Positions 1 through 32,000 of a DNA stretch of 32,000 nucleotides are shown here, piece by piece. How positions within the stretch are numbered: position 1 is the stretch's first letter; the number at the start of each line of letters is the position of its first letter. The notes beneath the pieces are model-generated. The model saw nothing but the letters and a program-made list of their open reading frames with translations, did no database searches and was not told where the DNA came from. The position numbers and the translations under genes are program-made. The DNA lies in assembly GCF_000022265.1 (NCBI RefSeq), contig NC_011979.1, positions 1,590,001 to 1,622,000 on the forward strand, in the 5' to 3' direction. The DNA is from Geotalea daltonii FRC-32 (GTDB lineage Bacteria > Desulfobacterota > Desulfuromonadia > Geobacterales > Geobacteraceae).

Positions 1-351
1 TACACCCTGGCGCCAAAATACTTGTCAGCATGCGATCTGGCTGTTTCCCCCAAAATTTCGCTCTCCGAGGCCAATGGCAAACTGTTCAATTACATGGCTT
101 GCGGGCTGCCGACCATTGTTTTTGATACCCCTGTGAATAGGGAGATACTTGGGGAAATCGGTGCTTATGCTGCCTACAGCGATGCGTCAGATTTGGCTGT
201 ACAAATAGCCATGCTTGCAACCAACACTCCCCTGATTGAGGAGTTGTCGGAAAAAAGCAGGGAAAAGGCAGTCCAGGAACATTCATGGCGGGCAAGGGGG
301 GAGACTCTTTTAGAATTGTATCACGGGCTATTGAAAAAGAGTAAAGCATAG
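1..351 (+). CDS. Glycosyltransferase, GT4/GT1 (GT-B fold), C-terminal fragment; start lies upstream of the window
   Basis: Frame is open from nt 1 to TAG 349-351. The tail ANGKLFNYMACGLPTIVFDTPVNREILGEIGAY is the typical donor-binding C-terminal segment of GT4 enzymes. Confidence 0.7.
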   Translation, partial: YTLAPKYLSACDLAVSPKISLSEANGKLFNYMACGLPTIVFDTPVNREILGEIGAYAAYSDASDLAVQIAMLATNTPLIEELSEKSREKAVQEHSWRARGETLLELYHGLLKKSKA

Positions 352-371
352 ATCACTGCTAATGGTGAAAC

Positions 372-407
372 AAAAAAGGGCAGCCACTTCAATGGCTGCC
401 CTTTTTT
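372..407. terminator. Bidirectional rho-independent terminator between convergent genes
   Basis: A6 (372-377), stem GGGCAGCCA (378-386), loop CTTCAA, stem TGGCTGCCC (393-401), T6 (402-407). The perfect 9-bp GC-rich stem with an A-run and a T-run can serve both the + gene ending at 351 and the - gene ending at 432. Confidence 0.75.
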
Positions 408-431
408 AGTCCTGCAATAAATAGTGATTAT

Positions 432-2369
432 TTATTTAATAGCAATGTTGTCTACAGTTAAAGTGCCCTGGGTAATGGTAAGGGTTCCAGTGATGGTGGA
501 GGGCGTTGGCCCTTGCGCCGTGAAAGTTTTGTCTGCGTTCCACCCGCCGCTCAATTTGAATGCTGCACCGCTGACATTAAGATTCGGACTTTCGGGGAAA
601 TCTGCCAGGGCAAGTTGTATATCAGTTGTCGGTGCTGTAACAGCGTTAAAGGCGCCTTGAATAGTGGGGTAAAAGGTGGTCCCCGGTGACAGCATGCGAA
701 CAACGTCATTAACTGGCGTATCGGAGAAGACGGCGGTGAAGTGAGTGTAGGTGGACATGGTAAATGTGCAGCTCGTTGTAGTAAGGCCATCGCAGAGAGC
801 ACCGTTGTTGATCAAAAGTCCGTTTTTATCTCTGTCCCCGACCCATTTGACAAAGTATTTACCAGTGTTGGGTGTTGCCAGGATTGTTACAGAGGCACCT
901 TCCTGAAACAGCACATTGCAGAGGCTGGGAGAAGTCGAGGCGCTGCAGTTTATGCCTGCAGGGGTGCTGGTGATCGCACCATTCGCTGTGACTGTATCTG
1001 CAGGCCTCGTGACTGAGACGTAGTCGAAGTCCTTGATGAAGGTAACATCGATCGATGGGTCGGAATTGACAGGGCTGAATGTATAGGTGGAGGTTGTTTG
1101 ATTGTAGTTGGTATCGGTCCTGAAATCGATAATATTGCCATTTATGGCGATGTTATTCACCCGGTAATATTGCTTTGGCGCAAGAACATACGCCGGCCTG
1201 TCGCCAGGGCTGACGATCTGGGTAAATGTATTTCCATTGGCTTCGCTGGTGATTTTGCTGCCATCGATTGAAGCGACGGTGCCGTTGGTGTCGGATGTGG
1301 CCGTAACGGTGTAGAGTTGGGGGCCGATAAAATTACCCAGAGCTTCGGGGGAGTTGAAAAAATCAGGATTTCCCGACGTATTGGGGAGGTTGGTGATTGC
1401 GTTGCTGTACAAATTGATGGATGAAAGGCTTCCCAGGCTGGTATTGCCTGGAGCGGCATCCGCTGTGTTATTTACCGCATACAAAGTTGTCCCATCAGGG
1501 GTTATGGCGAGGCCCATTGGCGAATATCCCAAGGGAAGCAGATATGGAGTGGTGACACTGTTGTCGGCTGTGTTGATGACCGAGATGCTGTCACCAAAGG
1601 TATTGGTGACATAAGCCTTGCTTCCGTCTGGTGCAACTGCGACCGTGTAAGGGAATGCTCCAACCGGGACGGGGGTAACGGCCCTTGTTACAGCATTGAT
1701 TATCGAAATGTTATCGGATCCTTGGTTGGCAACGAAAATCTTGACAGCGCTGCCGACAGTGCCCACCGCGATGCCGGTGGGCATAGAGCCGACCGTTATG
1801 GGGAGGCCGGAAACCTGGTTGGTTGCCGTATCGATTACCGAAACGGTATCTGAGCCGGAGTTGGCAACATAGACGAAGGTACCAGCCGGGTCCATGGCAA
1901 CACCGACAGGAGCATTGCCTACTGCTGGGGATGCCAGCACTGTCGGTGCAACGGTACCGGGAGTAAGTGCCGATATATCGAGAACGGTAAGGGAAGCGGC
2001 ATCATTGTTTGCAACATAAAGCCGCGTTCCCGCGGGATTGATCGCTATACCGCTGGGGGTGTTGGCAAGCGGGCTGATGGTAGTGATGACAGTTGGATTA
2101 TTTACATCGGTGAGTGCATCGATTACCGAGATGCTTTTGCTCAGTTTATTGGAGATATAGACACGCTTTCCATTAGCACTGACAGCCACGCCAAATGGGG
2201 ACTGGCCAGTGCCCAGCGATATTTTCGGGGTAAGATAATTGTTTCCATTGGTATCGACAACGGATACTGTGTTTTGACTGGGGTTGGGGATGTAGGCAAA
2301 TGGATATGCCGCGGCGTAACCCGCACACATCAGTATGCCTGCTAGGGCTGTAAAAAGTCTGAAATACAT
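432..2369 (-). CDS. Secreted YVTN-family beta-propeller repeat protein with C-terminal InlB-B-repeat-like beta-sandwich modules
   Basis: ORF 432..2444. Preferred start is ATG at 2369, preceded by GAGGAGGA and followed by a signal-peptide-like MYFRLFTALAGILMCAGYAAA. About seven ~40-aa repeats of the type (V/L)YV(A/T)N..(S/D).(V/I)SVID. The C-terminal part has Cys-pair modules (GINCSASTSPSLC, GALCDGLTTTSC). Confidence 0.8.
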   Translation of the reverse strand: MYFRLFTALAGILMCAGYAAAYPFAYIPNPSQNTVSVVDTNGNNYLTPKISLGTGQSPFGVAVSANGKRVYISNKLSKSISVIDALTDVNNPTVITTISPLANTPSGIAINPAGTRLYVANNDAASLTVLDISALTPGTVAPTVLASPAVGNAPVGVAMDPAGTFVYVANSGSDTVSVIDTATNQVSGLPITVGSMPTGIAVGTVGSAVKIFVANQGSDNISIINAVTRAVTPVPVGAFPYTVAVAPDGSKAYVTNTFGDSISVINTADNSVTTPYLLPLGYSPMGLAITPDGTTLYAVNNTADAAPGNTSLGSLSSINLYSNAITNLPNTSGNPDFFNSPEALGNFIGPQLYTVTATSDTNGTVASIDGSKITSEANGNTFTQIVSPGDRPAYVLAPKQYYRVNNIAINGNIIDFRTDTNYNQTTSTYTFSPVNSDPSIDVTFIKDFDYVSVTRPADTVTANGAITSTPAGINCSASTSPSLCNVLFQEGASVTILATPNTGKYFVKWVGDRDKNGLLINNGALCDGLTTTSCTFTMSTYTHFTAVFSDTPVNDVVRMLSPGTTFYPTIQGAFNAVTAPTTDIQLALADFPESPNLNVSGAAFKLSGGWNADKTFTAQGPTPSTITGTLTITQGTLTVDNIAIK

Positions 2370-2645
2370 GGTTTCCTCCTCGTCTGGTACGATATTTCTA
2401 TGGTAATTTTGTATGGAATTGTAAGCTAAAATTAGAGAGTTCAAGATGAAGTATGCAAACTTTAAACCAAAAAACTGAGAGTGACGGCGGGTTGAAAATT
2501 ATTAAATTCCTTTTTGCTTGGGCTGTTTTTATATATCATCTGTCACCGGGTTGCCAATAAACAACCACGAAGCCGGAAATTTTTAACTTTTTGTGTCTTA
2601 CCTTTTTCTGATAGGATTTAACCACATTCAAAGCAGGAGATTTGC

Positions 2646-3257
2646 ATGGGGGCAAACAGGCTGAATATCACCTGGCATGACAGGGTACTGACCAAGGGTG
2701 ACTATCTTAAACGCAATGGGCACCAGCCTTTGGTGTTGTGGTTTACCGGACTTTCAGGGTCAGGCAAATCAACGCTTGCCCATGCCGTTGAAGAAGAGCT
2801 GTTCAGGAAAGGCTGCTATACGTATATACTGGATGGCGACAATATACGCCACGGACTCAACAGCGACCTTGGATTTTCTGAGGCTGACCGGAGGGAGAAC
2901 ATCAGGCGTATCGGGGAAGTTGCCAAGCTTTTTGTTGATGCCGGCATTATAGTTCTGGCAGCATTTATTTCTCCTTACCGGGAAGACCGGGAGAGGGTTC
3001 GGGCACTTTTCGAACCTGCTGAATTTATCGAGGTATTTGTCAATTGCGACCTTGCTGTATGTGAAAGCCGCGATCCGAAAGGGCTTTATCGCAAGGCACG
3101 TTCAGGAGAGTTGAAGCAGTTCACCGGGATCGACAGCCCATATGAAGTGCCTTTTAGCCCCGAGCTGGTTGTCAATACTGCATGCAGTACGGTGAAAAGC
3201 GGTGTCCAGTCGGTGCTTGCATTCGTTAGGGACCGGGGACTGATAAACGGTGATTAG
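2646..3257 (+). CDS. cysC: Adenylylsulfate (APS) kinase
   Basis: AGGAG 6-7 nt upstream of the ATG. Canonical motifs [71 protein letters not shown]. The stop codon TAG (3255-3257) lies inside heptamer array A. Confidence 0.95.
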
Positions 3258-3353
3258 TGATTGGTGATTGGTGAACTCCGAACTTCGAACTTCGAACTTC
3301 GAACCTCGAACCTCGAACCTCGAACTTCGAACGTAAAACGTAGAACCTCGAAT
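3249..3353 (+). repeat. Heptanucleotide tandem array A (15 units in a single 7-nt phase)
   Basis: Read directly: GGTGATT AGTGATT GGTGATT GGTGAAC TCCGAAC TTCGAACx3 CTCGAACx3 TTCGAAC GTAAAAC GTAGAAC CTCGAAT. It starts in the last two codons of cysC and ends 19 nt before the cysD ATG. Confidence 0.95.
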
Positions 3354-3372
3354 TAGCTTACAGGGGTTGAAG

Positions 3373-4170
3373 ATGACGCATCTGGAAGAACTTGAAAATA
3401 AATCTATTTATATATTGCGCGAAGCATACAAGAATTTCGACAATCTCTGTATGCTCTGGTCCATTGGCAAGGATTCGACGGTGATGCTCTGGCTGGTGAG
3501 AAAGGCATTCTTCGGTCACTGTCCGATCCCGCTGGTGCACATCGATACCTCATATAAAATCAAGGAGATGATTGCCTATCGCGATCAATTGGCCGAGGAG
3601 TGGGGGCTGACCCTGGTGGTGGGGCAAAACAAGGATGCTCTGGAAAAAGGCATGAACCCTGCGCTGGGGCGTATGGAATGTTGCACTGCCTTGAAGACTG
3701 AGGGGCTACGACGCACCCTTGCCGATAAAAAATACAATGGAGTCATCGTCGGAGTACGTTCCGACGAAGAGGGTACCAGGGCAAAGGAGCGTTATTTTTC
3801 CCCCAGGGACAAGAACAACGACTGGGACTTCAGGGAGCAGCCCCCCGAGTTGTGGGACCAGTTCAAGACCCGCTTCGAGCCCGGAACCCATGTCCGTATC
3901 CACCCCCTCCTGGATTGGACCGAGATCAATATCTGGGAATATATAAAAAAGGAAAATATTCCGGTGATTCCACTGTATTTCGACCAGGGTAGCGGCAGTC
4001 GCTATCGCAGCCTTGGTTGTGCCCCCTGCACCGGCGCCATCCAGTCCACAGCGAAAACTGTCGATCAAATTATCGAAGAGCTGCGCAATACCAAGGTTGC
4101 AGAGCGTTCCGGGCGCGCCCAGGACGCCGATCGCGGCATGGAAAAATTGCGCAAGGATGGGTACATGTAG
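3373..4170 (+). CDS. cysD: Sulfate adenylyltransferase subunit 2 (PAPS reductase-fold ATP pyrophosphatase)
   Basis: [22 protein letters not shown]..., SIGKDS PP-loop motif, C-terminal [18 protein letters not shown], all typical of CysD. ATG 3373 is preferred over the TTG at 3367 given by the ORF track. Confidence 0.95.
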
Positions 4171-4174
4171 AGGC

Positions 4175-4202
4175 GGTGATTGGTGATTGGTGATCGGTGG
4201 AA
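4175..4202 (+). repeat. Heptanucleotide array B (GGTGATT GGTGATT GGTGATC GGTGGAA)
   Basis: Starts 4 nt after the cysD stop with the junction AGGCGGTGATTGGTGATT and ends 2 nt before the ATG of the four-helix-bundle gene. Confidence 0.9.
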
Positions 4203-4204
4203 GT

Positions 4205-4585
4205 ATGTCTGGGGATCGGCCTAAAGCTAGAAGTCATAAAGACCTTCAGGTGTGGCAGCGAGCAATGTCTTTGGTGGTGTCCCTTTATGAATTGCTCAGG
4301 TCTTTTCCTGCCGATGAACGCTTCGGCTTGGTTGACCAGATCAAGCGTTCGGCTATCTCCATCCCTTCGAATATTGCTGAAGGGGCTGCACGACAGACCT
4401 CAAGAGAATACATTCAATTTCTGTATATCGCTGCCGAGTCAGCGGCAGAGCTTGACACGCAGCTTATACTTGCCCAGAGGCTTGGTTTTTCCACAGAGAT
4501 CGAAACTCAACTGGAAGAATTGCAGATTGTCCGCAAGCAGCTGAACGTAATGATCACAACACTGCGAGCAAACCATGAAAAGTGA
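4205..4585 (+). CDS. Four-helix-bundle protein (23S rRNA intervening-sequence protein family; Avd-like)
   Basis: [85 protein letters not shown] is the hallmark sequence of this family. ATG 4205 is preferred because the upstream extension (4187) only reads through the repeat. Confidence 0.9.
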
Positions 4586-6434
4586 AAAATCACCAGGCAC
4601 CATTCACCAATCACCAACGTCCAATCACGAATCACGACGAATTACGAATCACCAATCACGAATCACCAATCACCAATTTTTACAAGTGGTTTTCGTCGGC
4701 CATGTGGACCATGGCAAATCTACCCTGCTCGGCCGCATTTACGCCGACACCGATTCCCTTCCCGTCGGCCAATTGGAAAAGGTACGGGCAATTTGCGAGC
4801 AGCAGGGAAAGACATTCGAATATGCCTTTCTTTTCGATGCCTTTCTTGAAGAGCAAGAGCAGGGAATCACCATTGACACTGCCCGCACATTTTTCAACTG
4901 GGGCAACAGGCACTACATAATCATCGATGCCCCAGGCCACAAAGAATTCCTCAAGAACATGATATCCGGTGCAGCAAGGGCGGAGGCCGCAGTTCTTATC
5001 ATCGATGCAGCCGAAGGGGTTGCGGAGCAGTCGAAACGTCACGGTTACATGCTGAGTTTGCTGGGGATCAGGCAGATAGCCGTAGTCGTAAACAAGATGG
5101 ATCTCGTAAATCATGATCAAAAAGTTTTTGAAGCAATAGTTACCGAATACTCAGCCTTCCTTAAAGAGCTCGGTGTCACACCGCGTCAATTCGTTCCTGC
5201 CAGCGCCAGAAACGGAGATAACGTGGTCACGGGCAGTGATGCCATGCCCTGGTATGACGGCCCTACCGTTTTGGAATCTCTCGGCCGTTTCGAAAAACTG
5301 CCCAGTGGAGAAGAATTGCCGTTGCGTTTTCCGGTGCAGGACGTCTATAAATTCGATGCCCGCCGGATCATTGCCGGCCGGGTCGCTGCAGGTATGTTGA
5401 AGGTCGGCGACAGTCTGGTCTTTTCCCCTTCCAACAAGACGGCGGTGATCAAAACCATCGAGGCTTTCAATGTTGCCCATCTGCCTCTTTCTGCCGGAGT
5501 CGGCAAATCTACCGGCTTCACTCTGGACGAACAGATTTTTGTCGAACGTGGCGAGGTAGCATCGCTGAAGGAATCCTTGCCGGAGGTAACCGACCTCTTC
5601 CGCGCCAATCTCTTCTGGATGGGCAAAAATCCCATGGTCGGCAATCGTCCCTATCTGCTTCGCCTGGCAACGAAGGAAGTGGAAATGGAGCTGGCCGAAA
5701 TCCATCGCATCATCGATGCCGGCAGCCTTGACCCGGTAATGGCCAGGGAGCAGATAGAAAAGAATGACGTCGCCGAAGTCACCATAAGAACTAAAAAGCC
5801 TCTGGCTCTGGATTGTTTTTGCGACTGCGACATCACCGGGCGTTTCGTCGTTGTGGATGGCTATGATGTTTGCGGTGGGGGCATCGTCACCCAGGTACTG
5901 GACAACGACCAGGAGACCTTTCGCCGGGAGGCCAGGCAGCGCGATATTGCCTGGCGCCGCGGAGAAGTGCAACTTGGCGAGCGGGTGCAACGGAACGGGC
6001 ACAACCCGGGCATCATCCTCTTTACGGGAGAAAGCGGCACCGGCAAGGCCCGCCTTGCACGTCATCTGGAGCGCCGGCTTTTCGATGGCGGGCGTCAGGT
6101 GTATCTCCTTGATGGGAAGAACCTGCTTCTCGGGCTTGGCTCCGACGTCACCGAACAAGACAAGGAGGAGATGGTCCGGCGGTTCGGCGAAGTTGCCCAG
6201 ATTCTGTTGCGAGCCGGGCAGATTGTGGTATCGACCACCAATACCTTTGCCCAGGCAGATCATCAGATCATCAGCACCCTTGTTTATCCCCACCAGGTAA
6301 TTTCCGTGCACATGTCCTTTGCCAGGGGGGCTGTACCGGAAAAAACCGATCTCCGCTTTCTCGAATCGGACGACCTGAAAAAGGCCGCCAAACAGATTGT
6401 GGAGAAGATGGAAGAGTTGGGGATCCTGCTGTAA
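4575..6434 (+). CDS. cysN: Sulfate adenylyltransferase subunit 1 (GTPase) fused to a degenerate APS-kinase-like C-terminal domain
   Basis: [15 protein letters not shown] (G1), DAPGH, NKMD motifs and EF-Tu-like domains II/III. The C-terminal ~150 aa resemble CysC but with altered motifs. Start is uncertain: ATG 4575 translates array C as a 35-aa extension, and the only alternative is GTG 4686, just 4 codons before GHVDHGKS. Confidence 0.9.
4588..4674 (-). repeat. Heptanucleotide array C, reverse orientation (AATCACC-type, 12 units plus a 3-nt ACG insertion)
   Basis: AATCACC AGGCACC ATTCACC AATCACC AACGTCC AATCACG AATCACG [ACG] AATTACG AATCACC AATCACG AATCACC AATCACC. This is the reverse complement of the GGTGATT family and lies between the four-helix-bundle stop (4585) and the conserved CysN G-domain. 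Confidence 0.95.
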
Positions 6435-6438
6435 AGGC

Positions 6439-6589
6439 GGTGATTGGTGATACTTCGGTGATTGGTGATTGGTGAAGGGTGAAGGGTGAAGGGTGAAGGG
6501 TGAAGGGTGAAGGGTGAAGGGTGAAGGGTGAAGGGCACGACCTCGAACATGGAACATAGAACGTAGAACATAGAACATAGAACATAGAA
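6439..6589 (+). repeat. Heptanucleotide array D (composite)
   Basis: GGTGATT GGTGATA [CTTC] GGTGATT GGTGATT (GGTGAAG)x9 GGCACGA CCTCGAA CATGGAA CATAGAA CGTAGAA (CATAGAA)x3. The 19 units 6457-6589 share one phase. It begins 4 nt after the cysN TAA with AGGCGGTGATTGGTGAT and ends 19 nt before the wzm ATG. Confidence 0.95.
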
Positions 6590-6608
6590 CGGATTTTGCG
6601 GGGTAAAG

Positions 6609-7421
6609 ATGCAAGCATTAAGGATGTTCAGTAACTTCATTGCCGAATTGTGGTCGCGTCGGCACATGATCATCGAGCTGGCAAAACGGGATTTCAAAAC
6701 CAAGTACCTCGGCTCTTACCTGGGGATGCTCTGGGCTTTTGTTCACCCGACAGTGTATATAATTATTCTCTGGTTCGTTTTTCAGGTGGGCTTCAAGTCA
6801 CAGCCCCAGGCCAATTATCCGTTCGTCCTCTGGATGATGTGCGGCATCGTTCCCTGGTTCTTCTTCAGTGAATGCCTGCAGAGCGCTACCATGTCCATCA
6901 TCGACAACAGCTTTCTTCTTAAAAAGATGGCTTTCAGCATCGGCATGCTTCCCATCGTCAAAATTCTCTCCGCGCTGGTAATCCACTTTTTCTTTATCCT
7001 GGTCGTTTTCGTCATGATCCTTCTCTATGGGCTGCCGATTTCCCTTCACAGCCTGCAGGTTTTTTACTACCTGTTCGCCGCCATAACACTGCTCCTTGGC
7101 CTGTCCTGGCTTACATCCTCACTGGTGGTTTTCCTCAGGGATGTGGGGCAATTGGTTGCCATGGCTTTGCAGTTCGCCTTCTGGGTGACCCCCATCTTCT
7201 GGTCGGCAAAGATCCTCCCCGATAAGTACGCTAACCTGGTCAAGCTCAACCCTGTCTACTACCTGGTGGAAGGCTACCGGGAAAGCTTCATCTACAAGAC
7301 CTGGTTTTGGGAGAGCCACTATGTGCTGACCCTCTATTTTTGGGCTGTTACCGGCATTATTTTTGTGCTGGGTGCGGTCGTGTTCAGGAGGCTGCGGCCA
7401 CATTTCGCGGATGTTTTGTAG
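6609..7421 (+). CDS. wzm: ABC-2 type polysaccharide export permease
   Basis: N-terminal ELWSRRHMIIELAKRDFKTKYLGSYLGMLWAFVHP signature and six predicted hydrophobic helices, typical of Wzm/KpsM/TagG. Confidence 0.9.
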   Translation: MQALRMFSNFIAELWSRRHMIIELAKRDFKTKYLGSYLGMLWAFVHPTVYIIILWFVFQVGFKSQPQANYPFVLWMMCGIVPWFFFSECLQSATMSIIDNSFLLKKMAFSIGMLPIVKILSALVIHFFFILVVFVMILLYGLPISLHSLQVFYYLFAAITLLLGLSWLTSSLVVFLRDVGQLVAMALQFAFWVTPIFWSAKILPDKYANLVKLNPVYYLVEGYRESFIYKTWFWESHYVLTLYFWAVTGIIFVLGAVVFRRLRPHFADVL

Positions 7422-7423
7422 AC

Positions 7424-7497
7424 GGTGATTGGTGATTAGACGGTGATTGGTGATTGGTGATTGGTGATTGGTGGATGGTGGATGGTGGATGGTGGAG
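7424..7497 (+). repeat. Heptanucleotide array E
   Basis: GGTGATTx2 [AGAC] GGTGATTx4 GGTGGATx3 GGTGGAG. The first 36 nt, including the wzm TAG, form an 18-nt tandem duplication TAGACGGTGATTGGTGAT x2 (7419-7454). Confidence 0.95.
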
Positions 7498-7500
7498 CGC

Positions 7501-7547
7501 TTGACTGATGTCTTACAAAAGAATACAGTGTAAGCACATGTCTTGCA
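7501..7547 (+). promoter_or_regulatory. Putative sigma70-type promoter with palindromic operator for the toxin-antitoxin pair
   Basis: TTGACT (7501-7506), 17 nt, TACAGT (7524-7529). Inverted repeat CTTACA...TGTAAG straddles the -10. Direct repeat ATGTCTT(A/G)CA at 7508-7517 and 7538-7547. GGAGG lies 6 nt before ATG 7564. Confidence 0.5.
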
Positions 7548-7563
7548 TTTTCCGGAGGTAGCC

Positions 7564-7821
7564 ATGCTGAAAGCAGCTAATATAACTGTTCGTATCAAAC
7601 CAACAACCAAGATGCGCATCGATGCCCTGGCGCAGGCTACCAAGCGCTCTAAGTCCTATGTCGTCGAGGAGGCGTTGGAACAGTACCTGGAGGTAAACGA
7701 GTGGCAGGTTAAAGGGATCGAGGCCGCCTTACATGAGGCCGACAGTTCCGATGCTGAATGGGTTGATCATAAAGATGTCCTGGCAAAGTGGGAGGCCAAG
7801 TTTGCGGATAAAGTGGCTTAG
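7564..7821 (+). CDS. Ribbon-helix-helix (CopG/ParD-like) antitoxin
   Basis: MLKAANITVRIKPTTKMRIDALAQATKRSKSYVVEEALEQYL is an RHH fold signature. It overlaps the downstream toxin gene by 20 nt. Confidence 0.8.
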   Translation: MLKAANITVRIKPTTKMRIDALAQATKRSKSYVVEEALEQYLEVNEWQVKGIEAALHEADSSDAEWVDHKDVLAKWEAKFADKVA

Positions 7822-8086
7822 ACAGGCGCTTCTTGATCTCGATGAAGTAGAAAGCTATATTGCCAGGGACAATCCAGTTGCAGCTATAGGTGTGGTAACT
7901 AAAATAGTCAAAATGGTTTCTGTTCTTGAGAAGCAGCCGGGACTTGGTCGTCCTGGTCGCGTCCCAGGCTCCAAGGAACTTGTTATTCCCGATACTCCTT
8001 TCATTGTTCCTTACCGGGTGAAGGATGGCTTGGTGCAGGTATTACGGGTCTATCATACATCAAGAAGGTGGCCAGATAACATTTAG
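7802..8086 (+). CDS. RelE/ParE-family toxin
   Basis: RQALLDLDEVESYIARDNPVAAIGVVTKI...GRPGRVPGSKELVIPDTPFIVPYRV..GLVQVLRVYHTSRRWP is a typical ParE layout. TTG 7802 with GGAGG 6 nt upstream is preferred over ATG 7733, which would overlap the antitoxin by 89 nt. Confidence 0.75.
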   Translation: MRIKWLRQALLDLDEVESYIARDNPVAAIGVVTKIVKMVSVLEKQPGLGRPGRVPGSKELVIPDTPFIVPYRVKDGLVQVLRVYHTSRRWPDNI

Positions 8087-8227
8087 CAGGTTGTTGAAAA
8101 ACTATTACAGGGTCGCTCTGCTGCGTTGCCGCTCGCTCGGAGACTCAACGTACATAGGGTACGCTTCGTCTCCTCGCTCGCTTGAGCCTTGCATAGCGGC
8201 CTCCTCGTGACGTTTTTAAACAACCTG
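8087..8227. repeat. 141-bp MITE-like / structured repeat element with terminal inverted repeats (full copy)
   Basis: Termini CAGGTTGTTGAAAAAC (8087-8102) and GTTTTTAAACAACCTG (8212-8227) are complementary at 15 of 16 positions. Inner hairpins GGAGAC...GTCTCC and CGTAC-ATAGG-GTACG. Its left arm recurs at 23097-23153. Confidence 0.65.
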
Positions 8228-8254
8228 TTAGTTGTTGCAGCGGGTTTTATTGTT

Positions 8255-8280
8255 GAACCACCGGTTTCCGTCTACGCTCC
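8255..8280. repeat. Short direct repeat, copy 1 (GAACCACCGGTTTCCGTCTACGCTCC)
   Basis: Shares ACCACCG..TTCCGTCT..CGCTC with 8371-8400. Confidence 0.5.
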
Positions 8281-8370
8281 AGTTAATGGGCAAAAGGCAA
8301 CCTGCTATTTAACGGATGAATTTTTATTTTCGCGATATCAACGTTAATGTATTTCTACTTTCAGCCTGTA

Positions 8371-8400
8371 GACCACCGTCTTCCGTCTTCCGCTCTTCCG
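8371..8400. repeat. Short direct repeat, copy 2, containing a mini-array CCGTCTT CCGTCTT CCGCTCTT
   Basis: GACCACCGTCTTCCGTCTTCCGCTCTTCCG read directly. Confidence 0.5.
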
Positions 8401-8691
8401 TTTGATTTTTTGGTCTTTATCTTGCATCAATACCCTCGTCTTGTGTGTATTTGTCACTTTAATGTGAATAAATATTTTAAAAAACCTTTACCTTTTTTAA
8501 TTCTTGCTTTATTTGTAGGGAAGTAGCTTCTCATTCATGATGCAACGCAAGGTGTGCGCGAGGAAAATGATCCTGAAAAGGGGAAAAATGATCCCCGCCA
8601 AATAGAGAAATAACTGGTTAAATAGCACGCAGCATATTCGAATCAGAGACATACCATAAGTCAAAAGACACATAAACAGGAGGCAAAGAAC

Positions 8692-9414
8692 ATGAAAAGT
8701 TTACGGCAGAAAATGTTGGCAATGGCGGCAGTTGTTGCAGTTTCGGGGCTGATGATGGCTTCGGTGGCAGGAGCGGCTCCTAAGTTAATTGTAAAGGATA
8801 ATGCAACACCGACCCCAAATGATGTATTTACAGTAGCAGACGATGGACAAATAACAGCAAAAGATTTGACCTTTAAACCTGCTACAAAGAAATTCGGCTT
8901 TGGCACCAGCAACCCTCAAACATCCCTGCATTTGGTTGAGTTGGCTTCACCATTTGATAGAGGCCTAACCATTGGGCAACATGACGCGGGTACTGCAGCG
9001 GCTGTTATTAACATCAAGAAGTCCTCTGGGACTGATGCTTCCCCTGGGCTGCCTGCATCAGGATCAAACATTGCGGCTTTTCATGCACAAGTATATGACG
9101 GTAACACAACAGTTGCAGGGGCCAACGGTTGGTCTGCAAACGCTAGTTTTTTCTTCACTGCCGAACCGGGAACATATGCAGCTGAGTACATTCCAGTTGC
9201 CATTAGATTTGACACAGGTGTTGCACAGGCACAAAAGAAAGAGCGCCTGAGAATTACTAGTGATGGTCGGCTGCGTATATCAAACCAACCAACCGCACCC
9301 GCGAATAATGCTATCTGCACAGTTGGTGATATGGTACTTGACGCAACAAATGGATTCCTGTATCTTTGTACTGCTACTAACTCTTGGAAAAGAACAAGCT
9401 TTTCCACATATTAG
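8692..9414 (+). CDS. Secreted protein of unknown function (tail-fibre/lectin-like motifs, C-terminal Cys pair)
   Basis: AGGAGG 8 nt upstream. Signal peptide MKSLRQKMLAMAAVVAVSGLMMASVAGAAP. Motifs FGFGTSNPQTSLHLV and ERLRITSDGRLRISN. C-terminal CTVGDMVLDATNGFLYLCTATNSW. Confidence 0.75.
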   Translation: MKSLRQKMLAMAAVVAVSGLMMASVAGAAPKLIVKDNATPTPNDVFTVADDGQITAKDLTFKPATKKFGFGTSNPQTSLHLVELASPFDRGLTIGQHDAGTAAAVINIKKSSGTDASPGLPASGSNIAAFHAQVYDGNTTVAGANGWSANASFFFTAEPGTYAAEYIPVAIRFDTGVAQAQKKERLRITSDGRLRISNQPTAPANNAICTVGDMVLDATNGFLYLCTATNSWKRTSFSTY

Positions 9415-9464
9415 TCACTATAGAGATTGATTGTTTAATAGACTGAAATGGGGACTGAAATGGG

Positions 9465-9495
9465 GGCGATTACAGCATTGTAATCGCCTCTTTTC
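9465..9495 (+). terminator. Rho-independent terminator after the secreted-protein gene
   Basis: Perfect 10-bp stem GGCGATTACA / TGTAATCGCC with loop GCAT, followed by TCTTTTC. It is preceded by a 12-nt tandem duplication GACTGAAATGGG x2 (9441-9464). Confidence 0.7.
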
Positions 9496-9524
9496 ATAAT
9501 CAGATTTAAATTTATTTTGGCGGA

Positions 9525-10544
9525 ATGATCATGAAGCTGGTGCAAATGGTTCAGAAGGTAAAAAATATTTGTCTTAACAATGTAGAAAAAACAAACACTA
9601 TGGCGCAAAGACATTATAAATTTGCATATATAGAACCTGTCAGAGCATGTCCGGTAAAGTGTATTCCTTGTCCTGTTGGCCGAAACGTACTTTTTAAGCA
9701 TCCTGTGGTGGTCTTGGATCTGGAGATTGCTCGCAGGTGTTTTGCAAAGCTCAGGGGACAATTCGGTATAGATACATTAATAATGGGGAATTGGGGGGAG
9801 CCATTACTTCATCCGCAATTCCCTGAACTCGTGCAGCTGGCTAGGAGTTCAGGGTTTAGACAGATAGAAGTATCAACTTCACTTTCAGTAAAATGCGATA
9901 TGGCTAGTATTATAGGTGCAGGGCTAGACTGTATCCAGATTTCTATGTCAGGAATAACAAAAGACGTTTACAATCAAAGTCACAGATTTGGAGACTTTGA
10001 CCTTATATTTAAGAATCTTGAATCTTTAGTCAGTCTTAATAAAGTAAAAACTACCCCGGCTGGCATTGTTATTCGCTGGCATCGTTATCACCATAATGAA
10101 GCTCAGTTTGAGGCAGTAAGCAACTTTTGTAAAGATCTTGGCTTAGGTCTATTGCCATACTTCGGCCATCTCGGTAGTATAGAGGCTATGCGGGACTGGT
10201 CCAATCATCAACTTGAAGAACCTCTTAAATCTTTTGTTTATAACTCTGTCTTTACTGAATTTATAGAAAAAGCATGTATTCTAAATAAAGGGGCCACAAA
10301 TTGTAAGCAGTCGGAGTTTGTGGTTTTAGATGCCGACGGTTCGTTGGTATTTTGTTGCTCTTGCTATAAAAACTACAAAACGAATGCTCCCTTTCTAGCG
10401 ATGAGTGCAAGCGAGATAGAATCTTTTAAATCCCCCAATTCAACTATTTGCAGTCTTTGTCTTGGTAGCGGCTGGTCTGGGTATATGAATAGACCAAAGA
10501 CACTGGAGGAGTATGATGGGTGCATTTCTTTGGGCGCAACATAG
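9525..10544 (+). CDS. Radical SAM enzyme with SPASM/twitch-like C-terminal Cys cluster
   Basis: CPVKCIPC (CxxxCxxC), GNWGEPLLHP (GGE-type SAM motif), C-terminal CKQSEFVVLDADGSLVFCCSC (C-x11-G-x4-C) and CSLC. Start is uncertain (9525, 9531 or ATG 9600, which lies 12 codons before the Cys motif). Confidence 0.85.
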   Translation: MIMKLVQMVQKVKNICLNNVEKTNTMAQRHYKFAYIEPVRACPVKCIPCPVGRNVLFKHPVVVLDLEIARRCFAKLRGQFGIDTLIMGNWGEPLLHPQFPELVQLARSSGFRQIEVSTSLSVKCDMASIIGAGLDCIQISMSGITKDVYNQSHRFGDFDLIFKNLESLVSLNKVKTTPAGIVIRWHRYHHNEAQFEAVSNFCKDLGLGLLPYFGHLGSIEAMRDWSNHQLEEPLKSFVYNSVFTEFIEKACILNKGATNCKQSEFVVLDADGSLVFCCSCYKNYKTNAPFLAMSASEIESFKSPNSTICSLCLGSGWSGYMNRPKTLEEYDGCISLGAT

Positions 10545-10705
10545 GGGTCTATGAGTATGTATGCGTTAGAGGCAAAAGAAGGACCTACCACTGCAGATCG
10601 TCGCACACGGCGTCCGTGCTCTAAATTAACAATTTCAATATCTATAAGGAACCACTCAAAATAATTAATAAGCCTAAGGCGGGAGCAGCCCAGGAAATTC
10701 TAATT

Positions 10706-12037
10706 ATGAGTCACGATAGGCAAATCGCAATTGCAGTAAAAAATCTAACCAAAGTCTACAAGCTTTACGATACCCCATTGGACCGAGTTAAAGAGTCGAT
10801 AAATCCATTTAGCCGGAAGTATCACAAAGATTTCTATGCGCTCAATGATGTAAGCTTTGACATTGAAAAGGGATCCACTATTGGTATTATCGGCAAAAAT
10901 GGATCAGGTAAATCAACTCTTCTCAAAACAATAACAGGAGTGCTGACACCATCAAGTGGTAGTGTTACTGTCAATGGAAAAATTTCTGCTCTGCTTGAGC
11001 TAGGCGCAGGGTTTAATACTGAGTTGACAGGTATTGATAACATTTACTTTAATGGGACCCTCCAAGGGTACACTAAAGATGAGATAGATTTAAAGTTAGA
11101 TGAAATTCTATCTTTTGCGGATATTGGAGAGTTTGTGTTTCAACCTGTCAAAAGCTATTCAAGCGGCATGTTTGTTCGGTTGGCTTTTGGAGTGGCAATC
11201 AATGTTGATCCTGATATATTAATCGTTGATGAAGCTCTGGCAGTAGGGGATATAAAATTTCAGCGCAAGTGTTTTTCCAAGATCGAAGAATTTCATAAGA
11301 AAGGTAAAACTATAATTTTTGTTTCGCACGGTTTAGATACAATCAACCTTCTCTGCGACACTGCATATCTGCTTGATGGAGGCAGATTGATTGAAGAAGG
11401 CCTGCCCAAGAATGTTACTAAAGTATATCAAAAAATGATGTTAGGCGAAGACACTATTAGTTCTACAACGGACGTATGTTTGGGAAAAGAGTTAGAATTC
11501 CTATACGACCTACCGTCTGAGCAGGATTGTGAGTTTTATACAAATGAATACGACACCCAGAAATTAAACGAATTAGTTAAAGATAAAATCCAAAAGTGGG
11601 ACGGCCATAAAAAGGCAGAAATCATAGATTGTGGTATTTGGGATGCGCTGGGTAATAAAGTCACTCTTCTGGAATGTGGTGCACATTACACTTTTTATTC
11701 GAAGATACTTATTCATGTAGATTTAGAAGTCATACATGTTGGTTTCCCTATCAAAAATGTTAAAGGCCTAATGCTTTTTGGTGTAAACAGCGAGATACAA
11801 AAAGTTGCAGTTACGCCAAAAACAAAGGGAAATGTTGTTGAGGGTCGTGTCGACGTTACGATGTGGCTGGCGCCAGGCAATTATTTTCTCTCGTTTAGAG
11901 CTGCTACAAGACAGGAAGTTTTCGACGAGTTGAATGATCAAGTACACTTTGTTGTAACAGGCGGCAACCATACCCTCAATGCTCTTTCCGTAGTGAATTT
12001 GGAGCCAAAGGTGACCCTCAGAACTTTGGCTTTCTAA
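10706..12037 (+). CDS. wzt: Polysaccharide export ABC transporter ATP-binding protein with C-terminal carbohydrate-binding (Wzt_C-like) domain
   Basis: Walker A GKNGSGKST, signature SYSSGM, Walker B ILIVDE, H-loop VSHG. An extra ~170-aa beta-rich C-terminal domain (AEIIDCGIWDALGNKV...GNYFLSFRAA...VHFVV) matches terminus-recognising Wzt proteins. Confidence 0.9.
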   Translation: MSHDRQIAIAVKNLTKVYKLYDTPLDRVKESINPFSRKYHKDFYALNDVSFDIEKGSTIGIIGKNGSGKSTLLKTITGVLTPSSGSVTVNGKISALLELGAGFNTELTGIDNIYFNGTLQGYTKDEIDLKLDEILSFADIGEFVFQPVKSYSSGMFVRLAFGVAINVDPDILIVDEALAVGDIKFQRKCFSKIEEFHKKGKTIIFVSHGLDTINLLCDTAYLLDGGRLIEEGLPKNVTKVYQKMMLGEDTISSTTDVCLGKELEFLYDLPSEQDCEFYTNEYDTQKLNELVKDKIQKWDGHKKAEIIDCGIWDALGNKVTLLECGAHYTFYSKILIHVDLEVIHVGFPIKNVKGLMLFGVNSEIQKVAVTPKTKGNVVEGRVDVTMWLAPGNYFLSFRAATRQEVFDELNDQVHFVVTGGNHTLNALSVVNLEPKVTLRTLAF

Positions 12038-12129
12038 GGATGACAGCTGAAGGCTCTGTTCAAATTTAATGTTGTTTTCGGGGTTTTTTAAAAATAATAA
12101 AACAACCCTCAGGAGTGTCCGCCTTACTT

Positions 12130-12936
12130 ATGGGATTAAAATTATCGTTATTCAGACCAGAATCAAAGCCAATTGAAAAATCCTTCGTATTTATAACAGG
12201 AACGCCTCGTTCAGGCACATCAATGCTAACAAAAGTTATTGATGCGCATCCAGATGCTGCGATCTTGATGGAAAATCTCTTTGGAAATAGACGTAGGCAC
12301 TGGGAGCGTGCAAGCTTCTGGAATGAACCTCAATTATTACAGGCAGAGATTGAAAAAGTATATTCTCCTTTCAAACAGCAACTGATTGGCAACAAGGTTT
12401 GTACTCCTGATGTTTGGTCAGCTGAGGACATAGTAACCTTTTGCCAGTTTTTTTCAGATTCCAAATTCATCTTCATTGTCAGAGATCCAATAGAAGTAGC
12501 ACTTTCAAGATTCAGGCGGGAAAATTATGATAAAGAATTTAATTCTTTCGCAAGACAGCATATGCAATTAGACTTCAGAAGCAGATCTTTTACCTATACA
12601 TCTTCATGGGCAGGCAGCATCCAAAATTATTGGTTTCTCAAAGAGCTTTTTCCAACTAAAACACTACTTATTTATTACGATGACTTTTGCAACACGTTTG
12701 AAGATCATTTACATACATTAGTTGATTTCCTTGATCTCCCTTTCTCAGAAAAAATGCTTAAATGGCATGAACTACCACATCATGACTCAGAAGGGGTTTT
12801 ACAGGTTAACTTAAAATACGATGATGAGCCGGTTTTTGTTAACAAAAGCAAGAGTTCGTCCCTTACTGACGAACTAATGTTGGCAATGGCCACTATTGAA
12901 CCATTGTATAATCGGTGGAAGAAGAGATCTCTCTGA
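12130..12936 (+). CDS. PAPS-dependent sulfotransferase family protein
   Basis: 5-prime-PSB loop FITGTPRSGTSML and 3-prime-PB segment FIVRDPIEVALSRF. The ORF track starts at GTG 12115, which overlaps the AGGAG, so ATG 12130 is preferred. Confidence 0.8.
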   Translation: MGLKLSLFRPESKPIEKSFVFITGTPRSGTSMLTKVIDAHPDAAILMENLFGNRRRHWERASFWNEPQLLQAEIEKVYSPFKQQLIGNKVCTPDVWSAEDIVTFCQFFSDSKFIFIVRDPIEVALSRFRRENYDKEFNSFARQHMQLDFRSRSFTYTSSWAGSIQNYWFLKELFPTKTLLIYYDDFCNTFEDHLHTLVDFLDLPFSEKMLKWHELPHHDSEGVLQVNLKYDDEPVFVNKSKSSSLTDELMLAMATIEPLYNRWKKRSL

Positions 12937-12983
12937 AATAGTATGTTTTCTGTAGGGCTAAGTTCTAAAAAAAGGATGGAAAT

Positions 12984-13355
12984 ATGAGTACAAAGCAACT
13001 CTCTAGTGTTAAGATCATGTCCTTTGGATTTAAGTATGGCAGCCCAAACGCAAATTACTATTTTGATGTGGGCTTTATAAAAAATCCAGCAAGGGATCCG
13101 AAATGGAATTTTTTTTCTACGCCTGATGAAGAAATGCGCAACTTCGTGCTGAGCCAGAAACCTGTTGTTGAATTTTTAAAGTATATAATCCCCCTCATAA
13201 AAATACTGGCACCTCTTGATCAAGCCCAAGTTTTCGCTTTTGGTTGTAATTCTGGTCGCCATCGCAGTTATATTCTAGTTGAGGAGATTGCTCGCCAGCT
13301 AAAAGAGTGCGGGGTGCCCGCTAAAATCGTACACCGTGAGGATGATTTACAGTGA
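12984..13355 (+). CDS. Stand-alone RapZ (YhbJ/YvcJ) C-terminal-domain-like protein
   Basis: SFGFKYGSPNANYYFDVGFIKNPARDPK and AFGCNSGRHRSYILVEEIARQL match, from memory, the RapZ C-terminal segments [29 protein letters not shown] and AIGCTGGKHRSVYIAEQLA. Only 12 residues precede the first motif, so the P-loop N-domain is absent. Confidence 0.75.
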   Translation: MSTKQLSSVKIMSFGFKYGSPNANYYFDVGFIKNPARDPKWNFFSTPDEEMRNFVLSQKPVVEFLKYIIPLIKILAPLDQAQVFAFGCNSGRHRSYILVEEIARQLKECGVPAKIVHREDDLQ

Positions 13356-14287
13356 GCTCTAATAATGAACGTATTTGGTGCCCTAGCGGCGAACTTAGAC
13401 CCTTAAGTTTTGCACAGGCCCCGAAAAAAGACCTTGCATTTATCGTCGTAAACCGAAATCGTCGCGATTTGACTGACTATCTCTGTCACCAGATTCTCAA
13501 TTTTACGAACACTACGGATCTAACTTATGATCTGTTTGTAGTTGATATCGGTTCGGAACCTGCCCAACGTAGCCCTTTTACCACCATTGAATACGAAGAT
13601 AGCGACTTTCGAGGCAAGTGTTATGCACACAATGTAGGGGTGCGTCAAGCGGCATTAACCGCTGATTACCGTTATTATTGGGCTATGATGAATGACCTAC
13701 GTTTTGATGGGCAGCCAGATGCTATGATGCGGATGATAGAATTAATGGACAGTAATCCAGAAATTGGAATTTTAAGCCCTACAAATATTGGGGAAGGTAA
13801 GGAATATCCTGGTGCTGATCCACAACCAGGACACGTATTTAGAAAGGTGCCGGTGTGCGATTATCTTGCACTTATGTTGCGTGGCCAAGTCTTGCATGAG
13901 GTAGGATTTCTTAACCCCGAATTTCGCTATTGCTGGGGAGCGATACATGAACTGTCATATAAGGTATACCGTACAGGTAAATGGTCTATTGCGTATTGTG
14001 ATACTGTTCATTATGAACATTTAGGTGGCACTACCTATGGTAAGACAAAAAATGTTGTTAGCCGCGACGAATACACATTGAATGCAAAAAGGTTCGCAGC
14101 TTCTTACTTTGTGAAGCAATACGGGCGGGACTGGGATGAAAAATTTACAGATGCATTGCCTACAGATGTCACCTTAAAAGAAACGTACTCACGTCATCGA
14201 ACCTACTGGGAGGAATCTTTAGTTTCTGAAAAAAATTGCCGTAATTCCTTTTTTCATAATATCTGGCGAAAAATCAAAAATGGCTGA
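13352..14287 (+). CDS. GT2-like glycosyltransferase (divergent)
   Basis: GTG start overlaps the upstream TGA (GTGA). LAFIVVNRNRRDLTDYL...LFVVDIGSEP...AHNVGVRQAA...MMNDLRF follows the GT-A fold order, but the DxD is atypical. Confidence 0.6.
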   Translation: MSSNNERIWCPSGELRPLSFAQAPKKDLAFIVVNRNRRDLTDYLCHQILNFTNTTDLTYDLFVVDIGSEPAQRSPFTTIEYEDSDFRGKCYAHNVGVRQAALTADYRYYWAMMNDLRFDGQPDAMMRMIELMDSNPEIGILSPTNIGEGKEYPGADPQPGHVFRKVPVCDYLALMLRGQVLHEVGFLNPEFRYCWGAIHELSYKVYRTGKWSIAYCDTVHYEHLGGTTYGKTKNVVSRDEYTLNAKRFAASYFVKQYGRDWDEKFTDALPTDVTLKETYSRHRTYWEESLVSEKNCRNSFFHNIWRKIKNG

Positions 14288-15061
14288 ATGGGCATTATGA
14301 AGAATTGTATTATTTTGGGATCAGGAAGAAGTGGCACAAGTATGGTTGCCGGTACTTTGGCGAAATCAGGCTACTTTATGGGGGATAACCTTTATCCAGC
14401 CCGAGAAAGCAATCCTAAGGGGTTTTTCGAAGACCCATTTATAAATGGTATAAACGAGGAAATTTTAGAAAGGATGTGCTTTGGCGCCGTAGAGAGCATC
14501 AAAAGGAAATTAAGCGGTATACGATTGACAGATGGGCAGAGATGGCTAGAGAAGATACCACTGGATGCTAGACTTCCTTCGTCTATGGCACTAACAGAGA
14601 AAATACTAACGGCTGTAAATAAGGCACCTTTCTGCTATAAAGATCCGCGGTTTAGCTATACCCTACCGATTTGGCGTCCTTACTTACAAAACACGGTCTT
14701 CATTTGCGTATTTCGAGAACCTACTGTCACAGCACAAAGCATTATCAAAGAGTGCAGCGCGATGGAATATTTAAAGTCAGTTAAAATGAGTTTTAAGTAC
14801 GCCTTGGAAATTTGGTTCCATATTTACAACCACATACTTACGACTCATATTCATGAGGGAGAGTGGCTGTTTCTGCATTATGATCAGGTGCTGAGTTTTG
14901 ATGGAGCTTCGAGAATAGAGGCGATTGCAGAATCGGCCACAGACAAATCGTTTCCAGAAGAACAATTTAAACGTTCTTCTTCAACTTTAGAATGCCCAAG
15001 TAAACATCGAAAAATGTATGCCCAGTTGTGTGAATTAGCAAGATATCAGCCATCTTATTAG
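14288..15061 (+). CDS. PAPS-dependent sulfotransferase family protein
   Basis: ILGSGRSGTSMVAG (5-prime-PSB loop) and VFREPTVTAQSIIKE (3-prime-PB). The ATG directly abuts the upstream TGA. Confidence 0.8.
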   Translation: MGIMKNCIILGSGRSGTSMVAGTLAKSGYFMGDNLYPARESNPKGFFEDPFINGINEEILERMCFGAVESIKRKLSGIRLTDGQRWLEKIPLDARLPSSMALTEKILTAVNKAPFCYKDPRFSYTLPIWRPYLQNTVFICVFREPTVTAQSIIKECSAMEYLKSVKMSFKYALEIWFHIYNHILTTHIHEGEWLFLHYDQVLSFDGASRIEAIAESATDKSFPEEQFKRSSSTLECPSKHRKMYAQLCELARYQPSY

Positions 15062-15085
15062 GTACATGGTCATGGCAGGAGGATT

Positions 15086-16123
15086 ATGGATGGTGTAAGC
15101 CTGGTAATTTGTTGCCACAATAGCTCTAAGAAACTTGAAGAGACCTTGAAGCATGTGAGCCGGCAAAAATTCTCCAGTGAGGTTCCCTGGGAATTGATTA
15201 TTGTTGATAATGCATCCACTGATTTAACTTCTGAGATGGCAACTGCTATAACTCAAGGTGCGACGTATAACTGTAGGATAGTCACTGAGGGAAAAGTAGG
15301 TCTTAAGAATGCAAGACTGAAAGGAATAGTTGAGTCTAAATACGATTTAATAAGCTTTATTGATGATGATAATTGGATTTGTGAATCATGGATTGAAAAT
15401 GTACACAACATAATGTCTAATCGTCCTGAGATTGGTGCCTGTGGTGGAATAGGATTACCCAAATTTGAAACTTCTCCACCTGATTGGTTCGAGCTTCAGC
15501 AAGGTAGTTATGCTGTTGGCCTACAAGCTGAATCTACCGGTTATATACCTGATTCGAGAGGGTACCTATGGGGTGCCGGATTAACTATCAGGAGGTCAGC
15601 TATGGATGAAATTATACAGAACGGATTTTGTTTTTCCCTAACAGGGCGTCATGGCGCAAGCATTTCCTCGGGAGAGGATACGGAGTTGTGTTTAGCATTG
15701 AGGTGCCTTGGTTGGCGTCTTTGGTATGATGAAAGCCTTTCCTATTATCATTATCTTCCTTCCAGCCGACTCAGTTGGTCTTACCTGAAAAGGTTGCAAT
15801 TCAGTTTTGGTGCATCTAGTGTTGTGTTGAATGCCTATAATGAATGCCTGCTGTATAACCCTGAAACCATCCAAAATCATAAAAAGCTGTGGATTGCAGA
15901 CTCTATGGCATTGACAAAGTCTTTCTTTGCTAGAGACGGACACCTTTTTTCTTTTATCTGCGCCAAAGAAGGTTCGTCAGATGCATTATTTGGATACTAT
16001 AGATTGGGCAGGCTTTTACAAATTATAAGCTTACGTCATAAATATGATGAACTCAAAAATAGCATTTTTGCTTTCTGGCAGAGAGCAAGCTCAATAAGAA
16101 CTTATAGAACCGGGTCAGGTTAA
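15086..16123 (+). CDS. GT2 glycosyltransferase
   Basis: AGGAGG RBS. VSLVICCHNSSKKLEETLKHVSRQ...ELIIVDNASTD...ISFIDDDN. Confidence 0.85.
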   Translation: MDGVSLVICCHNSSKKLEETLKHVSRQKFSSEVPWELIIVDNASTDLTSEMATAITQGATYNCRIVTEGKVGLKNARLKGIVESKYDLISFIDDDNWICESWIENVHNIMSNRPEIGACGGIGLPKFETSPPDWFELQQGSYAVGLQAESTGYIPDSRGYLWGAGLTIRRSAMDEIIQNGFCFSLTGRHGASISSGEDTELCLALRCLGWRLWYDESLSYYHYLPSSRLSWSYLKRLQFSFGASSVVLNAYNECLLYNPETIQNHKKLWIADSMALTKSFFARDGHLFSFICAKEGSSDALFGYYRLGRLLQIISLRHKYDELKNSIFAFWQRASSIRTYRTGSG

Positions 16124-16234
16124 TGTAGGAATACGATGACATTGTACTCGTAGTCTCAGTTTAGCTTTTAGTGCATCCAACCATATAACTGCAGCTGCAA
16201 TCGGCGTTAAGAAATAATATCGAAAGGATCGGGA

Positions 16235-17224
16235 ATGGCTATCAATTTGATAGTCCAATACTATAGGTGTTTGGACGATGTAAGACAGCAGGAAATCGAT
16301 TCCTGTCTACAAAATAATCTATTAAATGAATATCTAGATGCAATCCATCTACTGACAGAGATCCTTTATGATTTTCAAAACTTCAAGAACAGTGAAAAAA
16401 TTGTCCAGTCTGTAGTCGGTAAAAGACTGTCATACAAAAAAGCTTTTGAATATGCAACGTCACTCGGTGGGGACCATATCTGGATACTAGCTAATGCCGA
16501 CATCTATTTCGATGACAATTTGAAATATCTGAATGGATTTCCCTGCAATGTGGTTTATTCCTTGACTCGACACGAAGTGCAGCCTGATGGCTCGGTGAAA
16601 TTCATGGATGAGCAGTATGCTCATGCAAGTCAGGATGCTTGGATATTCAGCAGCCAGTTGGACTTTACGGGTATGTACACAGAGTTTAATCTAGGTGTAC
16701 CAGGTTGCGATAACAGGATCGCATACGAGTTTTTACGCACAGGCCACACCGTAGTAAATCCTTCAAGGATCGTTAAATGTTTCCACCTGGATTTAACAAA
16801 AGAGATAGACATCGAAAAAAGGACTGCCGCCTACATCACTCTCCACACGAATGAGAATATTCTCGATGGTAAGGTCGCCCCACCCCCTTATCAGTTTTTC
16901 ATATATCCAACTGATCATCTTGGGGTGGAACAGATTGATGTATATAAGGATATGCAAAAGAAATTAATCGACCTCACCCATGCATACCAGGATTTAGACC
17001 GATATACTGCTCACAATGCTGAATTGGAAAGTAGAGTTGTCAATCTCAATCGAGAATTGGAAGAATGTCGCGAAATGATTTTAGAGCGAAACAATCAGAT
17101 AGCCGAGAGGGATAACCAAATAGCGCGAAAGGATGCCCAAATAGCGGAAATATTAAACTCTGTAACATGGAAAATGATGACACCTTTACGAAAATGCCTC
17201 GATTTCATTAAAAGACATCACTAG
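16235..17224 (+). CDS. Protein with an unassigned transferase-like N-domain and a C-terminal coiled coil ending in a W-K/R-x-x-T/A-P-L/I-R motif
   Basis: N-domain QDAWIFSS...LGVPGCDNRIAYEF...VVNPS...FHLD. C-terminus ELESRVVNLNRELEECREMILERNNQIAERDNQIARKDAQIAEILNSVTWKMMTPLRK (heptad-like). Confidence 0.6.
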   Translation: MAINLIVQYYRCLDDVRQQEIDSCLQNNLLNEYLDAIHLLTEILYDFQNFKNSEKIVQSVVGKRLSYKKAFEYATSLGGDHIWILANADIYFDDNLKYLNGFPCNVVYSLTRHEVQPDGSVKFMDEQYAHASQDAWIFSSQLDFTGMYTEFNLGVPGCDNRIAYEFLRTGHTVVNPSRIVKCFHLDLTKEIDIEKRTAAYITLHTNENILDGKVAPPPYQFFIYPTDHLGVEQIDVYKDMQKKLIDLTHAYQDLDRYTAHNAELESRVVNLNRELEECREMILERNNQIAERDNQIARKDAQIAEILNSVTWKMMTPLRKCLDFIKRHH

Positions 17225-17251
17225 TCTATACAAAGAACGGACTTTCTAGCC

Positions 17252-18160
17252 ATGCATACGAATTCCGAGTGTTTTTATCCCAAAGTATCAATAATAATTC
17301 CGGTGTACAATGGGTCAAATTACCTAAATCAATCTATTGACAGTGCATTGGCACAAACTTATCAAAACATTGAGGTGATTGTCATAAATGATGGTTCAAC
17401 AGACGATCTGGCTACAGAGAATATAGCTAAGTCGTATGGTGACCGCATCCGGTATTTTTGCAAAAACAATGGTGGAGTCGGCTCGGCGCTGAATTTCGGC
17501 TTAGATAAAATGACAGGTAAATACTTTTCCTGGCTTAGCCATGATGATATTTACCAGCCGAACAAAATCGAGAGGCAGATAGAACTTCTACGTAAACAAA
17601 CTAATCCTGAAGGTGTCATCGTTTTTTCTGACTGGGAGAATATTGATGAGAATTCCTCGTCGATTGGGTGCAGAATCATTGACCAAGCAGAGATTGCGAG
17701 CAGCATTTATGTTGTCATGAACTGCACGGTAAATGGATGCACTTTGCTCATTCCTAAGAAATGTTTTGATGAGACTGCCTCATTTGATGAGAACCTCCCA
17801 ACAACACAGGATTACGATCTGTGGTTTAAAATGGCCCGAAAGTACCAATTTTTACATCTTCCCGAGTCATTAGTCCGTTACAGAATACATTCTCAACAAG
17901 ATTCTTACAAGCATCCAGAACATGTGAAAGAACAGAATATTTTGCATACCAATTTCATATCTAGATTGACTGTGGACGAGATTTTGAATTTAGAAAATTC
18001 ATTGCCAGTTTTTTATATAAAAAGAGCTATTTTTTATAAGTATAAATTCCCGGTGGCCGAGGAACATGCCTTTAATTTATTTAAATGTACAGTCTCTCAA
18101 ATAAATCTCTTTCAAATCTTGCAATGTTTACGGTTGTATATTAAGTATAAATCTCTTTAG
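17252..18160 (+). CDS. GT2 glycosyltransferase (paralog of 19077..20039)
   Basis: VSIIIPVYNGSNYLNQSIDSALAQTY.NIEVIVINDGSTDD...SWLSHDD...TTQDYDLWF. Confidence 0.85.
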   Translation: MHTNSECFYPKVSIIIPVYNGSNYLNQSIDSALAQTYQNIEVIVINDGSTDDLATENIAKSYGDRIRYFCKNNGGVGSALNFGLDKMTGKYFSWLSHDDIYQPNKIERQIELLRKQTNPEGVIVFSDWENIDENSSSIGCRIIDQAEIASSIYVVMNCTVNGCTLLIPKKCFDETASFDENLPTTQDYDLWFKMARKYQFLHLPESLVRYRIHSQQDSYKHPEHVKEQNILHTNFISRLTVDEILNLENSLPVFYIKRAIFYKYKFPVAEEHAFNLFKCTVSQINLFQILQCLRLYIKYKSL

Positions 18161-18196
18161 TCTGTTGTTGCATATTAATAATTAGGTGAAGTTCCA

Positions 18197-19042
18197 ATGG
18201 TTAAAGTCAGCGTAATAATACCAACATACAACCGTTCTGAGCTTTTAAAGTGTGCGATAACAAGTGTACTTGACCAGGCCTATGACAACTATGAATTACT
18301 AATTATTGACGACGGGTCAACTGATGACACCAAAAGTATTGTCAATGGCTTCGGTTCACCTAAAATCAGGTATATTTACCAGAGTAACAGTGGTCGATCT
18401 TCGGCACGGAATTACGGAATTAAGCTTTCCAAAGGTGAGTATGTTTCATTTCTAGATTCCGATGATATTTTTTTACCTAACAAGTTAAGTTTGCAGGTTC
18501 AGGCACTTGATGAAAATCCAAACTGCGGGTTGGTATATGCATATGCCAAAAATGTCGATGAAAATGGTAGATTTTTGGATTTTCACTTTGATGGTAATCT
18601 ATCAGGTAAAATTTACCCCGAAATGTTGTATATAAAGAATAACTATATAACTACTCCGACTGTCATGGTTCGCGCTAAAGTATTAGCTCAGATTGGAGGC
18701 TTCAATGAATCCATGCATATGTGCGAAGATCTTGATCTTTGGCGTAGAATTGCTCGAAAGTATGAGGTTAAACAAATTTGTCAATCTTTGGCACATGTTA
18801 GAATAAGGACAACTGAGAAAATGAACATTTTGGAGTATATGAGAGGACGGAAACAATATTACGTCAAAGCAATGATAGATGACCATAATCTCAAAGCAAT
18901 AGCACCTGCCTTATTCGTTGAAATGTATCGAGTCTACTTAAATTGTGCAAAATACCAGAAACAGTATTTCGTGTTATTATACATACTATTCCAATATTTG
19001 TTGTTTAGGGCTTTCAACATGGGCATAAAAAATCGTTGTTGA
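18197..19042 (+). CDS. GT2 glycosyltransferase
   Basis: VSVIIPTYNRSELLKCAITSVLDQAYDNYELLIIDDGSTDDT...VSFLDSDD...CEDLDLWRR. Confidence 0.85.
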   Translation: MVKVSVIIPTYNRSELLKCAITSVLDQAYDNYELLIIDDGSTDDTKSIVNGFGSPKIRYIYQSNSGRSSARNYGIKLSKGEYVSFLDSDDIFLPNKLSLQVQALDENPNCGLVYAYAKNVDENGRFLDFHFDGNLSGKIYPEMLYIKNNYITTPTVMVRAKVLAQIGGFNESMHMCEDLDLWRRIARKYEVKQICQSLAHVRIRTTEKMNILEYMRGRKQYYVKAMIDDHNLKAIAPALFVEMYRVYLNCAKYQKQYFVLLYILFQYLLFRAFNMGIKNRC

Positions 19043-19076
19043 CACTATAACTCTGATCAAAATTAGGCACTATTAA

Positions 19077-20039
19077 ATGACTCCTTTAGTTTCGATCATA
19101 ATACCTGTCTACAATGGCTCAAACTATCTAAAACAAGCAATTGATAGTGCCCTGAACCAAACCTACAAATATATTGAAATATTGGTGATAAATGACGGCT
19201 CTAACGATGGTGGCCTGACTGAGGAAATAGCCAGATCTTATGGTGATAAGATCAGGTATCATTGTAAGCCAAACGGTGGGGTAGCCACAGCACTCAACAC
19301 TGGTATCAACCTGGCTGCCGGTGACTACATCTCCTGGTTGAGCCATGATGATCTTTATCTGCCCCACAAAATAGAGAGGCAAATCTCCACCATTGCATCA
19401 ATTGGCGGTTCAGATGTTATTTCTTACTCTAACTATGAAACAATAGATGCAAAGAACAATGTCCTCCGTACAGTCAGATTGGAGACATCTGAAATTTACG
19501 ACTGCAAACTCGCTTTCCTCTTGCAGTTGTTTATTTCTTCTATCCATGGTTGTTCATTGCTGATACCAAGAAAATGCTTTACTGAGGTTGGTTATTTCAA
19601 AGAATCTCTGAGAACGACACAAGATTATGACCTGTGGTTCAGATTGTTGCAAAAAGGATTTGCTTTTACCCATTTGCCAGAAATTCTTATTCAATCGCGC
19701 TTTCATAATGAGCAGGGGACCCATTCCTTGTATGCCGTCCATCTCAAAGAGGCGGAGCAGTTGTATCTGCGAGCGGTTAATACCTTCTATGACGATTTCG
19801 AAAAATTGCCAATAAAGAAGATTGTGGACCTGGTCATTGACCTGAGGGAAAGAAAGCTGAAGCAAACGGCCAATCATGTTTTAAAGTCGATCAAACAGCG
19901 CAACATGAGACTTTACATGCAAATGTACGGCGAATATTACAAACCTTTGATCGCAAGCTGGCTGATGTTCCATGTATCGAGACTGACTCAATTGGCCAAA
20001 GTTATACTCAGCATCTTGAAAAGAAAGGGGAGGGCGTGA
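19077..20039 (+). CDS. GT2 glycosyltransferase (paralog of 17252..18160)
   Basis: VSIIIPVYNGSNYLKQAIDSALNQTYKYIEILVINDGSNDG...SWLSHDD...TTQDYDLWF. Roughly half of the positions over the first ~230 aa are identical to 17252..18160 by eye. Confidence 0.85.
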   Translation: MTPLVSIIIPVYNGSNYLKQAIDSALNQTYKYIEILVINDGSNDGGLTEEIARSYGDKIRYHCKPNGGVATALNTGINLAAGDYISWLSHDDLYLPHKIERQISTIASIGGSDVISYSNYETIDAKNNVLRTVRLETSEIYDCKLAFLLQLFISSIHGCSLLIPRKCFTEVGYFKESLRTTQDYDLWFRLLQKGFAFTHLPEILIQSRFHNEQGTHSLYAVHLKEAEQLYLRAVNTFYDDFEKLPIKKIVDLVIDLRERKLKQTANHVLKSIKQRNMRLYMQMYGEYYKPLIASWLMFHVSRLTQLAKVILSILKRKGRA

Positions 20040-20920
20040 AACAATCAGTTTTGATTCTCGGTGCCACCGGCATGCTCGGTCATACGCTACTTGAGCAATT
20101 AGCCGCACGAAAGGACCTGGAAGTCACCGCTACAGTCCGCTGTCAGGGCTCTGTTGAGGGGATAACGACAAAATTGCTAGAAAAGATTGTCGGTAATCTG
20201 GATGCCGATAATCCGGATTCTGTTTTGAAAACATTGGCCCAGGTAAAGCCTGACGTGGTCATTAACTGTATCGGCATCATAAAACAATTGCCTTCAGCCA
20301 AAGATCCCATAACCGCCATTACCATCAATTCGTTGTTTCCCCATCGGCTTGCCCAGGCTTGCAAAGCCGCCGGCAGCAGGCTCATACATATCAGTACCGA
20401 CTGCGTCTTTTCCGGCAGCAAGGGAAACTACACTGAAAGCGACGTGGCCGATGCAACAGACCTTTACGGCAGGACCAAGTTTCTCGGTGAGGTGGATTAT
20501 CCACACTGCGTGACCCTGCGCACTTCCATCATCGGCCACGAACTGAAAGGCTGCTACAGCCTCATCGACTGGTTTTTGGCCCAGGAGGGGGAAGTAAACG
20601 GCTATACTGAAGCCATTTACACCGGCTTTCCGACGGTGGAAATGGCGCGGATCATTGCTGACTATGTCATCCCCAATCCACAGTTGAATGGGCTTTACCA
20701 GGTCTCATCCGAACCTATCTCAAAATACGAATTGTTGCAGCTGGTGGCAAAGCAGTACAATAAGGACATTCAAATCAGACCATTTCATGATTTTCACTGC
20801 GATCGCTCACTTGATTCGAGCCGGTTCAGGAATATTACCGGCTATACACCCCCTTCCTGGTCTGAAATGGTAGCTGCCATGTGGATGGACTGGGCTCGTC
20901 ACGCCGGCATTGGCGGTTAA
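20036..20920 (+). CDS. RmlD-like NAD(P)H-dependent 4-keto-6-deoxy sugar reductase (SDR)
   Basis: GTG overlaps the upstream TGA. ILGATGMLGHTL (Rossmann), HISTDCVFSG, YGRTKFLGE (YxxxK). At 294 aa it has RmlD/WbvR-like size and lacks the Cap5F cupin tail. Confidence 0.8.
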   Translation: MKQSVLILGATGMLGHTLLEQLAARKDLEVTATVRCQGSVEGITTKLLEKIVGNLDADNPDSVLKTLAQVKPDVVINCIGIIKQLPSAKDPITAITINSLFPHRLAQACKAAGSRLIHISTDCVFSGSKGNYTESDVADATDLYGRTKFLGEVDYPHCVTLRTSIIGHELKGCYSLIDWFLAQEGEVNGYTEAIYTGFPTVEMARIIADYVIPNPQLNGLYQVSSEPISKYELLQLVAKQYNKDIQIRPFHDFHCDRSLDSSRFRNITGYTPPSWSEMVAAMWMDWARHAGIGG

Positions 20921-20944
20921 AGATCGGTAAAAAGGAGTTCGAAG

Positions 20945-21955
20945 ATGTTTAAGAACAAAGTCCTCTTGATTACGGGCGGTACAGGATCTTTTGGAAATGC
21001 GGTCCTCCAAAGGTTCCTGAACACGGACATCGGCGAGATTCGTATCTTCAGCAGAGATGAGAAAAAGCAGGAAGATATGCGTATTGCCCTTAACAGTGCC
21101 AAGGTTAAATTCTACATCGGCGATGTGAGGAACCTGGACAGTATCGACTCTGCCATGAAAGGCGTCGATTTTGTATTTCATGCTGCAGCGTTGAAGCAGG
21201 TACCTTCATGCGAATTCTATCCCATGGAAGCGGTGCGAACAAACATACTCGGTGCCGAAAACGTTCTGAATGCAGCAATTGCCAACAAAGTGCGCAAACT
21301 GGTCGTACTGAGTACCGATAAGGCTGTGTATCCCATCAATGCCATGGGACTTTCCAAGGCTATGATGGAAAAGCTCATGGTGGCGAAATCCCGGTCAACG
21401 GACGTCACCGGCACAGTTTTCTGCGCCACCCGTTATGGCAACGTCATGGCTTCCCGTGGTTCGGTGATTCCCCTGTTTGTCAAACAGATCAAAGAAGGGA
21501 AGCCGCTGACAATAACCGATCCCAGCATGACCCGATTCCTCATGTCTTTGGAGGATTCTGTCGATCTGGTGCTCTATGCTTACATGCATGCTGTTTCTGG
21601 AGATATTTTCATTCAGAAAGCTCCTGCATCCACGATCATGGATCTTGCTGTCGCCCTCAAAGAAATCTTCAATGCCGATAACGAGATCAAGATCATCGGC
21701 ACTCGACATGGTGAAAAACTTTACGAGTCCTTGGTAAATCGGGAAGAAATGGCGCGAGCGGTTGATTTGGGTGGATTTTACAGGATACCGGCCGATTCCA
21801 GGGATCTCAATTACAACAAATATTTCGTTGAAGGCGAAGTCAGTATCTCCCAAAAGGAGGACTACACCTCCCACAATACTCGACGGCTCGATGTCCAAGA
21901 GGTAAAAGAGCTCATGCTGAAGCTTGACTACATCAAAGGAGAACTCCATGCTTAA
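20945..21955 (+). CDS. UDP-N-acetylglucosamine 4,6-dehydratase/5-epimerase (FnlA/CapE/WbvB family)
   Basis: MFKNKVLLITGGTGSFGNAVLQRFL...IRIFSRDEKKQ...FHAAALKQVPSCEF...YGNVMASRGSVIPLF...MTRFLMSLEDSV is near-colinear with S. aureus Cap5E as I recall it. Confidence 0.9.
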   Translation: MFKNKVLLITGGTGSFGNAVLQRFLNTDIGEIRIFSRDEKKQEDMRIALNSAKVKFYIGDVRNLDSIDSAMKGVDFVFHAAALKQVPSCEFYPMEAVRTNILGAENVLNAAIANKVRKLVVLSTDKAVYPINAMGLSKAMMEKLMVAKSRSTDVTGTVFCATRYGNVMASRGSVIPLFVKQIKEGKPLTITDPSMTRFLMSLEDSVDLVLYAYMHAVSGDIFIQKAPASTIMDLAVALKEIFNADNEIKIIGTRHGEKLYESLVNREEMARAVDLGGFYRIPADSRDLNYNKYFVEGEVSISQKEDYTSHNTRRLDVQEVKELMLKLDYIKGELHA

Positions 21956-23081
21956 AGTACTCACCCTGGTGGGGACCAGGCCGGAGATTGTCAAGCTCTC
22001 ACGTGTCATTGCCGAACTGGATAGACACTTGGATCACATACTGGTGCATACCGGGCAAAACTACGACTATGAACTGAATGAAATATTCTTTCAGCAGTTG
22101 GAGGTGCGCAGACCCGATTTTTTTCTCGATGCTGCTGCAGAGACTACCGCACAAACCATCGGCAACATAATTTCAAAGTTTGACGAGCTGTTGGTCAGAG
22201 AAAAACCTGAGGCCATGCTGGTTTTGGGAGATACCAACTCCAGCCTTGCAGTTATTGCGGCAAAAAGGCGGAAAATACCTATTTTTCATATGGAGGCAGG
22301 GAATCGCTGCTTTGATCAGCGCGTGCCGGAGGAGATCAACCGCAAAATCGTCGACCACACCAGTGATATTAATCTCGTGTTCTCCGAGCATGCGCGGCGG
22401 TATCTATTAGCCGAAGGAGTACGTCCTGAAACCGTTATAAAAACAGGGTCACCGATGCAGGAAGTTTTAACTTACTATCAATCAAAAATTGATGCCTCGA
22501 ACATTTTGTCCCAACTGGAATTGAGTCCTTCGGCATATGTGGTGGTTAGTGCCCACCGAGAAGAGAATGTGGACAGTGAAGAAAACTTTACCGATCTTCT
22601 GGAATCACTGAATTCGATTGCCGGCCGTTACTCGATGCCGGTCATTGTTTCCACCCACCCTAGGACCAGGAAGCGGCTTGAAGCCTTGGACATATCAGGG
22701 CACGATCCGAGAATACGTTTCCTGAAACCTCTCGGTTTCCTGGATTATGTAAACCTCCAGAAAAACGCCTTCTGCGTCATCTCAGACAGTGGTACCATTA
22801 CCGAAGAATCGTCTATCCTAGGATTCCCGGCGATAACCATCCGCCAAGCCCATGAGCGACCGGAAGGGATGGATGAAACGACCTTGATAATGAGCGGTCT
22901 GAAAGCGGAAAATGTCCTTGCCTCCATTGATGTTGCCGCTGCTCACTATGCAGGTGTTAAACGACCTTTTAAGGTCCTCCCCGACTATGATACTGAGAAT
23001 GTTTCCAGAAAAGTTCTGCGGATAATCATGAGTTACACCGAGTACGTCAACAGGACGGTCTGGTTTAAAAATCACGCCTAA
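21948..23081 (+). CDS. Non-hydrolysing UDP-N-acetylhexosamine 2-epimerase (FnlC/Cap5G/WbvD family)
   Basis: MLKVLTLVGTRPEIVKLSRVI...HTGQNYDYELN...GDTNS...HMEAGNRCFDQRVPEEINRKIVDH. ATG 21948 has AGGAG upstream and overlaps the upstream stop (ATGCTTAA). Confidence 0.9.
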   Translation: MLKVLTLVGTRPEIVKLSRVIAELDRHLDHILVHTGQNYDYELNEIFFQQLEVRRPDFFLDAAAETTAQTIGNIISKFDELLVREKPEAMLVLGDTNSSLAVIAAKRRKIPIFHMEAGNRCFDQRVPEEINRKIVDHTSDINLVFSEHARRYLLAEGVRPETVIKTGSPMQEVLTYYQSKIDASNILSQLELSPSAYVVVSAHREENVDSEENFTDLLESLNSIAGRYSMPVIVSTHPRTRKRLEALDISGHDPRIRFLKPLGFLDYVNLQKNAFCVISDSGTITEESSILGFPAITIRQAHERPEGMDETTLIMSGLKAENVLASIDVAAAHYAGVKRPFKVLPDYDTENVSRKVLRIIMSYTEYVNRTVWFKNHA

Positions 23082-23096
23082 GCATAATGGCTGCTT

Positions 23097-23153
23097 AAAA
23101 ACTATTGCGCGCCGATCTGCTGCGTTACTGCTCGCTCAACACCTCAACGTACA
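23097..23153. repeat. Truncated second copy of the 8087-8227 element (left arm only)
   Basis: AAAAACTATT..CTGCTGCGTT..GCTCGCTC..TCAACGTACA blocks are colinear with 8097-8154 (one indel). No matching right terminal repeat follows. Confidence 0.6.
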
Positions 23154-23267
23154 AATTTCCGATGAATACGGTAATCCAATTTGGACCACATCGATAAAAG
23201 CCAATTGGCTGAAACAGAAAAATTATCTGCCGATAATACCCTTTGCAACGAAGGGGGTGATCCGGCA

Positions 23268-24146
23268 ATGCTTCTGGCAAAGCGTGAATTGGAATTGGCC
23301 GAATGTAGATACCATCTCAAACTAATGACCTCCATGTACGAAAATATTGCCTCGTCCACTACCTGGCGATTCACTGCACCGATAAGGGGCTTTCTCGACG
23401 CAGTTAAGAAAAGGGATTTCAATTTTAAAACTTTTGCGGAATCGCTACAAAGGGCCGTGTCTAGAATAGTGAAGGCCCCACGGCAGGATTGGGTTGAAGC
23501 GGCTAATGCCTGCGACAGCAACGTTGCCATCATGCCTGCTGCTTTTGCAGAGGGTGATCCGACTGGTCAAGTGGCGCAAAGTTTAGTCAAGTTTCTTGCC
23601 GACCAGGGTTATCTGGTAATTCATGCGACCTCAGCAATCAAACGATGCAACTCCAGTACAGCAACGCTGAAAGCTGTGCCTTCCCCTGTCATTATTGATA
23701 GGTCCGCTTCCCACCCTAATGTCATTAAAGTTCCCTTTCATGAATTGCTGAGCAGGGCGGGCTGTTTGCAACCGCGCAATCCTAGTCAAGCCATCCTTTT
23801 TGTTACCATTCCTGCAAAAAATCTGATTGAGTGTCTACCAGCTTTTCGCCTGGCAGGATTTTCTGTCGTCTACTGTGTTATAGCCGATTGGAGTGCACTG
23901 CACGATACAGGAGATGCTGACTGGTACGAACGGGAGGTGGAGGAGCAGGCAGTGCTTTATGCGGACGTGGTTAGTGTCATGTCACTAAAACTGAAAGACA
24001 CATTCTCCCACCTGCGAAGCGACATCTTCTATTTAGGCAATGACTCCCATAATGCTGAACAGTGTCAGGTTTTATTGGGGCAGGAATTTAACCGATTGCT
24101 CACCGTGGTAACAAACGAATCCGTCATAAAAGGCATTTATGCTTAA
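23268..24146 (+). CDS. Half-size GT-B-like protein (N-terminal Rossmann half only) with N-terminal helix plus W-R-x-T-A-P-I-R motif
   Basis: ORF 23181..24146. ATG 23268 is preferred (GGGGGTGA 7 nt upstream). VVYCVIADWS...EREVEEQAVLYADVVSVMSLKLKDTF...IFYLGND is colinear with the N-halves of 25167..26477 and 26497..27618, but the protein stops before any donor-binding half. Confidence 0.5.
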   Translation: MLLAKRELELAECRYHLKLMTSMYENIASSTTWRFTAPIRGFLDAVKKRDFNFKTFAESLQRAVSRIVKAPRQDWVEAANACDSNVAIMPAAFAEGDPTGQVAQSLVKFLADQGYLVIHATSAIKRCNSSTATLKAVPSPVIIDRSASHPNVIKVPFHELLSRAGCLQPRNPSQAILFVTIPAKNLIECLPAFRLAGFSVVYCVIADWSALHDTGDADWYEREVEEQAVLYADVVSVMSLKLKDTFSHLRSDIFYLGNDSHNAEQCQVLLGQEFNRLLTVVTNESVIKGIYA

Positions 24147-25170
24147 GCTGCTCTATGTTTACAGATTCGCCACATTGGGCGGAGTTGAGAGAGTGCTTAT
24201 CAGCAGAGCTGAGGCATTTAGAGACCATCAAGTACCGGTAAAAATTTTTCTTTATTTTTTTAAAGATCTTGGTGCTATTGATAAATTAAATAATTATTTC
24301 GCGCTTCATGAGTTGTCAGATAACATACAGATAGTTAACAGAATTGATGAGAATCAATATGACTTTATAATTTCGATCGATACTCCCCAGATATTGAAAT
24401 TTAATATTTCAAAGAGCAAGCTACTTTTTGAATGCCATACTACCTATCTAAACAGCAGGAAATATCTGATGGAATTGCCTGCCGAAGTCAGAGTCATAGT
24501 TGTACCTTCTTCTGGTATGAAGACCACCCTGGCGCAGGAGCGGCCAGAACTGAAAAACAAGATTGTTGTTGTGAGGAATTATGTTCCGGAGGACACGACT
24601 TCTTACCATGGAGGCAGAATCTGGGTGAAGCGCCCCCTTTTGTACTTGGGCAGAATGGATGAACATAAAAACATCTGCGAGCTCCTTGATGTTTTCGCCT
24701 ATTATCGCAGCCATTATGGTGATGACATGATGCTGGTGCTTGTGGGGATGAGTGCCGAAACTATCAATCTCCCTCAGGAGTTGCAGCAACGGAATCTTAC
24801 GGATCGGGCCGTCGTTTTGCCTCCTGTCGGATTTGATAAAGTGAACCGGCTATACTCACTAATAAAAAAACATGGGGGCATATTTATGTCTTCATCGGTA
24901 GCTGAATCGTTCGGTTTATCCGCAGCTGAAGCAATGGTAAATGGTTTGCCTGTCCTGTTGTCGGGGACTCATGCCCATGTAGATCTTGTGGAAGGAAACA
25001 TGAATTTTTTGTACCCCCTGGGCAATGTGCCTACAGGCGCAGGAAAACTGAAACATATTGTTGATAACTATGCTGCACTGTTACCGGAAATCGAAAAGTG
25101 CAAAGGGCAGTTCTCCGTGAAAAGGTTCATTGAAGACTGGCAGCTGCTGAAGGATGTGCATGCAAAATGA
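24139..25170 (+). CDS. GT4 glycosyltransferase
   Basis: FATLGGVERV N-terminus and an E-x7-E motif (AESFGLSAAEAMVNGLPVLLS). Overlaps the upstream gene by 8 nt. Noticeably AT-richer than its neighbours. Confidence 0.85.
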   Translation: MLKLLYVYRFATLGGVERVLISRAEAFRDHQVPVKIFLYFFKDLGAIDKLNNYFALHELSDNIQIVNRIDENQYDFIISIDTPQILKFNISKSKLLFECHTTYLNSRKYLMELPAEVRVIVVPSSGMKTTLAQERPELKNKIVVVRNYVPEDTTSYHGGRIWVKRPLLYLGRMDEHKNICELLDVFAYYRSHYGDDMMLVLVGMSAETINLPQELQQRNLTDRAVVLPPVGFDKVNRLYSLIKKHGGIFMSSSVAESFGLSAAEAMVNGLPVLLSGTHAHVDLVEGNMNFLYPLGNVPTGAGKLKHIVDNYAALLPEIEKCKGQFSVKRFIEDWQLLKDVHAK

Positions 25171-26477
25171 TGTGCAGACGTGGAATGTTTGAACAGATGG
25201 TGTGCCGTCTCCGTGAACGCCTTAACCGGGTTACGCCTTTACGCTACCTGTACGTATTCATTACGCTTCTTTCCGGCCAAGGGGGTGCTGCCACCTGGAA
25301 AGCCATAAAGCGCAAACTGCATGTGCTGCGCCTGGCAGTGGTACGGCCAAAGGACCGGCAGGACCTGTCCGCGATTCTGGAACTGCACCGTAATCAGCCC
25401 GTCATCGTCTACCCTCCTGTAATCAACTGGCACATCCCCCTGTTCCAGCGACCTCAGCAGTTGGCCAAGGCCCTGGCCGGTCAGGGGCTCCTCTATTTCT
25501 ACTGTACCGATAATTGCCTTTACGATGATGTCCAAGGTTTTGAACAGCTTGTCCCTAACCTCTATCTTACCAACAGATTGTCACTGTTGCAGAGGTTGCC
25601 GGGGCGCAAGGTCCTGCATCTTTATTCGACTGATTATCAGACCACGCCGGGAGATATACGGCGGGAGCTCGCACAGGTAAGTTTGATTATCTATGAGTAT
25701 GTGGATGAACTGAACGACAAGCTTGCCGGTTTTCGCATCCCCAGTTACACCTATGAGAAGCACCGGCTGCTGCTTGAGGATGAGCGCTGTATCGTGGTGG
25801 CCACGGCGGACCTCCTGTACCGGGAGGTTGTCTCCTGCCGTTCCCGGAATTGCGCCCTTGTGACTAACGGGGTGGACTATGCTCATTTTGCCGTGCCCCG
25901 TAATGCCGAGGCGATTCCGGAAGCTTTGCGACCGGCCATTGCTGCCGGCAGGCCATTGATCGGCTATATGGGCGCTCTGGCCAGTTGGTTCGACTATGAG
26001 CTGGTAAGACGCATTGCCAGGGAACGGCCCGATTATACGGTGGTGCTCATTGGCTTTGACTATGATGGCACGTTGGAAAGGCACCGGCTTCACTCTCTGC
26101 CGAACTTGATCTTTACTGGCCCCGTGCCTTATCAGCGGCTACCCGAGTACACCTGCTGGTTCGATGTGGCAACCATCCCTTTCCTGCTCAATGACATTAC
26201 CGAGTCAACCTCTCCCATCAAGCTTTTCGAGTACATGGCCATGGGGCACCCCATTGTCACCACCGGGATGCCCGAGTGCCGAAAGTATCGCTCGGTGTTG
26301 GTGGGGGAAGACCATGATGACTTCATTGCCAAAATAGATCATGCGCTGACGCTGCGTGAAGATGCAGTCTATAAACAGCTCCTGCAAATGGAAGCCCTTG
26401 AAAATACCTGGGACGCCAAGGCAGGAGTCATCGCCGACCTCATCAGAAAAAATCTCGAACGCCCATGGCGCAATTGA
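25167..26477 (+). CDS. GT1/GT4-like glycosyltransferase (TuaH-like architecture)
   Basis: ATGA overlap with the upstream gene. NGVDYAHF, GYMGALASWFDYELV, TSPIKLFEYMAMGHPIVTT. Confidence 0.75.
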   Translation: MMCRRGMFEQMVCRLRERLNRVTPLRYLYVFITLLSGQGGAATWKAIKRKLHVLRLAVVRPKDRQDLSAILELHRNQPVIVYPPVINWHIPLFQRPQQLAKALAGQGLLYFYCTDNCLYDDVQGFEQLVPNLYLTNRLSLLQRLPGRKVLHLYSTDYQTTPGDIRRELAQVSLIIYEYVDELNDKLAGFRIPSYTYEKHRLLLEDERCIVVATADLLYREVVSCRSRNCALVTNGVDYAHFAVPRNAEAIPEALRPAIAAGRPLIGYMGALASWFDYELVRRIARERPDYTVVLIGFDYDGTLERHRLHSLPNLIFTGPVPYQRLPEYTCWFDVATIPFLLNDITESTSPIKLFEYMAMGHPIVTTGMPECRKYRSVLVGEDHDDFIAKIDHALTLREDAVYKQLLQMEALENTWDAKAGVIADLIRKNLERPWRN

Positions 26478-26496
26478 CCAGTAAGCGGGCTATTTA

Positions 26497-27618
26497 ATGA
26501 AAAAAATTCTCTACCTCATGCATCTACCCTGGGGCTGGATCAAGCAGAGACCCCATTTTATCGCTGAAGGGCTGACCGGCCATTATTCTGTTGATGTTGT
26601 TTACCGTTTTTACCGGGTCCCTTTCGAGGGGAAATTGGTTAAAAATGCATCATTGCCGGGGCTTTCCCTCACCCCGCTGGTTATCCTTCCCTTCAACAGG
26701 CTCGTGCCGGTTGCGGCAATAAACGCCTGGATCCTCAGACTATACCTCAAGGGAAAAATCGGTGGTTACGACGTCGTCTGGATCAGCCATCCTGAGATGT
26801 ATGAGGCGGTTGCGCAGATAATCCCTGCGGGTGCTCAGGTGGTGTACGACTGTATGGACAACCACCTGGCCTTTGACCTGGCCCGGCGCAATCCGTCCTG
26901 GAGCCGCCGCATGCTGGCTGCCGAAGGGAGCCTTCTTGAGCGGAGCGACACCATTTTCGCCTCCTCCGAGAGCCTTAAAAAAACGCTCATGGAGCGCTAT
27001 GGCCCCAATAAAGAGATCAACGTGGTCAACAACGGCATTCACCTGGAGGATGAAGGTGCCTGCCAGGTACTGCCACCTGCTGTCGATGCTGCACTGGCCA
27101 GCCCAAATATGAAGCTTGTCTACATAGGAACCGTAGCCTCATGGCTGGATGTGGAGCTCCTCGTCAAGACCGTCGAGCGGCATCGGGAGGTAGTGATCCT
27201 GCTGATCGGGCCTTGCGAGATAAGCTTGCCGGCCCATGAGCGCATCCTCCACTTGGGACCAGTAGTCCATCGGCAGATTTATACGGTGATGGATAAAGCA
27301 GATGCCCTGATCATGCCCTTCACGGTCAATGAACTGGTTTTTGGTGTGGACCCGGTGAAACTCTACGAATATGTTTACAGCGGCAAGCCCGCCATCGCCG
27401 TCCGCTACCCGGAAAGCGAGAGATTCGGCGATTATGTACACCTCTACCGGGATATGGACGAGTTTCTCTCCCTGGTGGATCGCCTGATCAGGGGAGAACT
27501 GGGGGCAAAAAAAAAACAATCCGATTGCGTCGCCTTTGCCAGGTCTAATACCTGGGAAGAGCGTGTTAAGAAGATCGTATTGAATATTGAGGGGGCTGGT
27601 GAAAGAGTGCCTGAATGA
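26497..27618 (+). CDS. GT1/GT4-like glycosyltransferase (paralog of 25167..26477)
   Basis: NNGIHLED, VYIGTVASWLDVELL, DPVKLYEYVYSGKPAIAV. Confidence 0.75.
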   Translation: MKKILYLMHLPWGWIKQRPHFIAEGLTGHYSVDVVYRFYRVPFEGKLVKNASLPGLSLTPLVILPFNRLVPVAAINAWILRLYLKGKIGGYDVVWISHPEMYEAVAQIIPAGAQVVYDCMDNHLAFDLARRNPSWSRRMLAAEGSLLERSDTIFASSESLKKTLMERYGPNKEINVVNNGIHLEDEGACQVLPPAVDAALASPNMKLVYIGTVASWLDVELLVKTVERHREVVILLIGPCEISLPAHERILHLGPVVHRQIYTVMDKADALIMPFTVNELVFGVDPVKLYEYVYSGKPAIAVRYPESERFGDYVHLYRDMDEFLSLVDRLIRGELGAKKKQSDCVAFARSNTWEERVKKIVLNIEGAGERVPE

Positions 27619-27622
27619 CATA

Positions 27623-28465
27623 ATGGCGGTGGAAGTTATTTATCGCCGCAAGCTGGCTGACACCGAGACTTTTTCTTCCCTGTCACACTCTTTGGAAAAG
27701 CTGGGCGGCTGCCTCGAACTACTGGTCTATGACAACAGCCCCGAACCAATGGAACCGGCCCATCATGATTACCCGGCTTGGCGCATTCAATATGTGCATG
27801 ACTCTGGGAACCCCGGCATTAGCAAGGCCTATAACGAGGGCTACCGCCTTGCCCGGCAGCTGGGCAAGAAGTGGCTTTTGCTGCTGGACCAGGATACCGT
27901 GTTTCCGGAGGATGCCCTTGCCGTTTACTGCCAAGGGATAGAAAAATGCCCTCAGGTTACCCTCTTCGCTCCGGTGCTGAAAGCCGGTGAAGTAATCTGC
28001 TCCCCCTGCCGCTATCTAATGCGGACCGGCTTTCATCCAAAAACGGTCAGAACAGGGATTCAGATGCTGCAGGGCAAGGCGGTGCTCAATAGCGGCATGC
28101 TGGTCAGGGTCGATGTTTTTGGACGCTGCGGCGGTTTTAATGAGCGGATCAGGCTGGATTTTGCCGATTTTGCTTTCAATAACAGGTTGCGCAGGCATTA
28201 TGAAACCTTTTGCGTTCTGCCCATTCAGTGCCGCCACGGTTTCTCCGGAACGGGAACGGTGAGCCGCCCTGATGCCCTGAGGCGGTTTGAGTTGTTCCGG
28301 GAAGGAGCAGCAAATTCTGTCGAGAGTTTTACCGATGGTGTGCTTTACAGTCTGGTTGTGCTGAAGCGCTGTATTCGCCTGACGGTTCAGTTTCGCTCCT
28401 TTTGTTTTGTTAAAAGCTTGCTTGAGATGAGCAAAAAGAGGTTGAATAGGAAGAAGGACGATTAA
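27623..28465 (+). CDS. GT2 glycosyltransferase (rhamnosyltransferase-like)
   Basis: ELLVYDNSPEP...ISKAYNEGYRLA...LLLLDQDTVF. ATG 27623 is preferred over the overlapping 27587 start. Confidence 0.8.
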   Translation: MAVEVIYRRKLADTETFSSLSHSLEKLGGCLELLVYDNSPEPMEPAHHDYPAWRIQYVHDSGNPGISKAYNEGYRLARQLGKKWLLLLDQDTVFPEDALAVYCQGIEKCPQVTLFAPVLKAGEVICSPCRYLMRTGFHPKTVRTGIQMLQGKAVLNSGMLVRVDVFGRCGGFNERIRLDFADFAFNNRLRRHYETFCVLPIQCRHGFSGTGTVSRPDALRRFELFREGAANSVESFTDGVLYSLVVLKRCIRLTVQFRSFCFVKSLLEMSKKRLNRKKDD

Positions 28466-29178
28466 TGCGCATTTCCGTCTGCATGGCGACCCATAATGGC
28501 GAGAGGTTCATCCGCCGACAGCTGGAGTCCATACTCTCCCAGTTAACCACAGATGATGAACTGATAGTTTCCGATGATTCTTCAACTGATGGAACAGTTG
28601 GCATTATCAAGGGTTTTGGCGATGGGCGCATTCGCCTTTTCCCAAATAACACCTTCTATAGCCCCATCTTTAATTTCGAGAATGCCCTGAAGCATGCCGG
28701 CGGGGATGTGATCGTCCTTGCTGACCAGGACGATGTCTGGCTTGACAACAAAGTGGCGGTGATCAGAAAGAAGTTTGCGGCAAAGCCCCGTCGTTACTAC
28801 CTGATCGCCCTGGACGGTTATGTCATCGATGAGAACGAGGCTATCATCAGTGACTCCATCTTCGCGCGGCTGAATGCCGGGAAAGGCTTCTGGAAAAATA
28901 TCTTCAACAACCGTTACCTGGGATGTTGCCTGGCCTTTTCAAGGGAACTGCTGGAAATAGCCCTGCCTTTTCCCCGCCGGGTTCCCATGCATGACATGTG
29001 GCTCGGGCAATTGTGCGAACTGGCCGGAGAGACGGAGTTCGTGGAGGAGAAAACCATTCTTTACCGGAAGCACGGAGCAAGTCTCACAGATTTCAAGATC
29101 CGCTTCATGCCGGTTACCCAGATCAAGCGCCGAATGTTTTTGCTTTACTACCTTTTGTCCAGGAAGCATAGACTATGA
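28465..29178 (+). CDS. GT2 glycosyltransferase
   Basis: TAATG overlap. ISVCMATHNGERFIRRQLESILSQ...LIVSDDSSTDGT...LADQDDVW. Confidence 0.85.
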   Translation: MRISVCMATHNGERFIRRQLESILSQLTTDDELIVSDDSSTDGTVGIIKGFGDGRIRLFPNNTFYSPIFNFENALKHAGGDVIVLADQDDVWLDNKVAVIRKKFAAKPRRYYLIALDGYVIDENEAIISDSIFARLNAGKGFWKNIFNNRYLGCCLAFSRELLEIALPFPRRVPMHDMWLGQLCELAGETEFVEEKTILYRKHGASLTDFKIRFMPVTQIKRRMFLLYYLLSRKHRL

Positions 29179-29987
29179 TCAAGCCAGAGGCGACGCCGTT
29201 TCAACCACAGATTTCCATCGTCATGCCTTGCTTTCAGCAGGTTGCATTTCTTGAGGAGGCAGTGCGTTCGGTGCTTGAACAGCCGGTGGATGTTGAACTG
29301 CTGGTCATGGACCCCGGCTCCACGGACGGTTCCAGGGAACTTCTGCAATCATTGAAGGGAGAGTTCGGCGAGCGGCTGATTTTGCACTTCGCTCCCGACA
29401 GGGGGCAGTCCGATGCCATCAATCGCGGCATGGGCATGGCGCGGGGACGCATCCTGGCATGGCTAAATTCCGATGACCGGCTGCGCCCGGGGGCACTGGC
29501 CAAGGTGGCGTCATGTTTTGCCGGGGATGAGCCGCTCTGGATATATGGTCGAGCCGGCATGATCGATGGCGACGGGCGTCCGGCTTCAAGTCTCATTGTC
29601 AAATACAAAAACTGGCGCGGGCGCCATTTTACGCCATTCAAGCTGCTGACCGAGAACTTCATCCCCCAGATGTCCACCTTCTGGACCAGATCGCTGTGGC
29701 TGCAGGCTGGAGAATTGAATCTTGAGAAGGAACTGGACATGGACTACGACCTCTGGTTCCGCTTTGCCCGCATAGTTTCGCCTCGGGTAGTGCATGAGAT
29801 CCTGGCGGATTTCAGAATACACGGAGAGGCTAAGGGGAGCGTGAGAGCCTACGAGCAGCTCCTGGCCGCTTATGCCACTGCCCGATCCCATGCCTCCGAA
29901 TACAAGATCAGGGGAAAAATTGCACTGGCGGTACATCTGTTATGCAGTTGGCGCACGAGGATTCTGTATTACTTTTTGAAGCCTTGA
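29175..29987 (+). CDS. GT2 glycosyltransferase
   Basis: ATGA overlap. ISIVMPCFQQVAFLEEAVRSVLEQ...LLVMDPGSTDGS...WLNSDD. Confidence 0.85.
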   Translation: MIKPEATPFQPQISIVMPCFQQVAFLEEAVRSVLEQPVDVELLVMDPGSTDGSRELLQSLKGEFGERLILHFAPDRGQSDAINRGMGMARGRILAWLNSDDRLRPGALAKVASCFAGDEPLWIYGRAGMIDGDGRPASSLIVKYKNWRGRHFTPFKLLTENFIPQMSTFWTRSLWLQAGELNLEKELDMDYDLWFRFARIVSPRVVHEILADFRIHGEAKGSVRAYEQLLAAYATARSHASEYKIRGKIALAVHLLCSWRTRILYYFLKP

Positions 29988-30096
29988 CACCTCTTAGCAA
30001 TGGTTTGGAACACATTAATGCACCTATACATTAGCCCGTAATCGTGCTATTGATGGCTACATACGATGAACAACAAAGGGCACAGGGACGCGACAG

Positions 30097-32000
30097 ATGA
30101 GTGCATCTTGGCTGAACGGTAAAATACCCGCTTTCTTTTTTGGAAGGATACGACACGCAGCTGTTGTTCACGGCATGATACTGATGCTCGTGGGTTTTTT
30201 TGCCTACGCCAATACCTTCGACGCCCAGTTCAATTTCGACGACGTACCGGCGATTCTCGGCAATCCCACTGTCAGGAGCGCGGAATCAGTGACAGATCCC
30301 CTGGCGATACGAGGGAACAGGGGGGTGGGAAATTTCAGCTTTGCCCTGAATTACAAGATTGCCGCCGAGCTCACGGGAGACGGCTTTTCCGTCCGCGGCT
30401 ATCATTATTTCAACCTTGCCGTCCATCTTGCCAATGCTTTGCTGGTCTATCTGCTGGTGATCCTGACTATCCGGAGGTCCACATCAGGGGAAAGCAGTGA
30501 GTGGCGGGGCAGGGGGATCGCTTTTTTGGCCGCTCTCCTTTTCGTCAGCCATCCGTTGCAGACCCAGGCTGTAACCTATATTGTCCAGCGCTTCACCTCT
30601 CTGGCCACAACCTTTTACCTATTATCACTGGTCTTTTACATATTCGCCCGCAGCCAGCGGGGTGACTCGACAAACGGCAACCGTTTGAAGGCTGCCGTGT
30701 TTTGGGCACTCTCAATCGTGCTGGCGGCACTGGCAATGGGAACCAAGGAAATTGCCATAACCCTTCCATTTACAATCATCCTCTACGAATTCCTTTTTTT
30801 CAGGGGAAGCATCGTCAAACGTTTACTGGCAGCCGGCGCCTTTCTCCTCACCCTGATCATCATTCCCCTCAGCATTATCGGTGCATCCGGCGGACAGCTT
30901 TTGAGCAGGATAGAGGCTGCAACAAAAGTTCAGACGGACATGTCGCGGCTGGATTACCTGTACACCCAGTTCAAGGTGGTAGTGACCTATTTGAGGCTGC
31001 TTTTTTTCCCGGCCGGGCAGAACCTGGAGTACGACTACCCCGTTTCCCATTCCTTTTTCGAGGCGGGGGTGATTCTCTCTTTCCTGCTGCTACTGGCGAT
31101 ATTTGGGCTTGGCGTCTATTTCCTTTATCGTTCGAAGTTCGAGGTTCGAGGTTCGAAGTTCGAAGTTGGCCAAGCGCATTCACCAATCACCAATCACCAA
31201 TCACCAATAACCAATCACCGCCTCATCGCCTTCGGCATTTTCTGGTTTTTCATTACCCTGTCGGTTGAGTCCAGTTTCATTCCCATTGTGGATGTCATCT
31301 TCGAGCATCGCGTCTATCTACCGTCGGTGGGCTTCTTCATCGCCGTCGCCACCCTGGTCGTCCTGGGTGCCGAAAAGCTTTCCCTGGGAAGGCCCAGGGT
31401 TGCCGACGGCCTGCTGGTATCCATATTGCTGCTGTCCTGTGTGCTGGCGCTGCTTACCTTCAATCGCAACCGGGTCTGGGCCGATGAGATAACCCTCTGG
31501 GAGGATGTAGCCGCCAAATCGCCGAACCTTTCCAGGCCATGGAACAACCTGGGCTACGCCTATCTCAAGCATCGTCTGCCGAAAAAGGCCATCCCGGCCC
31601 TCATTACCTCCATAACCATTTCTCCCGGTTCTCCCGATGCCTGGAACAACGTCGGAATGGCACTCACGCAGCTTGGCAGCTATACCGGGCGCTTCAGTCC
31701 CACTTATGAACTGTTCGATATGAGTGCCGGCATCACCTCGACCTATCAGAGCGAGTGGTTTGCCCTGGCTTACAACAATCTCGGCCTGGCCTACGATTCC
31801 ATGGGACAGGTCAATGAATCCATCGAGAACTTCCAGAAAGCGATCTCCATGAACCCGCGCCTGGCTCAGGCCTATTACAATCTGGGACTGGCCTTTCTTG
31901 CCATAAAAGACAAAGGGCAGGCTGCAGATCAGTATCGAATGTTGAGATCCCTCGATCCGGAACTGGCGGCAAAGCTGCGGGAAGCGGTGATTGGTGATTG
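30097..32000 (+). CDS. GT-C-fold (PMT/TMTC-like) polytopic membrane protein with C-terminal TPR repeats; 3-prime end beyond the window
   Basis: Not in the ORF track because no stop occurs. I read frame 1 open from ATG 30097 to nt 32000. First-loop FNFDDVPAILGNP (DD motif), many hydrophobic helices, EHRVYLPSVGFF, then TPR-like WNNLGYAY..., AYNNLGLAYDSMGQ..., AYYNLGLAFLAIKD.... Contains array F in frame. Confidence 0.85.
   Translation, partial: MSASWLNGKIPAFFFGRIRHAAVVHGMILMLVGFFAYANTFDAQFNFDDVPAILGNPTVRSAESVTDPLAIRGNRGVGNFSFALNYKIAAELTGDGFSVRGYHYFNLAVHLANALLVYLLVILTIRRSTSGESSEWRGRGIAFLAALLFVSHPLQTQAVTYIVQRFTSLATTFYLLSLVFYIFARSQRGDSTNGNRLKAAVFWALSIVLAALAMGTKEIAITLPFTIILYEFLFFRGSIVKRLLAAGAFLLTLIIIPLSIIGASGGQLLSRIEAATKVQTDMSRLDYLYTQFKVVVTYLRLLFFPAGQNLEYDYPVSHSFFEAGVILSFLLLLAIFGLGVYFLYRSKFEVRGSKFEVGQAHSPITNHQSPITNHRLIAFGIFWFFITLSVESSFIPIVDVIFEHRVYLPSVGFFIAVATLVVLGAEKLSLGRPRVADGLLVSILLLSCVLALLTFNRNRVWADEITLWEDVAAKSPNLSRPWNNLGYAYLKHRLPKKAIPALITSITISPGSPDAWNNVGMALTQLGSYTGRFSPTYELFDMSAGITSTYQSEWFALAYNNLGLAYDSMGQVNESIENFQKAISMNPRLAQAYYNLGLAFLAIKDKGQAADQYRMLRSLDPELAAKLREAVIGD
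31130..31220 (-). repeat. Heptanucleotide array F, reverse orientation, inside the GT-C/TPR coding sequence (13 units, one phase)
   Basis: GTTCGAA GTTCGAG GTTCGAG GTTCGAA GTTCGAA GTTGGCC AAGCGCA TTCACCA ATCACCAx3 ATAACCA ATCACCG. This is the reverse complement of an array-A-type (GGTGATT)n-(TTCGAAC)n composite. It is translated as [31 protein letters not shown]. Confidence 0.95.
31986..32000 (+). repeat. Heptanucleotide array G (start only; GCGGTGATTGGTGATTG at the window edge)
   Basis: Same GCGGTGATTGGTGATT junction as the other forward arrays, here at the C-terminal end of the GT-C/TPR ORF. Confidence 0.8.

Follow-up and report, generated by a model that had tools for sequence, protein, structure and literature searches.

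The tandem 7-nucleotide arrays in the window analysed here, a 32,000-nucleotide stretch of Geotalea (formerly Geobacter) daltonii FRC-32, are a lineage-specific case of a described class, the heptanucleotide simple sequence repeats (SSRs) of bacteria. Our favoured explanation, to which we assign a probability of roughly 0.6, is that slippage-driven SSRs, homogenised between loci, occupy formerly coupled Geotalea operon junctions, and that two of them, arrays B and C, would form the stem of a cassette resembling an rRNA intervening sequence (IVS). The initial annotation had described a family of several motifs, locked in phase and anchored by a single junction to stop codons, which we confirm, and had found it impossible to assign; it instead fits the over-represented bacterial heptanucleotide SSRs (Rehm 2015, MacGregor 2015). 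The coding-strand, stop-proximal position (Rehm 2015, PMC4692102) and the logic of stops in all frames (MacGregor 2015, PMC4679880) were already known, and our analysis extends the initial annotation with arrays at the same junctions in four Geotalea species, the predicted B/C stem around a 23S_rRNA_IVP (IVP) gene and a survey of 80 IVP loci.

All seven arrays, A to G, lie where they had been placed. TRF returned period-7 arrays in the window at 3249-3352, 4175-4199, 4588-4677, 6457-6590, 7424-7496, 31130-31219 and 31986-32000, and a lag scan over periods 4-12 found 10 runs (510 nt), all of period 7, with 0 tandem runs at any other of these periods in the window. Both methods recover three or more head-to-tail 7-nt copies, as in the heptanucleotide long SSR class, and period 7 dominates within about 32 kb of the source genome and about 75 kb of relatives. 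The 7-nt register is kept across unit types (15 units in 3249-3353, 19 in 6457-6589), including where the hybrid units GGTGAAC and TCCGAAC join GGTGATT to TTCGAAC types. Independent Logan assemblies are identical to the window across 3303-5871 and 6506-7468, taking in array B, most of C and parts of A, D and E, and the arrays are therefore not an assembly artefact. Logan contigs end within arrays; in practice, such arrays break short-read assemblies. We rejected a role as terminators because a scan of the window placed no promoter-like or terminator-like site inside any array; its five terminator-like sites all fall within coding sequences, none in intergenic spacers. Rfam gave 0 matches at gathering score across the whole window.

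The first gene, cysC (APS kinase; 2646-3257, + strand; ORF list, Pfam PF01583, E=4e-71), ends inside array A (3249-3353, +), which occupies the cysC-cysD gap with 15 in-register units (GGTGATT/AGTGATT x3, GGTGAAC, TCCGAAC, (T/C)TCGAAC x8, GTAAAAC, GTAGAAC, CTCGAAT) and supplies the last two codons and stop of cysC, GGT GAT TAG. Downstream of cysD (sulfate adenylyltransferase subunit 2; 3373-4170, +; PF01507), the exact protein of which is present in four independent assemblies, come a head AGGC and array B (4171-4202, +; GGTGATT x2, GGTGATC, GGTGGAAG), whose last unit contributes the likely Shine-Dalgarno (SD) site of the IVP gene, GGTGGA. This gene, for a four-helix-bundle protein of 126 aa (4205-4585, +), lies between cysD and the cysN/cysC fusion (4575-6434, +; ORF list, Pfam), the ATG of which stands 8 nt before the IVP stop codon. 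Array C (4588-4677, - strand) shows GGTGATT in reverse complement, as AATCACC-type units, when read on the + strand, and on that strand codes for an N-terminal extension of CysN/C (residues about 5-34). Head AGGC and array D (6435-6589, +) comprise GGTGATT GGTGATA, a CTTC spacer and 19 in-register units: GGTGATT x2, GGTGAAG x9, GGCACGA and then CCTCGAA/CATGGAA/CATAGAA types. After wzm (ABC-2 type transporter permease; 6609-7421, +; PF01061), array E (7419-7497, +) consists of an exact 18-nt duplication, TAGACGGTGATTGGTGAT, at 7419-7455 that spans the wzm stop codon, followed by GGTGATT x4, GGTGGAT x3 and GGTGGAG. A short eighth period-7 array (8376-8401, -; CCGTCTT on the + strand; TRF) is kept in G. 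toluenoxydans (L126 13572-13603). The initial annotation had not included this array, the IVP gene at 4205-4585 or the duplication at 7419-7455.

At the far end of the window, a GT-C/TPR membrane protein gene (30097-32000, +, leaving the window end) carries array F (31130-31220, -) and reads into array G (31986-32000, +; GGTGATT x2, cut by the window end). Array F is the reverse complement of a head GAGGCGGTGATT, a GGTGATT-type module of six units (one GGTTATT and one GGTGAAT among them), a spacer and (Y)TCGAAC x5; as an in-frame part of the ORF it encodes 29 residues in a hypervariable loop of the protein and is a near-perfect antisense of array A (-114 kcal/mol versus -25 for shuffles). Array G supplies the C-terminal residues of the GT-C/TPR protein and probably, judging from G. 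toluenoxydans, where the protein ends ...AVIGDW and stops, its stop codon as well. Annotated proteins can thus gain array-encoded N-terminal, C-terminal or loop residues.

Forward arrays begin at or just after stop codons behind a common head, AGGCGGTGA, which with at most one mismatch occurs 14 times against 5.5 expected. The cysC TAG (3255-3257) lies inside array A, and 2-4 nt separate the cysD TAG, cysN/C TAA and wzm TAG from arrays B, D and E downstream of them, whose heads read TAGAGGCGGTGATT, TAAAGGCGGTGATT and TAGACGGTGATT, respectively. Arrays A, B, D, E and G all stand on the coding strand between co-oriented ORFs, near or overlapping a stop codon. Anchoring at stop codons, as initially proposed, thus holds for the forward arrays but is partly forced by their TGA content: whichever of the three frames is read, GGTGATT contains TGA, and a forward array is therefore possible only at or after a gene end. 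The reverse complement of the G-rich units is open in every frame, and the reverse arrays are translated, C in the CysN N-terminus and F in the GT-C/TPR loop. A crude orientation census of GGTGATT arrays across phyla counted 17 in sense versus 14 among co-directional gene pairs, no strong bias, so strict sense orientation is established for Geotalea only.

We compared the source genome with G. toluenoxydans, Geotalea sp. SG265 and G. uraniireducens Rf4 and found arrays at the same junctions in all four species, built from different, genome-specific units (GGTGACT, GGTGATG, GGTGGAT x13, AGTGAGG x8, GGTCGGT/GGTCGAT and GGGGACT x10 in the sister species) behind a conserved head, stop + AGGC(G/C)GT. 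In Geomonas and another relative, cysC, cysD and cysN overlap and the IVP gene is absent, and 39 kb of these array-less genomes contained no period-7 runs; one such junction reads TAAAGGCGGGTGAATG. Because the genes overlap in the array-less relatives, this comparison indicates that the Geotalea arrays are insertions into formerly coupled operon junctions. The initial annotation had proposed looking for unit-number polymorphism between strains, and array A does vary: in strain L002, which has an identical CysD protein, 12 of 20 differences from the window fall inside the 105-nt array A, with 7 differences in the 1717 nt outside arrays A and B, and those in array A are whole-unit gains or losses. 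Slippage is active in the arrays, and unit number and sequence vary both in L002 and among the four Geotalea species, as in the heptanucleotide SSR class.

A composite of head, G-rich module, RGTGAAC and YYCGAAC recurs at the unlinked loci A, F (reverse) and G. Array G, complete in L214, is the composite of array A, which array G of G. toluenoxydans repeats. Rf4 builds array F, and the arrays that lie 5' of its TPR gene, from GGTCGGT/CGACCAC. Each genome has unit families of its own, which its unlinked loci share. The shared composite and genome-specific units at this handful of loci, rather than in whole genomes, point to copying or gene conversion between loci alongside local slippage. The earlier claim of growth in situ rather than independent insertion therefore stands for local slippage, as seen in L002, and fails to cover the same composite at A, F and G. 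Neutral slippage alone explains neither an array at every operon junction in four species nor an identical head at unlinked loci and the sharing of units within a genome.

The instability of the arrays raises a further reading, which we consider very improbable: that arrays C and F make cysN and the GT-C/TPR gene contingency loci, in which adding or dropping one unit would shift the frame and so turn sulfation or glycan synthesis on and off. The 7-nt unit is not a multiple of 3, both genes belong to a surface-glycan sulfation/export cluster, and the arrays are hypermutable in L002; against this, all alleles seen of the CysN extension, which is found in Geotalea only, and of the GT-C/TPR loop are in frame, and assemblies spanning array C are identical to the window. 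The loop and C-terminus of GT-C/TPR orthologues differ in an array-like manner. Most arrays are moreover intergenic, where frame is irrelevant, and phase variation has been argued against for the heptamer class (Rehm 2015, PMC4692102).

Selection on the solo forward arrays as cis-acting RNA, either as SD-like strings that hold or pass ribosomes over the wide gaps between cistrons or as C-poor, unstructured Rho/RNase insulators, with array D perhaps a G-quadruplex (G4), has more in its favour but is in our view unlikely. GGUGAU pairs with AUCACC of the 16S 3' end. Against the conserved 16S 3' tail (a generic tail, not the host's own 16S), the head plus first unit pairs with -15.8 kcal/mol, and GGUGAUU reaches -9.8 versus -3.1 kcal/mol for CUCGAAC; the likely ribosome-binding site of the IVP gene comes from the last unit of array B. 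However, the sister-species units GGGGACT, UGUGAGU and GGUCGAU pair much less well with the anti-SD (-5 to -8 kcal/mol), the 3' modules YTCGAAC and ATAGAAC are not SD-like, and in other phyla the upstream arm frequently resembles AGTAACA or AAATAGA, which means that SD mimicry does not hold in general. In favour of the reading, C makes up 1-4% of the 5' modules, arrays D (z=+1.73) and E (z=+1.03) are less structured than shuffles, and every junction retains an array in all four species although the units turn over. Array A is no more structured than its shuffles (z=-0.39). The (GGGTGAA)n stretch of array D matches a G4 motif (6477-6528, G4 regex), and related repeats form G4 in vitro (Rehm 2015, PMC4692102), but four or more G3+ tracts with short loops occur only in the GGTGAAG part of array D and not in A, B, C, E, F or G; as most units have no G3 tracts, G4 formation cannot be a common property. 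The same study found no regulatory effect of the repeats.

The favoured explanation treats arrays B and C separately, as inverted arms enclosing the IVP gene in a predicted stem of about 35 bp. The 5' strand, with array B as arm, covers 4166-4206 (+), including the cysD stop codon (UGUAGAGG...), and the 3' strand, with array C as arm, covers 4642-4685 (+; ...AAUCACCAAUUUUUACAA). This stem appears in the MFE and centroid folds of 4160-4700 alike, and the B/C duplex scores -46.6 kcal/mol versus -26.7 +/- 3.1 for shuffles (RNAduplex). Own-arm duplexes also beat shuffles in G. toluenoxydans and Rf4 as in the source genome; pairing in SG265 is weak (z about -2). The protein matches Pfam PF05635 (E=6.5e-35) and TIGR02436 and is homologous to XCC0516 (PDB 2GSC; E=6.5e-26). 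Its gene keeps the same cysD-cysN position, and the overlap of its stop with the cysN start, in all four Geotalea species, and is absent from Geomonas. The cassette thus combines a PF05635/TIGR02436 protein with complementary flanks able to form a long stem, as in IVS-type cassettes, and sits between cysD and cysN rather than in helix 25 or 45 of 23S rRNA. We favour, on these folding predictions, an IVS-like cassette stem; by analogy with 23S rRNA intervening sequences, it probably serves as an RNase III processing or insulation device that allows an ORF inside the operon.

Array-flanked IVP genes extend well beyond Geotalea. Among 80 diverse metagenomic IVP loci most similar to the window IVP, a sample possibly biased to array-rich lineages, a short-period (mostly 7-nt) array lay at an end of 73 IVP genes versus 34 of 95 other ORFs from the same loci (Fisher p = 9e-15), and at both ends of 37 versus 5 (Fisher p = 1.6e-10). 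Such two-ended arrays are usually complementary, and in 23 of 24 cases the upstream arm has its start between -21 and +12 nt relative to the upstream stop. The cross-species matrix of arm pairing in Geotalea showed no diagonal, since a G-rich arm will pair with C-rich arms indiscriminately, and we replaced it with a comparison across 67 loci, in which own arms paired better than mismatched ones (-70.5 versus -50.2 kcal/mol, p = 2e-11). Brevundimonas (L067) has the same architecture, and IVP cassettes also occur in tRNA operons (L166, L178). The link appears only when the search starts from IVP genes: in the reverse query, an IVP gene stood close to only 3 of the 120 GGTGATT loci, and almost no inverted partners of background arrays were found in a weak search that demanded exact units. 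Our literature search, with subscription journals outside its coverage, found nothing on IVP genes with flanking repeats. In Xanthomonas, the IVP gene XCC0516 follows bccP (XCC0517), and a GGGAATC array lies 6 nt from bccP and overlaps the XCC0516 start codon (supplement of Rehm 2015, PMC4692102); the adjacency is visible in those data and passed without remark there.

These distributions bear on whether the arrays spread as a mobile or copy-prone composite, MITE-like and perhaps an ORF-less relative of the IVP cassette, that targets stop/SD junctions through microhomology with the AGGCGGTGA head. Ancestral junctions without arrays, an array-less junction that reads AGGCGGGTGA and the recurrence of head and module order at A, at G and, reversed within a CDS, at F would fit such a composite, as would the (GGTGATT)n-loop-(AATCACC)n hairpins common in Xanthomonadales and other phyla, with an IVP-filled form in Brevundimonas, and the arrays at an end of about one third of ordinary genes on IVP-bearing contigs. 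We nevertheless regard it as distinctly unlikely: it has no transposase, target-site duplication or defined 3' end, the arrays hold orthologous positions throughout the genus, which makes any spread an old one, conserved R-L codons in reverse complement could equally account for the array F head and may have provided a local seed, and IVP genes are rare near GGTGATT loci.

Under the explanation we favour, long SSRs of a known type would, in the Geotalea lineage, have colonised the junctions of an operon that was once tightly coupled; each array would begin right behind a stop codon from a fixed head, AGGCGGT(GA), that resembles the ribosome-binding spacer of an array-less relative. Replication slippage would lengthen and shorten arrays and change their units, and recombination or copying between loci may homogenise arrays within a genome. 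Translation would set placement: with TGA in every frame, forward arrays would survive only at or after gene ends, whereas reverse arrays could be absorbed into coding sequence, as in the CysN N-terminus and GT-C/TPR loop. The inverted B and C arms of the IVP cassette would form the predicted stem around the ORF in the operon transcript and may let it sit there through RNase III processing or insulation, as in 23S IVS, and the solo arrays A, D, E and G would be unstructured, C-poor spacers. A broader and tentative reading, which we hold possible though rather doubtful, is that heptamer arrays and 23S_rRNA_IVP genes, relatives of the retroelement accessory protein Avd, make up one widespread, unrecognised system, an IVS-like cassette whose inverted arms house a small ORF in rRNA genes and in operons for mRNA or tRNA; a possible part for the IVP protein would be to bind the arrays, to protect them or even to help to generate them. 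If true, this would give a first functional handle on a puzzle of decades' standing, the excess of 7-nt repeats in some bacterial phyla, and, were the link functional, a single mechanism would cover rRNA intervening sequences, 'hitch-hiker' ORFs embedded in operons and microsatellite-like repeats. The leads are arrays that would invade once-overlapping junctions from a ribosome-binding-site-like head, units that appear to undergo concerted evolution among the unlinked loci within one genome, and arrays that form complementary arms around PF05635, a very common, uncharacterised family.

Heptanucleotide repeats have been noted since 1990, beginning with STRR, and are said to have been recognised by Mrazek in 2007 as the dominant long SSR in many bacteria; we know of no established function or origin for them. 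STRR are period-7 tandem arrays in intergenic DNA of heterocystous cyanobacteria with several unit families per genome, features that the Geotalea arrays share, but their unit sequences and host phylum differ, although GGTGATT runs do occur in Nostocales; to our knowledge, STRR are not known to have a stop-codon head or any link to IVP genes. Like REP/BIME, the arrays are high-copy transcribed elements 3' of stops between co-directional genes, and some array relatives form hairpins; a REP element, however, is one imperfect palindrome of 20-40 nt, headed by a conserved tetranucleotide and associated with a RAYT transposase, not a period-7 array, and our solo arrays do not fold (z -0.4, +1.7, +1.0). 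The heptamer elements of G. metallireducens (GGACCGG, MTYCTGA; PMC2700814), with other motifs in a fixed four- or five-copy layout, were set aside as a different family, and a full-text literature search for 'GGTGATT' returned primer matches only. The TAACTGA repeats of Beggiatoaceae, cyanobacteria and Bacteroidetes (MacGregor 2015, PMC4679880) are likewise heptamer arrays of scattered phyletic distribution that vary by 7-nt-step indels between strains; in forward orientation they carry stops in all frames and may overlap gene ends, and in reverse they are translatable and lie inside ORFs. Their sets are short (2-6 units) and mostly just upstream of start codons, without SD character, whereas Geotalea arrays start at stop codons and are G-rich and composite.

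Closest are the GGGAATC (Xanthomonas) and GGGGA(C/T)T (Nostoc) repeats (Rehm 2015, PMC4692102), 7-nt tandem units in many copies per genome that are transcribed, lie on the coding strand between co-oriented ORFs within <50 bp of or overlapping a stop, at times form inverted pairs, and vary in length and sequence between relatives at the same junctions; Rf4 uses units of that class, GGGGACT/GGGAACT, and one Xanthomonas repeat stands directly before an IVP gene. Unlike those repeats, Geotalea arrays concatenate several unit types in register behind a fixed head, most of their units (GGTGATT, GGTGGAT, YTCGAAC) lack G3 tracts, no four-unit preference is seen, and the reverse arrays are translated. 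The B/C cassette in turn resembles the 23S rRNA IVS with an IVP ORF of Leptospira, Coxiella and CPR bacteria, in which PF05635 lies between complementary flanks with a predicted long stem. RNase III excision, as of 23S rRNA IVS, would extend to the B/C cassette by analogy; unlike those IVS, such cassettes are hosted by an mRNA operon here and by tRNA operons elsewhere, and their arms are tandem heptamer arrays.

Tandem Repeats Finder (TRF) placed period-7 arrays at all seven positions, A to G, named in the initial annotation, and a lag-autocorrelation scan of the window over periods 4–12 returned 10 runs (510 nt) at period 7 and none at any other period. Array A (3249–3352 in TRF, 3249–3353 by reading) occupies the gap between cysC (2646–3257) and cysD (3373–4170), followed by B (4175–4199, forward), C (4588–4677, reverse), D (6457–6590), E (7424–7496), F (31130–31219, reverse, inside the GT-C/TPR membrane protein gene that runs from 30097 to past the window end) and G (31986–32000, the window end); TRF added a short array at 8376–8401 absent from the original list. 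The genes had been named correctly, including the cysN/cysC fusion (4575–6434) and wzm (6609–7421). Sequence reading bore out the proposed 7-nt register, with 15 units in 3249–3353 and 19 in 6457–6589, and the hybrid units GGTGAAC and TCCGAAC that link GGTGATT to TTCGAAC. Anchoring at stop codons likewise held: the cysC stop lies within array A, those of cysD, cysN and wzm lie 2–4 nt ahead of B, D and E, where the short conserved heads read TAGAGGCGGTGATT, TAAAGGCGGTGATT and TAGACGGTGATT, and array G is entered by the TPR reading frame. Counting copies with up to one mismatch, the motif AGGCGGTGA is present 14 times, where 5.5 would be expected. Independent Logan assemblies match 3303–5871 and 6506–7468 exactly, spans that take in array B, the greater part of C and portions of A, D and E; their contigs end within arrays, so the arrays cannot be put down to misassembly.

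Orientation determines where such arrays can reside. A tandem GGTGATT has a TGA in every frame, so a forward array can lie only where a gene ends or beyond it; no frame of its complement AATCACC has a stop, and translation cycles through NHQSPIT. Forward arrays provide the final residues and stops of CysC (..NGD-stop) and, in Geotalea toluenoxydans, of the TPR protein (..AVIGDW-stop), and reverse arrays are read as protein at two sites, the CysN/C N-terminus and a TPR protein loop. The array-encoded N-terminus is confined to Geotalea, Geomonas CysN/C starting about 10 residues ahead of the GTPase G1 motif (GHVDHGKS), and the loop is hypervariable, with different array-type peptides in orthologues and a short loop in distant relatives. 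The same translation logic, forward stops and reverse open, was described for TAACTGA repeats (MacGregor 2015, PMC4679880).

We compared the same junctions in G. toluenoxydans, Geotalea sp. SG265 and G. uraniireducens Rf4 (CysN/C identity 95%, 90% and 80%), which share the order cysC, cysD, small ORF, cysN/C, wzm. Each orthologous gap holds a period-7 array, with differing units: GGTGACT, GGTGATG and GGTGAAT in G. toluenoxydans; GGTGGAT (×13) and AGTGAGG (×8) in SG265; and GGTCGGT/GGTCGAT/GGCGGAT, GGGGACT (×10), GGGAACT (about 235 nt) and TGTGAGT (×8) in Rf4. The head is kept across Geotalea junctions (for example, TAAAGGCGGTGA, TGAGAGGCGGTCGG and TAAAGGCCGTGAAT). In Geomonas oryzisoli and another relative, cysC, cysD and cysN overlap (ATGA, TGATG), the small ORF is absent, and no period-7 run occurs in 39 kb. 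The arrays are thus insertions into once translationally coupled junctions, which accounts for each occupying its gap from the stop codon onwards. An array-less junction in a relative reads TAAAGGCGGGTGAATG, in which the head-like sequence is merely the ribosome-binding spacer of the following gene. That the inserted arrays are of mobile-element origin has a lower probability than the reading we favour, at a probability of about 0.6, in which repeats would be seeded at ribosome-binding-site-like junctions and then shaped by slippage and inter-locus homogenisation, with B and C as the stem of a cassette resembling a 23S rRNA intervening sequence (IVS).

Relative to the window, a closely related strain (L002, CysD protein identical) differs at 20 positions, 12 of them within the 105-nt array A as units gained or lost and 7 in 1,717 nt outside arrays A and B. 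Within array E, moreover, 18 nt are exactly duplicated, the wzm stop codon among them. Together these indicate that slippage is active at several scales; phase variation, a rival account of the arrays, is given a lower probability. The proposal of in-situ growth therefore stands for slippage but not as the sole process, since one composite recurs at A, F and G: head, G-rich module, RGTGAAC and YYCGAAC appear at A, reversed at F, and at array G of G. toluenoxydans. In Rf4, the F-equivalent and the array upstream of the TPR gene both have the same head, GAGGCGGT, followed by units of the GGTCGGT/CGACCAC family particular to that genome. Each genome thus has its own unit families, and these are shared by loci some 25 kb apart irrespective of orientation and of whether the DNA is coding, from which we infer, for a handful of loci, concerted evolution in which arrays would be copied or gene-converted between loci. 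Array F (31130–31220) is a near-perfect reverse complement of array A (3249–3353), with a predicted RNA duplex of −114 kcal/mol, and is probably the reverse complement of array G too; in G. toluenoxydans as in the window, F and G would then flank the segment coding for the TPR domain, as B and C bracket a gene of their own.

That gene (4205–4585), overlooked in the initial annotation, encodes a 126-aa 23S_rRNA_IVP four-helix-bundle protein, hereafter IVP (PF05635, E = 6.5e-35; TIGR02436; PDB 2GSC (XCC0516), E = 6.5e-26), that matches the retroelement protein Avd weakly. In MFE and centroid folds of 4160–4700, positions 4166–4206 are predicted to pair with 4642–4685 (z = −3.65), enclosing the whole IVP ORF and placing the cysD stop codon in the paired region. 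Arm–arm duplexes were stronger than shuffles in the window (−46.6 versus −26.7 ± 3.1 kcal/mol), G. toluenoxydans (−91.5 versus −50.5 ± 5.3) and Rf4 (−118.2 versus −70.6 ± 6.4), and weakly so in SG265 (−46.5 versus −36.1 ± 4.7). The IVP stop falls 8 nt after the cysN start codon, or overlaps it as GTGA in SG265, an arrangement present in all four species that reads as a translational-coupling signature.

The solo arrays, in contrast, did not fold better than shuffles (z = −0.39, +1.73 and +1.03 for A, D and E), had no Rfam match, and, like every intergenic spacer of the window, lacked terminator-like sites, the five found all lying within coding sequences. Their 5′ modules contain 1–4% C, and the head plus first unit is predicted to pair with the conserved 16S 3′ tail at −15.8 kcal/mol (GGUGAUU, −9.8), calculated with the textbook 16S sequence rather than that of this genome. 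Sister-species units pair much more weakly, ruling out Shine–Dalgarno mimicry as a shared array property. Selected RNA roles for solo arrays are weighted below slippage and homogenisation.

Directly downstream of array E lies a toxin–antitoxin pair (RHH antitoxin and ParE toxin, 7543–8086), and in the non-coding stretch beyond the ParE gene there is a MITE-like-looking element of about 140 bp (8087–8227) with 16-nt inverted ends (CAGGTTGTTGAAAAAC ... GTTTTTAAACAACCTG) and no Rfam match. At the same place Rf4 (L128, 18513–18953 and 20636–21215) has other toxin–antitoxin pairs, HigB/HTH and DUF2281/PemK, together with transposase genes and a further two IVP genes; the junction downstream of wzm is a hot spot for insertions. 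The adjoining block (8200–20000; G+C 35–44% versus ~50% in flanks), carrying radical-SAM and other modification genes and no period-7 array apart from the short one at 8376–8401, was probably acquired laterally as a glycan-modification island.

We next surveyed IVP genes beyond Geotalea: an IVP alignment was used to scan metagenome contigs, and the best 80 loci were retained (median nearest-neighbour identity 62%, none reaching 90%). Arrays of period 5–12 within ~150 nt of a gene end flanked 73/80 IVP genes at an end versus 34/95 control ORFs from the same loci (Fisher p = 9e-15), and 37/80 versus 5/95 at both ends (p = 1.6e-10); TRF rows near IVP genes had mainly period 7 (96 rows), then 8 (24) and 9 (10). 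Units differ between these loci; within a locus, the one downstream of the gene usually reverse-complements the one upstream (GTGGTGA/TCACCAC, AGGGACT/AGTCCCT, GTTGGGA/CCAACTC and the 9-mer CGTGAATGT/ATTCACGAT; a Brevundimonas locus is exactly (GGTGATT)n, IVP, (AATCACC)n). Own arms paired better than mismatched arms (−70.5 versus −50.2 kcal/mol; Wilcoxon p = 2e-11), ranking best of seven in 34/67 loci. Most cassettes lie between co-directional genes. In 23/24 cases the start of the upstream arm falls between −21 and +12 nt relative to the stop codon of the preceding gene; every frame of that arm contains a stop in 24/43 cases, and the downstream arm is stop-free in 18/44. Two cassettes with heptamer arms (L166, 1230–1851; L178, 187–907) sit between tRNA-Met(CAT) and tRNA-Glu(CTC), inside a tRNA operon rather than mRNA or rRNA. 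IVP-bearing contigs are themselves array-rich (an array at one end of 34/95 ordinary genes; 0.5 arrays per kb) compared with none in the 39 kb from Geomonas, which suggests that IVP genes and heptamer arrays co-occur at the genome level. Short-read assemblies break within arrays in L001–L004, L125 and most IVP-bearing contigs (mostly 1–3 kb), leaving these loci systematically fragmented in metagenomic data.

The view that no described element fits was overturned: the Geotalea arrays share the features that define the bacterial heptanucleotide long-SSR class and, like GGGAATC and GGGGAYT repeats, follow the positional rules described for those repeats. Exact (GGTGATT)×3 occurs in >120 species-representative contigs, the matches listed including cyanobacteria, Bacteroidota, Xanthomonadales, Brevundimonas, Planctomycetota, Verrucomicrobiota and Acidobacteriota, many as (GGTGATT)n-loop-(AATCACC)n hairpins. 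Long perfect arrays occur in unrelated bacteria, with 33 units in a Bdellovibrionales MAG (L043, 3477–3707) and 19 in Sphaerospermopsis (L021, 43–175). STRR in the strict sense, REPs and rRNA IVS were rejected as identities, as were G4 repeats as a family, the G-quadruplex motif being fitted only by the GGTGAAG part of array D. In Xanthomonas campestris, a GGGAATC repeat (#15) lies between bccP (XCC0517), 6 nt away, and XCC0516, whose start codon it overlaps (Rehm 2015 supplement, PMC4692102); XCC0516 is the crystallised IVP (PDB 2GSC), listed in that supplementary table only as 'conserved', without mention of the IVP family. Zhang et al. (2013) described IVP genes wedged between cas genes, without mention of repeats, and the literature open without subscription yielded no description of an IVP–array link. 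New relative to these systems are the composite, head-anchored array form, array sites conserved while units turn over genome by genome, the invasion of once-overlapping junctions, and complementary short-period arrays that generally bracket IVP genes.

Follow-up and report, generated by a model that had tools for sequence, protein, structure and literature searches.

A predicted sulfated surface glycan locus in Geotalea daltonii FRC-32 linking sulfate activation to ABC export

Overview of the locus

What is the role of sulfate-activation genes that lie beside a polysaccharide exporter? The window (the whole stretch of 32,000 nucleotides analyzed here) of Geotalea daltonii FRC-32 carries cysC, cysD, cysN, and wzm on its plus strand, followed after 3.3 kb by wzt, the gene for ST1 (Geob_1448), the gene for ST2, and about 14 glycosyltransferase genes (Table 1). 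Because PAPS genes adjoin an ABC exporter and two sulfotransferases, a sulfated cell-surface polymer is the most likely product. Hence, with a probability of roughly 0.7, the locus encodes an O-polysaccharide–type surface glycan that depends on an ABC transporter and bears sulfate esters. Gene identities, motifs, predicted folds, and conserved synteny are the observations on which this reading builds; all genes named in an earlier sequence-only reading of this DNA were recovered at their positions on the plus strand by profile matches and translations. Literature searches returned no chemical evidence of sulfate esters in Geobacteraceae glycans, and neither an initiating transferase nor a ligase is present in the window.

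In the proposed mechanism, CysD and CysN would convert sulfate and ATP to APS, powered by GTP hydrolysis, and the stand-alone CysC would phosphorylate APS to PAPS. Working at the inner membrane from its cytoplasmic side, the glycosyltransferases would assemble the chain on a lipid carrier, and ST1 and ST2 would sulfate it while still in the cytoplasm, with PAPS as donor. Wzm/Wzt would export the finished chain, completed chains being selected by the C-terminal carbohydrate-binding domain of Wzt. Herein, the sulfate acceptor, how many sulfates are added and where, the lipid carrier, and the final attachment site (LPS, capsule, or protein) are matters of inference. The core of this scheme, namely cytoplasmic synthesis and sulfation with locally made PAPS followed by Wzm/Wzt export, had been put forward before and is supported by the recurring linkage of cysC-cysD-cysN with wzm, wzt, and sulfotransferase genes, by the adjacency of wzt and ST1, and by structural matches.

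Table 1. Features of the window with their positions and the profile matches that identify them
Feature	Position	Strand	Evidence
cysC, canonical APS kinase (APS to PAPS)	2646..3257	+	APS_kinase 238 bits; NCBIfam adenylyl-sulfate kinase 306.9 bits (cut-off 163)
cysD, ATP sulfurylase small subunit	3367..4170	+	PAPS_reduct 149 bits; PRK05253 CysD 379 bits (cut-off 195)
23S-rRNA-IVP four-helix-bundle gene	4187..4585	+	PF05635 119.8 bits
cysN, ATP sulfurylase GTPase subunit	4575..6434	+	GTP_EFTU 148 bits and eEF1A_C; TIGR02034 333.7 bits
wzm, ABC-2 permease	6609..7421	+	ABC2_membrane 69.5 bits
RHH antitoxin and ParE toxin pair	7543..8086	+	RHH_1 31.8 bits; ParE_toxin 55.7 bits
Secreted hypothetical protein (signal peptide), first low-GC cassette gene	8692..9414	+	
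Radical-SAM enzyme, Cys-rich C terminus	9525..10544	+	Radical_SAM 33.9 bits; CxxxCxxC in translation
wzt, ABC ATPase with C-terminal Wzt_C carbohydrate-binding domain	10706..12037	+	ABC_tran 78 bits; Wzt_C 90.5 bits
ST1 (Geob_1448), TPST/NodH-type PAPS-dependent sulfotransferase (predicted)	12130..12936	+	Sulfotransfer_3 73.4 bits
Stand-alone RapZ C-terminal-domain protein	12984..13355	+	PapZ_C 89.5 bits
Hypothetical 311-aa protein, translationally coupled to ST2	13352..14287	+	
ST2, divergent sulfotransferase-like protein	14288..15061	+	Sulfotransfer_3 22.7 bits (below cut-off 27)
GT2a, family-2 glycosyltransferase	15086..16123	+	Glycos_transf_2 78.9 bits
Hypothetical protein, C-terminal coiled coil	16235..17224	+	Only coiled-coil matches, residues 232-312
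Three GT2 glycosyltransferases, end of 40% GC cassette	17252..20039	+	Glycos_transf_2 97-130 bits each
RmlD-like reductase, FnlA-like 4,6-dehydratase/5-epimerase, WecB-like 2-epimerase	20036..23081	+	rmlD 98.6 bits; TIGR04130 FnlA 564 bits (below cut-off 730); wecB 242 bits
One hypothetical protein, three GT4 and three GT2 glycosyltransferases, ~50% GC	23181..29987	+	Pfam matches

Sulfate activation

CysC aligns with Arabidopsis APK1 over its full length (E 1.7e-62) with every motif kept. Its P-loop and its KGLY...FTGIDSPYE lid are complete, in line with its earlier description as fully canonical. CysD shares 85% identity with its Geomonas oryzisoli orthologue. CysN has a C-terminal APS-kinase–like domain; its match spans profile positions 4-118 of 152 and scores only 57 bits. 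Compared with CysC (36% identity), the domain reads LDGK for LDGD and STTNT for FISPY and lacks the lid; judged by its residues, this tail is degenerate and probably noncatalytic. The first ~35 residues of CysN are encoded by imperfect heptamer repeats (4588-4677). The three cys genes are co-oriented, as had been described, but they are not contiguous, since the 23S-rRNA-IVP gene splits cysD from cysN. This gene, probably outside the pathway, occupies the same site in Geotalea uraniireducens, Geotalea sp. SG265, and the MAG L107 and is absent from the Geomonas loci compared.

The cys genes might belong to housekeeping assimilatory sulfate reduction and neighbor the glycan locus by chance, with PAPS for the sulfotransferases as a by-product; cysCDN could be the sole sulfate-activation genes and also serve cysteine synthesis. 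Consistent with this, the GC content of cysC-cysD-cysN-wzm matches the flanks, and the left-flank synteny of the block is kept in Geotalea. In Geotalea uraniireducens, neither wzm nor wzt is found within 10 kb of cysCDN, and IS elements come next. Loci of ST1 and ST2 homologues in other phyla manage without local cys genes: outside Geobacteraceae, none lies within 10 kb at 14 ST1 loci or, one weak match aside, at 80 ST2 loci. However, the linkage persists through three gene orders, with cysCDN adjoining wzm/wzt and sulfotransferase genes in five of seven informative Geobacteraceae loci. Geotalea sp. SG265, a Geotalea-like MAG, Geomonas oryzisoli, and Geomonas propionica all combine cysC-cysD-cysN with wzm/wzt and between one and three sulfotransferases. 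G. daltonii, SG265, and L107 share the order cysC-D-N-wzm...wzt-ST; the genes run wzm-cysC-D-N-wzt-MT-ST...ST2...ST in Geomonas oryzisoli and wzm-MT-wzt-...-ST-ST-cysC-D-N in Geomonas propionica. Chance linkage is hard to reconcile with cysCDN lying between wzm and wzt in the former Geomonas species and after the sulfotransferases in the latter. Moreover, cysH, sir, cysQ, cysK, and sulfate-transporter genes are all missing from the window, and a canonical stand-alone cysC is kept next to a CysN with a decayed kinase domain. The same signature is found in published clusters for sulfated capsules, those of the marine bacteria Vibrio sp. KMM 8419 and Cobetia marina KMM 1449, which contain cysNDC, sulfotransferase genes, and a KpsMT ABC exporter (PMC11641403, PMC11766843). 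According to these studies, PAPS genes and sulfotransferases inside the cluster are the hallmark of capsules whose sulfation has been proven chemically (PMC11641403, PMC11766843). The G. daltonii locus resembles them in its cys genes, sulfotransferases, and ABC exporter, the latter being Wzm/Wzt instead of KpsMT. These clusters also weaken the novelty claim of the sequence-only reading, which knew of no genetically defined sulfated glycan with cysDNC physically coupled to wzm/wzt. A purely housekeeping role is therefore considered unlikely. Gene-order comparison supports a functional link among cysCDN, exporter, and sulfotransferases; the cys genes, termed dedicated in the sequence-only reading, may serve only the glycan pathway.

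Sulfotransferases ST1 and ST2

ST1 is identical in sequence to Geob_1448 of Geotalea daltonii FRC-32 and is confidently predicted to be a sulfotransferase from its sequence and modeled fold. The motifs GTPRSGTS...VRDPIEVALS, read previously, are present in its translation, and PRSGTS, E48, and R118-x7-S126 are invariant across 30 homologues. The family profile matches TPST with an E-value of ~1e-15; its PRSGT loop, invariant Glu48, and RD...S motif align with the matching stretches of TPST1. The AF2 model (pLDDT 94.8) has its best PDB matches in TPST1/2 (TM 0.67), and all PDB matches with E <1e-3 are PAPS-dependent sulfotransferases. ST1 homologues were compared in 14 species-level genomes, which represent at least eight phyla or classes. 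Of these genomes, 10 carry wzm-wzt upstream of the ST1 homologue, which directly follows wzt (within ~160 nt) in eight of these 10. An ST2 homologue lies 2-8 kb downstream of it in nine of the 14.

Because tyrosylprotein sulfotransferases are closest to ST1 by both sequence and structure, ST1, and perhaps ST2, might sulfate a nonglycan acceptor: a tyrosine of a secreted protein or peptide (as RaxST and TPST), a lipid, or a small molecule. The cassette does encode a secreted protein (8692-9414), which has no match in Pfam, NCBIfam, or PDB and whose homologues (~27% identity) precede ST-ST2-GT2a in three loci (L020, L021, L023). However, none of the 14 ST1 loci encodes a homologue of it; there, ST1 homologues are tied to wzt. 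Both ST1 and ST2 are surrounded by glycosyltransferases, and the window contains no peptidase-type ABC exporter, membrane fusion protein, or short precursor gene. PF13469 also includes the carbohydrate sulfotransferase NodH (PMC11625862); therefore, the acceptor is not fixed by family membership. A nonglycan acceptor is regarded as highly improbable.

Two sulfotransferases had been proposed; ST1 passes Sulfotransfer_3, whereas ST2 stays below the Pfam cut-off, although its PAPS motifs are kept family-wide. The GSGRSGTS...FREPTVTAQS motifs described for ST2 occur in its translation. Its subthreshold score would also fit a P-loop kinase-like or noncatalytic scaffold protein that only resembles a sulfotransferase. 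Likewise, the AF2 model (pLDDT 93.3) reaches TM values of only 0.40-0.49 in Foldseek, and nucleoside-monophosphate kinases are among the weaker matches. Yet all 15 PDB matches with E <1e-3 are sulfotransferases. In the family of 1,114 matches, many of which pass PF13469 in precomputed annotation, the GSGRSGTS loop is at least 90% conserved (M19 invariant), and R143 and S151 of the 3'-phosphate motif R143-x7-S151 are invariant. The loop GRSGTS is of the sulfotransferase RSGT type, unlike the Walker A GK[ST]. An inactive ST2 is thus very unlikely.

ST2 travels with recurrent partners. The block of RapZ C-terminal-domain protein, 311-aa protein, ST2, and GT2a is kept in the metagenome locus L022 at 56-73% identity. 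The 311-aa protein has no significant match in Pfam or PDB and is possibly a GT-A–like transferase; its homologues stand beside ST2 in L022 (66% identity) and L044 (54%). GT2a matches an HpsE-like family best in NCBIfam, at 164 bits and short of that family's cut-off; it directly follows ST2 in L020, L021, L022, L023, L026, L031, L068, L071, and L076. In L020, ST2-GT2a occurs together with a different ABC exporter of the lipid-linked-glycan type and a cysC gene. Of 43 metagenome loci with ST2 that span 7 kb or more, 19 have wzt nearby, and wzt directly precedes ST2 in at least 12 loci.

Export and possible chain termination

Wzm is 70% identical to its counterpart in Geomonas oryzisoli and 73% to that in L024. 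Wzt shares 58% identity with Geomonas oryzisoli Wzt, and 53% over the C-terminal domain alone. The Wzt_C domain is found in terminal-cap systems such as E. coli O8/O9a and Klebsiella O12. In E. coli O9a, WbdD adds a methyl-phosphate cap, and in Klebsiella O12, WbbB adds a β-Kdo cap. By analogy, sulfate might be a chain-terminating cap instead of, or besides, a repeat-unit decoration: the sulfotransferase encoded directly after wzt would sulfate the nonreducing terminal sugar, which would halt polymerization and form the epitope bound by the Wzt C-terminal domain before export.

Apart from the Wzt_C domain itself, this proposal draws on gene position, as the wbdD/wbbB place directly after wzt is held by ST1 homologues in the eight genomes and by ST2 in the at least 12 loci given above. 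Wzt_C-like C-terminal domains are present in nine of nine sampled neighboring Wzt proteins, and the window has no SAM-methyltransferase, kinase, or Kdo-transferase terminator. In Aeromonas salmonicida, the sulfotransferase-domain ORF19 directly follows wzt, yet the O-antigen structure was reported without sulfate; a lone terminal sulfate, invisible to repeat-unit NMR, could account for this puzzle. However, in ST1-linked loci the Wzt C-terminal domain matches that of G. daltonii at only 25-30% identity and with marginal E-values; the best matches of the G. daltonii domain, in Geomonas oryzisoli and SG265, come from loci without ST1. Therefore, the domain does not track ST1. Several related loci have methyltransferases beside or fused to wzt, which are more conventional cap-makers, and ST1 lacks a coiled-coil ruler. 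In-cluster PAPS genes also fit a single sulfate per chain less well than a high, stoichiometric demand. A terminal cap is a minor possibility.

Mosaic organization and evolution

The locus is a mosaic of a conserved cysCDN-wzm block (51.9% GC from cysC to wzm) and a wzt/sulfotransferase cassette (40.0% at 8692-20039), with 50.4% GC beyond. The GC drop indicates separate histories for the two halves. The earlier term "fused," for the PAPS and export genes, was overstated in view of this mosaic and of the 3.3-kb spacer that separates wzm from wzt. This spacer contains heptamer repeats, the RHH/ParE pair, the secreted hypothetical protein, and the radical-SAM gene. The toxin–antitoxin pair sits at the GC boundary and is a junction marker and no part of the pathway; the radical-SAM enzyme, possibly involved in sugar modification, is not conserved among ST1 loci.

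Downstream, the coiled-coil protein is a candidate chain-length or assembly scaffold, and the genes at 20036..23081 are predicted to provide a route to UDP-2-acetamido-2,6-dideoxy-L-hexose. The genes at 23181..29987 may belong to the same glycan. In evolutionary terms, cysC-cysD-cysN-wzm may be read as a conserved Geotalea/Geomonas backbone, onto which the wzt-sulfotransferase-glycosyltransferase part would have been horizontally acquired as a swappable serotype cassette.

Gene content and mosaic architecture

The locus probably builds a sulfated lipid-linked glycan with locally made PAPS and exports it by Wzm/Wzt, a reading to which we assign a probability of about 0.7. Herein, CysDN and CysC would synthesize PAPS, a lipid-linked chain would be built by cytoplasmic glycosyltransferases and sulfated by ST1 (the predicted sulfotransferase Geob_1448) and ST2 (a divergent sulfotransferase-like protein), and Wzm/Wzt would export the sulfated chain. 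Acceptor sugars, positions and stoichiometry of the sulfate groups, the lipid that carries the chain, and the site to which it is finally attached are inferred. The sequence-only reading had proposed the same interpretation; it is supported in substance by gene identities, motifs, folds, and synteny, and every element that it named was found in its place.

Nearly all window ORFs between 2.6 kb and 30 kb lie on the plus strand, and their domains were assigned by Pfam and NCBIfam profile scans (see table). The window CysC is 100% identical to the APS kinase of G. daltonii FRC-32 (chromosome of 4.3 Mb), and the ST1 sequence matches Geob_1448 of that organism, formerly Geobacter daltonii, at 100% identity. 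The GC content amounts to 51.9% from cysC to wzm, 40.0% at 8692-20039, and 50.4% beyond. Because of this mosaic, the cassette of wzt, sulfotransferase, and GT2 (family-2 glycosyltransferase) genes and the cysCDN-wzm backbone are taken to be of different origin. The PAPS genes had been described as contiguous with wzm and fused to a Wzm/Wzt locus; wzt, however, lies 3.3 kb beyond wzm, with unrelated genes and repeats in between. The RHH antitoxin and ParE toxin genes sit exactly at the start of the GC fall, and in a Geotalea-like MAG (locus L107) a PDDEXK_3 gene and small ORFs take their place in the wzm-wzt spacer. The spacer has the appearance of a recombination junction at which serotype cassettes are exchanged.

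Features of the predicted sulfation and export locus, in window coordinates
Feature	Position (nt)	Strand	Basis
cysC	2646-3257	+	profile scan
cysD	3367-4170	+	profile scan
23S-rRNA-IVP four-helix-bundle gene (bAvd-like)	4187-4585	+	profile scan
cysN	4575-6434	+	profile scan
wzm	6609-7421	+	profile scan
RHH/ParE toxin-antitoxin pair	7543-8086	+	profile scan
Secreted hypothetical protein, 240 aa	8692-9414	+	
Radical-SAM gene	9525-10544	+	profile scan
wzt	10706-12037	+	profile scan
ST1	12130-12936	+	profile scan
Stand-alone RapZ C-domain protein, 123 aa	12984-13355	+	profile scan
hyp311, 311-aa hypothetical protein	13352-14287	+	
ST2	14288-15061	+	Sulfotransfer_3 below cut-off
Four GT2 genes and coiled-coil protein	15086-20039	+	
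RmlD-like/FnlA-like/WecB-like trio	20036-23081	+	profile scan
Six further GT4/GT2 genes	ending 29987	+	profile scan

The gaps among cysC, cysD, the IVP gene, cysN, and wzm are occupied by heptanucleotide tandem arrays. Arrays of 3.6 to 12 copies, built from several different units, are found in the window at 3249-3352, 4175-4199, 4588-4677, 6471-6590, 7424-7496, and 31130-31219. The first ~35 residues of CysN are encoded by the array at 4588-4677, which falls within the 5' end of the cysN ORF; as a period of seven is not a multiple of three, a change in copy number within the ORF would shift the frame. Geotalea uraniireducens (L102) and Geotalea sp. SG265 (L103) carry arrays at matching positions with other unit sequences, some of them perfect and up to 32 copies long. 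From the sequence, phase variation of sulfation via these arrays is conceivable. Heptanucleotide repeats have earlier been noted in G. metallireducens (PMC2700814).

The IVP gene overlaps the start of cysN by 11 nt. It is also found between cysD and cysN in G. uraniireducens, SG265, and the MAG, is absent from Geomonas, and has a second copy downstream in G. uraniireducens. Immediately upstream of cysC, on the minus strand (432-2444), a gene encodes a large exported β-propeller (lactonase/YncE-like) protein with an InlB B-repeat-like domain. It is kept in all Geotalea loci (L001, L102, L103, L106, and L107), and ahead of it lie GT2-GT2-GT4 genes, a gene for a ~740-aa hypothetical protein, and a multiheme cytochrome gene. 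An Rfam scan of the whole window yielded no riboswitch or other RNA family and hence no clue as to whether cysC is regulated by sulfur or SAM. Consensus scans for promoters and terminators stayed at background level and are uninformative on operon structure.

Sulfate activation

CysD (379 bits, cut-off 195), the CysN GTPase, and a canonical APS kinase form a complete predicted sulfate-activation set in the window. With 306.9 bits, CysC is above the cut-off of 163; its alignment with Arabidopsis APK1 spans the full length, and its P-loop, DGD, FISPY, and lid motifs are intact, in agreement with its earlier description as fully canonical. CysN reaches 333.7 bits on TIGR02034, just below the cut-off of 336.1, and 148 bits on GTP_EFTU. 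Its C-terminal APS-kinase-like domain is 36% identical to CysC and is degenerate, having lost the Asp of DGD (LDGK), the FISPY motif (replaced by STTNT), and the lid; hence the retention of a separate, intact cysC. The domain (5880-6434, the C-terminal third of CysN) keeps a GxxGxGK loop and also occurs in CysN proteins of Geomonas and other Geotalea. Fungal ATP sulfurylase has a noncatalytic kinase-like domain, and by analogy the domain of CysN may be a regulatory or structural remnant.

The two predicted sulfotransferases

ST1 is a predicted PAPS-dependent sulfotransferase by profile, motif, and modeled fold. In keeping with its assignment by the sequence-only reading, it passes Sulfotransfer_3 (PF13469; 73.4 bits, cut-off 27) and also Sulfotransfer_1 (PF00685; 39.2 bits, cut-off 22). 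Among 30 homologs of 35-55% identity, the PSB loop keeps P26, R27, S28, G29, and S31 without exception and T30 in at least 90%, and R118, P120, and S126 of the 3'-phosphate motif R-x7-S are likewise invariant. The AlphaFold model has a pLDDT of 94.8, and the 50 best matches to it in the PDB are enzymes of the sulfotransferase fold in complex with PAP or PAPS. The closest of these structures are the tyrosylprotein sulfotransferases TPST1/2 (TM 0.67, E 1e-10); curacin, olefin-synthase, and cytosolic sulfotransferases come next. The ST1 family profile also retrieves TPST1/2 by sequence (E ~1e-15), in an alignment that matches up the PRSGT loop, the RD...S motif, and the invariant Glu48; E48 is paired with the Glu in the GEET stretch of TPST1, the catalytic base of that enzyme. 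The public ST1 gene model starts at 12130 and comprises 268 aa, and an exact-sequence look-up of ST1 from a GTG start at 12115 gave no match.

The resemblance of ST1 to TPST would also suit an acceptor other than a glycan, e.g. tyrosine. However, NodH is a PF13469 sulfotransferase as well (PMC11625862), and the gene context is wholly that of a glycan; a nonglycan acceptor is considered highly improbable. A RaxST-like peptide sulfation was rejected despite the TPST-like enzyme, given the neighboring wzm/wzt and glycosyltransferase genes. The window contains no gene for a membrane fusion protein, a C39-peptidase ABC exporter, or a conserved precursor.

ST2 is probably a divergent member of the sulfotransferase superfamily, as judged from its motifs. 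Its earlier assignment as a sulfotransferase stands with respect to the conserved PSB loop and R-x7-S motif but fails on the profile, as Sulfotransfer_3 gives 22.7 bits, under the cut-off of 27. In 28 sequences, G11, G13, R14, G16, T17, and S18 of the PSB loop GSGRSGTS reach 90% conservation or more, and M19 is invariant, as are R143, P145, T148, and S151 of R-x7-S. Homologs amount to 1,114 matches, many of them with a precomputed PF13469 annotation. The AlphaFold model has a pLDDT of 93.3, and all 15 PDB matches with E <1e-3 are sulfotransferases, yet with TM scores of only 0.40-0.49; P-loop kinases appear among the matches with E >3e-3. That ST2 is inactive or something other than a sulfotransferase is regarded as very unlikely. 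Public ST2 gene models start at 14297 (254 aa) or later, and an exact-sequence look-up from the ATG at 14288 gave no match.

Exporter, glycosyltransferases, and further cassette genes

Wzm shows an ABC2_membrane domain (69.5 bits), and Wzt combines ABC_tran (78 bits) with a C-terminal Wzt_C domain (90.5 bits), the composition of a predicted ABC-dependent O-polysaccharide exporter. The window holds at least ten GT2/GT4 genes in addition to the FnlA-like, RmlD-like, and WecB-like genes, and the latter three suggest a 2-acetamido-2,6-dideoxy-L-hexose in the chain. Neither an undecaprenyl-phosphate initiating transferase nor a WaaL ligase is encoded within the 32 kb window; in other bacteria these genes are often located elsewhere.

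Four hypothetical proteins (8692-9414, 13352-14287, 16235-17224, and 23181-24146) yielded only a coiled coil in PDB and permissive Pfam/NCBIfam searches. The protein of 16235-17224 (329 aa) has a C-terminal coiled coil of ~80 residues followed by SVTWKMMTPLRK, and the protein of 23181-24146 (321 aa) has a similar motif, SSTTWRFTAPIRG, behind a short N-terminal helix. Since known ABC-dependent O-antigen systems use coiled coils as chain-length rulers, both are candidate rulers.

The secreted protein of 8692-9414 has no family or PDB match. Homologs of ~27% identity occur in three unrelated metagenome loci (L020 8124-8951, L021 3091-3849, and L023 19-~700), where they lie upstream of a sulfotransferase gene and of homologs of ST2 and of GT2a, the glycosyltransferase encoded directly after ST2. 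The protein might serve as an acceptor, act as a periplasmic partner, or be a component of the surface. Encoded just upstream of wzt, the radical-SAM protein combines a CxxxCxxC motif with a Cys-rich C-terminal region and has weak relatives (~32% identity) in the metagenome ST2 loci L020 and L026. A role as anaerobic sulfatase maturase was rejected, with no such NCBIfam match and no sulfatase gene nearby. The small protein encoded after ST1 consists of a RapZ C-domain (89.5 bits) and is missing the kinase-like N-domain of RapZ; binding of a sugar-phosphate or of sulfate is conceivable. The four-gene block RapZC-hyp311-ST2-GT2a is kept at 56-73% identity in metagenome contig L022 (RapZC at 66-434).

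Linkage within and beyond Geobacteraceae

In five of seven informative Geobacteraceae loci, cysCDN lies beside wzm/wzt and at least one sulfotransferase gene, in three gene orders and with a different glycosyltransferase content each time; one further contig with a CysC orthologue ends too early and stands outside these seven. The MAG has the same plan as the window, i.e. cysC-cysD-IVP-cysN-wzm, a ~3 kb spacer, wzt (with Wzt_C), and a sulfotransferase. The order in SG265 is cysC-cysD-IVP-cysN-wzm-x-Wzt (methyltransferase-fused)-x-sulfotransferase-GT10. In Geomonas oryzisoli, the PAPS genes are placed between wzm and wzt (wzm-cysC-cysD-cysN-wzt-methyltransferase-sulfotransferase), and GT-methyltransferase-ST2 homolog-GTs-sulfotransferase follow. 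Geomonas propionica (L105) shows wzm-MT-Wzt (methyltransferase-fused)-MT-GT-sulfotransferase-sulfotransferase-cysC-cysD-cysN-GTs. The cysCDN block of G. uraniireducens is present but followed by IS elements, and cysC-cysN of Geomonas limicola adjoins a different polysaccharide locus. Linkage that is kept in varied orders and with varying glycosyltransferases is a pattern of selection for co-inheritance, and it marks sulfation as the predicted constant feature of an otherwise variable glycan. The sequence-only reading had called this PAPS supply dedicated, which it may be; that the cys genes are plain housekeeping genes is rather unlikely. Neither cysH nor sir is found within the window. The literature on Geobacter cysD/cysN yielded no information on sulfate assimilation in Geobacter.

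The fused Wzt proteins of SG265 (L103 16203-18278) and G. propionica (L105 4404-6464) comprise 686-691 aa, with ABC_tran and Wzt_C followed by a C-terminal SAM-methyltransferase. One polypeptide herein combines the exporter with a probable chain-modifying enzyme.

Beyond this family, genes of the ST1 family occur in 14 species-level genomes, with hosts among Clostridia, Anaerolineales, Phycisphaerae, Acidobacteriota, Aminicenantes, Bacteroidales, Saprospiraceae, Gammaproteobacteria, and others. Ten of the 14 carry wzm-wzt upstream of the ST1 homolog, eight of these ten with ~160 nt or less from the end of wzt to the start of ST1, and in nine of the 14 an ST2 homolog follows 2-8 kb downstream. 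The metagenome set of ST2 comprises 80 loci, of which 43 are at least 7 kb long, and 19 of these 43 have wzt nearby. The ST2 homolog lies directly 3' of wzt in at least 12 metagenome loci, and in two loci a single methyltransferase gene comes between them. All nine sampled neighboring Wzt proteins have a Wzt_C-like C-terminal domain (20-84 bits). At 90% identity, the families comprise about 70 (ST1) and >1,100 (ST2) clusters, and by gene order both are positionally tied to Wzt_C-bearing ABC exporters in Clostridia, Chloroflexota, Planctomycetota, Acidobacteriota, Bacteroidota, and Proteobacteria. Apart from a weak cysC-like match in metagenome locus L083, no cysC, cysD, or cysN was found within 10 kb of the non-Geobacteraceae ST1/ST2 loci; hence, the recruitment of PAPS genes into the locus is a feature of Geobacteraceae. 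In L020, ST2-GT2a lies beside an MsbA/PglK-like ABC exporter and a cysC gene, which fits sulfation of a lipid-linked glycan before export.

Chain termination

No window ORF contains a domain of a conventional terminator (WbdD-like kinase/methyltransferase or WbbB-like Kdo transferase); candidate terminators are ST1, ST2, the radical-SAM protein, and the coiled-coil protein of 16235-17224. In characterized systems, Wzt_C is present where a terminal cap exists, and the cap-making wbdD or wbbB lies directly after wzt. Examples include wzm-wzt-wbdD of E. coli O9a and wzm-wzt-wbbB of Klebsiella O12 and Raoultella, where the cap is read by the C-terminal domain of Wzt. Known caps are methyl, methyl-phosphate, or β-Kdo, added by WbdD or WbbB with coiled-coil rulers. 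The window shares with these systems Wzm and a Wzt with C-terminal carbohydrate-binding domain, a modifying-enzyme gene directly after wzt, cytoplasmic glycosyltransferases, and a conserved wzm next to a variable wzt and transferase part. However, the gene after wzt encodes a 268-aa single-domain sulfotransferase instead of a WbdD or WbbB with coiled-coil ruler.

The sulfate ester could itself be the cap at the nonreducing end: the product of the gene after wzt (ST1 family, or ST2 family in other lineages) would end polymerization, Wzt_C would read the cap as the signal for export, and cysCDN would have been recruited into the Geobacteraceae locus to supply it. ST1 and ST2 homologs hold the slot of wbdD and wbbB, in keeping with this, as is the lack of a conventional terminator. 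A terminal sulfate would also explain Aeromonas salmonicida A450, where ORF19 of the ABC-dependent wb O-antigen cluster, a 216-aa sulfotransferase-domain ORF directly downstream of wzt and ahead of a WbbB-type protein, is conserved among strains and left unexplained by the authors, with no sulfate seen in the O-antigen repeat unit (PMC4483657). ORF19, likened to ST1 and ST2 by description only, has the same position after wzt and may share the wzt-linked sulfotransferase theme. On the other hand, the Wzt binding domain does not co-vary with ST1. In tblastn searches with Wzt residues 266-443, ST1-linked loci reached only 25-30% identity with marginal E-values, the best matches being Geobacteraceae without ST1, and the cap hypothesis thus gains no support from this test. 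In addition, methyltransferases lie beside or are fused to wzt in several relatives, and a PAPS supply inside the locus points to a high sulfate demand. A literature search found no sulfate cap (sulfate terminus plus Wzt binding module) described for ABC-dependent glycans. A sulfate cap is a doubtful reading.

Comparison with known sulfation systems

The sulfated capsules of Vibrio sp. KMM 8419 (2024) and Cobetia marina KMM 1449 (2025) are proven by NMR, and their clusters contain cysN/cysD/cysC, sulfotransferases, glycosyltransferases, and a KpsMT ABC exporter (PMC11641403, PMC11766843). The cys genes of Vibrio are second copies, as its authors state, and those of Cobetia, accompanied by cysQ and a sulfate permease, lie between kps operons; PAPS genes plus sulfotransferases are named in the Vibrio paper as a hallmark of sulfated polysaccharide synthesis (PMC11641403, PMC11766843). 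The window is alike in its in-cluster PAPS genes, sulfotransferases, glycosyltransferases, and ABC-2-type exporter, and in a conserved transport and PAPS part adjoining a variable part of lower GC content. In contrast to their KpsMTED/KpsSC machinery and Kdo-lipid primer, it has Wzm and a Wzt with Wzt_C; no kps genes were found in the window (KpsM model 29.9 bits against a cut-off of 300, no match to KpsS, KpsC, KpsE, or KpsD). Moreover, these two are Gammaproteobacteria with NMR-proven sulfate, whereas the window comes from an anaerobic, metal-reducing member of the Geobacteraceae, in which a sulfated glycan is predicted from genes. The sequence-only reading knew of no coupling of cysDNC with wzm/wzt; for wzm/wzt the literature searches likewise found none, but the general design is published (PMC11641403, PMC11766843). 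Because PAPS genes, sulfotransferases, and an ABC exporter are already described for Vibrio and Cobetia, the advance lies in breadth and exporter class, not in concept. A direct prior description of a sulfotransferase with Wzt/Wzm was not found in the literature, nor were structural data or a sulfated glycan for Geobacter/Geobacteraceae.

An older functional analog is rhizobial Nod-factor sulfation with nodPQ (cysDN/C paralogs), the sulfotransferase gene nodH, and the ABC-2 exporter genes nodIJ. As proposed for the window, NodH sulfates a lipid-linked glycan in the cytoplasm ahead of ABC-2 export. The rhizobial substrate, however, is a chitin lipo-oligosaccharide from NodABC, and the window is without NodA, NodB, and NodC (NodC model 22.8 bits against a cut-off of 550). 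In addition, the kinase domain of NodQ is active, whereas the CysN tail of the window is degenerate and cysC is separate. Further genetically defined sulfotransferases for capsule, LPS, or EPS are KpsS of Mesorhizobium loti, LpsS of Sinorhizobium, and those of the synechan xss cluster of Synechocystis, the last a Wzx/Wzy-type route. To our knowledge, these loci have no cysDNC genes of their own. As bacterial surface-polysaccharide sulfotransferases, they are likened to those of the window by description only; M. loti KpsS is cited in PMC11625862. The window locus differs from known systems by exporter class (Wzm and binding-domain Wzt, no kps) and lineage, and is further set apart by two uncharacterized sulfotransferase families and the decayed CysN kinase domain.

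Biological significance

As a module found across phyla, the pairing of wzt with a sulfotransferase gene offers a useful lead: the two wzt-tied families provide a simple genomic marker for sulfated bacterial glycans and a testable explanation for orphan sulfotransferase ORFs next to wzt, as in A. salmonicida. If the sulfate were a cap, it would add a third chemical class to the terminators of ABC-dependent glycans, one spread over many phyla. If the predicted sulfated glycan is made, Geotalea and Geomonas species, subsurface Fe(III)- and U(VI)-reducing bacteria that include G. daltonii FRC-32, would bear a strongly anionic, sulfated surface. Such a surface could influence how metals and radionuclides are sorbed, how cytochromes and minerals are retained on the cell, how well the biofilm conducts, and how phages recognize their host.

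Follow-up and report, generated by a model that had tools for sequence, protein, structure and literature searches.

A four-helix-bundle gene with inverted heptamer arrays in the cysD-cysN operon of Geotalea daltonii: a variant form of the IVS-type stem-loop element

Between cysD and cysN of Geotalea daltonii FRC-32 lies a small gene for a four-helix-bundle (4HB) protein that is bracketed by tandem arrays of a 7-nt unit in inverted orientation. We analysed the 32,000-nucleotide stretch that contains it (the window) and, with moderate confidence, read positions 4175-4677 as a compact 4HB gene cassette that has the inverted arrays as its ends and is relayed within the operon. We class the element as a variant form of the IVS-type stem-loop element, after the intervening sequences (IVS) of 23S rRNA. 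Most of the 4HB relatives that we sampled from unrelated metagenomes and viral contigs share the same architecture. What appears to be new is the inverted-array layout around 4HB genes, of which a limited literature search turned up no earlier report; nor did that search find one linking S23p/four-helix-bundle genes to heptamer repeats.

Bacterial intergenic heptamer arrays are a long-noted oddity without a mechanism. The 4HB protein belongs to PF05635/TIGR02436, a very large family (6,311 relatives at E ≤ 1e-10 in one search) that was first noticed inside rRNA intervening sequences some thirty years ago. If 4HB genes and arrays regularly co-occur as one cassette, of the type G-rich arm, ORF, C-rich arm, both puzzles merge into a single testable problem.

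The cassette between cysD and cysN

Table 1. Positions in the window of the cassette, its flanking genes and related heptamer arrays
Feature	Positions	Strand	Remarks
Composite forward array, cysC-cysD gap, without 4HB gene	3249..3352	+	(GGTGATT)3.7 then (CGAACTT/CGAACCT)n
cysD (sulfate adenylyltransferase small subunit)	3373..4170	+	Upstream flank of cassette; TAG stop 4168-4170
Predicted closing helix, 37 pairs, 4162-4204 x 4644-4688	4162..4688	+	MFE and centroid
5' arm, (GGTGATT)x3.6, G-rich	4175..4199	+	Tandem Repeats Finder: period 7, 94% matches
4HB gene (PF05635 / TIGR02436), 126 aa	4205..4585	+	Profile matches
cysN with C-terminal APS-kinase-like domain (CysNC type)	4575..6434	+	Downstream flank; PF00009, PF22594, PF01583; NF004035 446 bits
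New 5' end of cysN, 34-codon low-complexity N-terminal extension from 3' arm	4575..4676	+	ATG 4575
3' arm, (AATCACC)x12.4, C-rich, degenerate	4588..4677	+	Tandem Repeats Finder: period 7, 70% matches, 6% indels
Composite forward array after cysN, without 4HB gene	6439..6590	+	(GGTGATT), (GGTGAAG)x9.3, (GAACATA)x6.6
Forward array after ABC-2 permease gene	7424..7496	+	(GGTGATT)n then (TGGTGGA)x4
Reverse-orientation composite array, (GTTCGAA)5(TCACCAA)6	31130..31219	+	In frame, 30 codons, within TPR/membrane protein ORF

The first-pass annotation, made from the letters of the window, had placed a 381-nt 4HB gene between the two cys genes. Profile searches bear this out, with matches to PF05635 (E 6.5e-35, 120 bits, cut-off 33.8) and TIGR02436 (119.2 bits, cut-off 24). 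In an alignment of 22 members the family-invariant residues (R48, S52, S55-N56-I57-A58-E59-G60, R63, E68, E82, T85 and Q86) are all present in the window protein, as is the conserved motif RxxxSxxxNxxE(G) described for the family (PMC3936711). Its solved-structure relatives by sequence similarity are 2GSC (XCC0516, E 6.5e-26) and 2RLD, and XCC0516 is a homopentamer (PMC4990558). Between the window and two orthologous loci, L085 and L086, the dN/dS of the 4HB gene is 0.06-0.07, which indicates that the protein is functional. An alternative start, TTG 4187, gives 132 amino acids and is the one adopted in the public gene call, so an exact-sequence look-up of the 126-amino-acid protein found nothing. 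PADLOC defence-system protein models gave 0 families at E ≤ 0.01. A HEPN-like nature of the family was considered and dropped, since a comparison of profiles with HepT from L085 returned 3.8% probability.

The product of cysD is 95% identical to a Geotalea sp. SG265 protein and matches PF01507 (E 1.8e-43) and NF003587 (377 bits). Directly after its stop come a leader, AGGC, and the 5' arm, which closes all three reading frames because its unit contains TGA. The unit of the 3' arm is the reverse complement, and the 3' arm has zero stop codons in every frame. Rather than being spacer, this right-hand array falls within the cysN reading frame, whose first codon is ATG 4575, and the conserved core of cysN starts at about 4677. 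Tandem Repeats Finder confirms the inverted arrays on either side of the gene. An inverted repeat search pairs 4175-4199 with 4650-4674 (25 nt, 92% complementary), the first of the inverted pairs I1-I13 between the arrays. The reverse complement originally given for 4647-4677 was correct; its pairing with the left array, put at about 20 of 21 positions, comes to 19 of 21 Watson-Crick pairs in either register.

Is this a discrete insertion? Geomonas and other Geobacteraceae (L007-L012) have an empty site without an array, at which the stop of cysD and the start of cysN share bases (TGATG); this confirms that the two genes are normally adjacent. Eight orthologous loci are filled (the window, L085, L086, L005, L006, L087, L088 and L089), and all eight carry the arms and the ORF. 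Nucleotide identity falls sharply at 4170, the cysD stop, and at 4677, the end of the 3' arm. The phylogeny of the cassette is decoupled from that of the flanking genes. Between the window and L005, CysN is 91% identical and the 4HB protein 58%; between the window and L085 the values are 84% and 86%; and dS between L085 and L086 is 0.06 for the 4HB gene, 0.67 for cysD and 0.57 for cysN. The arm unit tracks the 4HB lineage, being GGTGATT/AATCACC or GGTCGGC/GCCGACC, and L085 and L086 have GGTGATT arms although the remaining arrays on those contigs are GGTCGGC-type. The arms thus travel with the cassette, and arms and ORF have been inherited and exchanged jointly, independent of the flanking genes. 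The site of insertion was an ancestral junction at which the cysD stop and the cysN start overlapped, and the cassette is confined to a single Geobacteraceae sub-lineage. The empty sites, the identity breaks and the decoupled history together uphold the discrete insertable cassette that the first-pass annotation had envisaged.

Folding of 4160-4700 as RNA gives a minimum free energy (MFE) of -176 kcal/mol, against -151.7 +/- 6.7 for shuffles (z -3.65). The MFE and centroid structures both close the 37-pair helix with the whole ORF enclosed, as had been proposed, and the predicted loop of about 440 nt holds the 4HB ORF and the cysN start codon. The arm-arm duplex in the window has -40.6 kcal/mol (z -4.8 vs shuffles). 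In the eight filled loci the z of this duplex ranges from -2.4 to -8.4, and a stem with covarying units (GGTGATT/AATCACC, GGTCGGC/GCCGACC, AGTCGGC/GCCGACT) is kept in seven of them; in L005 the 3' arm is almost missing (z -2.4). L086, a 97%-identical relative of L085, lacks the variant unit GGTGGTT/AACCACC that L085 has mirrored in its arms.

The ATG at 4575 overlaps the 3' end of the 4HB gene (ATGAAAAGTGA). All eight orthologous loci have an in-frame cysN start overlapping the 4HB stop and the 3' arm within the cysN ORF, and gene callers place the cysN start at this overlapping ATG in relatives. In 6/8 loci it is the sole in-frame start before the P-loop. Since that start lies upstream of the 3' arm, constitutive cleavage of the stem would sever cysN from its start, which argues against constitutive IVS-like excision at the cysD-cysN locus. 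No promoter or terminator is predicted from cysC to cysN, and we take the cassette to be promoter-less.

These observations suggest how the operon may have accommodated the cassette. The element would have a polarity, with the G-rich, stop-containing arm 5' and the C-rich, stop-free arm 3'. In the operon transcript the arms are predicted to pair (37 bp here) with the ORF in the loop, like the ORF-bearing intervening sequences of 23S rRNA. Expression at this locus may be relayed by termination-reinitiation: ribosomes finishing at the cysD stop would open the 5' arm on their way to the 4HB start, which lies 35 nt further on, and those finishing at the 4HB stop would restart at ATG 4575 and read the 3' arm into cysN. 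CysN would gain a variable low-complexity N-terminal extension, and the old coupling of cysD and cysN would be restored through the cassette. A stem of 25-37 bp left untranslated would be a natural RNase III substrate, whose cleavage would inactivate the cysN message. The locus would illustrate a host operon absorbing an insertion, with translation relayed and one arm turned into a protein extension. The arms themselves most likely act in cis as the ends that delimit the element.

Within the window, heptamer arrays are not confined to the 4HB gene. They fill every intergenic gap of the operon and occur at other sites as well (Table 1; Tandem Repeats Finder adds 8376-8401 and 31986-32000), and when up to 2 mismatches are allowed GGTGATTGGTGATT is found 27 times in the window, where 0.34 occurrences would be expected. 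The intergenic arrays are tandem 7-nt units at gene boundaries. Forward copies bear stops, and the first unit of the array at 3249-3352 supplies the stop of cysC (GGTGATTAG). Copies inside ORFs are reverse and translatable; the array at 31130-31219 and the CysN extension encode the same SPITNHQ-type peptide. We considered this array as a frameshift or phase-variation OFF state and rejected the idea, because three-frame translation gives one continuous ORF with the array in frame. Other small modules also lie between arrays, among them an RHH-ParE pair at 7543-8086, VapB/MNT/HepT in L085, and GxxExxY genes.

Arrays around 4HB genes in metagenomes and viral contigs

We pooled 94 diverse 4HB genes found in metagenomes and in viral contigs; they represent the neighbourhood of the query at 35-60% identity rather than PF05635 as a whole. 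A 7-8-nt array lies within 150 nt of 78 of them (83%). Arrays occur on both sides of 53 (56%), and in 39 of these 53 (74%) the two are reverse complements. The median arm length over the pooled genes is 31-33 nt, with only a weak correlation between the two sides (rho 0.27, p 0.10). Around the 71 metagenomic 4HB genes the flank-duplex z has a median of -2.4, with 41% below -3; for 204 control ORFs the median is 0.05, with 2.9% below -3 (Mann-Whitney p 5e-13). Arrays of period 5-9 are 10.5 times denser within 150 nt of 4HB genes, and the periods near these genes are 7 (77 arrays), 8 (22) and, rarely, 6 or 9 (3). The IMG/VR viral contigs replicate the pattern, with an array at 22/26 4HB genes and inverted arrays in 14/15 two-sided cases.

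The arrays abut the 4HB ORF: the median gap is 15 nt on the start side and 5.5 nt on the stop side. The unit contains a stop codon in 34/49 upstream and 20/48 downstream cases, and neighbours are on the same strand as the 4HB gene in 104/121 comparisons. Universal 23S motifs in 80 metagenome loci gave scattered chance matches with no consistent set, and no gene could be placed in rRNA. The suggestion that the family is tied to the arrays is supported by the 10.5-fold density, the share of genes with arrays and the share of reverse-complementary two-sided cases. Arrays and array hairpins are also found at many places without a 4HB gene. Cassettes of this kind are probably under-represented in metagenome bins, because arrays break short-read assemblies.

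It is tempting to go further and see the 4HB protein and the 7-8-nt arrays as halves of one widespread system. A putative toroidal pentamer might bind, as RNA or as single-stranded DNA, the arms of the cassette that encodes it, which have about five units each (5+5 in L086); protein and array together might allow the cassette to be processed or to move; rRNA intervening sequences with an ORF might be the same element landed in rRNA; and many orphan arrays (STRR/TAACTGA-type, and those in the gaps of this operon) might be solo arms or landing pads of such cassettes, which might carry other small cargo too, e.g., GxxExxY nucleases or toxin-antitoxin pairs. Taken jointly, we consider these proposals rather unlikely.

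Alternative explanations for the inverted arrays

Could the arrays act as DNA? They might form the ends, as terminal inverted repeats or as hairpins, of a cassette that recombines or is mobile but non-autonomous; alternatively, template switching or gene conversion between neighbouring inverted repeats might keep them alike. Pairing in the mRNA would then be incidental. We regard this as possible but doubtful. Mismatches between the arms comprise 53 of G·U type, 69 of A·C type and 139 transversions; there is no bias to G·U over A·C, so this comparison gives no sign of selection on a sense RNA helix. Many arms are almost perfectly Watson-Crick (68 matches and 5 mismatches in L097, 37 and 1 in L169, 30 and 1 in L095), and homogenisation at the DNA level could keep them complementary. 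The exchange of the cassette as a unit between lineages, its presence in viral contigs and the other small modules found between arrays (RHH-ParE, VapB/MNT/HepT, GxxExxY) are in keeping with a DNA element. By reasoning, the preferred class "G-arm ... C-arm" also reads alike on both strands and is thus independent of the direction of transcription. However, no transposase, integrase, other recombinase or further mobility gene was seen in or beside the cassettes examined, and comparing filled and empty junctions by eye revealed no convincing target-site duplication. For exchange at a single conserved site, ordinary homologous recombination in cysD and cysN would suffice. A DNA-only element would not need 4HB genes to share the orientation of both neighbours as often as they do, and the classical setting of the family, the rRNA IVS, is RNA-processed (PMC4990558).

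A second explanation treats cysN as a contingency locus, in which the 7-nt repeat in its 5' end would be a slipped-strand on/off switch of PAPS synthesis and hence of the sulfation of the surface polysaccharide made by this cluster. The repeat unit is not a multiple of three, it lies in the 5' coding region of a gene of a polysaccharide/sulfotransferase cluster, and the length of the CysN extension varies between strains from 13 to 60 codons. Against this, 8/8 loci are in frame and no out-of-frame alleles were seen, and the close relatives L087, L088 and L089 vary by 39-nt blocks that keep the frame rather than by single units. Slippage is also disfavoured by the degeneracy of the window array (70% matches), and the 5' arm and the family-wide pattern would be left unexplained. 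We think such a switch very unlikely.

Still less do we credit the view that the layout is a by-product, in which hypermutable heptamer microsatellites occupy every gap, the array in cysN is reversed by coding constraint (its forward unit holds TGA) and the 4HB gene is an unrelated insertion. It draws on the array-filled gaps of the operon that have no 4HB gene, on the other in-ORF array (31130-31219), likewise reverse, stop-free and in frame, and on the same orientation rule for TAACTGA repeats (MacGregor 2015, PMC4679880). Yet the arms of L085 and L086 differ in unit from the other arrays of their contigs, some reverse arrays lie ahead of start codons in gaps that are not coding, and the enrichment at 4HB genes and the share of reverse-complementary two-sided cases, viral contigs included, are unaccounted for. 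As a rule the 3' arm is not read into the next gene (9/65 4HB genes, 14%, against 23/188 controls, 12%), so that coding constraint cannot explain the inverted orientation elsewhere. We take the by-product reading to be largely refuted already.

That the gene is an accessory gene (Avd) of a diversity-generating retroelement (DGR) is hardly conceivable, as the first-pass annotation had held: the similarity is weak (NF033474, E 4e-5, 23.8 bits vs cut-off 80; PF22296 bAvd, 17.2 bits vs cut-off 40), the ORFs scanned in the 32 kb window include no reverse transcriptase (RT), and the window has no template/variable repeat (TR/VR) pair, its direct repeats being the arrays and a glycosyltransferase paralogue.

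Comparison with known systems

The 4HB protein resembles DGR Avd in being a small helical bundle of a related Pfam family, and Avd is a pentamer, as is XCC0516; the 4HB protein differs in scoring below the Avd model cut-offs and in its setting, where neither RT (among scanned ORFs) nor TR/VR is found. Simple-sequence-repeat contingency genes, such as Haemophilus hmw with its 7-bp repeats, resemble cysN: a gene related to surface structure carries at its 5' end a repeat unit not divisible by three. In Neisseria opa, pentamer repeats lie in the leader. Unlike these genes, cysN varies in frame, without out-of-frame alleles among the eight loci.

The arrays of the window are like the TAACTGA repeats of Beggiatoaceae, Cyanobacteria and Bacteroidetes, the cyanobacterial STRR and the heptanucleotide elements of Geobacter metallireducens. 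Known heptamer arrays are intergenic tandem 7-nt units near start or stop codons; forward ones hold stops and reverse ones lie inside ORFs, and units and copy numbers vary between close relatives (PMC4679880; PMC2700814). Those two papers never mention four-helix-bundle or IVS proteins, and they report no paired inverted arrays bracketing a gene; MacGregor noted one indirect repeat among 170 sets (PMC4679880). A further parallel is the 23S_rRNA_IVP genes interspersed in cas operons, e.g., between cmr3 and cmr2 (Zhang and Ye 2013, PMC3936711). There too, a small 4HB gene interrupts a conserved operon between two of its genes; it was read as having a possible Cas-associated function, and flanking repeats were not examined in that study (PMC3936711).

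The closest counterpart is the 23S rRNA IVS of Coxiella burnetii and Leptospira. In C. burnetii it measures 428 nt; its ends form a 28-bp stem, the loop holds an S23p ORF, and RNase III cleaves the element (PMC4990558). IVS and cassette share the protein family (PF05635), a size of about 430-500 nt, terminal inverted repeats whose stem of about 25-37 bp encloses the ORF in its loop, and a sporadic, lineage-specific distribution, which suggests horizontal acquisition. There are also differences. The IVS sits in helix 9, 25 or 45 of 23S rRNA, whereas the cassette is in a protein-coding operon, and no Rfam family reaches its gathering score in the window. In the cassette the arms are tandem arrays of a 7-nt unit, the 3' arm is translated within the next gene, and processing, if constitutive, would harm cysN.

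The insertion between cysD and cysN

A surface-polysaccharide and sulfation cluster fills the window of this Geobacteraceae genome. Its nearest species representatives are Geotalea sp. SG265 (locus L005) and a MAG (L006), with CysD 95% identical in both. No promoter-like or terminator-like sites are predicted between cysC and cysN, and these genes therefore look like a single transcript. An Rfam search of the window returned no match. The operon carries APS-kinase sequence twice: in a stand-alone cysC, which is a full APS kinase (NF003013, 307 bits), and in the APS-kinase-like C-terminal domain of CysN, which matches only part of the profile (residues 446-558).

Coordinates of features in the window (unless another locus is named)
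Feature	Position	Strand	Remark
cysC	2646-3257	+	
cysD	3373-4170	+	
5' array	4175-4199		(GGTGATT)x3.6
Four-helix-bundle (4HB) gene	4205-4585	+	126 aa
3' array	4588-4677		(AATCACC)x12.4
cysN fused to APS-kinase-like domain	4575-6434	+	
Wzm-type ABC-2 permease	6609-7421	+	
G-rich arrays	7424-7496		before RHH-ParE pair
RHH-ParE toxin-antitoxin pair	7543-8086	+	downstream of permease
C-rich CCGTCTT array	~8370-8401		Tandem Repeats Finder rows 8376-8401
Wzt, sulfotransferases, many glycosyltransferases		+	after RHH-ParE pair
Forward arrays at stop codons	3249-3257, 4168-4178, 6432-6445, 7419-7430, 31986-32000		
GxxExxY/array sites, L114	1160-1704, 2741-3345		
GxxExxY/array site, L006	10361-11161		

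The first-pass annotation described a 4HB gene between cysD and cysN, flanked by inverted heptamer arrays, and every feature it described is present. By profile match the ORF is a clear member of PF05635/TIGR02436, with a relative of solved structure in XCC0516 (2GSC; E 6.5e-26). Tandem Repeats Finder recovers both arrays, and 27 copies of the double heptamer unit are present in the window, where 0.34 are expected. The top inverted pair, 4175-4199 with 4650-4674, is complementary at 23/25 positions. Folded as RNA, 4160-4700 has an energy of -176 kcal/mol (z -3.65 relative to shuffles), and a predicted helix of 37 pairs, formed by 4162-4204 and 4644-4688, encloses the ORF in both the MFE and the centroid structures. 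Its description needs amending on two points: within the window the arrays are not peculiar to the 4HB gene, since they occupy every intergenic gap of the operon, and the right-hand array is coding sequence, lying within the cysN frame.

Is the insertion discrete? In six other Geobacteraceae (L007-L012, two Geomonas species included) the stop codon of cysD and the start codon of cysN overlap (TGATG), and CysN begins M(D/E), with neither array nor extra gene. Seven further loci (L005, L006, L085, L086 and L087-L089) have a 4HB gene at exactly the same site. In a sliding comparison of the filled loci, cysD and cysN are 75-92% identical in nucleotide sequence, and identity shifts sharply at two points, the cysD stop (4170) and the outer boundary of the 3' array (4677). 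Protein identities for CysN and 4HB, respectively, are 91% and 58% between the window and L005, 84% and 86% between the window and L085, and 90% and 59% between L085 and L087. At 0.06, synonymous divergence between L085 and L086 is lower in the 4HB gene than in cysD (0.67) or cysN (0.57). Taken together, the empty sites, the breaks in identity and these divergences support the proposed insertable cassette: the insertion is real and discrete, with a history separate from that of its flanks. The dN/dS of 4HB between the window and L085 and L086 (0.06-0.07) shows purifying selection on the protein. Genes for mobility were not seen beside any of the cassettes; homologous recombination through the flanking cysD and cysN can account for exchange at this site.

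The arm unit tracks the 4HB lineage among the filled loci. The window, L085 and L086 (five units per arm in the last) carry GGTGATT upstream and AATCACC downstream, L006 and L087-L089 have GGTCGGC, AGACGGC or AGTCGGC upstream and GCCGACC or GCCGACT downstream, and L005 has a 5' arm of (GGTGGAT)x12.6 with the 3' arm nearly absent. In L085 the 5' arm contains a variant unit, GGTGGTT, and the complementary AACCACC stands at the mirror-image position of the 3' arm; this variant is in neither arm of L086, though the two 4HB proteins are 97% identical. The arm-arm duplex energy beats dinucleotide shuffles in every filled locus (z -2.4 to -8.4). On the contigs of L085 and L086 the arms use GGTGATT but the other arrays use GGTCGGC-type units, so a single unit favoured throughout the genome does not explain the complementarity. 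By these patterns, the arms are part of the cassette and vary together.

cysN has taken the 3' arm into its coding sequence. Each of the eight filled loci has a start codon overlapping the 3' end of the 4HB gene (ATGAAAAGTGA, GTGA or GTGAAAAGTAA), and the frame from it runs via the 3' array into the conserved CysN F-x-(V/I); in 6/8 it is the sole in-frame start before the P-loop. Gene callers independently place the cysN start of relatives at this overlap (products of 606, 606, 633 and 646 aa). The extension spans 13-60 codons, and those of L087, L088 and L089 differ by whole blocks of 39 nt (13 codons). The window CysN thus most probably starts at the overlapping ATG, with an array-encoded N-terminal extension. 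This arrangement is particular to the cysD-cysN locus: start overlap with read-through of the 3' flank is no commoner at other 4HB genes (9/65) than at control ORFs (23/188).

Heptamer arrays across the 4HB family

An alignment of 22 diverse 4HB proteins, used to scan metagenome contigs at JGI, retrieved 80 loci, a sample of the 35-60%-identical neighbourhood of the query rather than of the whole Pfam family. The two 100-nt flanks, upstream of the start and downstream of the stop, pair much better than shuffles at 71 testable 4HB genes (median z -2.4; z below -3 in 41%) but not at 204 control ORFs of 100-250 codons drawn from the same loci (median z 0.05; z below -3 in 2.9%; Mann-Whitney p 5e-13). 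The pairing arises from inverted tandem arrays whose unit varies between loci, e.g., TGGTGAG/CTCACCA, GTGACAA/TTGTCAC, CAGTACC/GGGTACT and GGTTAAAA/TTTTAACC; 4HB proteins 74-89% identical have related units. Arrays of period 5-9 are 10.5 times as dense within 150 nt of 4HB genes as elsewhere in the same loci. The periods of the 102 arrays within this distance are 7 (n=77), 8 (n=22) and 6 or 9 (n=3). The arrays abut the ORF, at a median of 15 nt from its start and 5.5 nt from its stop. In base composition the upstream units are rich in G (31%, with C at 11%) and the downstream units in C (34%, with G at 9%); a stop codon lies within the unit in 34/49 upstream versus 20/48 downstream.

A separate scan of IMG/VR viral contigs repeated this pattern, with an array at 22/26 4HB genes and inversion in 14 of the 15 two-sided cases. 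In the pooled set of 94 distinct 4HB genes, 78 (83%) have an array and 53 (56%) have arrays on both sides, with a median arm length of 31-33 nt; units are reverse-complementary in 39 of these 53 (74%). The suspected tie between this family and heptamer arrays is thereby supported in the metagenome and viral sample, and the array-family and cassette inferences have broader support than the first-pass annotation could know.

Arrays with other cargo or none

Forward-then-reverse array hairpins without an ORF lie in the cysC-cysD gaps of L085 and L087-L089 and, in L085, also downstream of HepT. In a Nitrospinia MAG (L014), (CAAGTGA)x6 lies between cysD and cysN (6799-6850) without a 4HB gene, so that an array is present at this junction in a distant phylum. 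The RHH-ParE pair of the window is bracketed in the same G...C order as the 4HB gene, but by non-complementary units. After cysN, where the window has arrays only, L085 carries a VapB/MNT/HepT module (6107-7465) with direct copies of AAGGCGGTCGGCAGTCGGCGG on both borders (6107-6130, 7287-7310) and a reverse array at 7431-7461. GxxExxY genes (TIGR04256, PD-(D/E)XK-like) are flanked by 8-nt arrays in the two cases available; in L114 the GxxExxY gene and the 4HB gene of the contig have a common 8-nt leader, (GTTTTGGC)n(GATATGAA)3. As a lead from these two cases, arrays may be a more general cassette boundary or landing pad, with 4HB the commonest cargo. Downstream of an ABC permease gene, L006 also has a higher-order repeat of 164-170 nt (10161-11745; 2.3 and 4.3 copies) built around octamer arrays CGCAGAG / TCTCTGCG.

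The ORF from 30097 to beyond 32000 contains a composite array, (GTTCGAA)5(TCACCAA)6, in frame over 30 codons (31130-31219). This array encodes part of a loop of a TPR/PMT-like membrane protein and reads as the reverse complement of the intergenic type. In other genomes, homologues have differing repeat-like low-complexity inserts at the same loop, one of which, PPTTDRR, is the translation of GCCGACC-type units.

Forward arrays open on a stop codon or directly behind one, have a common leader, (A)AGGCGGTGATT, and in some cases provide the stop themselves (cysC ends GGTGATTAG; the TPR protein ORF enters GGTGATTGGTGA). GGUGAU(C) is complementary to a GAUCACC stretch in the 16S rRNA 3' tail, so the arrays may hold terminating ribosomes. 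Short-read assemblies of the window's own genes (Logan contigs L001-L004) stop within about 50-100 nt of gene ends, at arrays; array-rich loci are likely fragmented or missing from metagenome bins.

Action of the arms and comparison with known systems

The inverted arms could work as RNA or as DNA. Across the 44 loci whose arms can be aligned, arm mismatches number 53 of G·U type, 69 of A·C type and 139 transversions, which gives no sign of selection on a sense-strand RNA helix specifically. The preferred order, G-arm then C-arm, is identical read from either strand and is therefore uninformative on the direction of transcription. It ensures stop codons at entry and open frames at exit for either translated strand; with periods 6 and 9 almost missing as well, this layout hints at a constraint linked to translation.

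At the cysD-cysN locus the stem might be melted by translating ribosomes in a cysD to 4HB to cysN relay, it might be a cleavage site that lowers expression, or it might be a by-product of DNA-level ends. Any of these three readings would be better here than constitutive, rRNA-like excision by RNase III, which would separate cysN from its start codon; the RNase III mechanism of intervening sequences (IVS) is plausible but conflicts with cysN expression at this locus. Avd profile scores and a repeat search of the window rule out a diversity-generating retroelement, and no reverse transcriptase is among the window ORFs scanned, in agreement with the first-pass annotation.

4HB genes interspersed in operons have been seen earlier, e.g., between cmr3 and cmr2 (PMC3936711). 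Heptamer arrays with the same orientation rules are described in Beggiatoaceae, Cyanobacteria and Bacteroidetes (PMC4679880), and heptanucleotide elements in Geobacter metallireducens (PMC2700814). The literature searched, these papers and PMC4990558 included, yielded no report linking 4HB genes to heptamer arrays, and the defence-system models of PADLOC do not include the 4HB element. The nearest known thing to the cassette is the ORF-bearing IVS of 23S rRNA; that of Coxiella, 428 nt long, holds an S23p ORF in the loop of a 28-bp terminal stem and is cut by RNase III (PMC4990558). The likeness lies in protein family, size and topology, the stem being predicted here. In contrast to an IVS, the cassette lies outside rRNA, away from the location that defines an IVS. 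We rate the cassette as an IVS-type stem-loop element with tandem-repeat arms, found in mRNA operons and phage genomes.

Follow-up and report, generated by a model that had tools for sequence, protein, structure and literature searches.

Gene content of the locus

RapZ has been studied almost entirely as an adaptor of small RNAs, and the native ligand and the chemistry of the pocket in its C-terminal domain are still unsettled. In a stretch of 32,000 nucleotides from Geotalea daltonii FRC-32 (contig NC_011979.1, positions 1,590,001 to 1,622,000; 46.8% G+C), hereafter called the window, a short open reading frame between a sulfotransferase and a glycosyltransferase appears to encode this domain by itself. 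What does a RapZ C-terminal domain do there without the rest of RapZ? A sequence-only reading of the window, made before any database search, had proposed a locus-specific sensor of a nucleotide sugar or of PAP/PAPS, or else an RNA-binding factor. The genes on which our answer draws are the following:

2646–3257, + strand: cysC, PAPS supply; APS_kinase, E = 4e-71.
3367–4170, + strand: cysD, PAPS supply; PAPS_reduct, E = 1.8e-43.
4575–6434, + strand: cysN-cysC fusion, PAPS supply; GTP_EFTU and APS_kinase.
6609–7421, + strand: Wzm, ABC-2 permease; ABC2_membrane, E = 3.8e-19.
9525–10544, + strand: radical SAM protein, repeatedly found beside the gene pair described below; Radical_SAM, E = 4.5e-8.
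10706–12037, + strand: Wzt, the ATPase of an ABC transporter, with a carbohydrate-binding domain at its C-terminus; ABC_tran, E = 1.4e-21; Wzt_C, E = 1.3e-25.
12115–12936, + strand: sulfotransferase, 273 aa, 47 nt upstream of RapZ_C; Sulfotransfer_3, E = 4.2e-20; Sulfotransfer_1, E = 6.8e-10.
12984–13355, + strand: stand-alone RapZ C-terminal domain protein (RapZ_C), 123 aa; PF22740, AF2 model and match to 5o5s, at least 106 short relatives.
13352–14287, + strand: predicted GT-A fold glycosyltransferase (GT-A), 311 aa, with a GTG start inside the RapZ_C stop; AF2 and Foldseek.
14288–15061, + strand: 257-aa sulfotransferase-like protein, the second in the window, encoded immediately after GT-A; Sulfotransfer_3, E = 1.3e-4, which misses the cut-off.

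In addition, glycosyltransferases of GT2 and GT4 and nucleotide-sugar enzymes are encoded in a long series in the window. Because of this gene content, “sulfated-glycan locus”, the term used in the sequence-only reading, is a fair description of the window: cysC, cysD and the cysN-cysC fusion, Wzm and Wzt, and two sulfotransferase-like genes are all present, and the gene upstream of RapZ_C is a sulfotransferase, as had been proposed. The product of 14288–15061 has a homolog with 64% identity at the same position in L093, one of the loci surveyed below. Repeat-rich transcripts, which the same reading had placed next to RapZ_C, do not lie there; the repeat-rich stretches are intergenic heptamer repeats at a distance of at least 5 kb. 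Rfam detected no RNA family in the window, and promoter and terminator scans around the operon performed no better than on shuffled sequence.

A complete RapZ C-terminal domain encoded by an intact gene

The open reading frame at 12984–13355 begins with ATG, directly 5′ of which lies AAAGGATGG, and codes for 123 aa. Its TGA stop codon (13353–13355) shares bases with the GTG start codon (13352–13354) of the next open reading frame, which confirms the GTGA overlap described previously. The product matches PF22740 over model positions 2–119 of 121 (Pfam; E = 2.5e-25, 89.5 bits against a cut-off of 27). The NCBIfam RapZ equivalog NF003828 is matched at model positions 159–277 of 278 only, reaching 69.8 bits against a cut-off of 244. 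Among PDB entries, the E. coli RapZ-CTD (5o5s) was matched at E = 6e-11 with the motifs SFGFK(H/Y)G.P and GC..G.HRS aligned. An AF2 model, computed from an input alignment of 43 family members, has a pLDDT of 92.5, and its 16 top PDB matches in Foldseek are all RapZ (5o5s: TM 0.82, rmsd 1.9 Å), any other fold having E > 0.04. Thus, profile search and structure prediction, both suggested earlier as checks, place the protein in the RapZ-CTD, and the alignment formerly claimed from motifs was correct. We conclude that the 123-aa product is a complete RapZ C-terminal domain without the P-loop N-domain.

A short gene of this kind might be the remnant of a full-length rapZ which a frameshift or an error in assembly has split, a case which the sequence-only reading had itself raised. 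Only 47 nt separate RapZ_C from the upstream open reading frame, which is an intact sulfotransferase (Sulfotransfer_3). When a profile of the RapZ N-domain was compared with the six-frame translation of the window, the only match was to the P-loop of the APS kinase encoded near 2.6 kb (13.7 bits); together with the partial NF003828 match, this bears out the absence of the P-loop domain that had been noted from the letters. Further, an identical RapZ_C protein is present on two independent assemblies, and at least 106 homologous clusters are equally short. These results refute an origin as frameshift product or pseudogene, to which we give practically no credence. We also considered whether the sulfotransferase upstream might be a RapZ N-domain that has diverged (a “split RapZ”) and rejected this candidate, as hhalign returned a probability of 1.8% and a P-loop match only.

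The stand-alone family and its residue signature

The stand-alone family comprises at least 106 clusters of 106–166 aa each, with PF22740 as the sole domain. In the sampled alignment of 43 members, identity to the query is 48% or more; full-length RapZ proteins (n = 79, open reading frames of at least 283 aa recovered from genomes) are at most 40% identical to it. Clustering at 50% identity, as in one library, leaves about 10 representatives of the family, beyond which there is a tail of more distant short proteins with RapZ_C only. In P0113 the domain occurs twice in tandem. P0123 joins RapZ_C to an FkbM methyltransferase, and was counted as fusion evidence for the partner-subunit reading discussed below. 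Scanning genome contigs with the family alignment yielded a stand-alone gene at only one of 80 loci, and the remaining 79 were kept as the full-length comparison set; full-length genes dominate such a scan because SFGFKYG.P is common to both groups. For the metagenome and viral scans a C-terminal sub-alignment was used, which gave specific matches.

In order to compare residues, 43 stand-alone and 79 full-length C-domains were aligned with E. coli RapZ. The result, in E. coli numbering, was as follows:

S166, F167, G168, F169, K170, G172, P174, D182, N188, P189, C247, G250, H252, R253, S254, H276, R277: invariant or nearly so in both sets.
R184: full-length R (100%); stand-alone G or S.
H190: full-length Y or H; stand-alone A (100%).
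W191: full-length W or Y; stand-alone R (100%).
R196: full-length R or K; stand-alone variable.
R238: full-length K or R; stand-alone D (100%).
T248: full-length T (100%); stand-alone N or S.
G249: full-length G (100%); stand-alone A or S.

Within the first group, K170, C247, H252, R253 and S254 are 100% conserved in both sets. In the numbering of the window protein, the anion pocket formed by K17, C88, R92, H93 and R94 is invariant in the stand-alone family, R37 is family-specific, and G91, S95, D28, H117 and R118 are invariant as well; K17 and R92 are the equivalents of E. coli K170 and K251.

In E. coli RapZ, sulfate or malonate is bound by H190, T248, G249, H252 and R253, with C247 beside them (PMC5737377), and the same pocket is the proposed GlcN6P site (PMC5737377, PMC9841335). 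Of this set the stand-alone family keeps C247, H252 and R253 without exception, but H190 is Ala, T248 is N/S and G249 is A/S, so that ligand specificity must differ from that of the E. coli protein. The exchanged and the retained positions both matter in E. coli, where H190A, R253A, K170A and C247S each abolish RapZ function (PMC9841335). The path of GlmZ over E. coli RapZ is lined by K170, R184, K194, R196, R211, R238 and K251 (PMC9841335); only the equivalents of K170 and K251 are conserved in the stand-alone family. Of the basic C-terminal RNA motif RxRxKNxQxRHRTxxKRK (PMC7525490), nothing but HR is left; HREDDLQ is the C-terminus of the window protein. Based on this comparison, the stand-alone family retains the anion-binding loop with a remodelled rim and has lost most of the residues that hold GlmZ. 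We believe that the window protein belongs to a stand-alone subfamily that is distinct and new and can be told by its diagnostic residues. In databases, such proteins already carry the label “RapZ C-terminal domain-containing protein”, and no description of a stand-alone RapZ_C or of its link to glycosyltransferases was found in the literature searched.

The downstream gene encodes a predicted GT-A glycosyltransferase

The product of 13352–14287 matches no Pfam or NCBIfam model. Its top sub-threshold hit is Glyco_transf_7N (E = 0.1), and a homolog reaches Glycos_transf_2 at E = 0.074. The AF2 model of the 311-aa protein has a pLDDT of 93.2, and Foldseek detected 327 PDB matches at E ≤ 1e-3, the best 50 of these 327 being glycosyltransferases throughout; they are led by ppGalNAc-T2 (E = 1.7e-10) and include PcManGT, WrtF, RmlT and K4CP. 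As judged from the predicted structure, the protein is a GT-A fold glycosyltransferase, in agreement with the claim that a glycosyltransferase is translationally coupled to RapZ_C through the overlapping codons.

The family of this partner contains 78 clusters. In about one quarter of them a class-I SAM methyltransferase is fused to the C-terminus, and among PDB entries this methyltransferase is matched best by the sugar O-methyltransferase EvdMO1; in one cluster the fusion is to a sulfotransferase. Across the family the Asp in MNDL and the His in HLGG are invariant and could be the counterparts of metal-binding motifs.

RapZ_C and GT-A form a constant gene pair in changing contexts

About 25 loci, mostly metagenomic, were surveyed, as had been recommended for domain-only versions; 22 distinct loci reached from RapZ_C could be evaluated for the next gene. 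The GT-A gene follows RapZ_C directly in 19 of them, including one (L094) where an integrase insertion cuts the pair. In two further loci (L010, L107) it lies less than 3 kb away with other genes in between, and in L108 no GT-A gene was present in the 740 nt of sequence downstream of RapZ_C. Of 21 pairs, 17 have overlapping genes or a gap of no more than 8 nt. Reverse look-ups starting from three divergent GT-A members (P0322, P0319, P0308) led to an overlapping upstream RapZ_C in every case, and the pairwise identities of RapZ_C and GT-A are correlated (r = 0.66, Mantel p = 2e-4). RapZ_C is almost always encoded immediately upstream of this GT-A family, in loci for sulfated or methylated surface glycans; we believe this pairing to be new.

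The surroundings of the pair vary. Where it occurs with Wzm and Wzt, the module has the order wzm, wzt, sulfotransferase, RapZ_C, GT-A(-MT), radical SAM/SPASM, sulfotransferase. This order is found in four loci from different phyla (Desulfocurvus, a Kiritimatiellae MAG, an Aegiribacteria MAG and a metagenome contig); Geobacter argillaceus and the window share a variant of it. The Wzt C-terminal domain is normally variable, yet those of the four loci with the same order are 41–54% identical to one another; they show no similarity to those of the window/G. argillaceus (L003) group, which has the different module variant. A flagellin island combines the pair with FliC, FliD and FliS, a Sulfotransfer_2 gene and methyltransferases, and predicted phage contigs (IMG/VR) carry it together with a sulfotransferase-methyltransferase fusion and CobS/CobT-like genes. 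A sulfotransferase lies a few kb or less from the pair in 13 loci. L010 has a weak sulfotransferase match only, plus an APS kinase, and no sulfotransferase was found among the open reading frames tested in L107. Homologs of the radical SAM protein adjoin the pair in L003, L005, L009, L010, L011, L013, L095, L105, L107, L110 and others.

From the contexts compared, the RapZ_C:GT-A pair is the constant, sulfo- and methyltransferases are the usual companions, and the type of glycoconjugate varies. We believe that this recurrent sulfo/methyl decoration module, which extends across several phyla and phage contigs, is new. For the locus-specific role proposed at the outset, the coupling to a glycosyltransferase holds, but the protein is not locus-specific, since it accompanies one GT-A family in O-polysaccharide, flagellin-glycan and phage contexts. 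The occurrence with flagellin glycans and on phage contigs suggests a mobile glycan-decoration cassette.

Proposed role of RapZ_C

Because RapZ_C is almost always encoded directly upstream of the GT-A gene, it most likely serves this enzyme rather than binding RNA. We propose that it is a small partner subunit of the GT-A encoded by the overlapping gene. In this model, the retained pocket (K17, C88, R92, H93, R94, plus R37) would hold a sugar ligand by its phosphate or sulfate; such a ligand may be a nucleotide sugar, PAPS/PAP, or an acceptor end that is sulfated or phosphorylated. Its binding would either position it for the GT-A or gate the enzyme. The pair is the constant core of a glycan-decoration module, which also recruits sulfotransferases and sugar O-methyltransferases as neighbours or as GT-A fusions. 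In the window, the module lies within a Wzm/Wzt ABC-transporter-dependent polysaccharide locus which carries its own genes for PAPS synthesis. That RapZ_C is a partner subunit binding a phospho- or sulfo-ligand has, in our judgement, about an even chance of being right; both the physical complex and the ligand are what we infer from the genes and residues described above. For the Wzm/Wzt loci, synteny and the co-conservation of the Wzt C-domain plausibly point to a role in capping or termination, where the module would build the terminal structure by which Wzt, through its C-terminal domain, recognises the glycan for export, following the known principle of cap recognition by Wzt (PMC9445017, PMC3482155).

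The same data can be read in other ways. RapZ_C might be a metabolite sensor that binds GlcN6P, UDP-GlcNAc, PAPS or PAP and switches the glycosyltransferase or the pathway allosterically, matching decoration to precursor supply. Such a role has precedents, as the E. coli RapZ-CTD binds GlcN6P and the interactions of YvcJ and GlmR are governed by UDP-GlcNAc (PMC9841335, PMC7525490); the pocket core does not vary, and tight coupling to one enzyme is what one would expect of a dedicated regulator no less than of a structural subunit. The Bacillus precedent requires a correction, in that YvcJ does bind UDP-GlcNAc as stated in the sequence-only reading, but the stimulation of GlmS attributed to it belongs to GlmR (YvcK) (PMC7525490, PMC9841335). 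However, with H190, T248 and G249 changed, GlcN6P specificity is unlikely to carry over, UDP-GlcNAc binding by YvcJ needs the Walker A N-domain that is absent here (PMC9841335), and the start/stop overlap as well as the methyltransferase fusion look more like a stoichiometric component of an enzyme. We therefore consider a sensor unlikely. Alternatively, RapZ_C may itself be an enzyme, its Cys-X5-Arg-Ser loop (C88-N-S-G-R-H-R94-S95) between a strand and a helix acting on a phospho- or sulfo-sugar or on PAP, as a phosphatase or through a transferase intermediate, and so making or clearing substrate for the glycosyltransferase and the sulfotransferases. The invariance of C88, G91, H93, R94, S95, K17, D28, H117 and R118, with a Cys beside the pocket, would fit catalysis, as would published hints of chemistry in the RapZ CTD: C247S inactivates E. 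coli RapZ, a catalytic role is raised as a possibility in the same work, where the pocket showed density for a “chemically transformed” GlcN6P product (PMC9841335), and phosphatase activity of B. subtilis YvcJ is reported in work cited in PMC7525490. On the other hand, the resemblance of the motif is read off the sequence alone, no isolated RapZ CTD has an assigned activity, and a phosphatase fold was not detected, PDB matches after RapZ having E > 0.04 and the dual-specificity phosphatases in BFVD E ≥ 0.27 with a probability of at most 0.12 (Foldseek). We rate catalysis by RapZ_C somewhat lower still than a sensor function. A protein-tyrosine-phosphatase-like fold, prompted by the CxxGxxRS loop, likewise had no Foldseek support and is kept as a remark at the motif level.

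The RNA-binding option fares worst. It would make RapZ_C a post-transcriptional regulator of its locus, comparable to RapZ acting on GlmZ, and was thought worth testing in the sequence-only reading on account of the supposed adjacent repeats. Indeed, the CTD is the RNA-binding part of E. coli RapZ, its pocket touches RNA phosphates (PMC9841335), and the equivalents of K170 and K251 (K17, R92) are retained. Nevertheless, the equivalents of R184, R196 and K/R238 are lost or charge-reversed, H190 is Ala, the C-terminal motif is gone, and the N-domain that forms the tetramer for RNA presentation is missing. Rfam has no match in the window, the heptamer repeats are at least 5 kb away, and the family travels with an enzyme gene through unrelated locus types and phages. 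We regard this role as highly improbable.

Implications and comparison with known systems

A broader view is offered tentatively, and we think it rather unlikely as a whole. The RapZ C-domain might be at root a component of carbohydrate enzymes; the pair would then be a hitherto unrecognised two-component glycosyltransferase, to which RapZ_C contributes a binding site for a phospho- or sulfo-sugar or a Cys-dependent step, and which equips bacterial and phage-encoded glycans with a cap or decoration that is sulfated or methylated. The RNA-adaptor role of enterobacterial RapZ would be a later re-use of the pocket. A natural and widespread domain-only RapZ_C that has kept the pocket, shed the RNA contacts and is tied to one glycosyltransferase family provides a simple system for studying pocket function. 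Annotation gains a GT-A family without Pfam or NCBIfam model as well as a recurrent sulfotransferase/methyltransferase module.

With E. coli RapZ (YhbJ; 5o5s, 8b0i), the stand-alone protein shares the fold, the motifs SFGFK.G.P and GC..G.HRS, and the pocket core K170, C247, H252 and R253. It differs in lacking the P-loop N-domain and, hence, the N-domain contacts which build the RapZ tetramer; in the exchanges H190 to Ala, W191 to Arg, R184 to G/S, K/R238 to Asp and T248/G249 to N/S, A/S, with R196 variable; and in lacking the basic C-terminal RNA motif. Gene context differs too: full-length rapZ is usually found in the rpoN operon, whereas the stand-alone gene sits in glycan loci beside GT-A. 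The partner protein has its fold in common with GT2/GT27-like GT-A enzymes (ppGalNAc-T2, PcManGT, WrtF, RmlT), but remains under every glycosyltransferase threshold of Pfam and NCBIfam, and to our knowledge no GT-A enzyme needs a partner of the RapZ_C type.

In its working principle, B. subtilis YvcJ is the closest analogy for RapZ_C as a partner subunit. There is no evidence of RNA binding by YvcJ, which acts via its protein partner GlmR under the control of UDP-GlcNAc (PMC7525490). In contrast to RapZ_C, YvcJ has two domains, its partner is GlmR rather than a glycosyltransferase, and its binding of UDP-GlcNAc depends on Walker A, a mutation of which, in the N-domain, interferes with binding (PMC7525490, PMC9841335).

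The Wzm/Wzt loci resemble ABC-transporter-dependent O-antigen pathways with capping or chain-terminating enzymes such as WbdD (kinase-methyltransferase) and with Wzt. In both, Wzt bears a C-terminal binding domain; the module adjoins wzm-wzt, the Wzt C-domain is conserved together with it, and transfer of methyl and sulfate groups could cap the non-reducing end (PMC3482155, PMC9445017). WbdD and WbbB, however, have no sequence homology to the module, in which sulfation would take the place of phosphorylation in what is a putative cap. In these loci, the module may define a new, sulfate-based terminal signal for export; unlike ABC-dependent capping systems, the RapZ_C:GT-A pair also occurs where Wzm and Wzt are absent.

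RapZ_C relatives on IMG/VR contigs and, as predicted, in giant viruses

The pair formed by the stand-alone RapZ C-terminal domain protein (RapZ_C) and its partner glycosyltransferase (GT-A) was also found on contigs that IMG/VR lists as viral genomes (L113/L117, 7651-8780; L118, 9812-10986). In these loci, the pair is followed by a sulfotransferase-methyltransferase fusion and is accompanied by CobS/CobT-like genes as well as by many small ORFs without a Pfam match. Among phage protein families, phrog_18111 (‘ATPase’) matched RapZ_C weakly. Structure matches of the RapZ_C AF2 model in BFVD additionally point to short or stand-alone RapZ_C-like proteins, predicted in Klosneuvirus, Hyperionvirus, Pithovirus, Marseillevirus, Harvfovirus and Yasminevirus. 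A GlmZ/RNase E system would not be expected in these giant viruses and, therefore, the predicted occurrence again points to roles of the domain besides RNA adaptation.

Distant, fused and disrupted relatives

A more distant stand-alone RapZ_C (P0118, 43% identity; L120, 1375-4033) carries a canonical-like loop, GCTGGHHRS. Its gene is overlapped by an upstream gene for a 129-aa cytidylyltransferase, and is followed first by a gene for a 184-aa protein that contains a DDD motif, then by one for a larger protein, the N-terminus of which resembles GT2 glycosyltransferases as judged by eye rather than by profile. L120 may represent a second, independent association of RapZ_C with a glycosyltransferase. 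The domain also occurs in other architectures, namely as a natural fusion to an FkbM-type methyltransferase (P0123, 349 aa) and as two RapZ_C stretches within one protein (P0113, 243 aa). In L094 (531-2646), the GT-A gene 3′ of RapZ_C starts normally and diverges after approximately 45 residues, and a tyrosine-recombinase-like ORF comes next; thus, insertion of a mobile element seems to have interrupted this GT-A gene.

Export genes and repeats in the glycan region

The C-terminal carbohydrate-binding domains of Wzt from four loci (L005, L009, L011 and L013; Desulfobacterota, Kiritimatiellae, Aegiribacteria and one metagenome contig) are 41-54% identical. This conservation across phyla is unusually high for a Wzt C-terminal domain and suggests an exported end-structure common to all of them. 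Within the window, the following features were recorded:

3245-3352, heptanucleotide tandem repeat array
4171-4199, heptanucleotide tandem repeat array
4187-4585, 23S rRNA intervening-sequence protein gene, between cysD and cysN-cysC
4571-4677, heptanucleotide tandem repeat array
6421-6590, heptanucleotide tandem repeat array
7419-7497, heptanucleotide tandem repeat array
7733-8086, ParE toxin gene, separating wzm from the remaining glycan operon
16235-17224, 329-aa protein, C-terminal third a coiled coil with the near-repeat NNQIAERDNQIARKDAQIAE
31127-31230, heptanucleotide tandem repeat array

The 329-aa protein belongs to no Pfam family. Since coiled coils serve as chain-length rulers in other ABC-transporter O-antigen systems, it is, by analogy, a candidate chain-length determinant. 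In the neighbourhood of the cys and wzm genes, the heptamer arrays occupy several of the intergenic gaps; they reappear in inverted orientation near 31.2 kb. Their units are GGTGATT/AATCACC, GAACTTC, GGTGAAG, GAACATA and TGGTGGA. A comparison with Rfam gave no match for these arrays, which are similar to the short heptamer tandem repeats known from some cyanobacteria.

What the first reader, a model, noticed from the sequence alone, without database searches (positions are those of the whole stretch)
31130..31220. Composite heptamer array read in frame inside a GT-C/TPR membrane protein gene: candidate slipped-strand switch
The 91-nt array F is the reverse complement of the intergenic (GGTGATT)n-(TTCGAAC)n composite. 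It lies inside the open frame of the 30097 to >32000 gene. Its translation is [31 protein letters not shown], sitting between two hydrophobic segments (GVILSFLLLLAIFGLGVYFLY and LIAFGIFWFFITLSV), so it forms a loop. In this orientation neither unit type contains a stop in any frame, so the array is tolerated. Because the unit is 7 nt, gain or loss of one unit would frameshift the gene upstream of the conserved EHRVYLPSVGFF segment and all TPRs. That is the classical architecture of a phase-variable contingency locus, here in a putative surface-glycan transferase.
Basis: partly seen in the sequence, partly recalled or inferred. Interest (0 to 1): 0.7.

Follow-up and report, generated by a model that had tools for sequence, protein, structure and literature searches.

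The report
In-frame heptamer repeats in glycosyltransferase loop
A short stretch of 7-base tandem repeats sits in frame inside a non-essential inner loop of a membrane sugar-transferase gene of Geotalea daltonii; relatives of this gene in two bacterial phyla carry such repeats at the same spot, and in one relative the loss of a single repeat has broken the gene, so the repeat can act as a slow mutational on/off site, although in this genome it looks stable.

Summary
Window 31130-31220 holds (GTTCGAR)5.4 and (TCACCAA)5.7 joined by a 12-nt spacer. It is read in frame as residues 345-375 of a 635-aa gene identical to Geotalea daltonii FRC-32 ACM19826.1.

The protein has an 11-helix GT-C-like membrane domain and periplasmic TPRs. 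The array encodes a disordered loop between TM8 and TM9, predicted cytoplasmic.

- For: among 92 distinct copies of this loop from Geobacterales and Nitrospirota, 37 carry 7-nt-period arrays. Two other cytoplasmic loops carry them too. Array density is 0.75/kb in family genes against 0.14/kb outside.
- For: one ortholog exists as an intact (GTTCAAC)5 allele and, in two metagenome assemblies, as a (GTTCAAC)4 allele. That 7-nt loss is the only indel in 1.9 kb and splits the gene.
- For: other near-identical alleles differ by +9 units in frame.
- Against a fast switch here: both arrays are interrupted. Three sequences of this lineage, up to 6% diverged, have identical unit counts, and the array diverges at the gene-wide rate. 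Only 2 of 107 family genes are out of frame.

Best reading: a tolerated slippage-prone microsatellite that acts as a low-rate on/off site. This is a new variant of coding-repeat contingency loci such as neuO and pglE.

The parts
30097..32000 (+). Gene for an 11-TM GT-C-like membrane domain plus C-terminal periplasmic TPR domain. It is 635 aa long and the last codons and the stop lie just beyond the window. It equals G. daltonii FRC-32 ACM19826.1.
   Evidence: Translation. TPR Pfam hits at residues 481-622. P0123 is identical and ends ..AVIGDW. The AlphaFold model of residues 1-460 matches the GT-C enzymes Pmt4, ArnT, Pmt1/2, STT3 and ALG3 with probability 1.00.
31072..31128 (+). Coding sequence of the hydrophobic helix TM8 (about residues 326-344) that precedes the loop.
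   Evidence: Hydropathy peak at 325-343. Modelled helix 323-356.
31130..31167 (+). Sub-array 1: GTTCGAA GTTCGAG GTTCGAG GTTCGAA GTTCGAA GTT. It is quasi-palindromic through its TTCGAA core.
   Evidence: TRF period 7, 5.4 copies, 93% matches. DNA hairpin z-score -4.25 against shuffles.
31168..31179 (+). Non-repeat junction between the two sub-arrays (..GGCCAAGCGCAT). It is conserved in G. toluenoxydans and in L147.
   Evidence: Three-way comparison of the loop DNA.
31180..31220 (+). Sub-array 2: TCACCAA x4, TAACCAA, TCACCG. It is the reverse complement of the genome's common GGTGATT unit.
   Evidence: TRF period 7, 5.7 copies, 93% matches. Probe matches.
31129..31221 (+). The whole loop, residues R345-R375. 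It is predicted cytoplasmic and disordered.
   Evidence: pLDDT below 50 for residues 352-369 and 351-369 in two models. The loop holds 5 K/R, and the alternating topology has the N-terminus inside and the TPRs outside.
31222..31278 (+). Coding sequence of helix TM9 (LIAFGIFWFFITL...). The invariant periplasmic EHRxYLPS motif follows it.
   Evidence: Invariant columns R375 L376 G380 W383 F384 E403 H404 R405.
31986..32000 (+). Start of the 3' flanking (GGTGATT)n array. It supplies the last codons (VIGDW) and the stop codon of the gene.
   Evidence: TRF. The orthologous regions in L147 and L079 show (GGTGATT/GGTGAAT)n-(YTCGAAC)n with very different unit numbers.
3249..3352 (+). Intergenic composite (GGTGATT)3.7-(YTCGAAC)n between cysC and cysD. 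It is the same element as the finding, in the opposite orientation.
4175..4677 (+). PF05635 four-helix-bundle gene (4205-4585) flanked by inverted arrays: (GGTGATT)3.6 at 4175-4199 and (AATCACC)12 at 4588-4677.
6457..6590 (+). Intergenic composite (GGTGATT)2.7-(GGTGAAG)9.3-(GAACATA)6.6 after cysN/C.
7424..7496 (+). Intergenic composite (GGTGATT)n-(TGGTGGA)4 after wzm.

Best explanation
The array is an in-frame composite heptanucleotide microsatellite. It occupies the dispensable, disordered cytoplasmic linker between TM8 and TM9 of a GT-C-fold, TPR-bearing periplasmic glycosyltransferase, in an O-antigen-type cluster (wzm/wzt plus many GT2 genes) of Geotalea daltonii.

It belongs to a class of heptamer arrays, typically about 4-5 units long, that fills the intergenic spacers of these genomes. 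Inside the gene it survives only in the orientation whose units lack stop codons, and only at total lengths that keep the frame.

Replication slippage adds and removes units. Single-unit changes truncate the enzyme before TM9, the EHRxYLPS motif and the TPR domain, giving an OFF state. Three-unit changes, or compensating changes in the two sub-arrays, keep it ON with a different linker. The site therefore works as a low-rate, potentially reversible slipped-strand on/off site.

The strong enrichment of such arrays in the cytoplasmic loops of this one gene family, in two phyla, suggests the mutability is retained by selection. In the G. daltonii allele the arrays are interrupted and have kept their length, so switching there is expected to be slow.

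Shown: the anatomy, the frame, the loop disorder, the family-wide recurrence, and natural -1-unit, +9-unit and compensated variants in relatives.

Inferred: the cytoplasmic location, the slippage mechanism, reversibility, selective value, and the enzyme's substrate.

Loop and fold:
- The loop is disordered (pLDDT below 50) and lies between confident helices.
- All five predicted cytoplasmic loops are K/R-rich, and the invariant residues (D48 D49, HPxQTQ, KE, EHR) lie on the other face.
- Fold matches to Pmt4, ArnT, STT3 and ALG3.
- The adjacent 237-aa GT2 in orthologous loci is nearest to polyprenyl-phosphate sugar synthases, and synteny is conserved.

Family pattern:
- 37 of 92 distinct TM8/TM9 loops carry period 7/14/21 arrays, and only 2 carry arrays of other periods alone.
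- Arrays fall in three cytoplasmic loops: 20, 27 and 59 arrays. The median is 4.3 units.
- Density is 0.75/kb in family genes against 0.14/kb outside. Only about 30 arrays lie inside any other ORF in 797 kb.

Slippage in nature:
- L088/L128 carry (GTTCAAC)5 and are intact. L086/L087 carry (GTTCAAC)4 and are split into 366 + 236 aa. The alleles are 99.6% identical and this is the only indel.
- P0008 (639 aa) and P0129 (660 aa) differ by +21 aa of repeat.
- The neighbouring GT2 gene differs by +1 unit in one sub-array and a net -4 units in the other. The net change is -21 nt, in frame, with only 6 mismatches in 1.57 kb.
- The only two frame breaks among 107 genes both lie in this loop, and both loops bear arrays.

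In-situ turnover:
- Geotalea orthologs share a GTTC-NNN first array (GTTCGAA, GTTCTAC, GTTCAAC) and related second arrays. This indicates evolution in place by unit turnover.
Against: - Within the G. daltonii / G. toluenoxydans lineage, three independent sequences have identical unit counts.
- The array diverges at the gene-wide rate, 6/91 against 6.2%.
- Perfect runs are short, at most about 4 units.
- OFF alleles are rare, about 2%, unlike established switches such as neuO at 65.6% OFF.
- The repeat lies mid-gene rather than near the 5' end.
- The sample of loci is biased toward intact genes. One search was ranked by tblastn, and the protein searches see only called ORFs.
- L086 and L087 may be one population sampled twice.
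- No within-population length heterogeneity was measured, and no phenotype is known.
Confidence: 0.55

Rival explanations
1. It is a true adaptive contingency locus in G. daltonii itself. The array switches the glycosyltransferase ON and OFF at high frequency (1e-5 or more per generation), generating surface-glycan heterogeneity, for example against phage.
For: - It has the classical architecture and sits in a glycan-cluster gene.
- ON and OFF alleles exist in an ortholog.
- Arrays are enriched in the family.
- There are precedents for heptanucleotide coding repeats controlling glycan-modifying enzymes: neuO and pglE.
Against: - No length change in three sequences spanning 1.7-6.2% divergence.
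- The intergenic array just downstream of the same gene changes unit number freely over the same divergence.
- The arrays are interrupted.
- About 2% of family genes are OFF.
Confidence: 0.2
2. It is a pure passenger. The genome-wide heptamer repeat class has simply colonised a loop that tolerates any insertion. It has no role, and slippage variants are only deleterious mutations removed by selection.
For: - The same composite occurs intergenically in the same genome.
- The loop also tolerates unrelated insertions in homologs, such as the G/C-rich palindromes in L092 and L107.
- The loop is disordered and cytoplasmic.
- OFF alleles are rare, and length is stable in this lineage.
Against: - Tolerance alone does not explain why arrays are several-fold denser in this family than in all neighbouring sequence. 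Other membrane-protein genes in the same clusters almost never carry them.
- It does not explain why many arrays are perfect (100% matches), which implies ongoing turnover.
- Whole-array unit replacement between orthologs implies many unit gain/loss events that the gene survived.
Confidence: 0.18
3. The array functions at the nucleic-acid level. It could be a binding site for a repeat-recognising protein, an RNA or DNA structure, or part of a mobile or recombinogenic element linked to PF05635 cassettes. Its in-frame translation would then be incidental.
For: - Copy number is narrowly distributed at about 4-5 units, as reported for the heptameric repeats of Xanthomonas and Nostoc.
- All four PF05635 genes in 1.4 Mb are flanked by arrays, and three of them by inverted arrays.
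- A PF05635 cassette is present or absent between near-identical strains.
- Sub-array 1 can form a hairpin.
Against: - The composite as a whole is not more structured than shuffles, z = -0.5.
- No Rfam family matches and there is no promoter or terminator signal.
- Unit sequences differ completely between orthologs at the same site, which argues against a sequence-specific binding site.
Confidence: 0.06
4. The gene is a decaying pseudogene, or the array is an assembly artefact.
For: A second G. toluenoxydans assembly has the gene in fragments.
Against: - Those breaks are at a G-run and at NNLGYAY, not at the array, and the array itself is intact.
- The ORF is intact and 94-98% conserved in three other sequences.
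- Invariant catalytic-face residues are retained.
- The 91-nt array is far shorter than a read or a k=141 k-mer.
Confidence: 0.01

Closest known systems
neuO O-acetyltransferase of E. coli K1 (CUS-3 prophage): heptanucleotide AAGACTC repeat in the coding region (PMC13001214)
   Same: A 7-nt unit is read in frame inside a surface-glycan-modifying enzyme gene. Full-length translation occurs only when the unit count fits the frame. Three units encode a 7-residue peptide repeat. The mechanism is strand slippage.
   Different: - neuO has one array at the 5' end with 3-53 perfect units, and 65.6% of genomes are OFF.
- Here there are two different short interrupted arrays (about 5 + 6 units) in the middle of the gene, in a transmembrane linker.
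- Here length is constant in the lineage, and about 2% of family genes are OFF.
pglE pilin-glycosylation glycosyltransferase of Neisseria: heptanucleotide-repeat phase variation (PMC7157529)
   Same: A glycosyltransferase is switched by a coding heptanucleotide repeat, within a module of several independently variable glycan genes.
   Different: - pglE is a soluble GT in a host-adapted pathogen, and its switching has been shown experimentally.
- Here the gene is a polytopic GT-C-like enzyme of an environmental metal reducer, and switching has not been measured.
Heptameric intergenic repeats of Xanthomonas (GGGAATC) and Nostoc (GGGGAYT), and cyanobacterial STRR (PMC4692102)
   Same: - Heptamer units with a preference for about 4 copies.
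[quoted passage not shown]
- Occasional inverted pairs.
- The window's intergenic (GGTGATT)n arrays fit this description. Some Geotalea arrays even have GGGGATC or GGGATCG units.
   Different: - That class is under-represented in coding regions and was interpreted through G-quadruplexes.
- GGTGATT has no G3 tract.
- The finding is an in-frame coding copy, in the opposite orientation.
Multicopy 4-5x heptanucleotide elements of Geobacter metallireducens (PMC2700814)
   Same: A related genus. [quoted passage not shown]
   Different: - The units differ (GGACCGG, MTYCTGA).
- They were interpreted as regulatory RNA or regulator binding sites.
- No link to a gene family, to loops or to frameshift alleles was reported.
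GT-C glycosyltransferases with lipid-linked donors: PMT/TMTC O-mannosyltransferases, ArnT, and three-gene Gtr-type modules (own knowledge for the Gtr and TMTC comparison)
   Same: - A multi-helix membrane domain with an acidic pair in the first outer loop.
- Fold matches to Pmt4, ArnT, STT3 and ALG3.
- TPRs on the outer side, as in TMTC.
- A neighbouring small GT2 that resembles polyprenyl-phosphate sugar synthases, plus a small membrane protein.
   Different: - No Pfam or PDB sequence-level match for the membrane domain.
- Substrate and donor are unknown.
- Gtr operons in Salmonella phase-vary epigenetically, not through repeats.

Membership tests
Simple-sequence-repeat contingency (phase-variable) locus | A tandem repeat whose unit length is not a multiple of 3 lies inside the ORF (or promoter). 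| tested here: met
   Two 7-nt arrays at 31130-31167 and 31180-31220 inside the open frame.
Simple-sequence-repeat contingency (phase-variable) locus | Gain or loss of one unit abolishes the full-length product. | tested here: met
   In silico, -1 unit gives 368 aa and +1 unit gives 392 aa. -1 in one array with +1 in the other, or -3 units, restores full length.
Simple-sequence-repeat contingency (phase-variable) locus | Repeat number differs among closely related strains of the same lineage. | tested here: not met
   The window, L147 (1.7% diverged) and L079 (6.2% diverged) have identical counts in both sub-arrays. The feature is met in orthologs of other Geotalea-like lineages.
Simple-sequence-repeat contingency (phase-variable) locus | Both ON and OFF genotypes are common in natural samples. 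| tested here: inconclusive
   2 of 107 distinct family genes are out of frame, both at this loop and both with arrays. The sample is biased toward intact genes.
Simple-sequence-repeat contingency (phase-variable) locus | High-frequency, reversible switching within a clonal population, with a phenotype. | not testable with these tools
   This needs fragment analysis or deep sequencing of cultures, and glycan or phage phenotyping.
GT-C fold glycosyltransferase | A polytopic membrane domain (8-13 helices) with a conserved acidic motif in the first extracytoplasmic loop. | tested here: met
   Eleven modelled TM helices. D48 and D49 are invariant in the first outer loop.
GT-C fold glycosyltransferase | Structural similarity of the membrane domain to solved GT-C enzymes. 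| tested here: met
   Foldseek hits with probability 1.00 to Pmt4 9i5k (TM-score 0.48), ArnT 5f15/5ezm, Pmt1-Pmt2 6p25, STT3 6ftg_5 and ALG3 9s6r. The E-values are weak, 4.5e-3 to 5e-2.
GT-C fold glycosyltransferase | Sequence-profile membership in a curated GT-C family (PMT, PMT_2, DUF1736 and similar). | tested here: not met
   Only TPR families hit. No Pfam, NCBIfam or PDB sequence match for residues 1-460.
GT-C fold glycosyltransferase | Use of a polyprenyl-phosphate-linked sugar donor. | tested here: inconclusive
   The conserved downstream 237-aa GT2 is nearest to PpgS, AglJ, dolichyl-P-hexose transferase and ArnC, but far below their cut-offs. There is no biochemical test.
Heptameric intergenic repeat class (Xanthomonas / Nostoc type) | Heptamer unit with a preference for about four copies. 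| tested here: met
   Median 4.3 units, interquartile range 3.3-4.8, for arrays in family genes. Window arrays have 3.6-12 copies.
Heptameric intergenic repeat class (Xanthomonas / Nostoc type) | [quoted passage not shown] | tested here: not met
   Met by the window arrays at 3249, 4175, 6457, 7424 and 31986. The finding itself is coding and in the opposite orientation.
Heptameric intergenic repeat class (Xanthomonas / Nostoc type) | A G-rich unit able to form G-quadruplexes. | tested here: not met
   GGTGATT, TTCGAAC and their complements have no run of three G (direct reading).

The most novel reading that the evidence does not exclude
Short heptamer arrays may be actively installed or maintained at defined places: the cytoplasmic loops of a large family of periplasmic GT-C/TPR glycosyltransferases, interdomain linkers of neighbouring glycan genes, and gene ends. 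This would be done by a dedicated repeat-generating or mobile system shared by Geobacterales and Nitrospirota, possibly the PF05635 four-helix-bundle cassettes, which always sit between inverted arrays. The result would give environmental bacteria a multi-site, compensable slipped-strand code for combinatorial on/off control of surface glycans.
Probability: 0.12. Interest if true: 0.85.

Novelty: new variant of a known kind. Interest (0 to 1): 0.6.

Why it matters
Repeat-driven phase variation is textbook biology for host-adapted pathogens, but it is hardly documented in free-living subsurface bacteria. Heptamer repeats are known to be the most over-represented long microsatellites in many bacterial genomes, and no role has been agreed for them.

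Here one membrane glycosyltransferase family, in two phyla, carries 7-nt arrays in its cytoplasmic loops far more densely than its surroundings. Natural alleles show single-unit knock-outs, in-frame expansions and compensating changes between paired arrays.

If the mutability is used, it would mean Geobacter and Nitrospirota diversify cell-surface glycans by the same logic as Neisseria or Haemophilus. That bears on phage resistance, on attachment to minerals and on biofilm behaviour.

It also gives a concrete, testable handle on what bacterial heptamer repeats do.

On the practical side, these arrays create false N-terminal and C-terminal ORF extensions and split-gene calls in annotation.

Tried and rejected
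The closest genomes were missed, and orthologs had to be fetched one by one through the look-up of encoding contigs.
2. The fragmented copy of the gene in a second G. toluenoxydans assembly (P0124, P0126, P0128) looked like an OFF allele. Its breaks are at a G-run (..FFEGG..) and at NNLGYAY, and the array is intact. I rejected it as evidence, since it is probably sequencing error.
3. Length differences inside ten further 90%-identity clusters are almost all alternative start or stop calls, not array changes. The exception is P0048 against P0162 in another cytoplasmic loop.
4. L094 is out of frame in the loop, next to 8-nt and 7-nt arrays. Its nearest relative is only 82% identical, so the causal indel could not be defined.
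5. An RNA structure for the whole composite is no better than shuffles (z = -0.5). There are no Rfam hits and no promoter or terminator excess.
6. Sequence-level assignment of the membrane domain to a GT-C family failed. The full-length Foldseek search was swamped by TPR hits. Only the model of the N-terminal domain gave GT-C matches.
7. I considered that the intragenic array and the inverted array just after the stop codon might flank an invertible segment. I rejected this as a general idea, because orthologs with other units do not show complementary arrays at the two positions.
8. I considered selection for a 7-residue peptide repeat at the protein level. The DNA period is 7 nt rather than 21 nt, and unit sequences differ completely between orthologs, so this is unlikely.
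Full report
**1. What is in the sequence**

Tandem Repeats Finder reports (GTTCGAA)5.4 at 31130-31167 and (TCACCAA)5.7 at 31180-31219, both with 93% matches. Read directly, the stretch is CGTTCGAA GTTCGAG GTTCGAG GTTCGAA GTTCGAA GTTGGCC AAGCGCAT TCACCAA x4 TAACCAA TCACCG.

Three-unit probes of either type are expected 0 times in shuffled sequence. They occur only inside arrays.

The frame that opens at the ATG at 30097 runs through the array to the window end. It translates the array as [31 protein letters not shown], between GVILSFLLLLAIFGLGVYFLY and LIAFGIFWFFITLSV. The reverse complement is (GGTGATT)n-(YTCGAAC)n. That is the same composite as the intergenic one at 3249-3352, including the TTCGAAC/CTCGAAC variants.

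The variant unit TAACCAA puts a TAA into one alternative frame. That TAA is where a -1-unit product would end, at 368 aa. A +1-unit product ends at 392 aa.

**2. The gene and organism**

The ORF is identical to ACM19826.1 of Geotalea daltonii FRC-32 (635 aa, ending ..AVIGDW). The gene's last codons and its stop lie in a (GGTGATT)n array that starts at 31986.

Pfam sees only TPRs in the C-terminal third. The membrane domain has no sequence-level match in Pfam, NCBIfam or the PDB.

AlphaFold models give eleven transmembrane helices (full length pLDDT 77.7; residues 1-460 pTM 0.81). The N-terminal model's confident Foldseek hits are all GT-C enzymes: Pmt4, ArnT, Pmt1-Pmt2, STT3 and ALG3. The E-values are weak, 4.5e-3 to 5e-2.

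The invariant residues (D48 D49, HPxQTQAV, KE, EHRxYLPS) lie in alternate loops on one face. The other loops are short and rich in K/R. With the N-terminus inside and the TPRs outside, the array loop (residues 345-375) is the fourth cytoplasmic loop. This topology is inferred, not measured. In both models residues 351/352-369 have pLDDT below 50.

The window upstream holds cysC, cysD, a PF05635 gene, cysN/C, wzm, a ParE toxin gene, wzt and many GT2 genes.

In all Geotalea orthologous loci the gene is followed by three genes:
- a 237-aa GT2 whose nearest NCBIfam models are polyprenyl-phosphate sugar synthases, below their cut-offs;
- a DUF2304 membrane protein;
- a MarR-type regulator.

This fits a periplasmic glycosyltransferase that uses a lipid-linked donor. 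The function is inferred.

**3.

Yes. Distant orthologs such as G. argillaceus have a short non-repetitive loop, for example RSRPSASPAFLPAPHLRL. The Geotalea orthologs have longer loops that are made of heptamers at the DNA level, with different units in each lineage:
- G. uraniireducens: (CGTTCTA)4.6 plus (CGACCAC/CGACCGC)n.
- L083: (CGTTCTA)4.6 plus (ACAACTC)5.
- L084 and L085: (GAACGAG/GTTCGAG)n plus its complement (CTCGTTC)n.
- L088: (GTTCAAC)5 plus a degenerate ACAACYC pair.
- L106: (CGGTCGG)n in place of (CGTTCTA)n, next to the same spacer.

The first arrays share a GTTC-NNN core, and several second arrays are related. The simplest history is therefore one old array pair that turns over in place.

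**4. A family trait, not a single case**

I collected 146 loci, about 1.4 Mb, from genome and metagenome scans and from exact look-ups.
- Of 92 distinct copies of the TM8/TM9 loop, from Geobacterales and Nitrospirota, 37 carry arrays of period 7, 14 or 21. Only 2 carry arrays of another period alone.
- Mapped by conserved anchors, arrays in family genes fall in three predicted cytoplasmic loops: TM2/3 (20), TM4/5 (27) and TM8/9 (59). Hardly any fall elsewhere in the membrane domain.
- Some genes carry five or six arrays.
- Array density is 0.75 per kb in family genes against 0.14 per kb in the 797 kb around them. Most of the outside arrays are intergenic, and only about 30 lie inside any other ORF. 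Several of those ORFs look like unrecognised paralogs.
- The median array has 4.3 units, with an interquartile range of 3.3-4.8.

**5. Direct evidence for slippage at this loop**

*A single-unit knock-out.* In one ortholog lineage (59% identical to the window protein), L088 and L128 carry (GTTCAAC)5 and an intact 625-aa gene. L086 and L087, from two ENA assemblies, carry (GTTCAAC)4. The two alleles are 99.6% identical over the gene, and the 7-nt unit is the only indel. It splits the gene into 366-aa and 236-aa ORFs. L086 and L087 differ from each other elsewhere, so they are not one contig sampled twice.

*An in-frame expansion.* In another lineage a 639-aa and a 660-aa allele differ by 21 residues of repeat, which is nine units.

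*Compensating changes.* In L086 and L087 the neighbouring two-domain GT2 gene has a composite (AGGAACG)n-(AACCTCG)n in its interdomain linker. The two strains differ by +1 unit in one sub-array and a net -4 units in the other. The net change is -21 nt, in frame, against only 6 mismatches in 1.57 kb. Paired arrays can therefore compensate each other.

*Frame breaks.* Across 107 distinct family genes only two have a frame break between conserved anchors. Both breaks are in the TM8/TM9 loop and both loops carry arrays: L086/L087 and L094. For L094 the causal indel could not be defined.

**6. Evidence against a fast switch in this genome**

- The window, L147 (32 differences in 1903 aligned columns, 1.7%) and G. 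toluenoxydans L079 (119 in 1904, 6.2%) have exactly the same number of units in both sub-arrays.
- L147 differs from the window by one substitution in the array, and L079 by six. That is 6.6% for L079, the same as the rest of the gene.
- Over the same divergence, the intergenic array immediately after the gene's stop codon differs greatly in unit number between L147 and L079. Slippage therefore operates in these genomes, and the intragenic length is being held.
- Both sub-arrays are interrupted, which is known to damp slippage.
- About 2% of family genes are out of frame. In neuO, 42 of 64 genomes are OFF and repeat numbers range from 3 to 53 (PMC13001214).
- The locus sample favours intact genes, so 2% is a lower bound.

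**7. Relation to the intergenic arrays**

In the window every spacer from cysC to wzm carries a composite array. Each begins with (GGTGATT)n at, or a few bases after, the upstream stop codon: at 3249, 4175, 6457, 7424 and again at 31986. On that strand GGTGATT gives TGA in all three frames, and the opposite strand is open.

Other Geotalea loci show the same habit with the units GGTGAAT, GGTGAGG, GGTGAAA, GGTGAGA, GGAGTGA and GGGGATC.

This matches the heptameric repeats described in Xanthomonas and Nostoc. [quoted passage not shown] It also matches the 4-5x heptanucleotide elements noted inside and between genes of G. metallireducens (PMC2700814).

The finding is thus a coding copy of this class, in the only orientation that can be translated.

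**8. Most likely mechanism**

The array is a tolerated in-frame microsatellite in a disordered, probably cytoplasmic, linker. Slippage changes unit numbers:
- +/-1 or +/-2 units truncate the enzyme before TM9, the EHRxYLPS motif and the TPRs.
- +/-3 units, or compensating changes in the partner array, keep it functional.

The family-specific enrichment, the many perfect arrays and the whole-array unit replacement between orthologs argue that this mutability is more than an accident.

The rarity of OFF alleles and the frozen length in the G. daltonii lineage argue that the rate is low, and that the gene is usually needed.

I put 0.55 on this low-rate switch reading, 0.2 on a true high-frequency contingency locus in G. 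daltonii, and 0.18 on a pure passenger. I give small weight to a nucleic-acid-level role or an artefact.

**9. Comparison with known systems and novelty**

The closest working analogues are neuO and Neisseria pglE. Both are glycan-modifying enzymes switched by coding heptanucleotide repeats.

The differences here are:
- two short arrays of different unit side by side;
- a mid-gene position in a transmembrane linker;
- several arrayed loops per gene;
- recurrence across two phyla of free-living bacteria;
- kinship with an intergenic repeat class.

I rate it a new variant of a known kind, with interest 0.6.

Noticed in passing
window 4175-4677; L088 6776-7472; L033 5536-5984; L145 339-742: Every PF05635 gene (23S rRNA intervening-sequence / four-helix-bundle, bAvd-like) found in 1.4 Mb of loci sits between short tandem arrays. 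Three of the four are flanked by inverted arrays: GGTGATT / AATCACC in the window, GTTGAGx / xTCAACx in L088, and GTGAAxA / GATTCAC in L033. In the window the gene is wedged between cysD and cysN. In L088 the cassette is absent from the otherwise near-identical L086. It looks like a small mobile or repeat-associated cassette.
   Followed up: partly
window 3249-3352, 4175-4199, 6457-6590, 7424-7496, 31986-32000: Five consecutive gene ends are followed, within 0-23 nt of the stop codon, by (GGTGATT)n and then a second array of a different heptamer. The GGTGATT strand has TGA in all three frames. GGTGAT is also complementary to the AUCACC near the 3' end of 16S rRNA (own knowledge). A role in termination or re-initiation between cistrons is an untested idea.
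   Followed up: partly
window 4575-4686: The ORF list extends cysN/C upstream to an ATG at 4575, straight through the stop-free (AATCACC)12 array. The GTPase domain starts at about 4686 ([11 protein letters not shown]), so the extension is probably an annotation artefact caused by the array.
   Followed up: partly
L086 1865-1939; L087 1595-1666; L088 1761-1835: The two-domain GT2 gene upstream of the ortholog carries a composite (AGGAACG)n-(AACCTCG)n in its interdomain linker. Near-identical strains differ by +1 unit in one sub-array and a net -4 units in the other, which stays in frame overall.
   Followed up: yes
L106 loop compared with L082 6015-6141: Two G. uraniireducens-like alleles share the spacer CGTTGGATAGTTCACCATC and the 3' (CGACCNC)n array. 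They have entirely different 5' arrays: (CGTTCTA)4.6 against (CGGTCGG)n. The latter is the reverse complement of the 3' array's unit, which would fit template switching between the arrays.
   Followed up: no
L092 and L107, same TM8/TM9 loop: Instead of, or beside, heptamers, the loop holds G/C-rich palindromes read in frame, for example CCCCCCTCACCCCCCTTTAGTAAAGGGGGGAGGGGGGG. The loop therefore accepts other repeat or hairpin insertions too.
   Followed up: no
window 8000-20000: G+C content drops to 0.35-0.44, against 0.50-0.55 on both sides. The low-GC stretch covers wzt, radical-SAM and glycosyltransferase genes, and a ParE toxin gene (7733-8086) sits at its edge. This is probably a horizontally acquired, serotype-specific part of the glycan cluster.
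   Followed up: no
second G. toluenoxydans assembly (proteins P0124, P0126, P0128): The same gene is broken at a G-run (..FFEGG..) and again at NNLGYAY, while the heptamer array is intact. Sequencing error is likely, but a variable poly-G tract is not excluded.
   Followed up: partly
L094 (reverse strand) loop, and residues of about 130-150 of the same gene: A Nitrospirota homolog uses an 8-nt unit (CGATTCAC, read as SPIHRFTD) in two different cytoplasmic loops. It is out of frame in the TM8/TM9 loop.
   Followed up: partly
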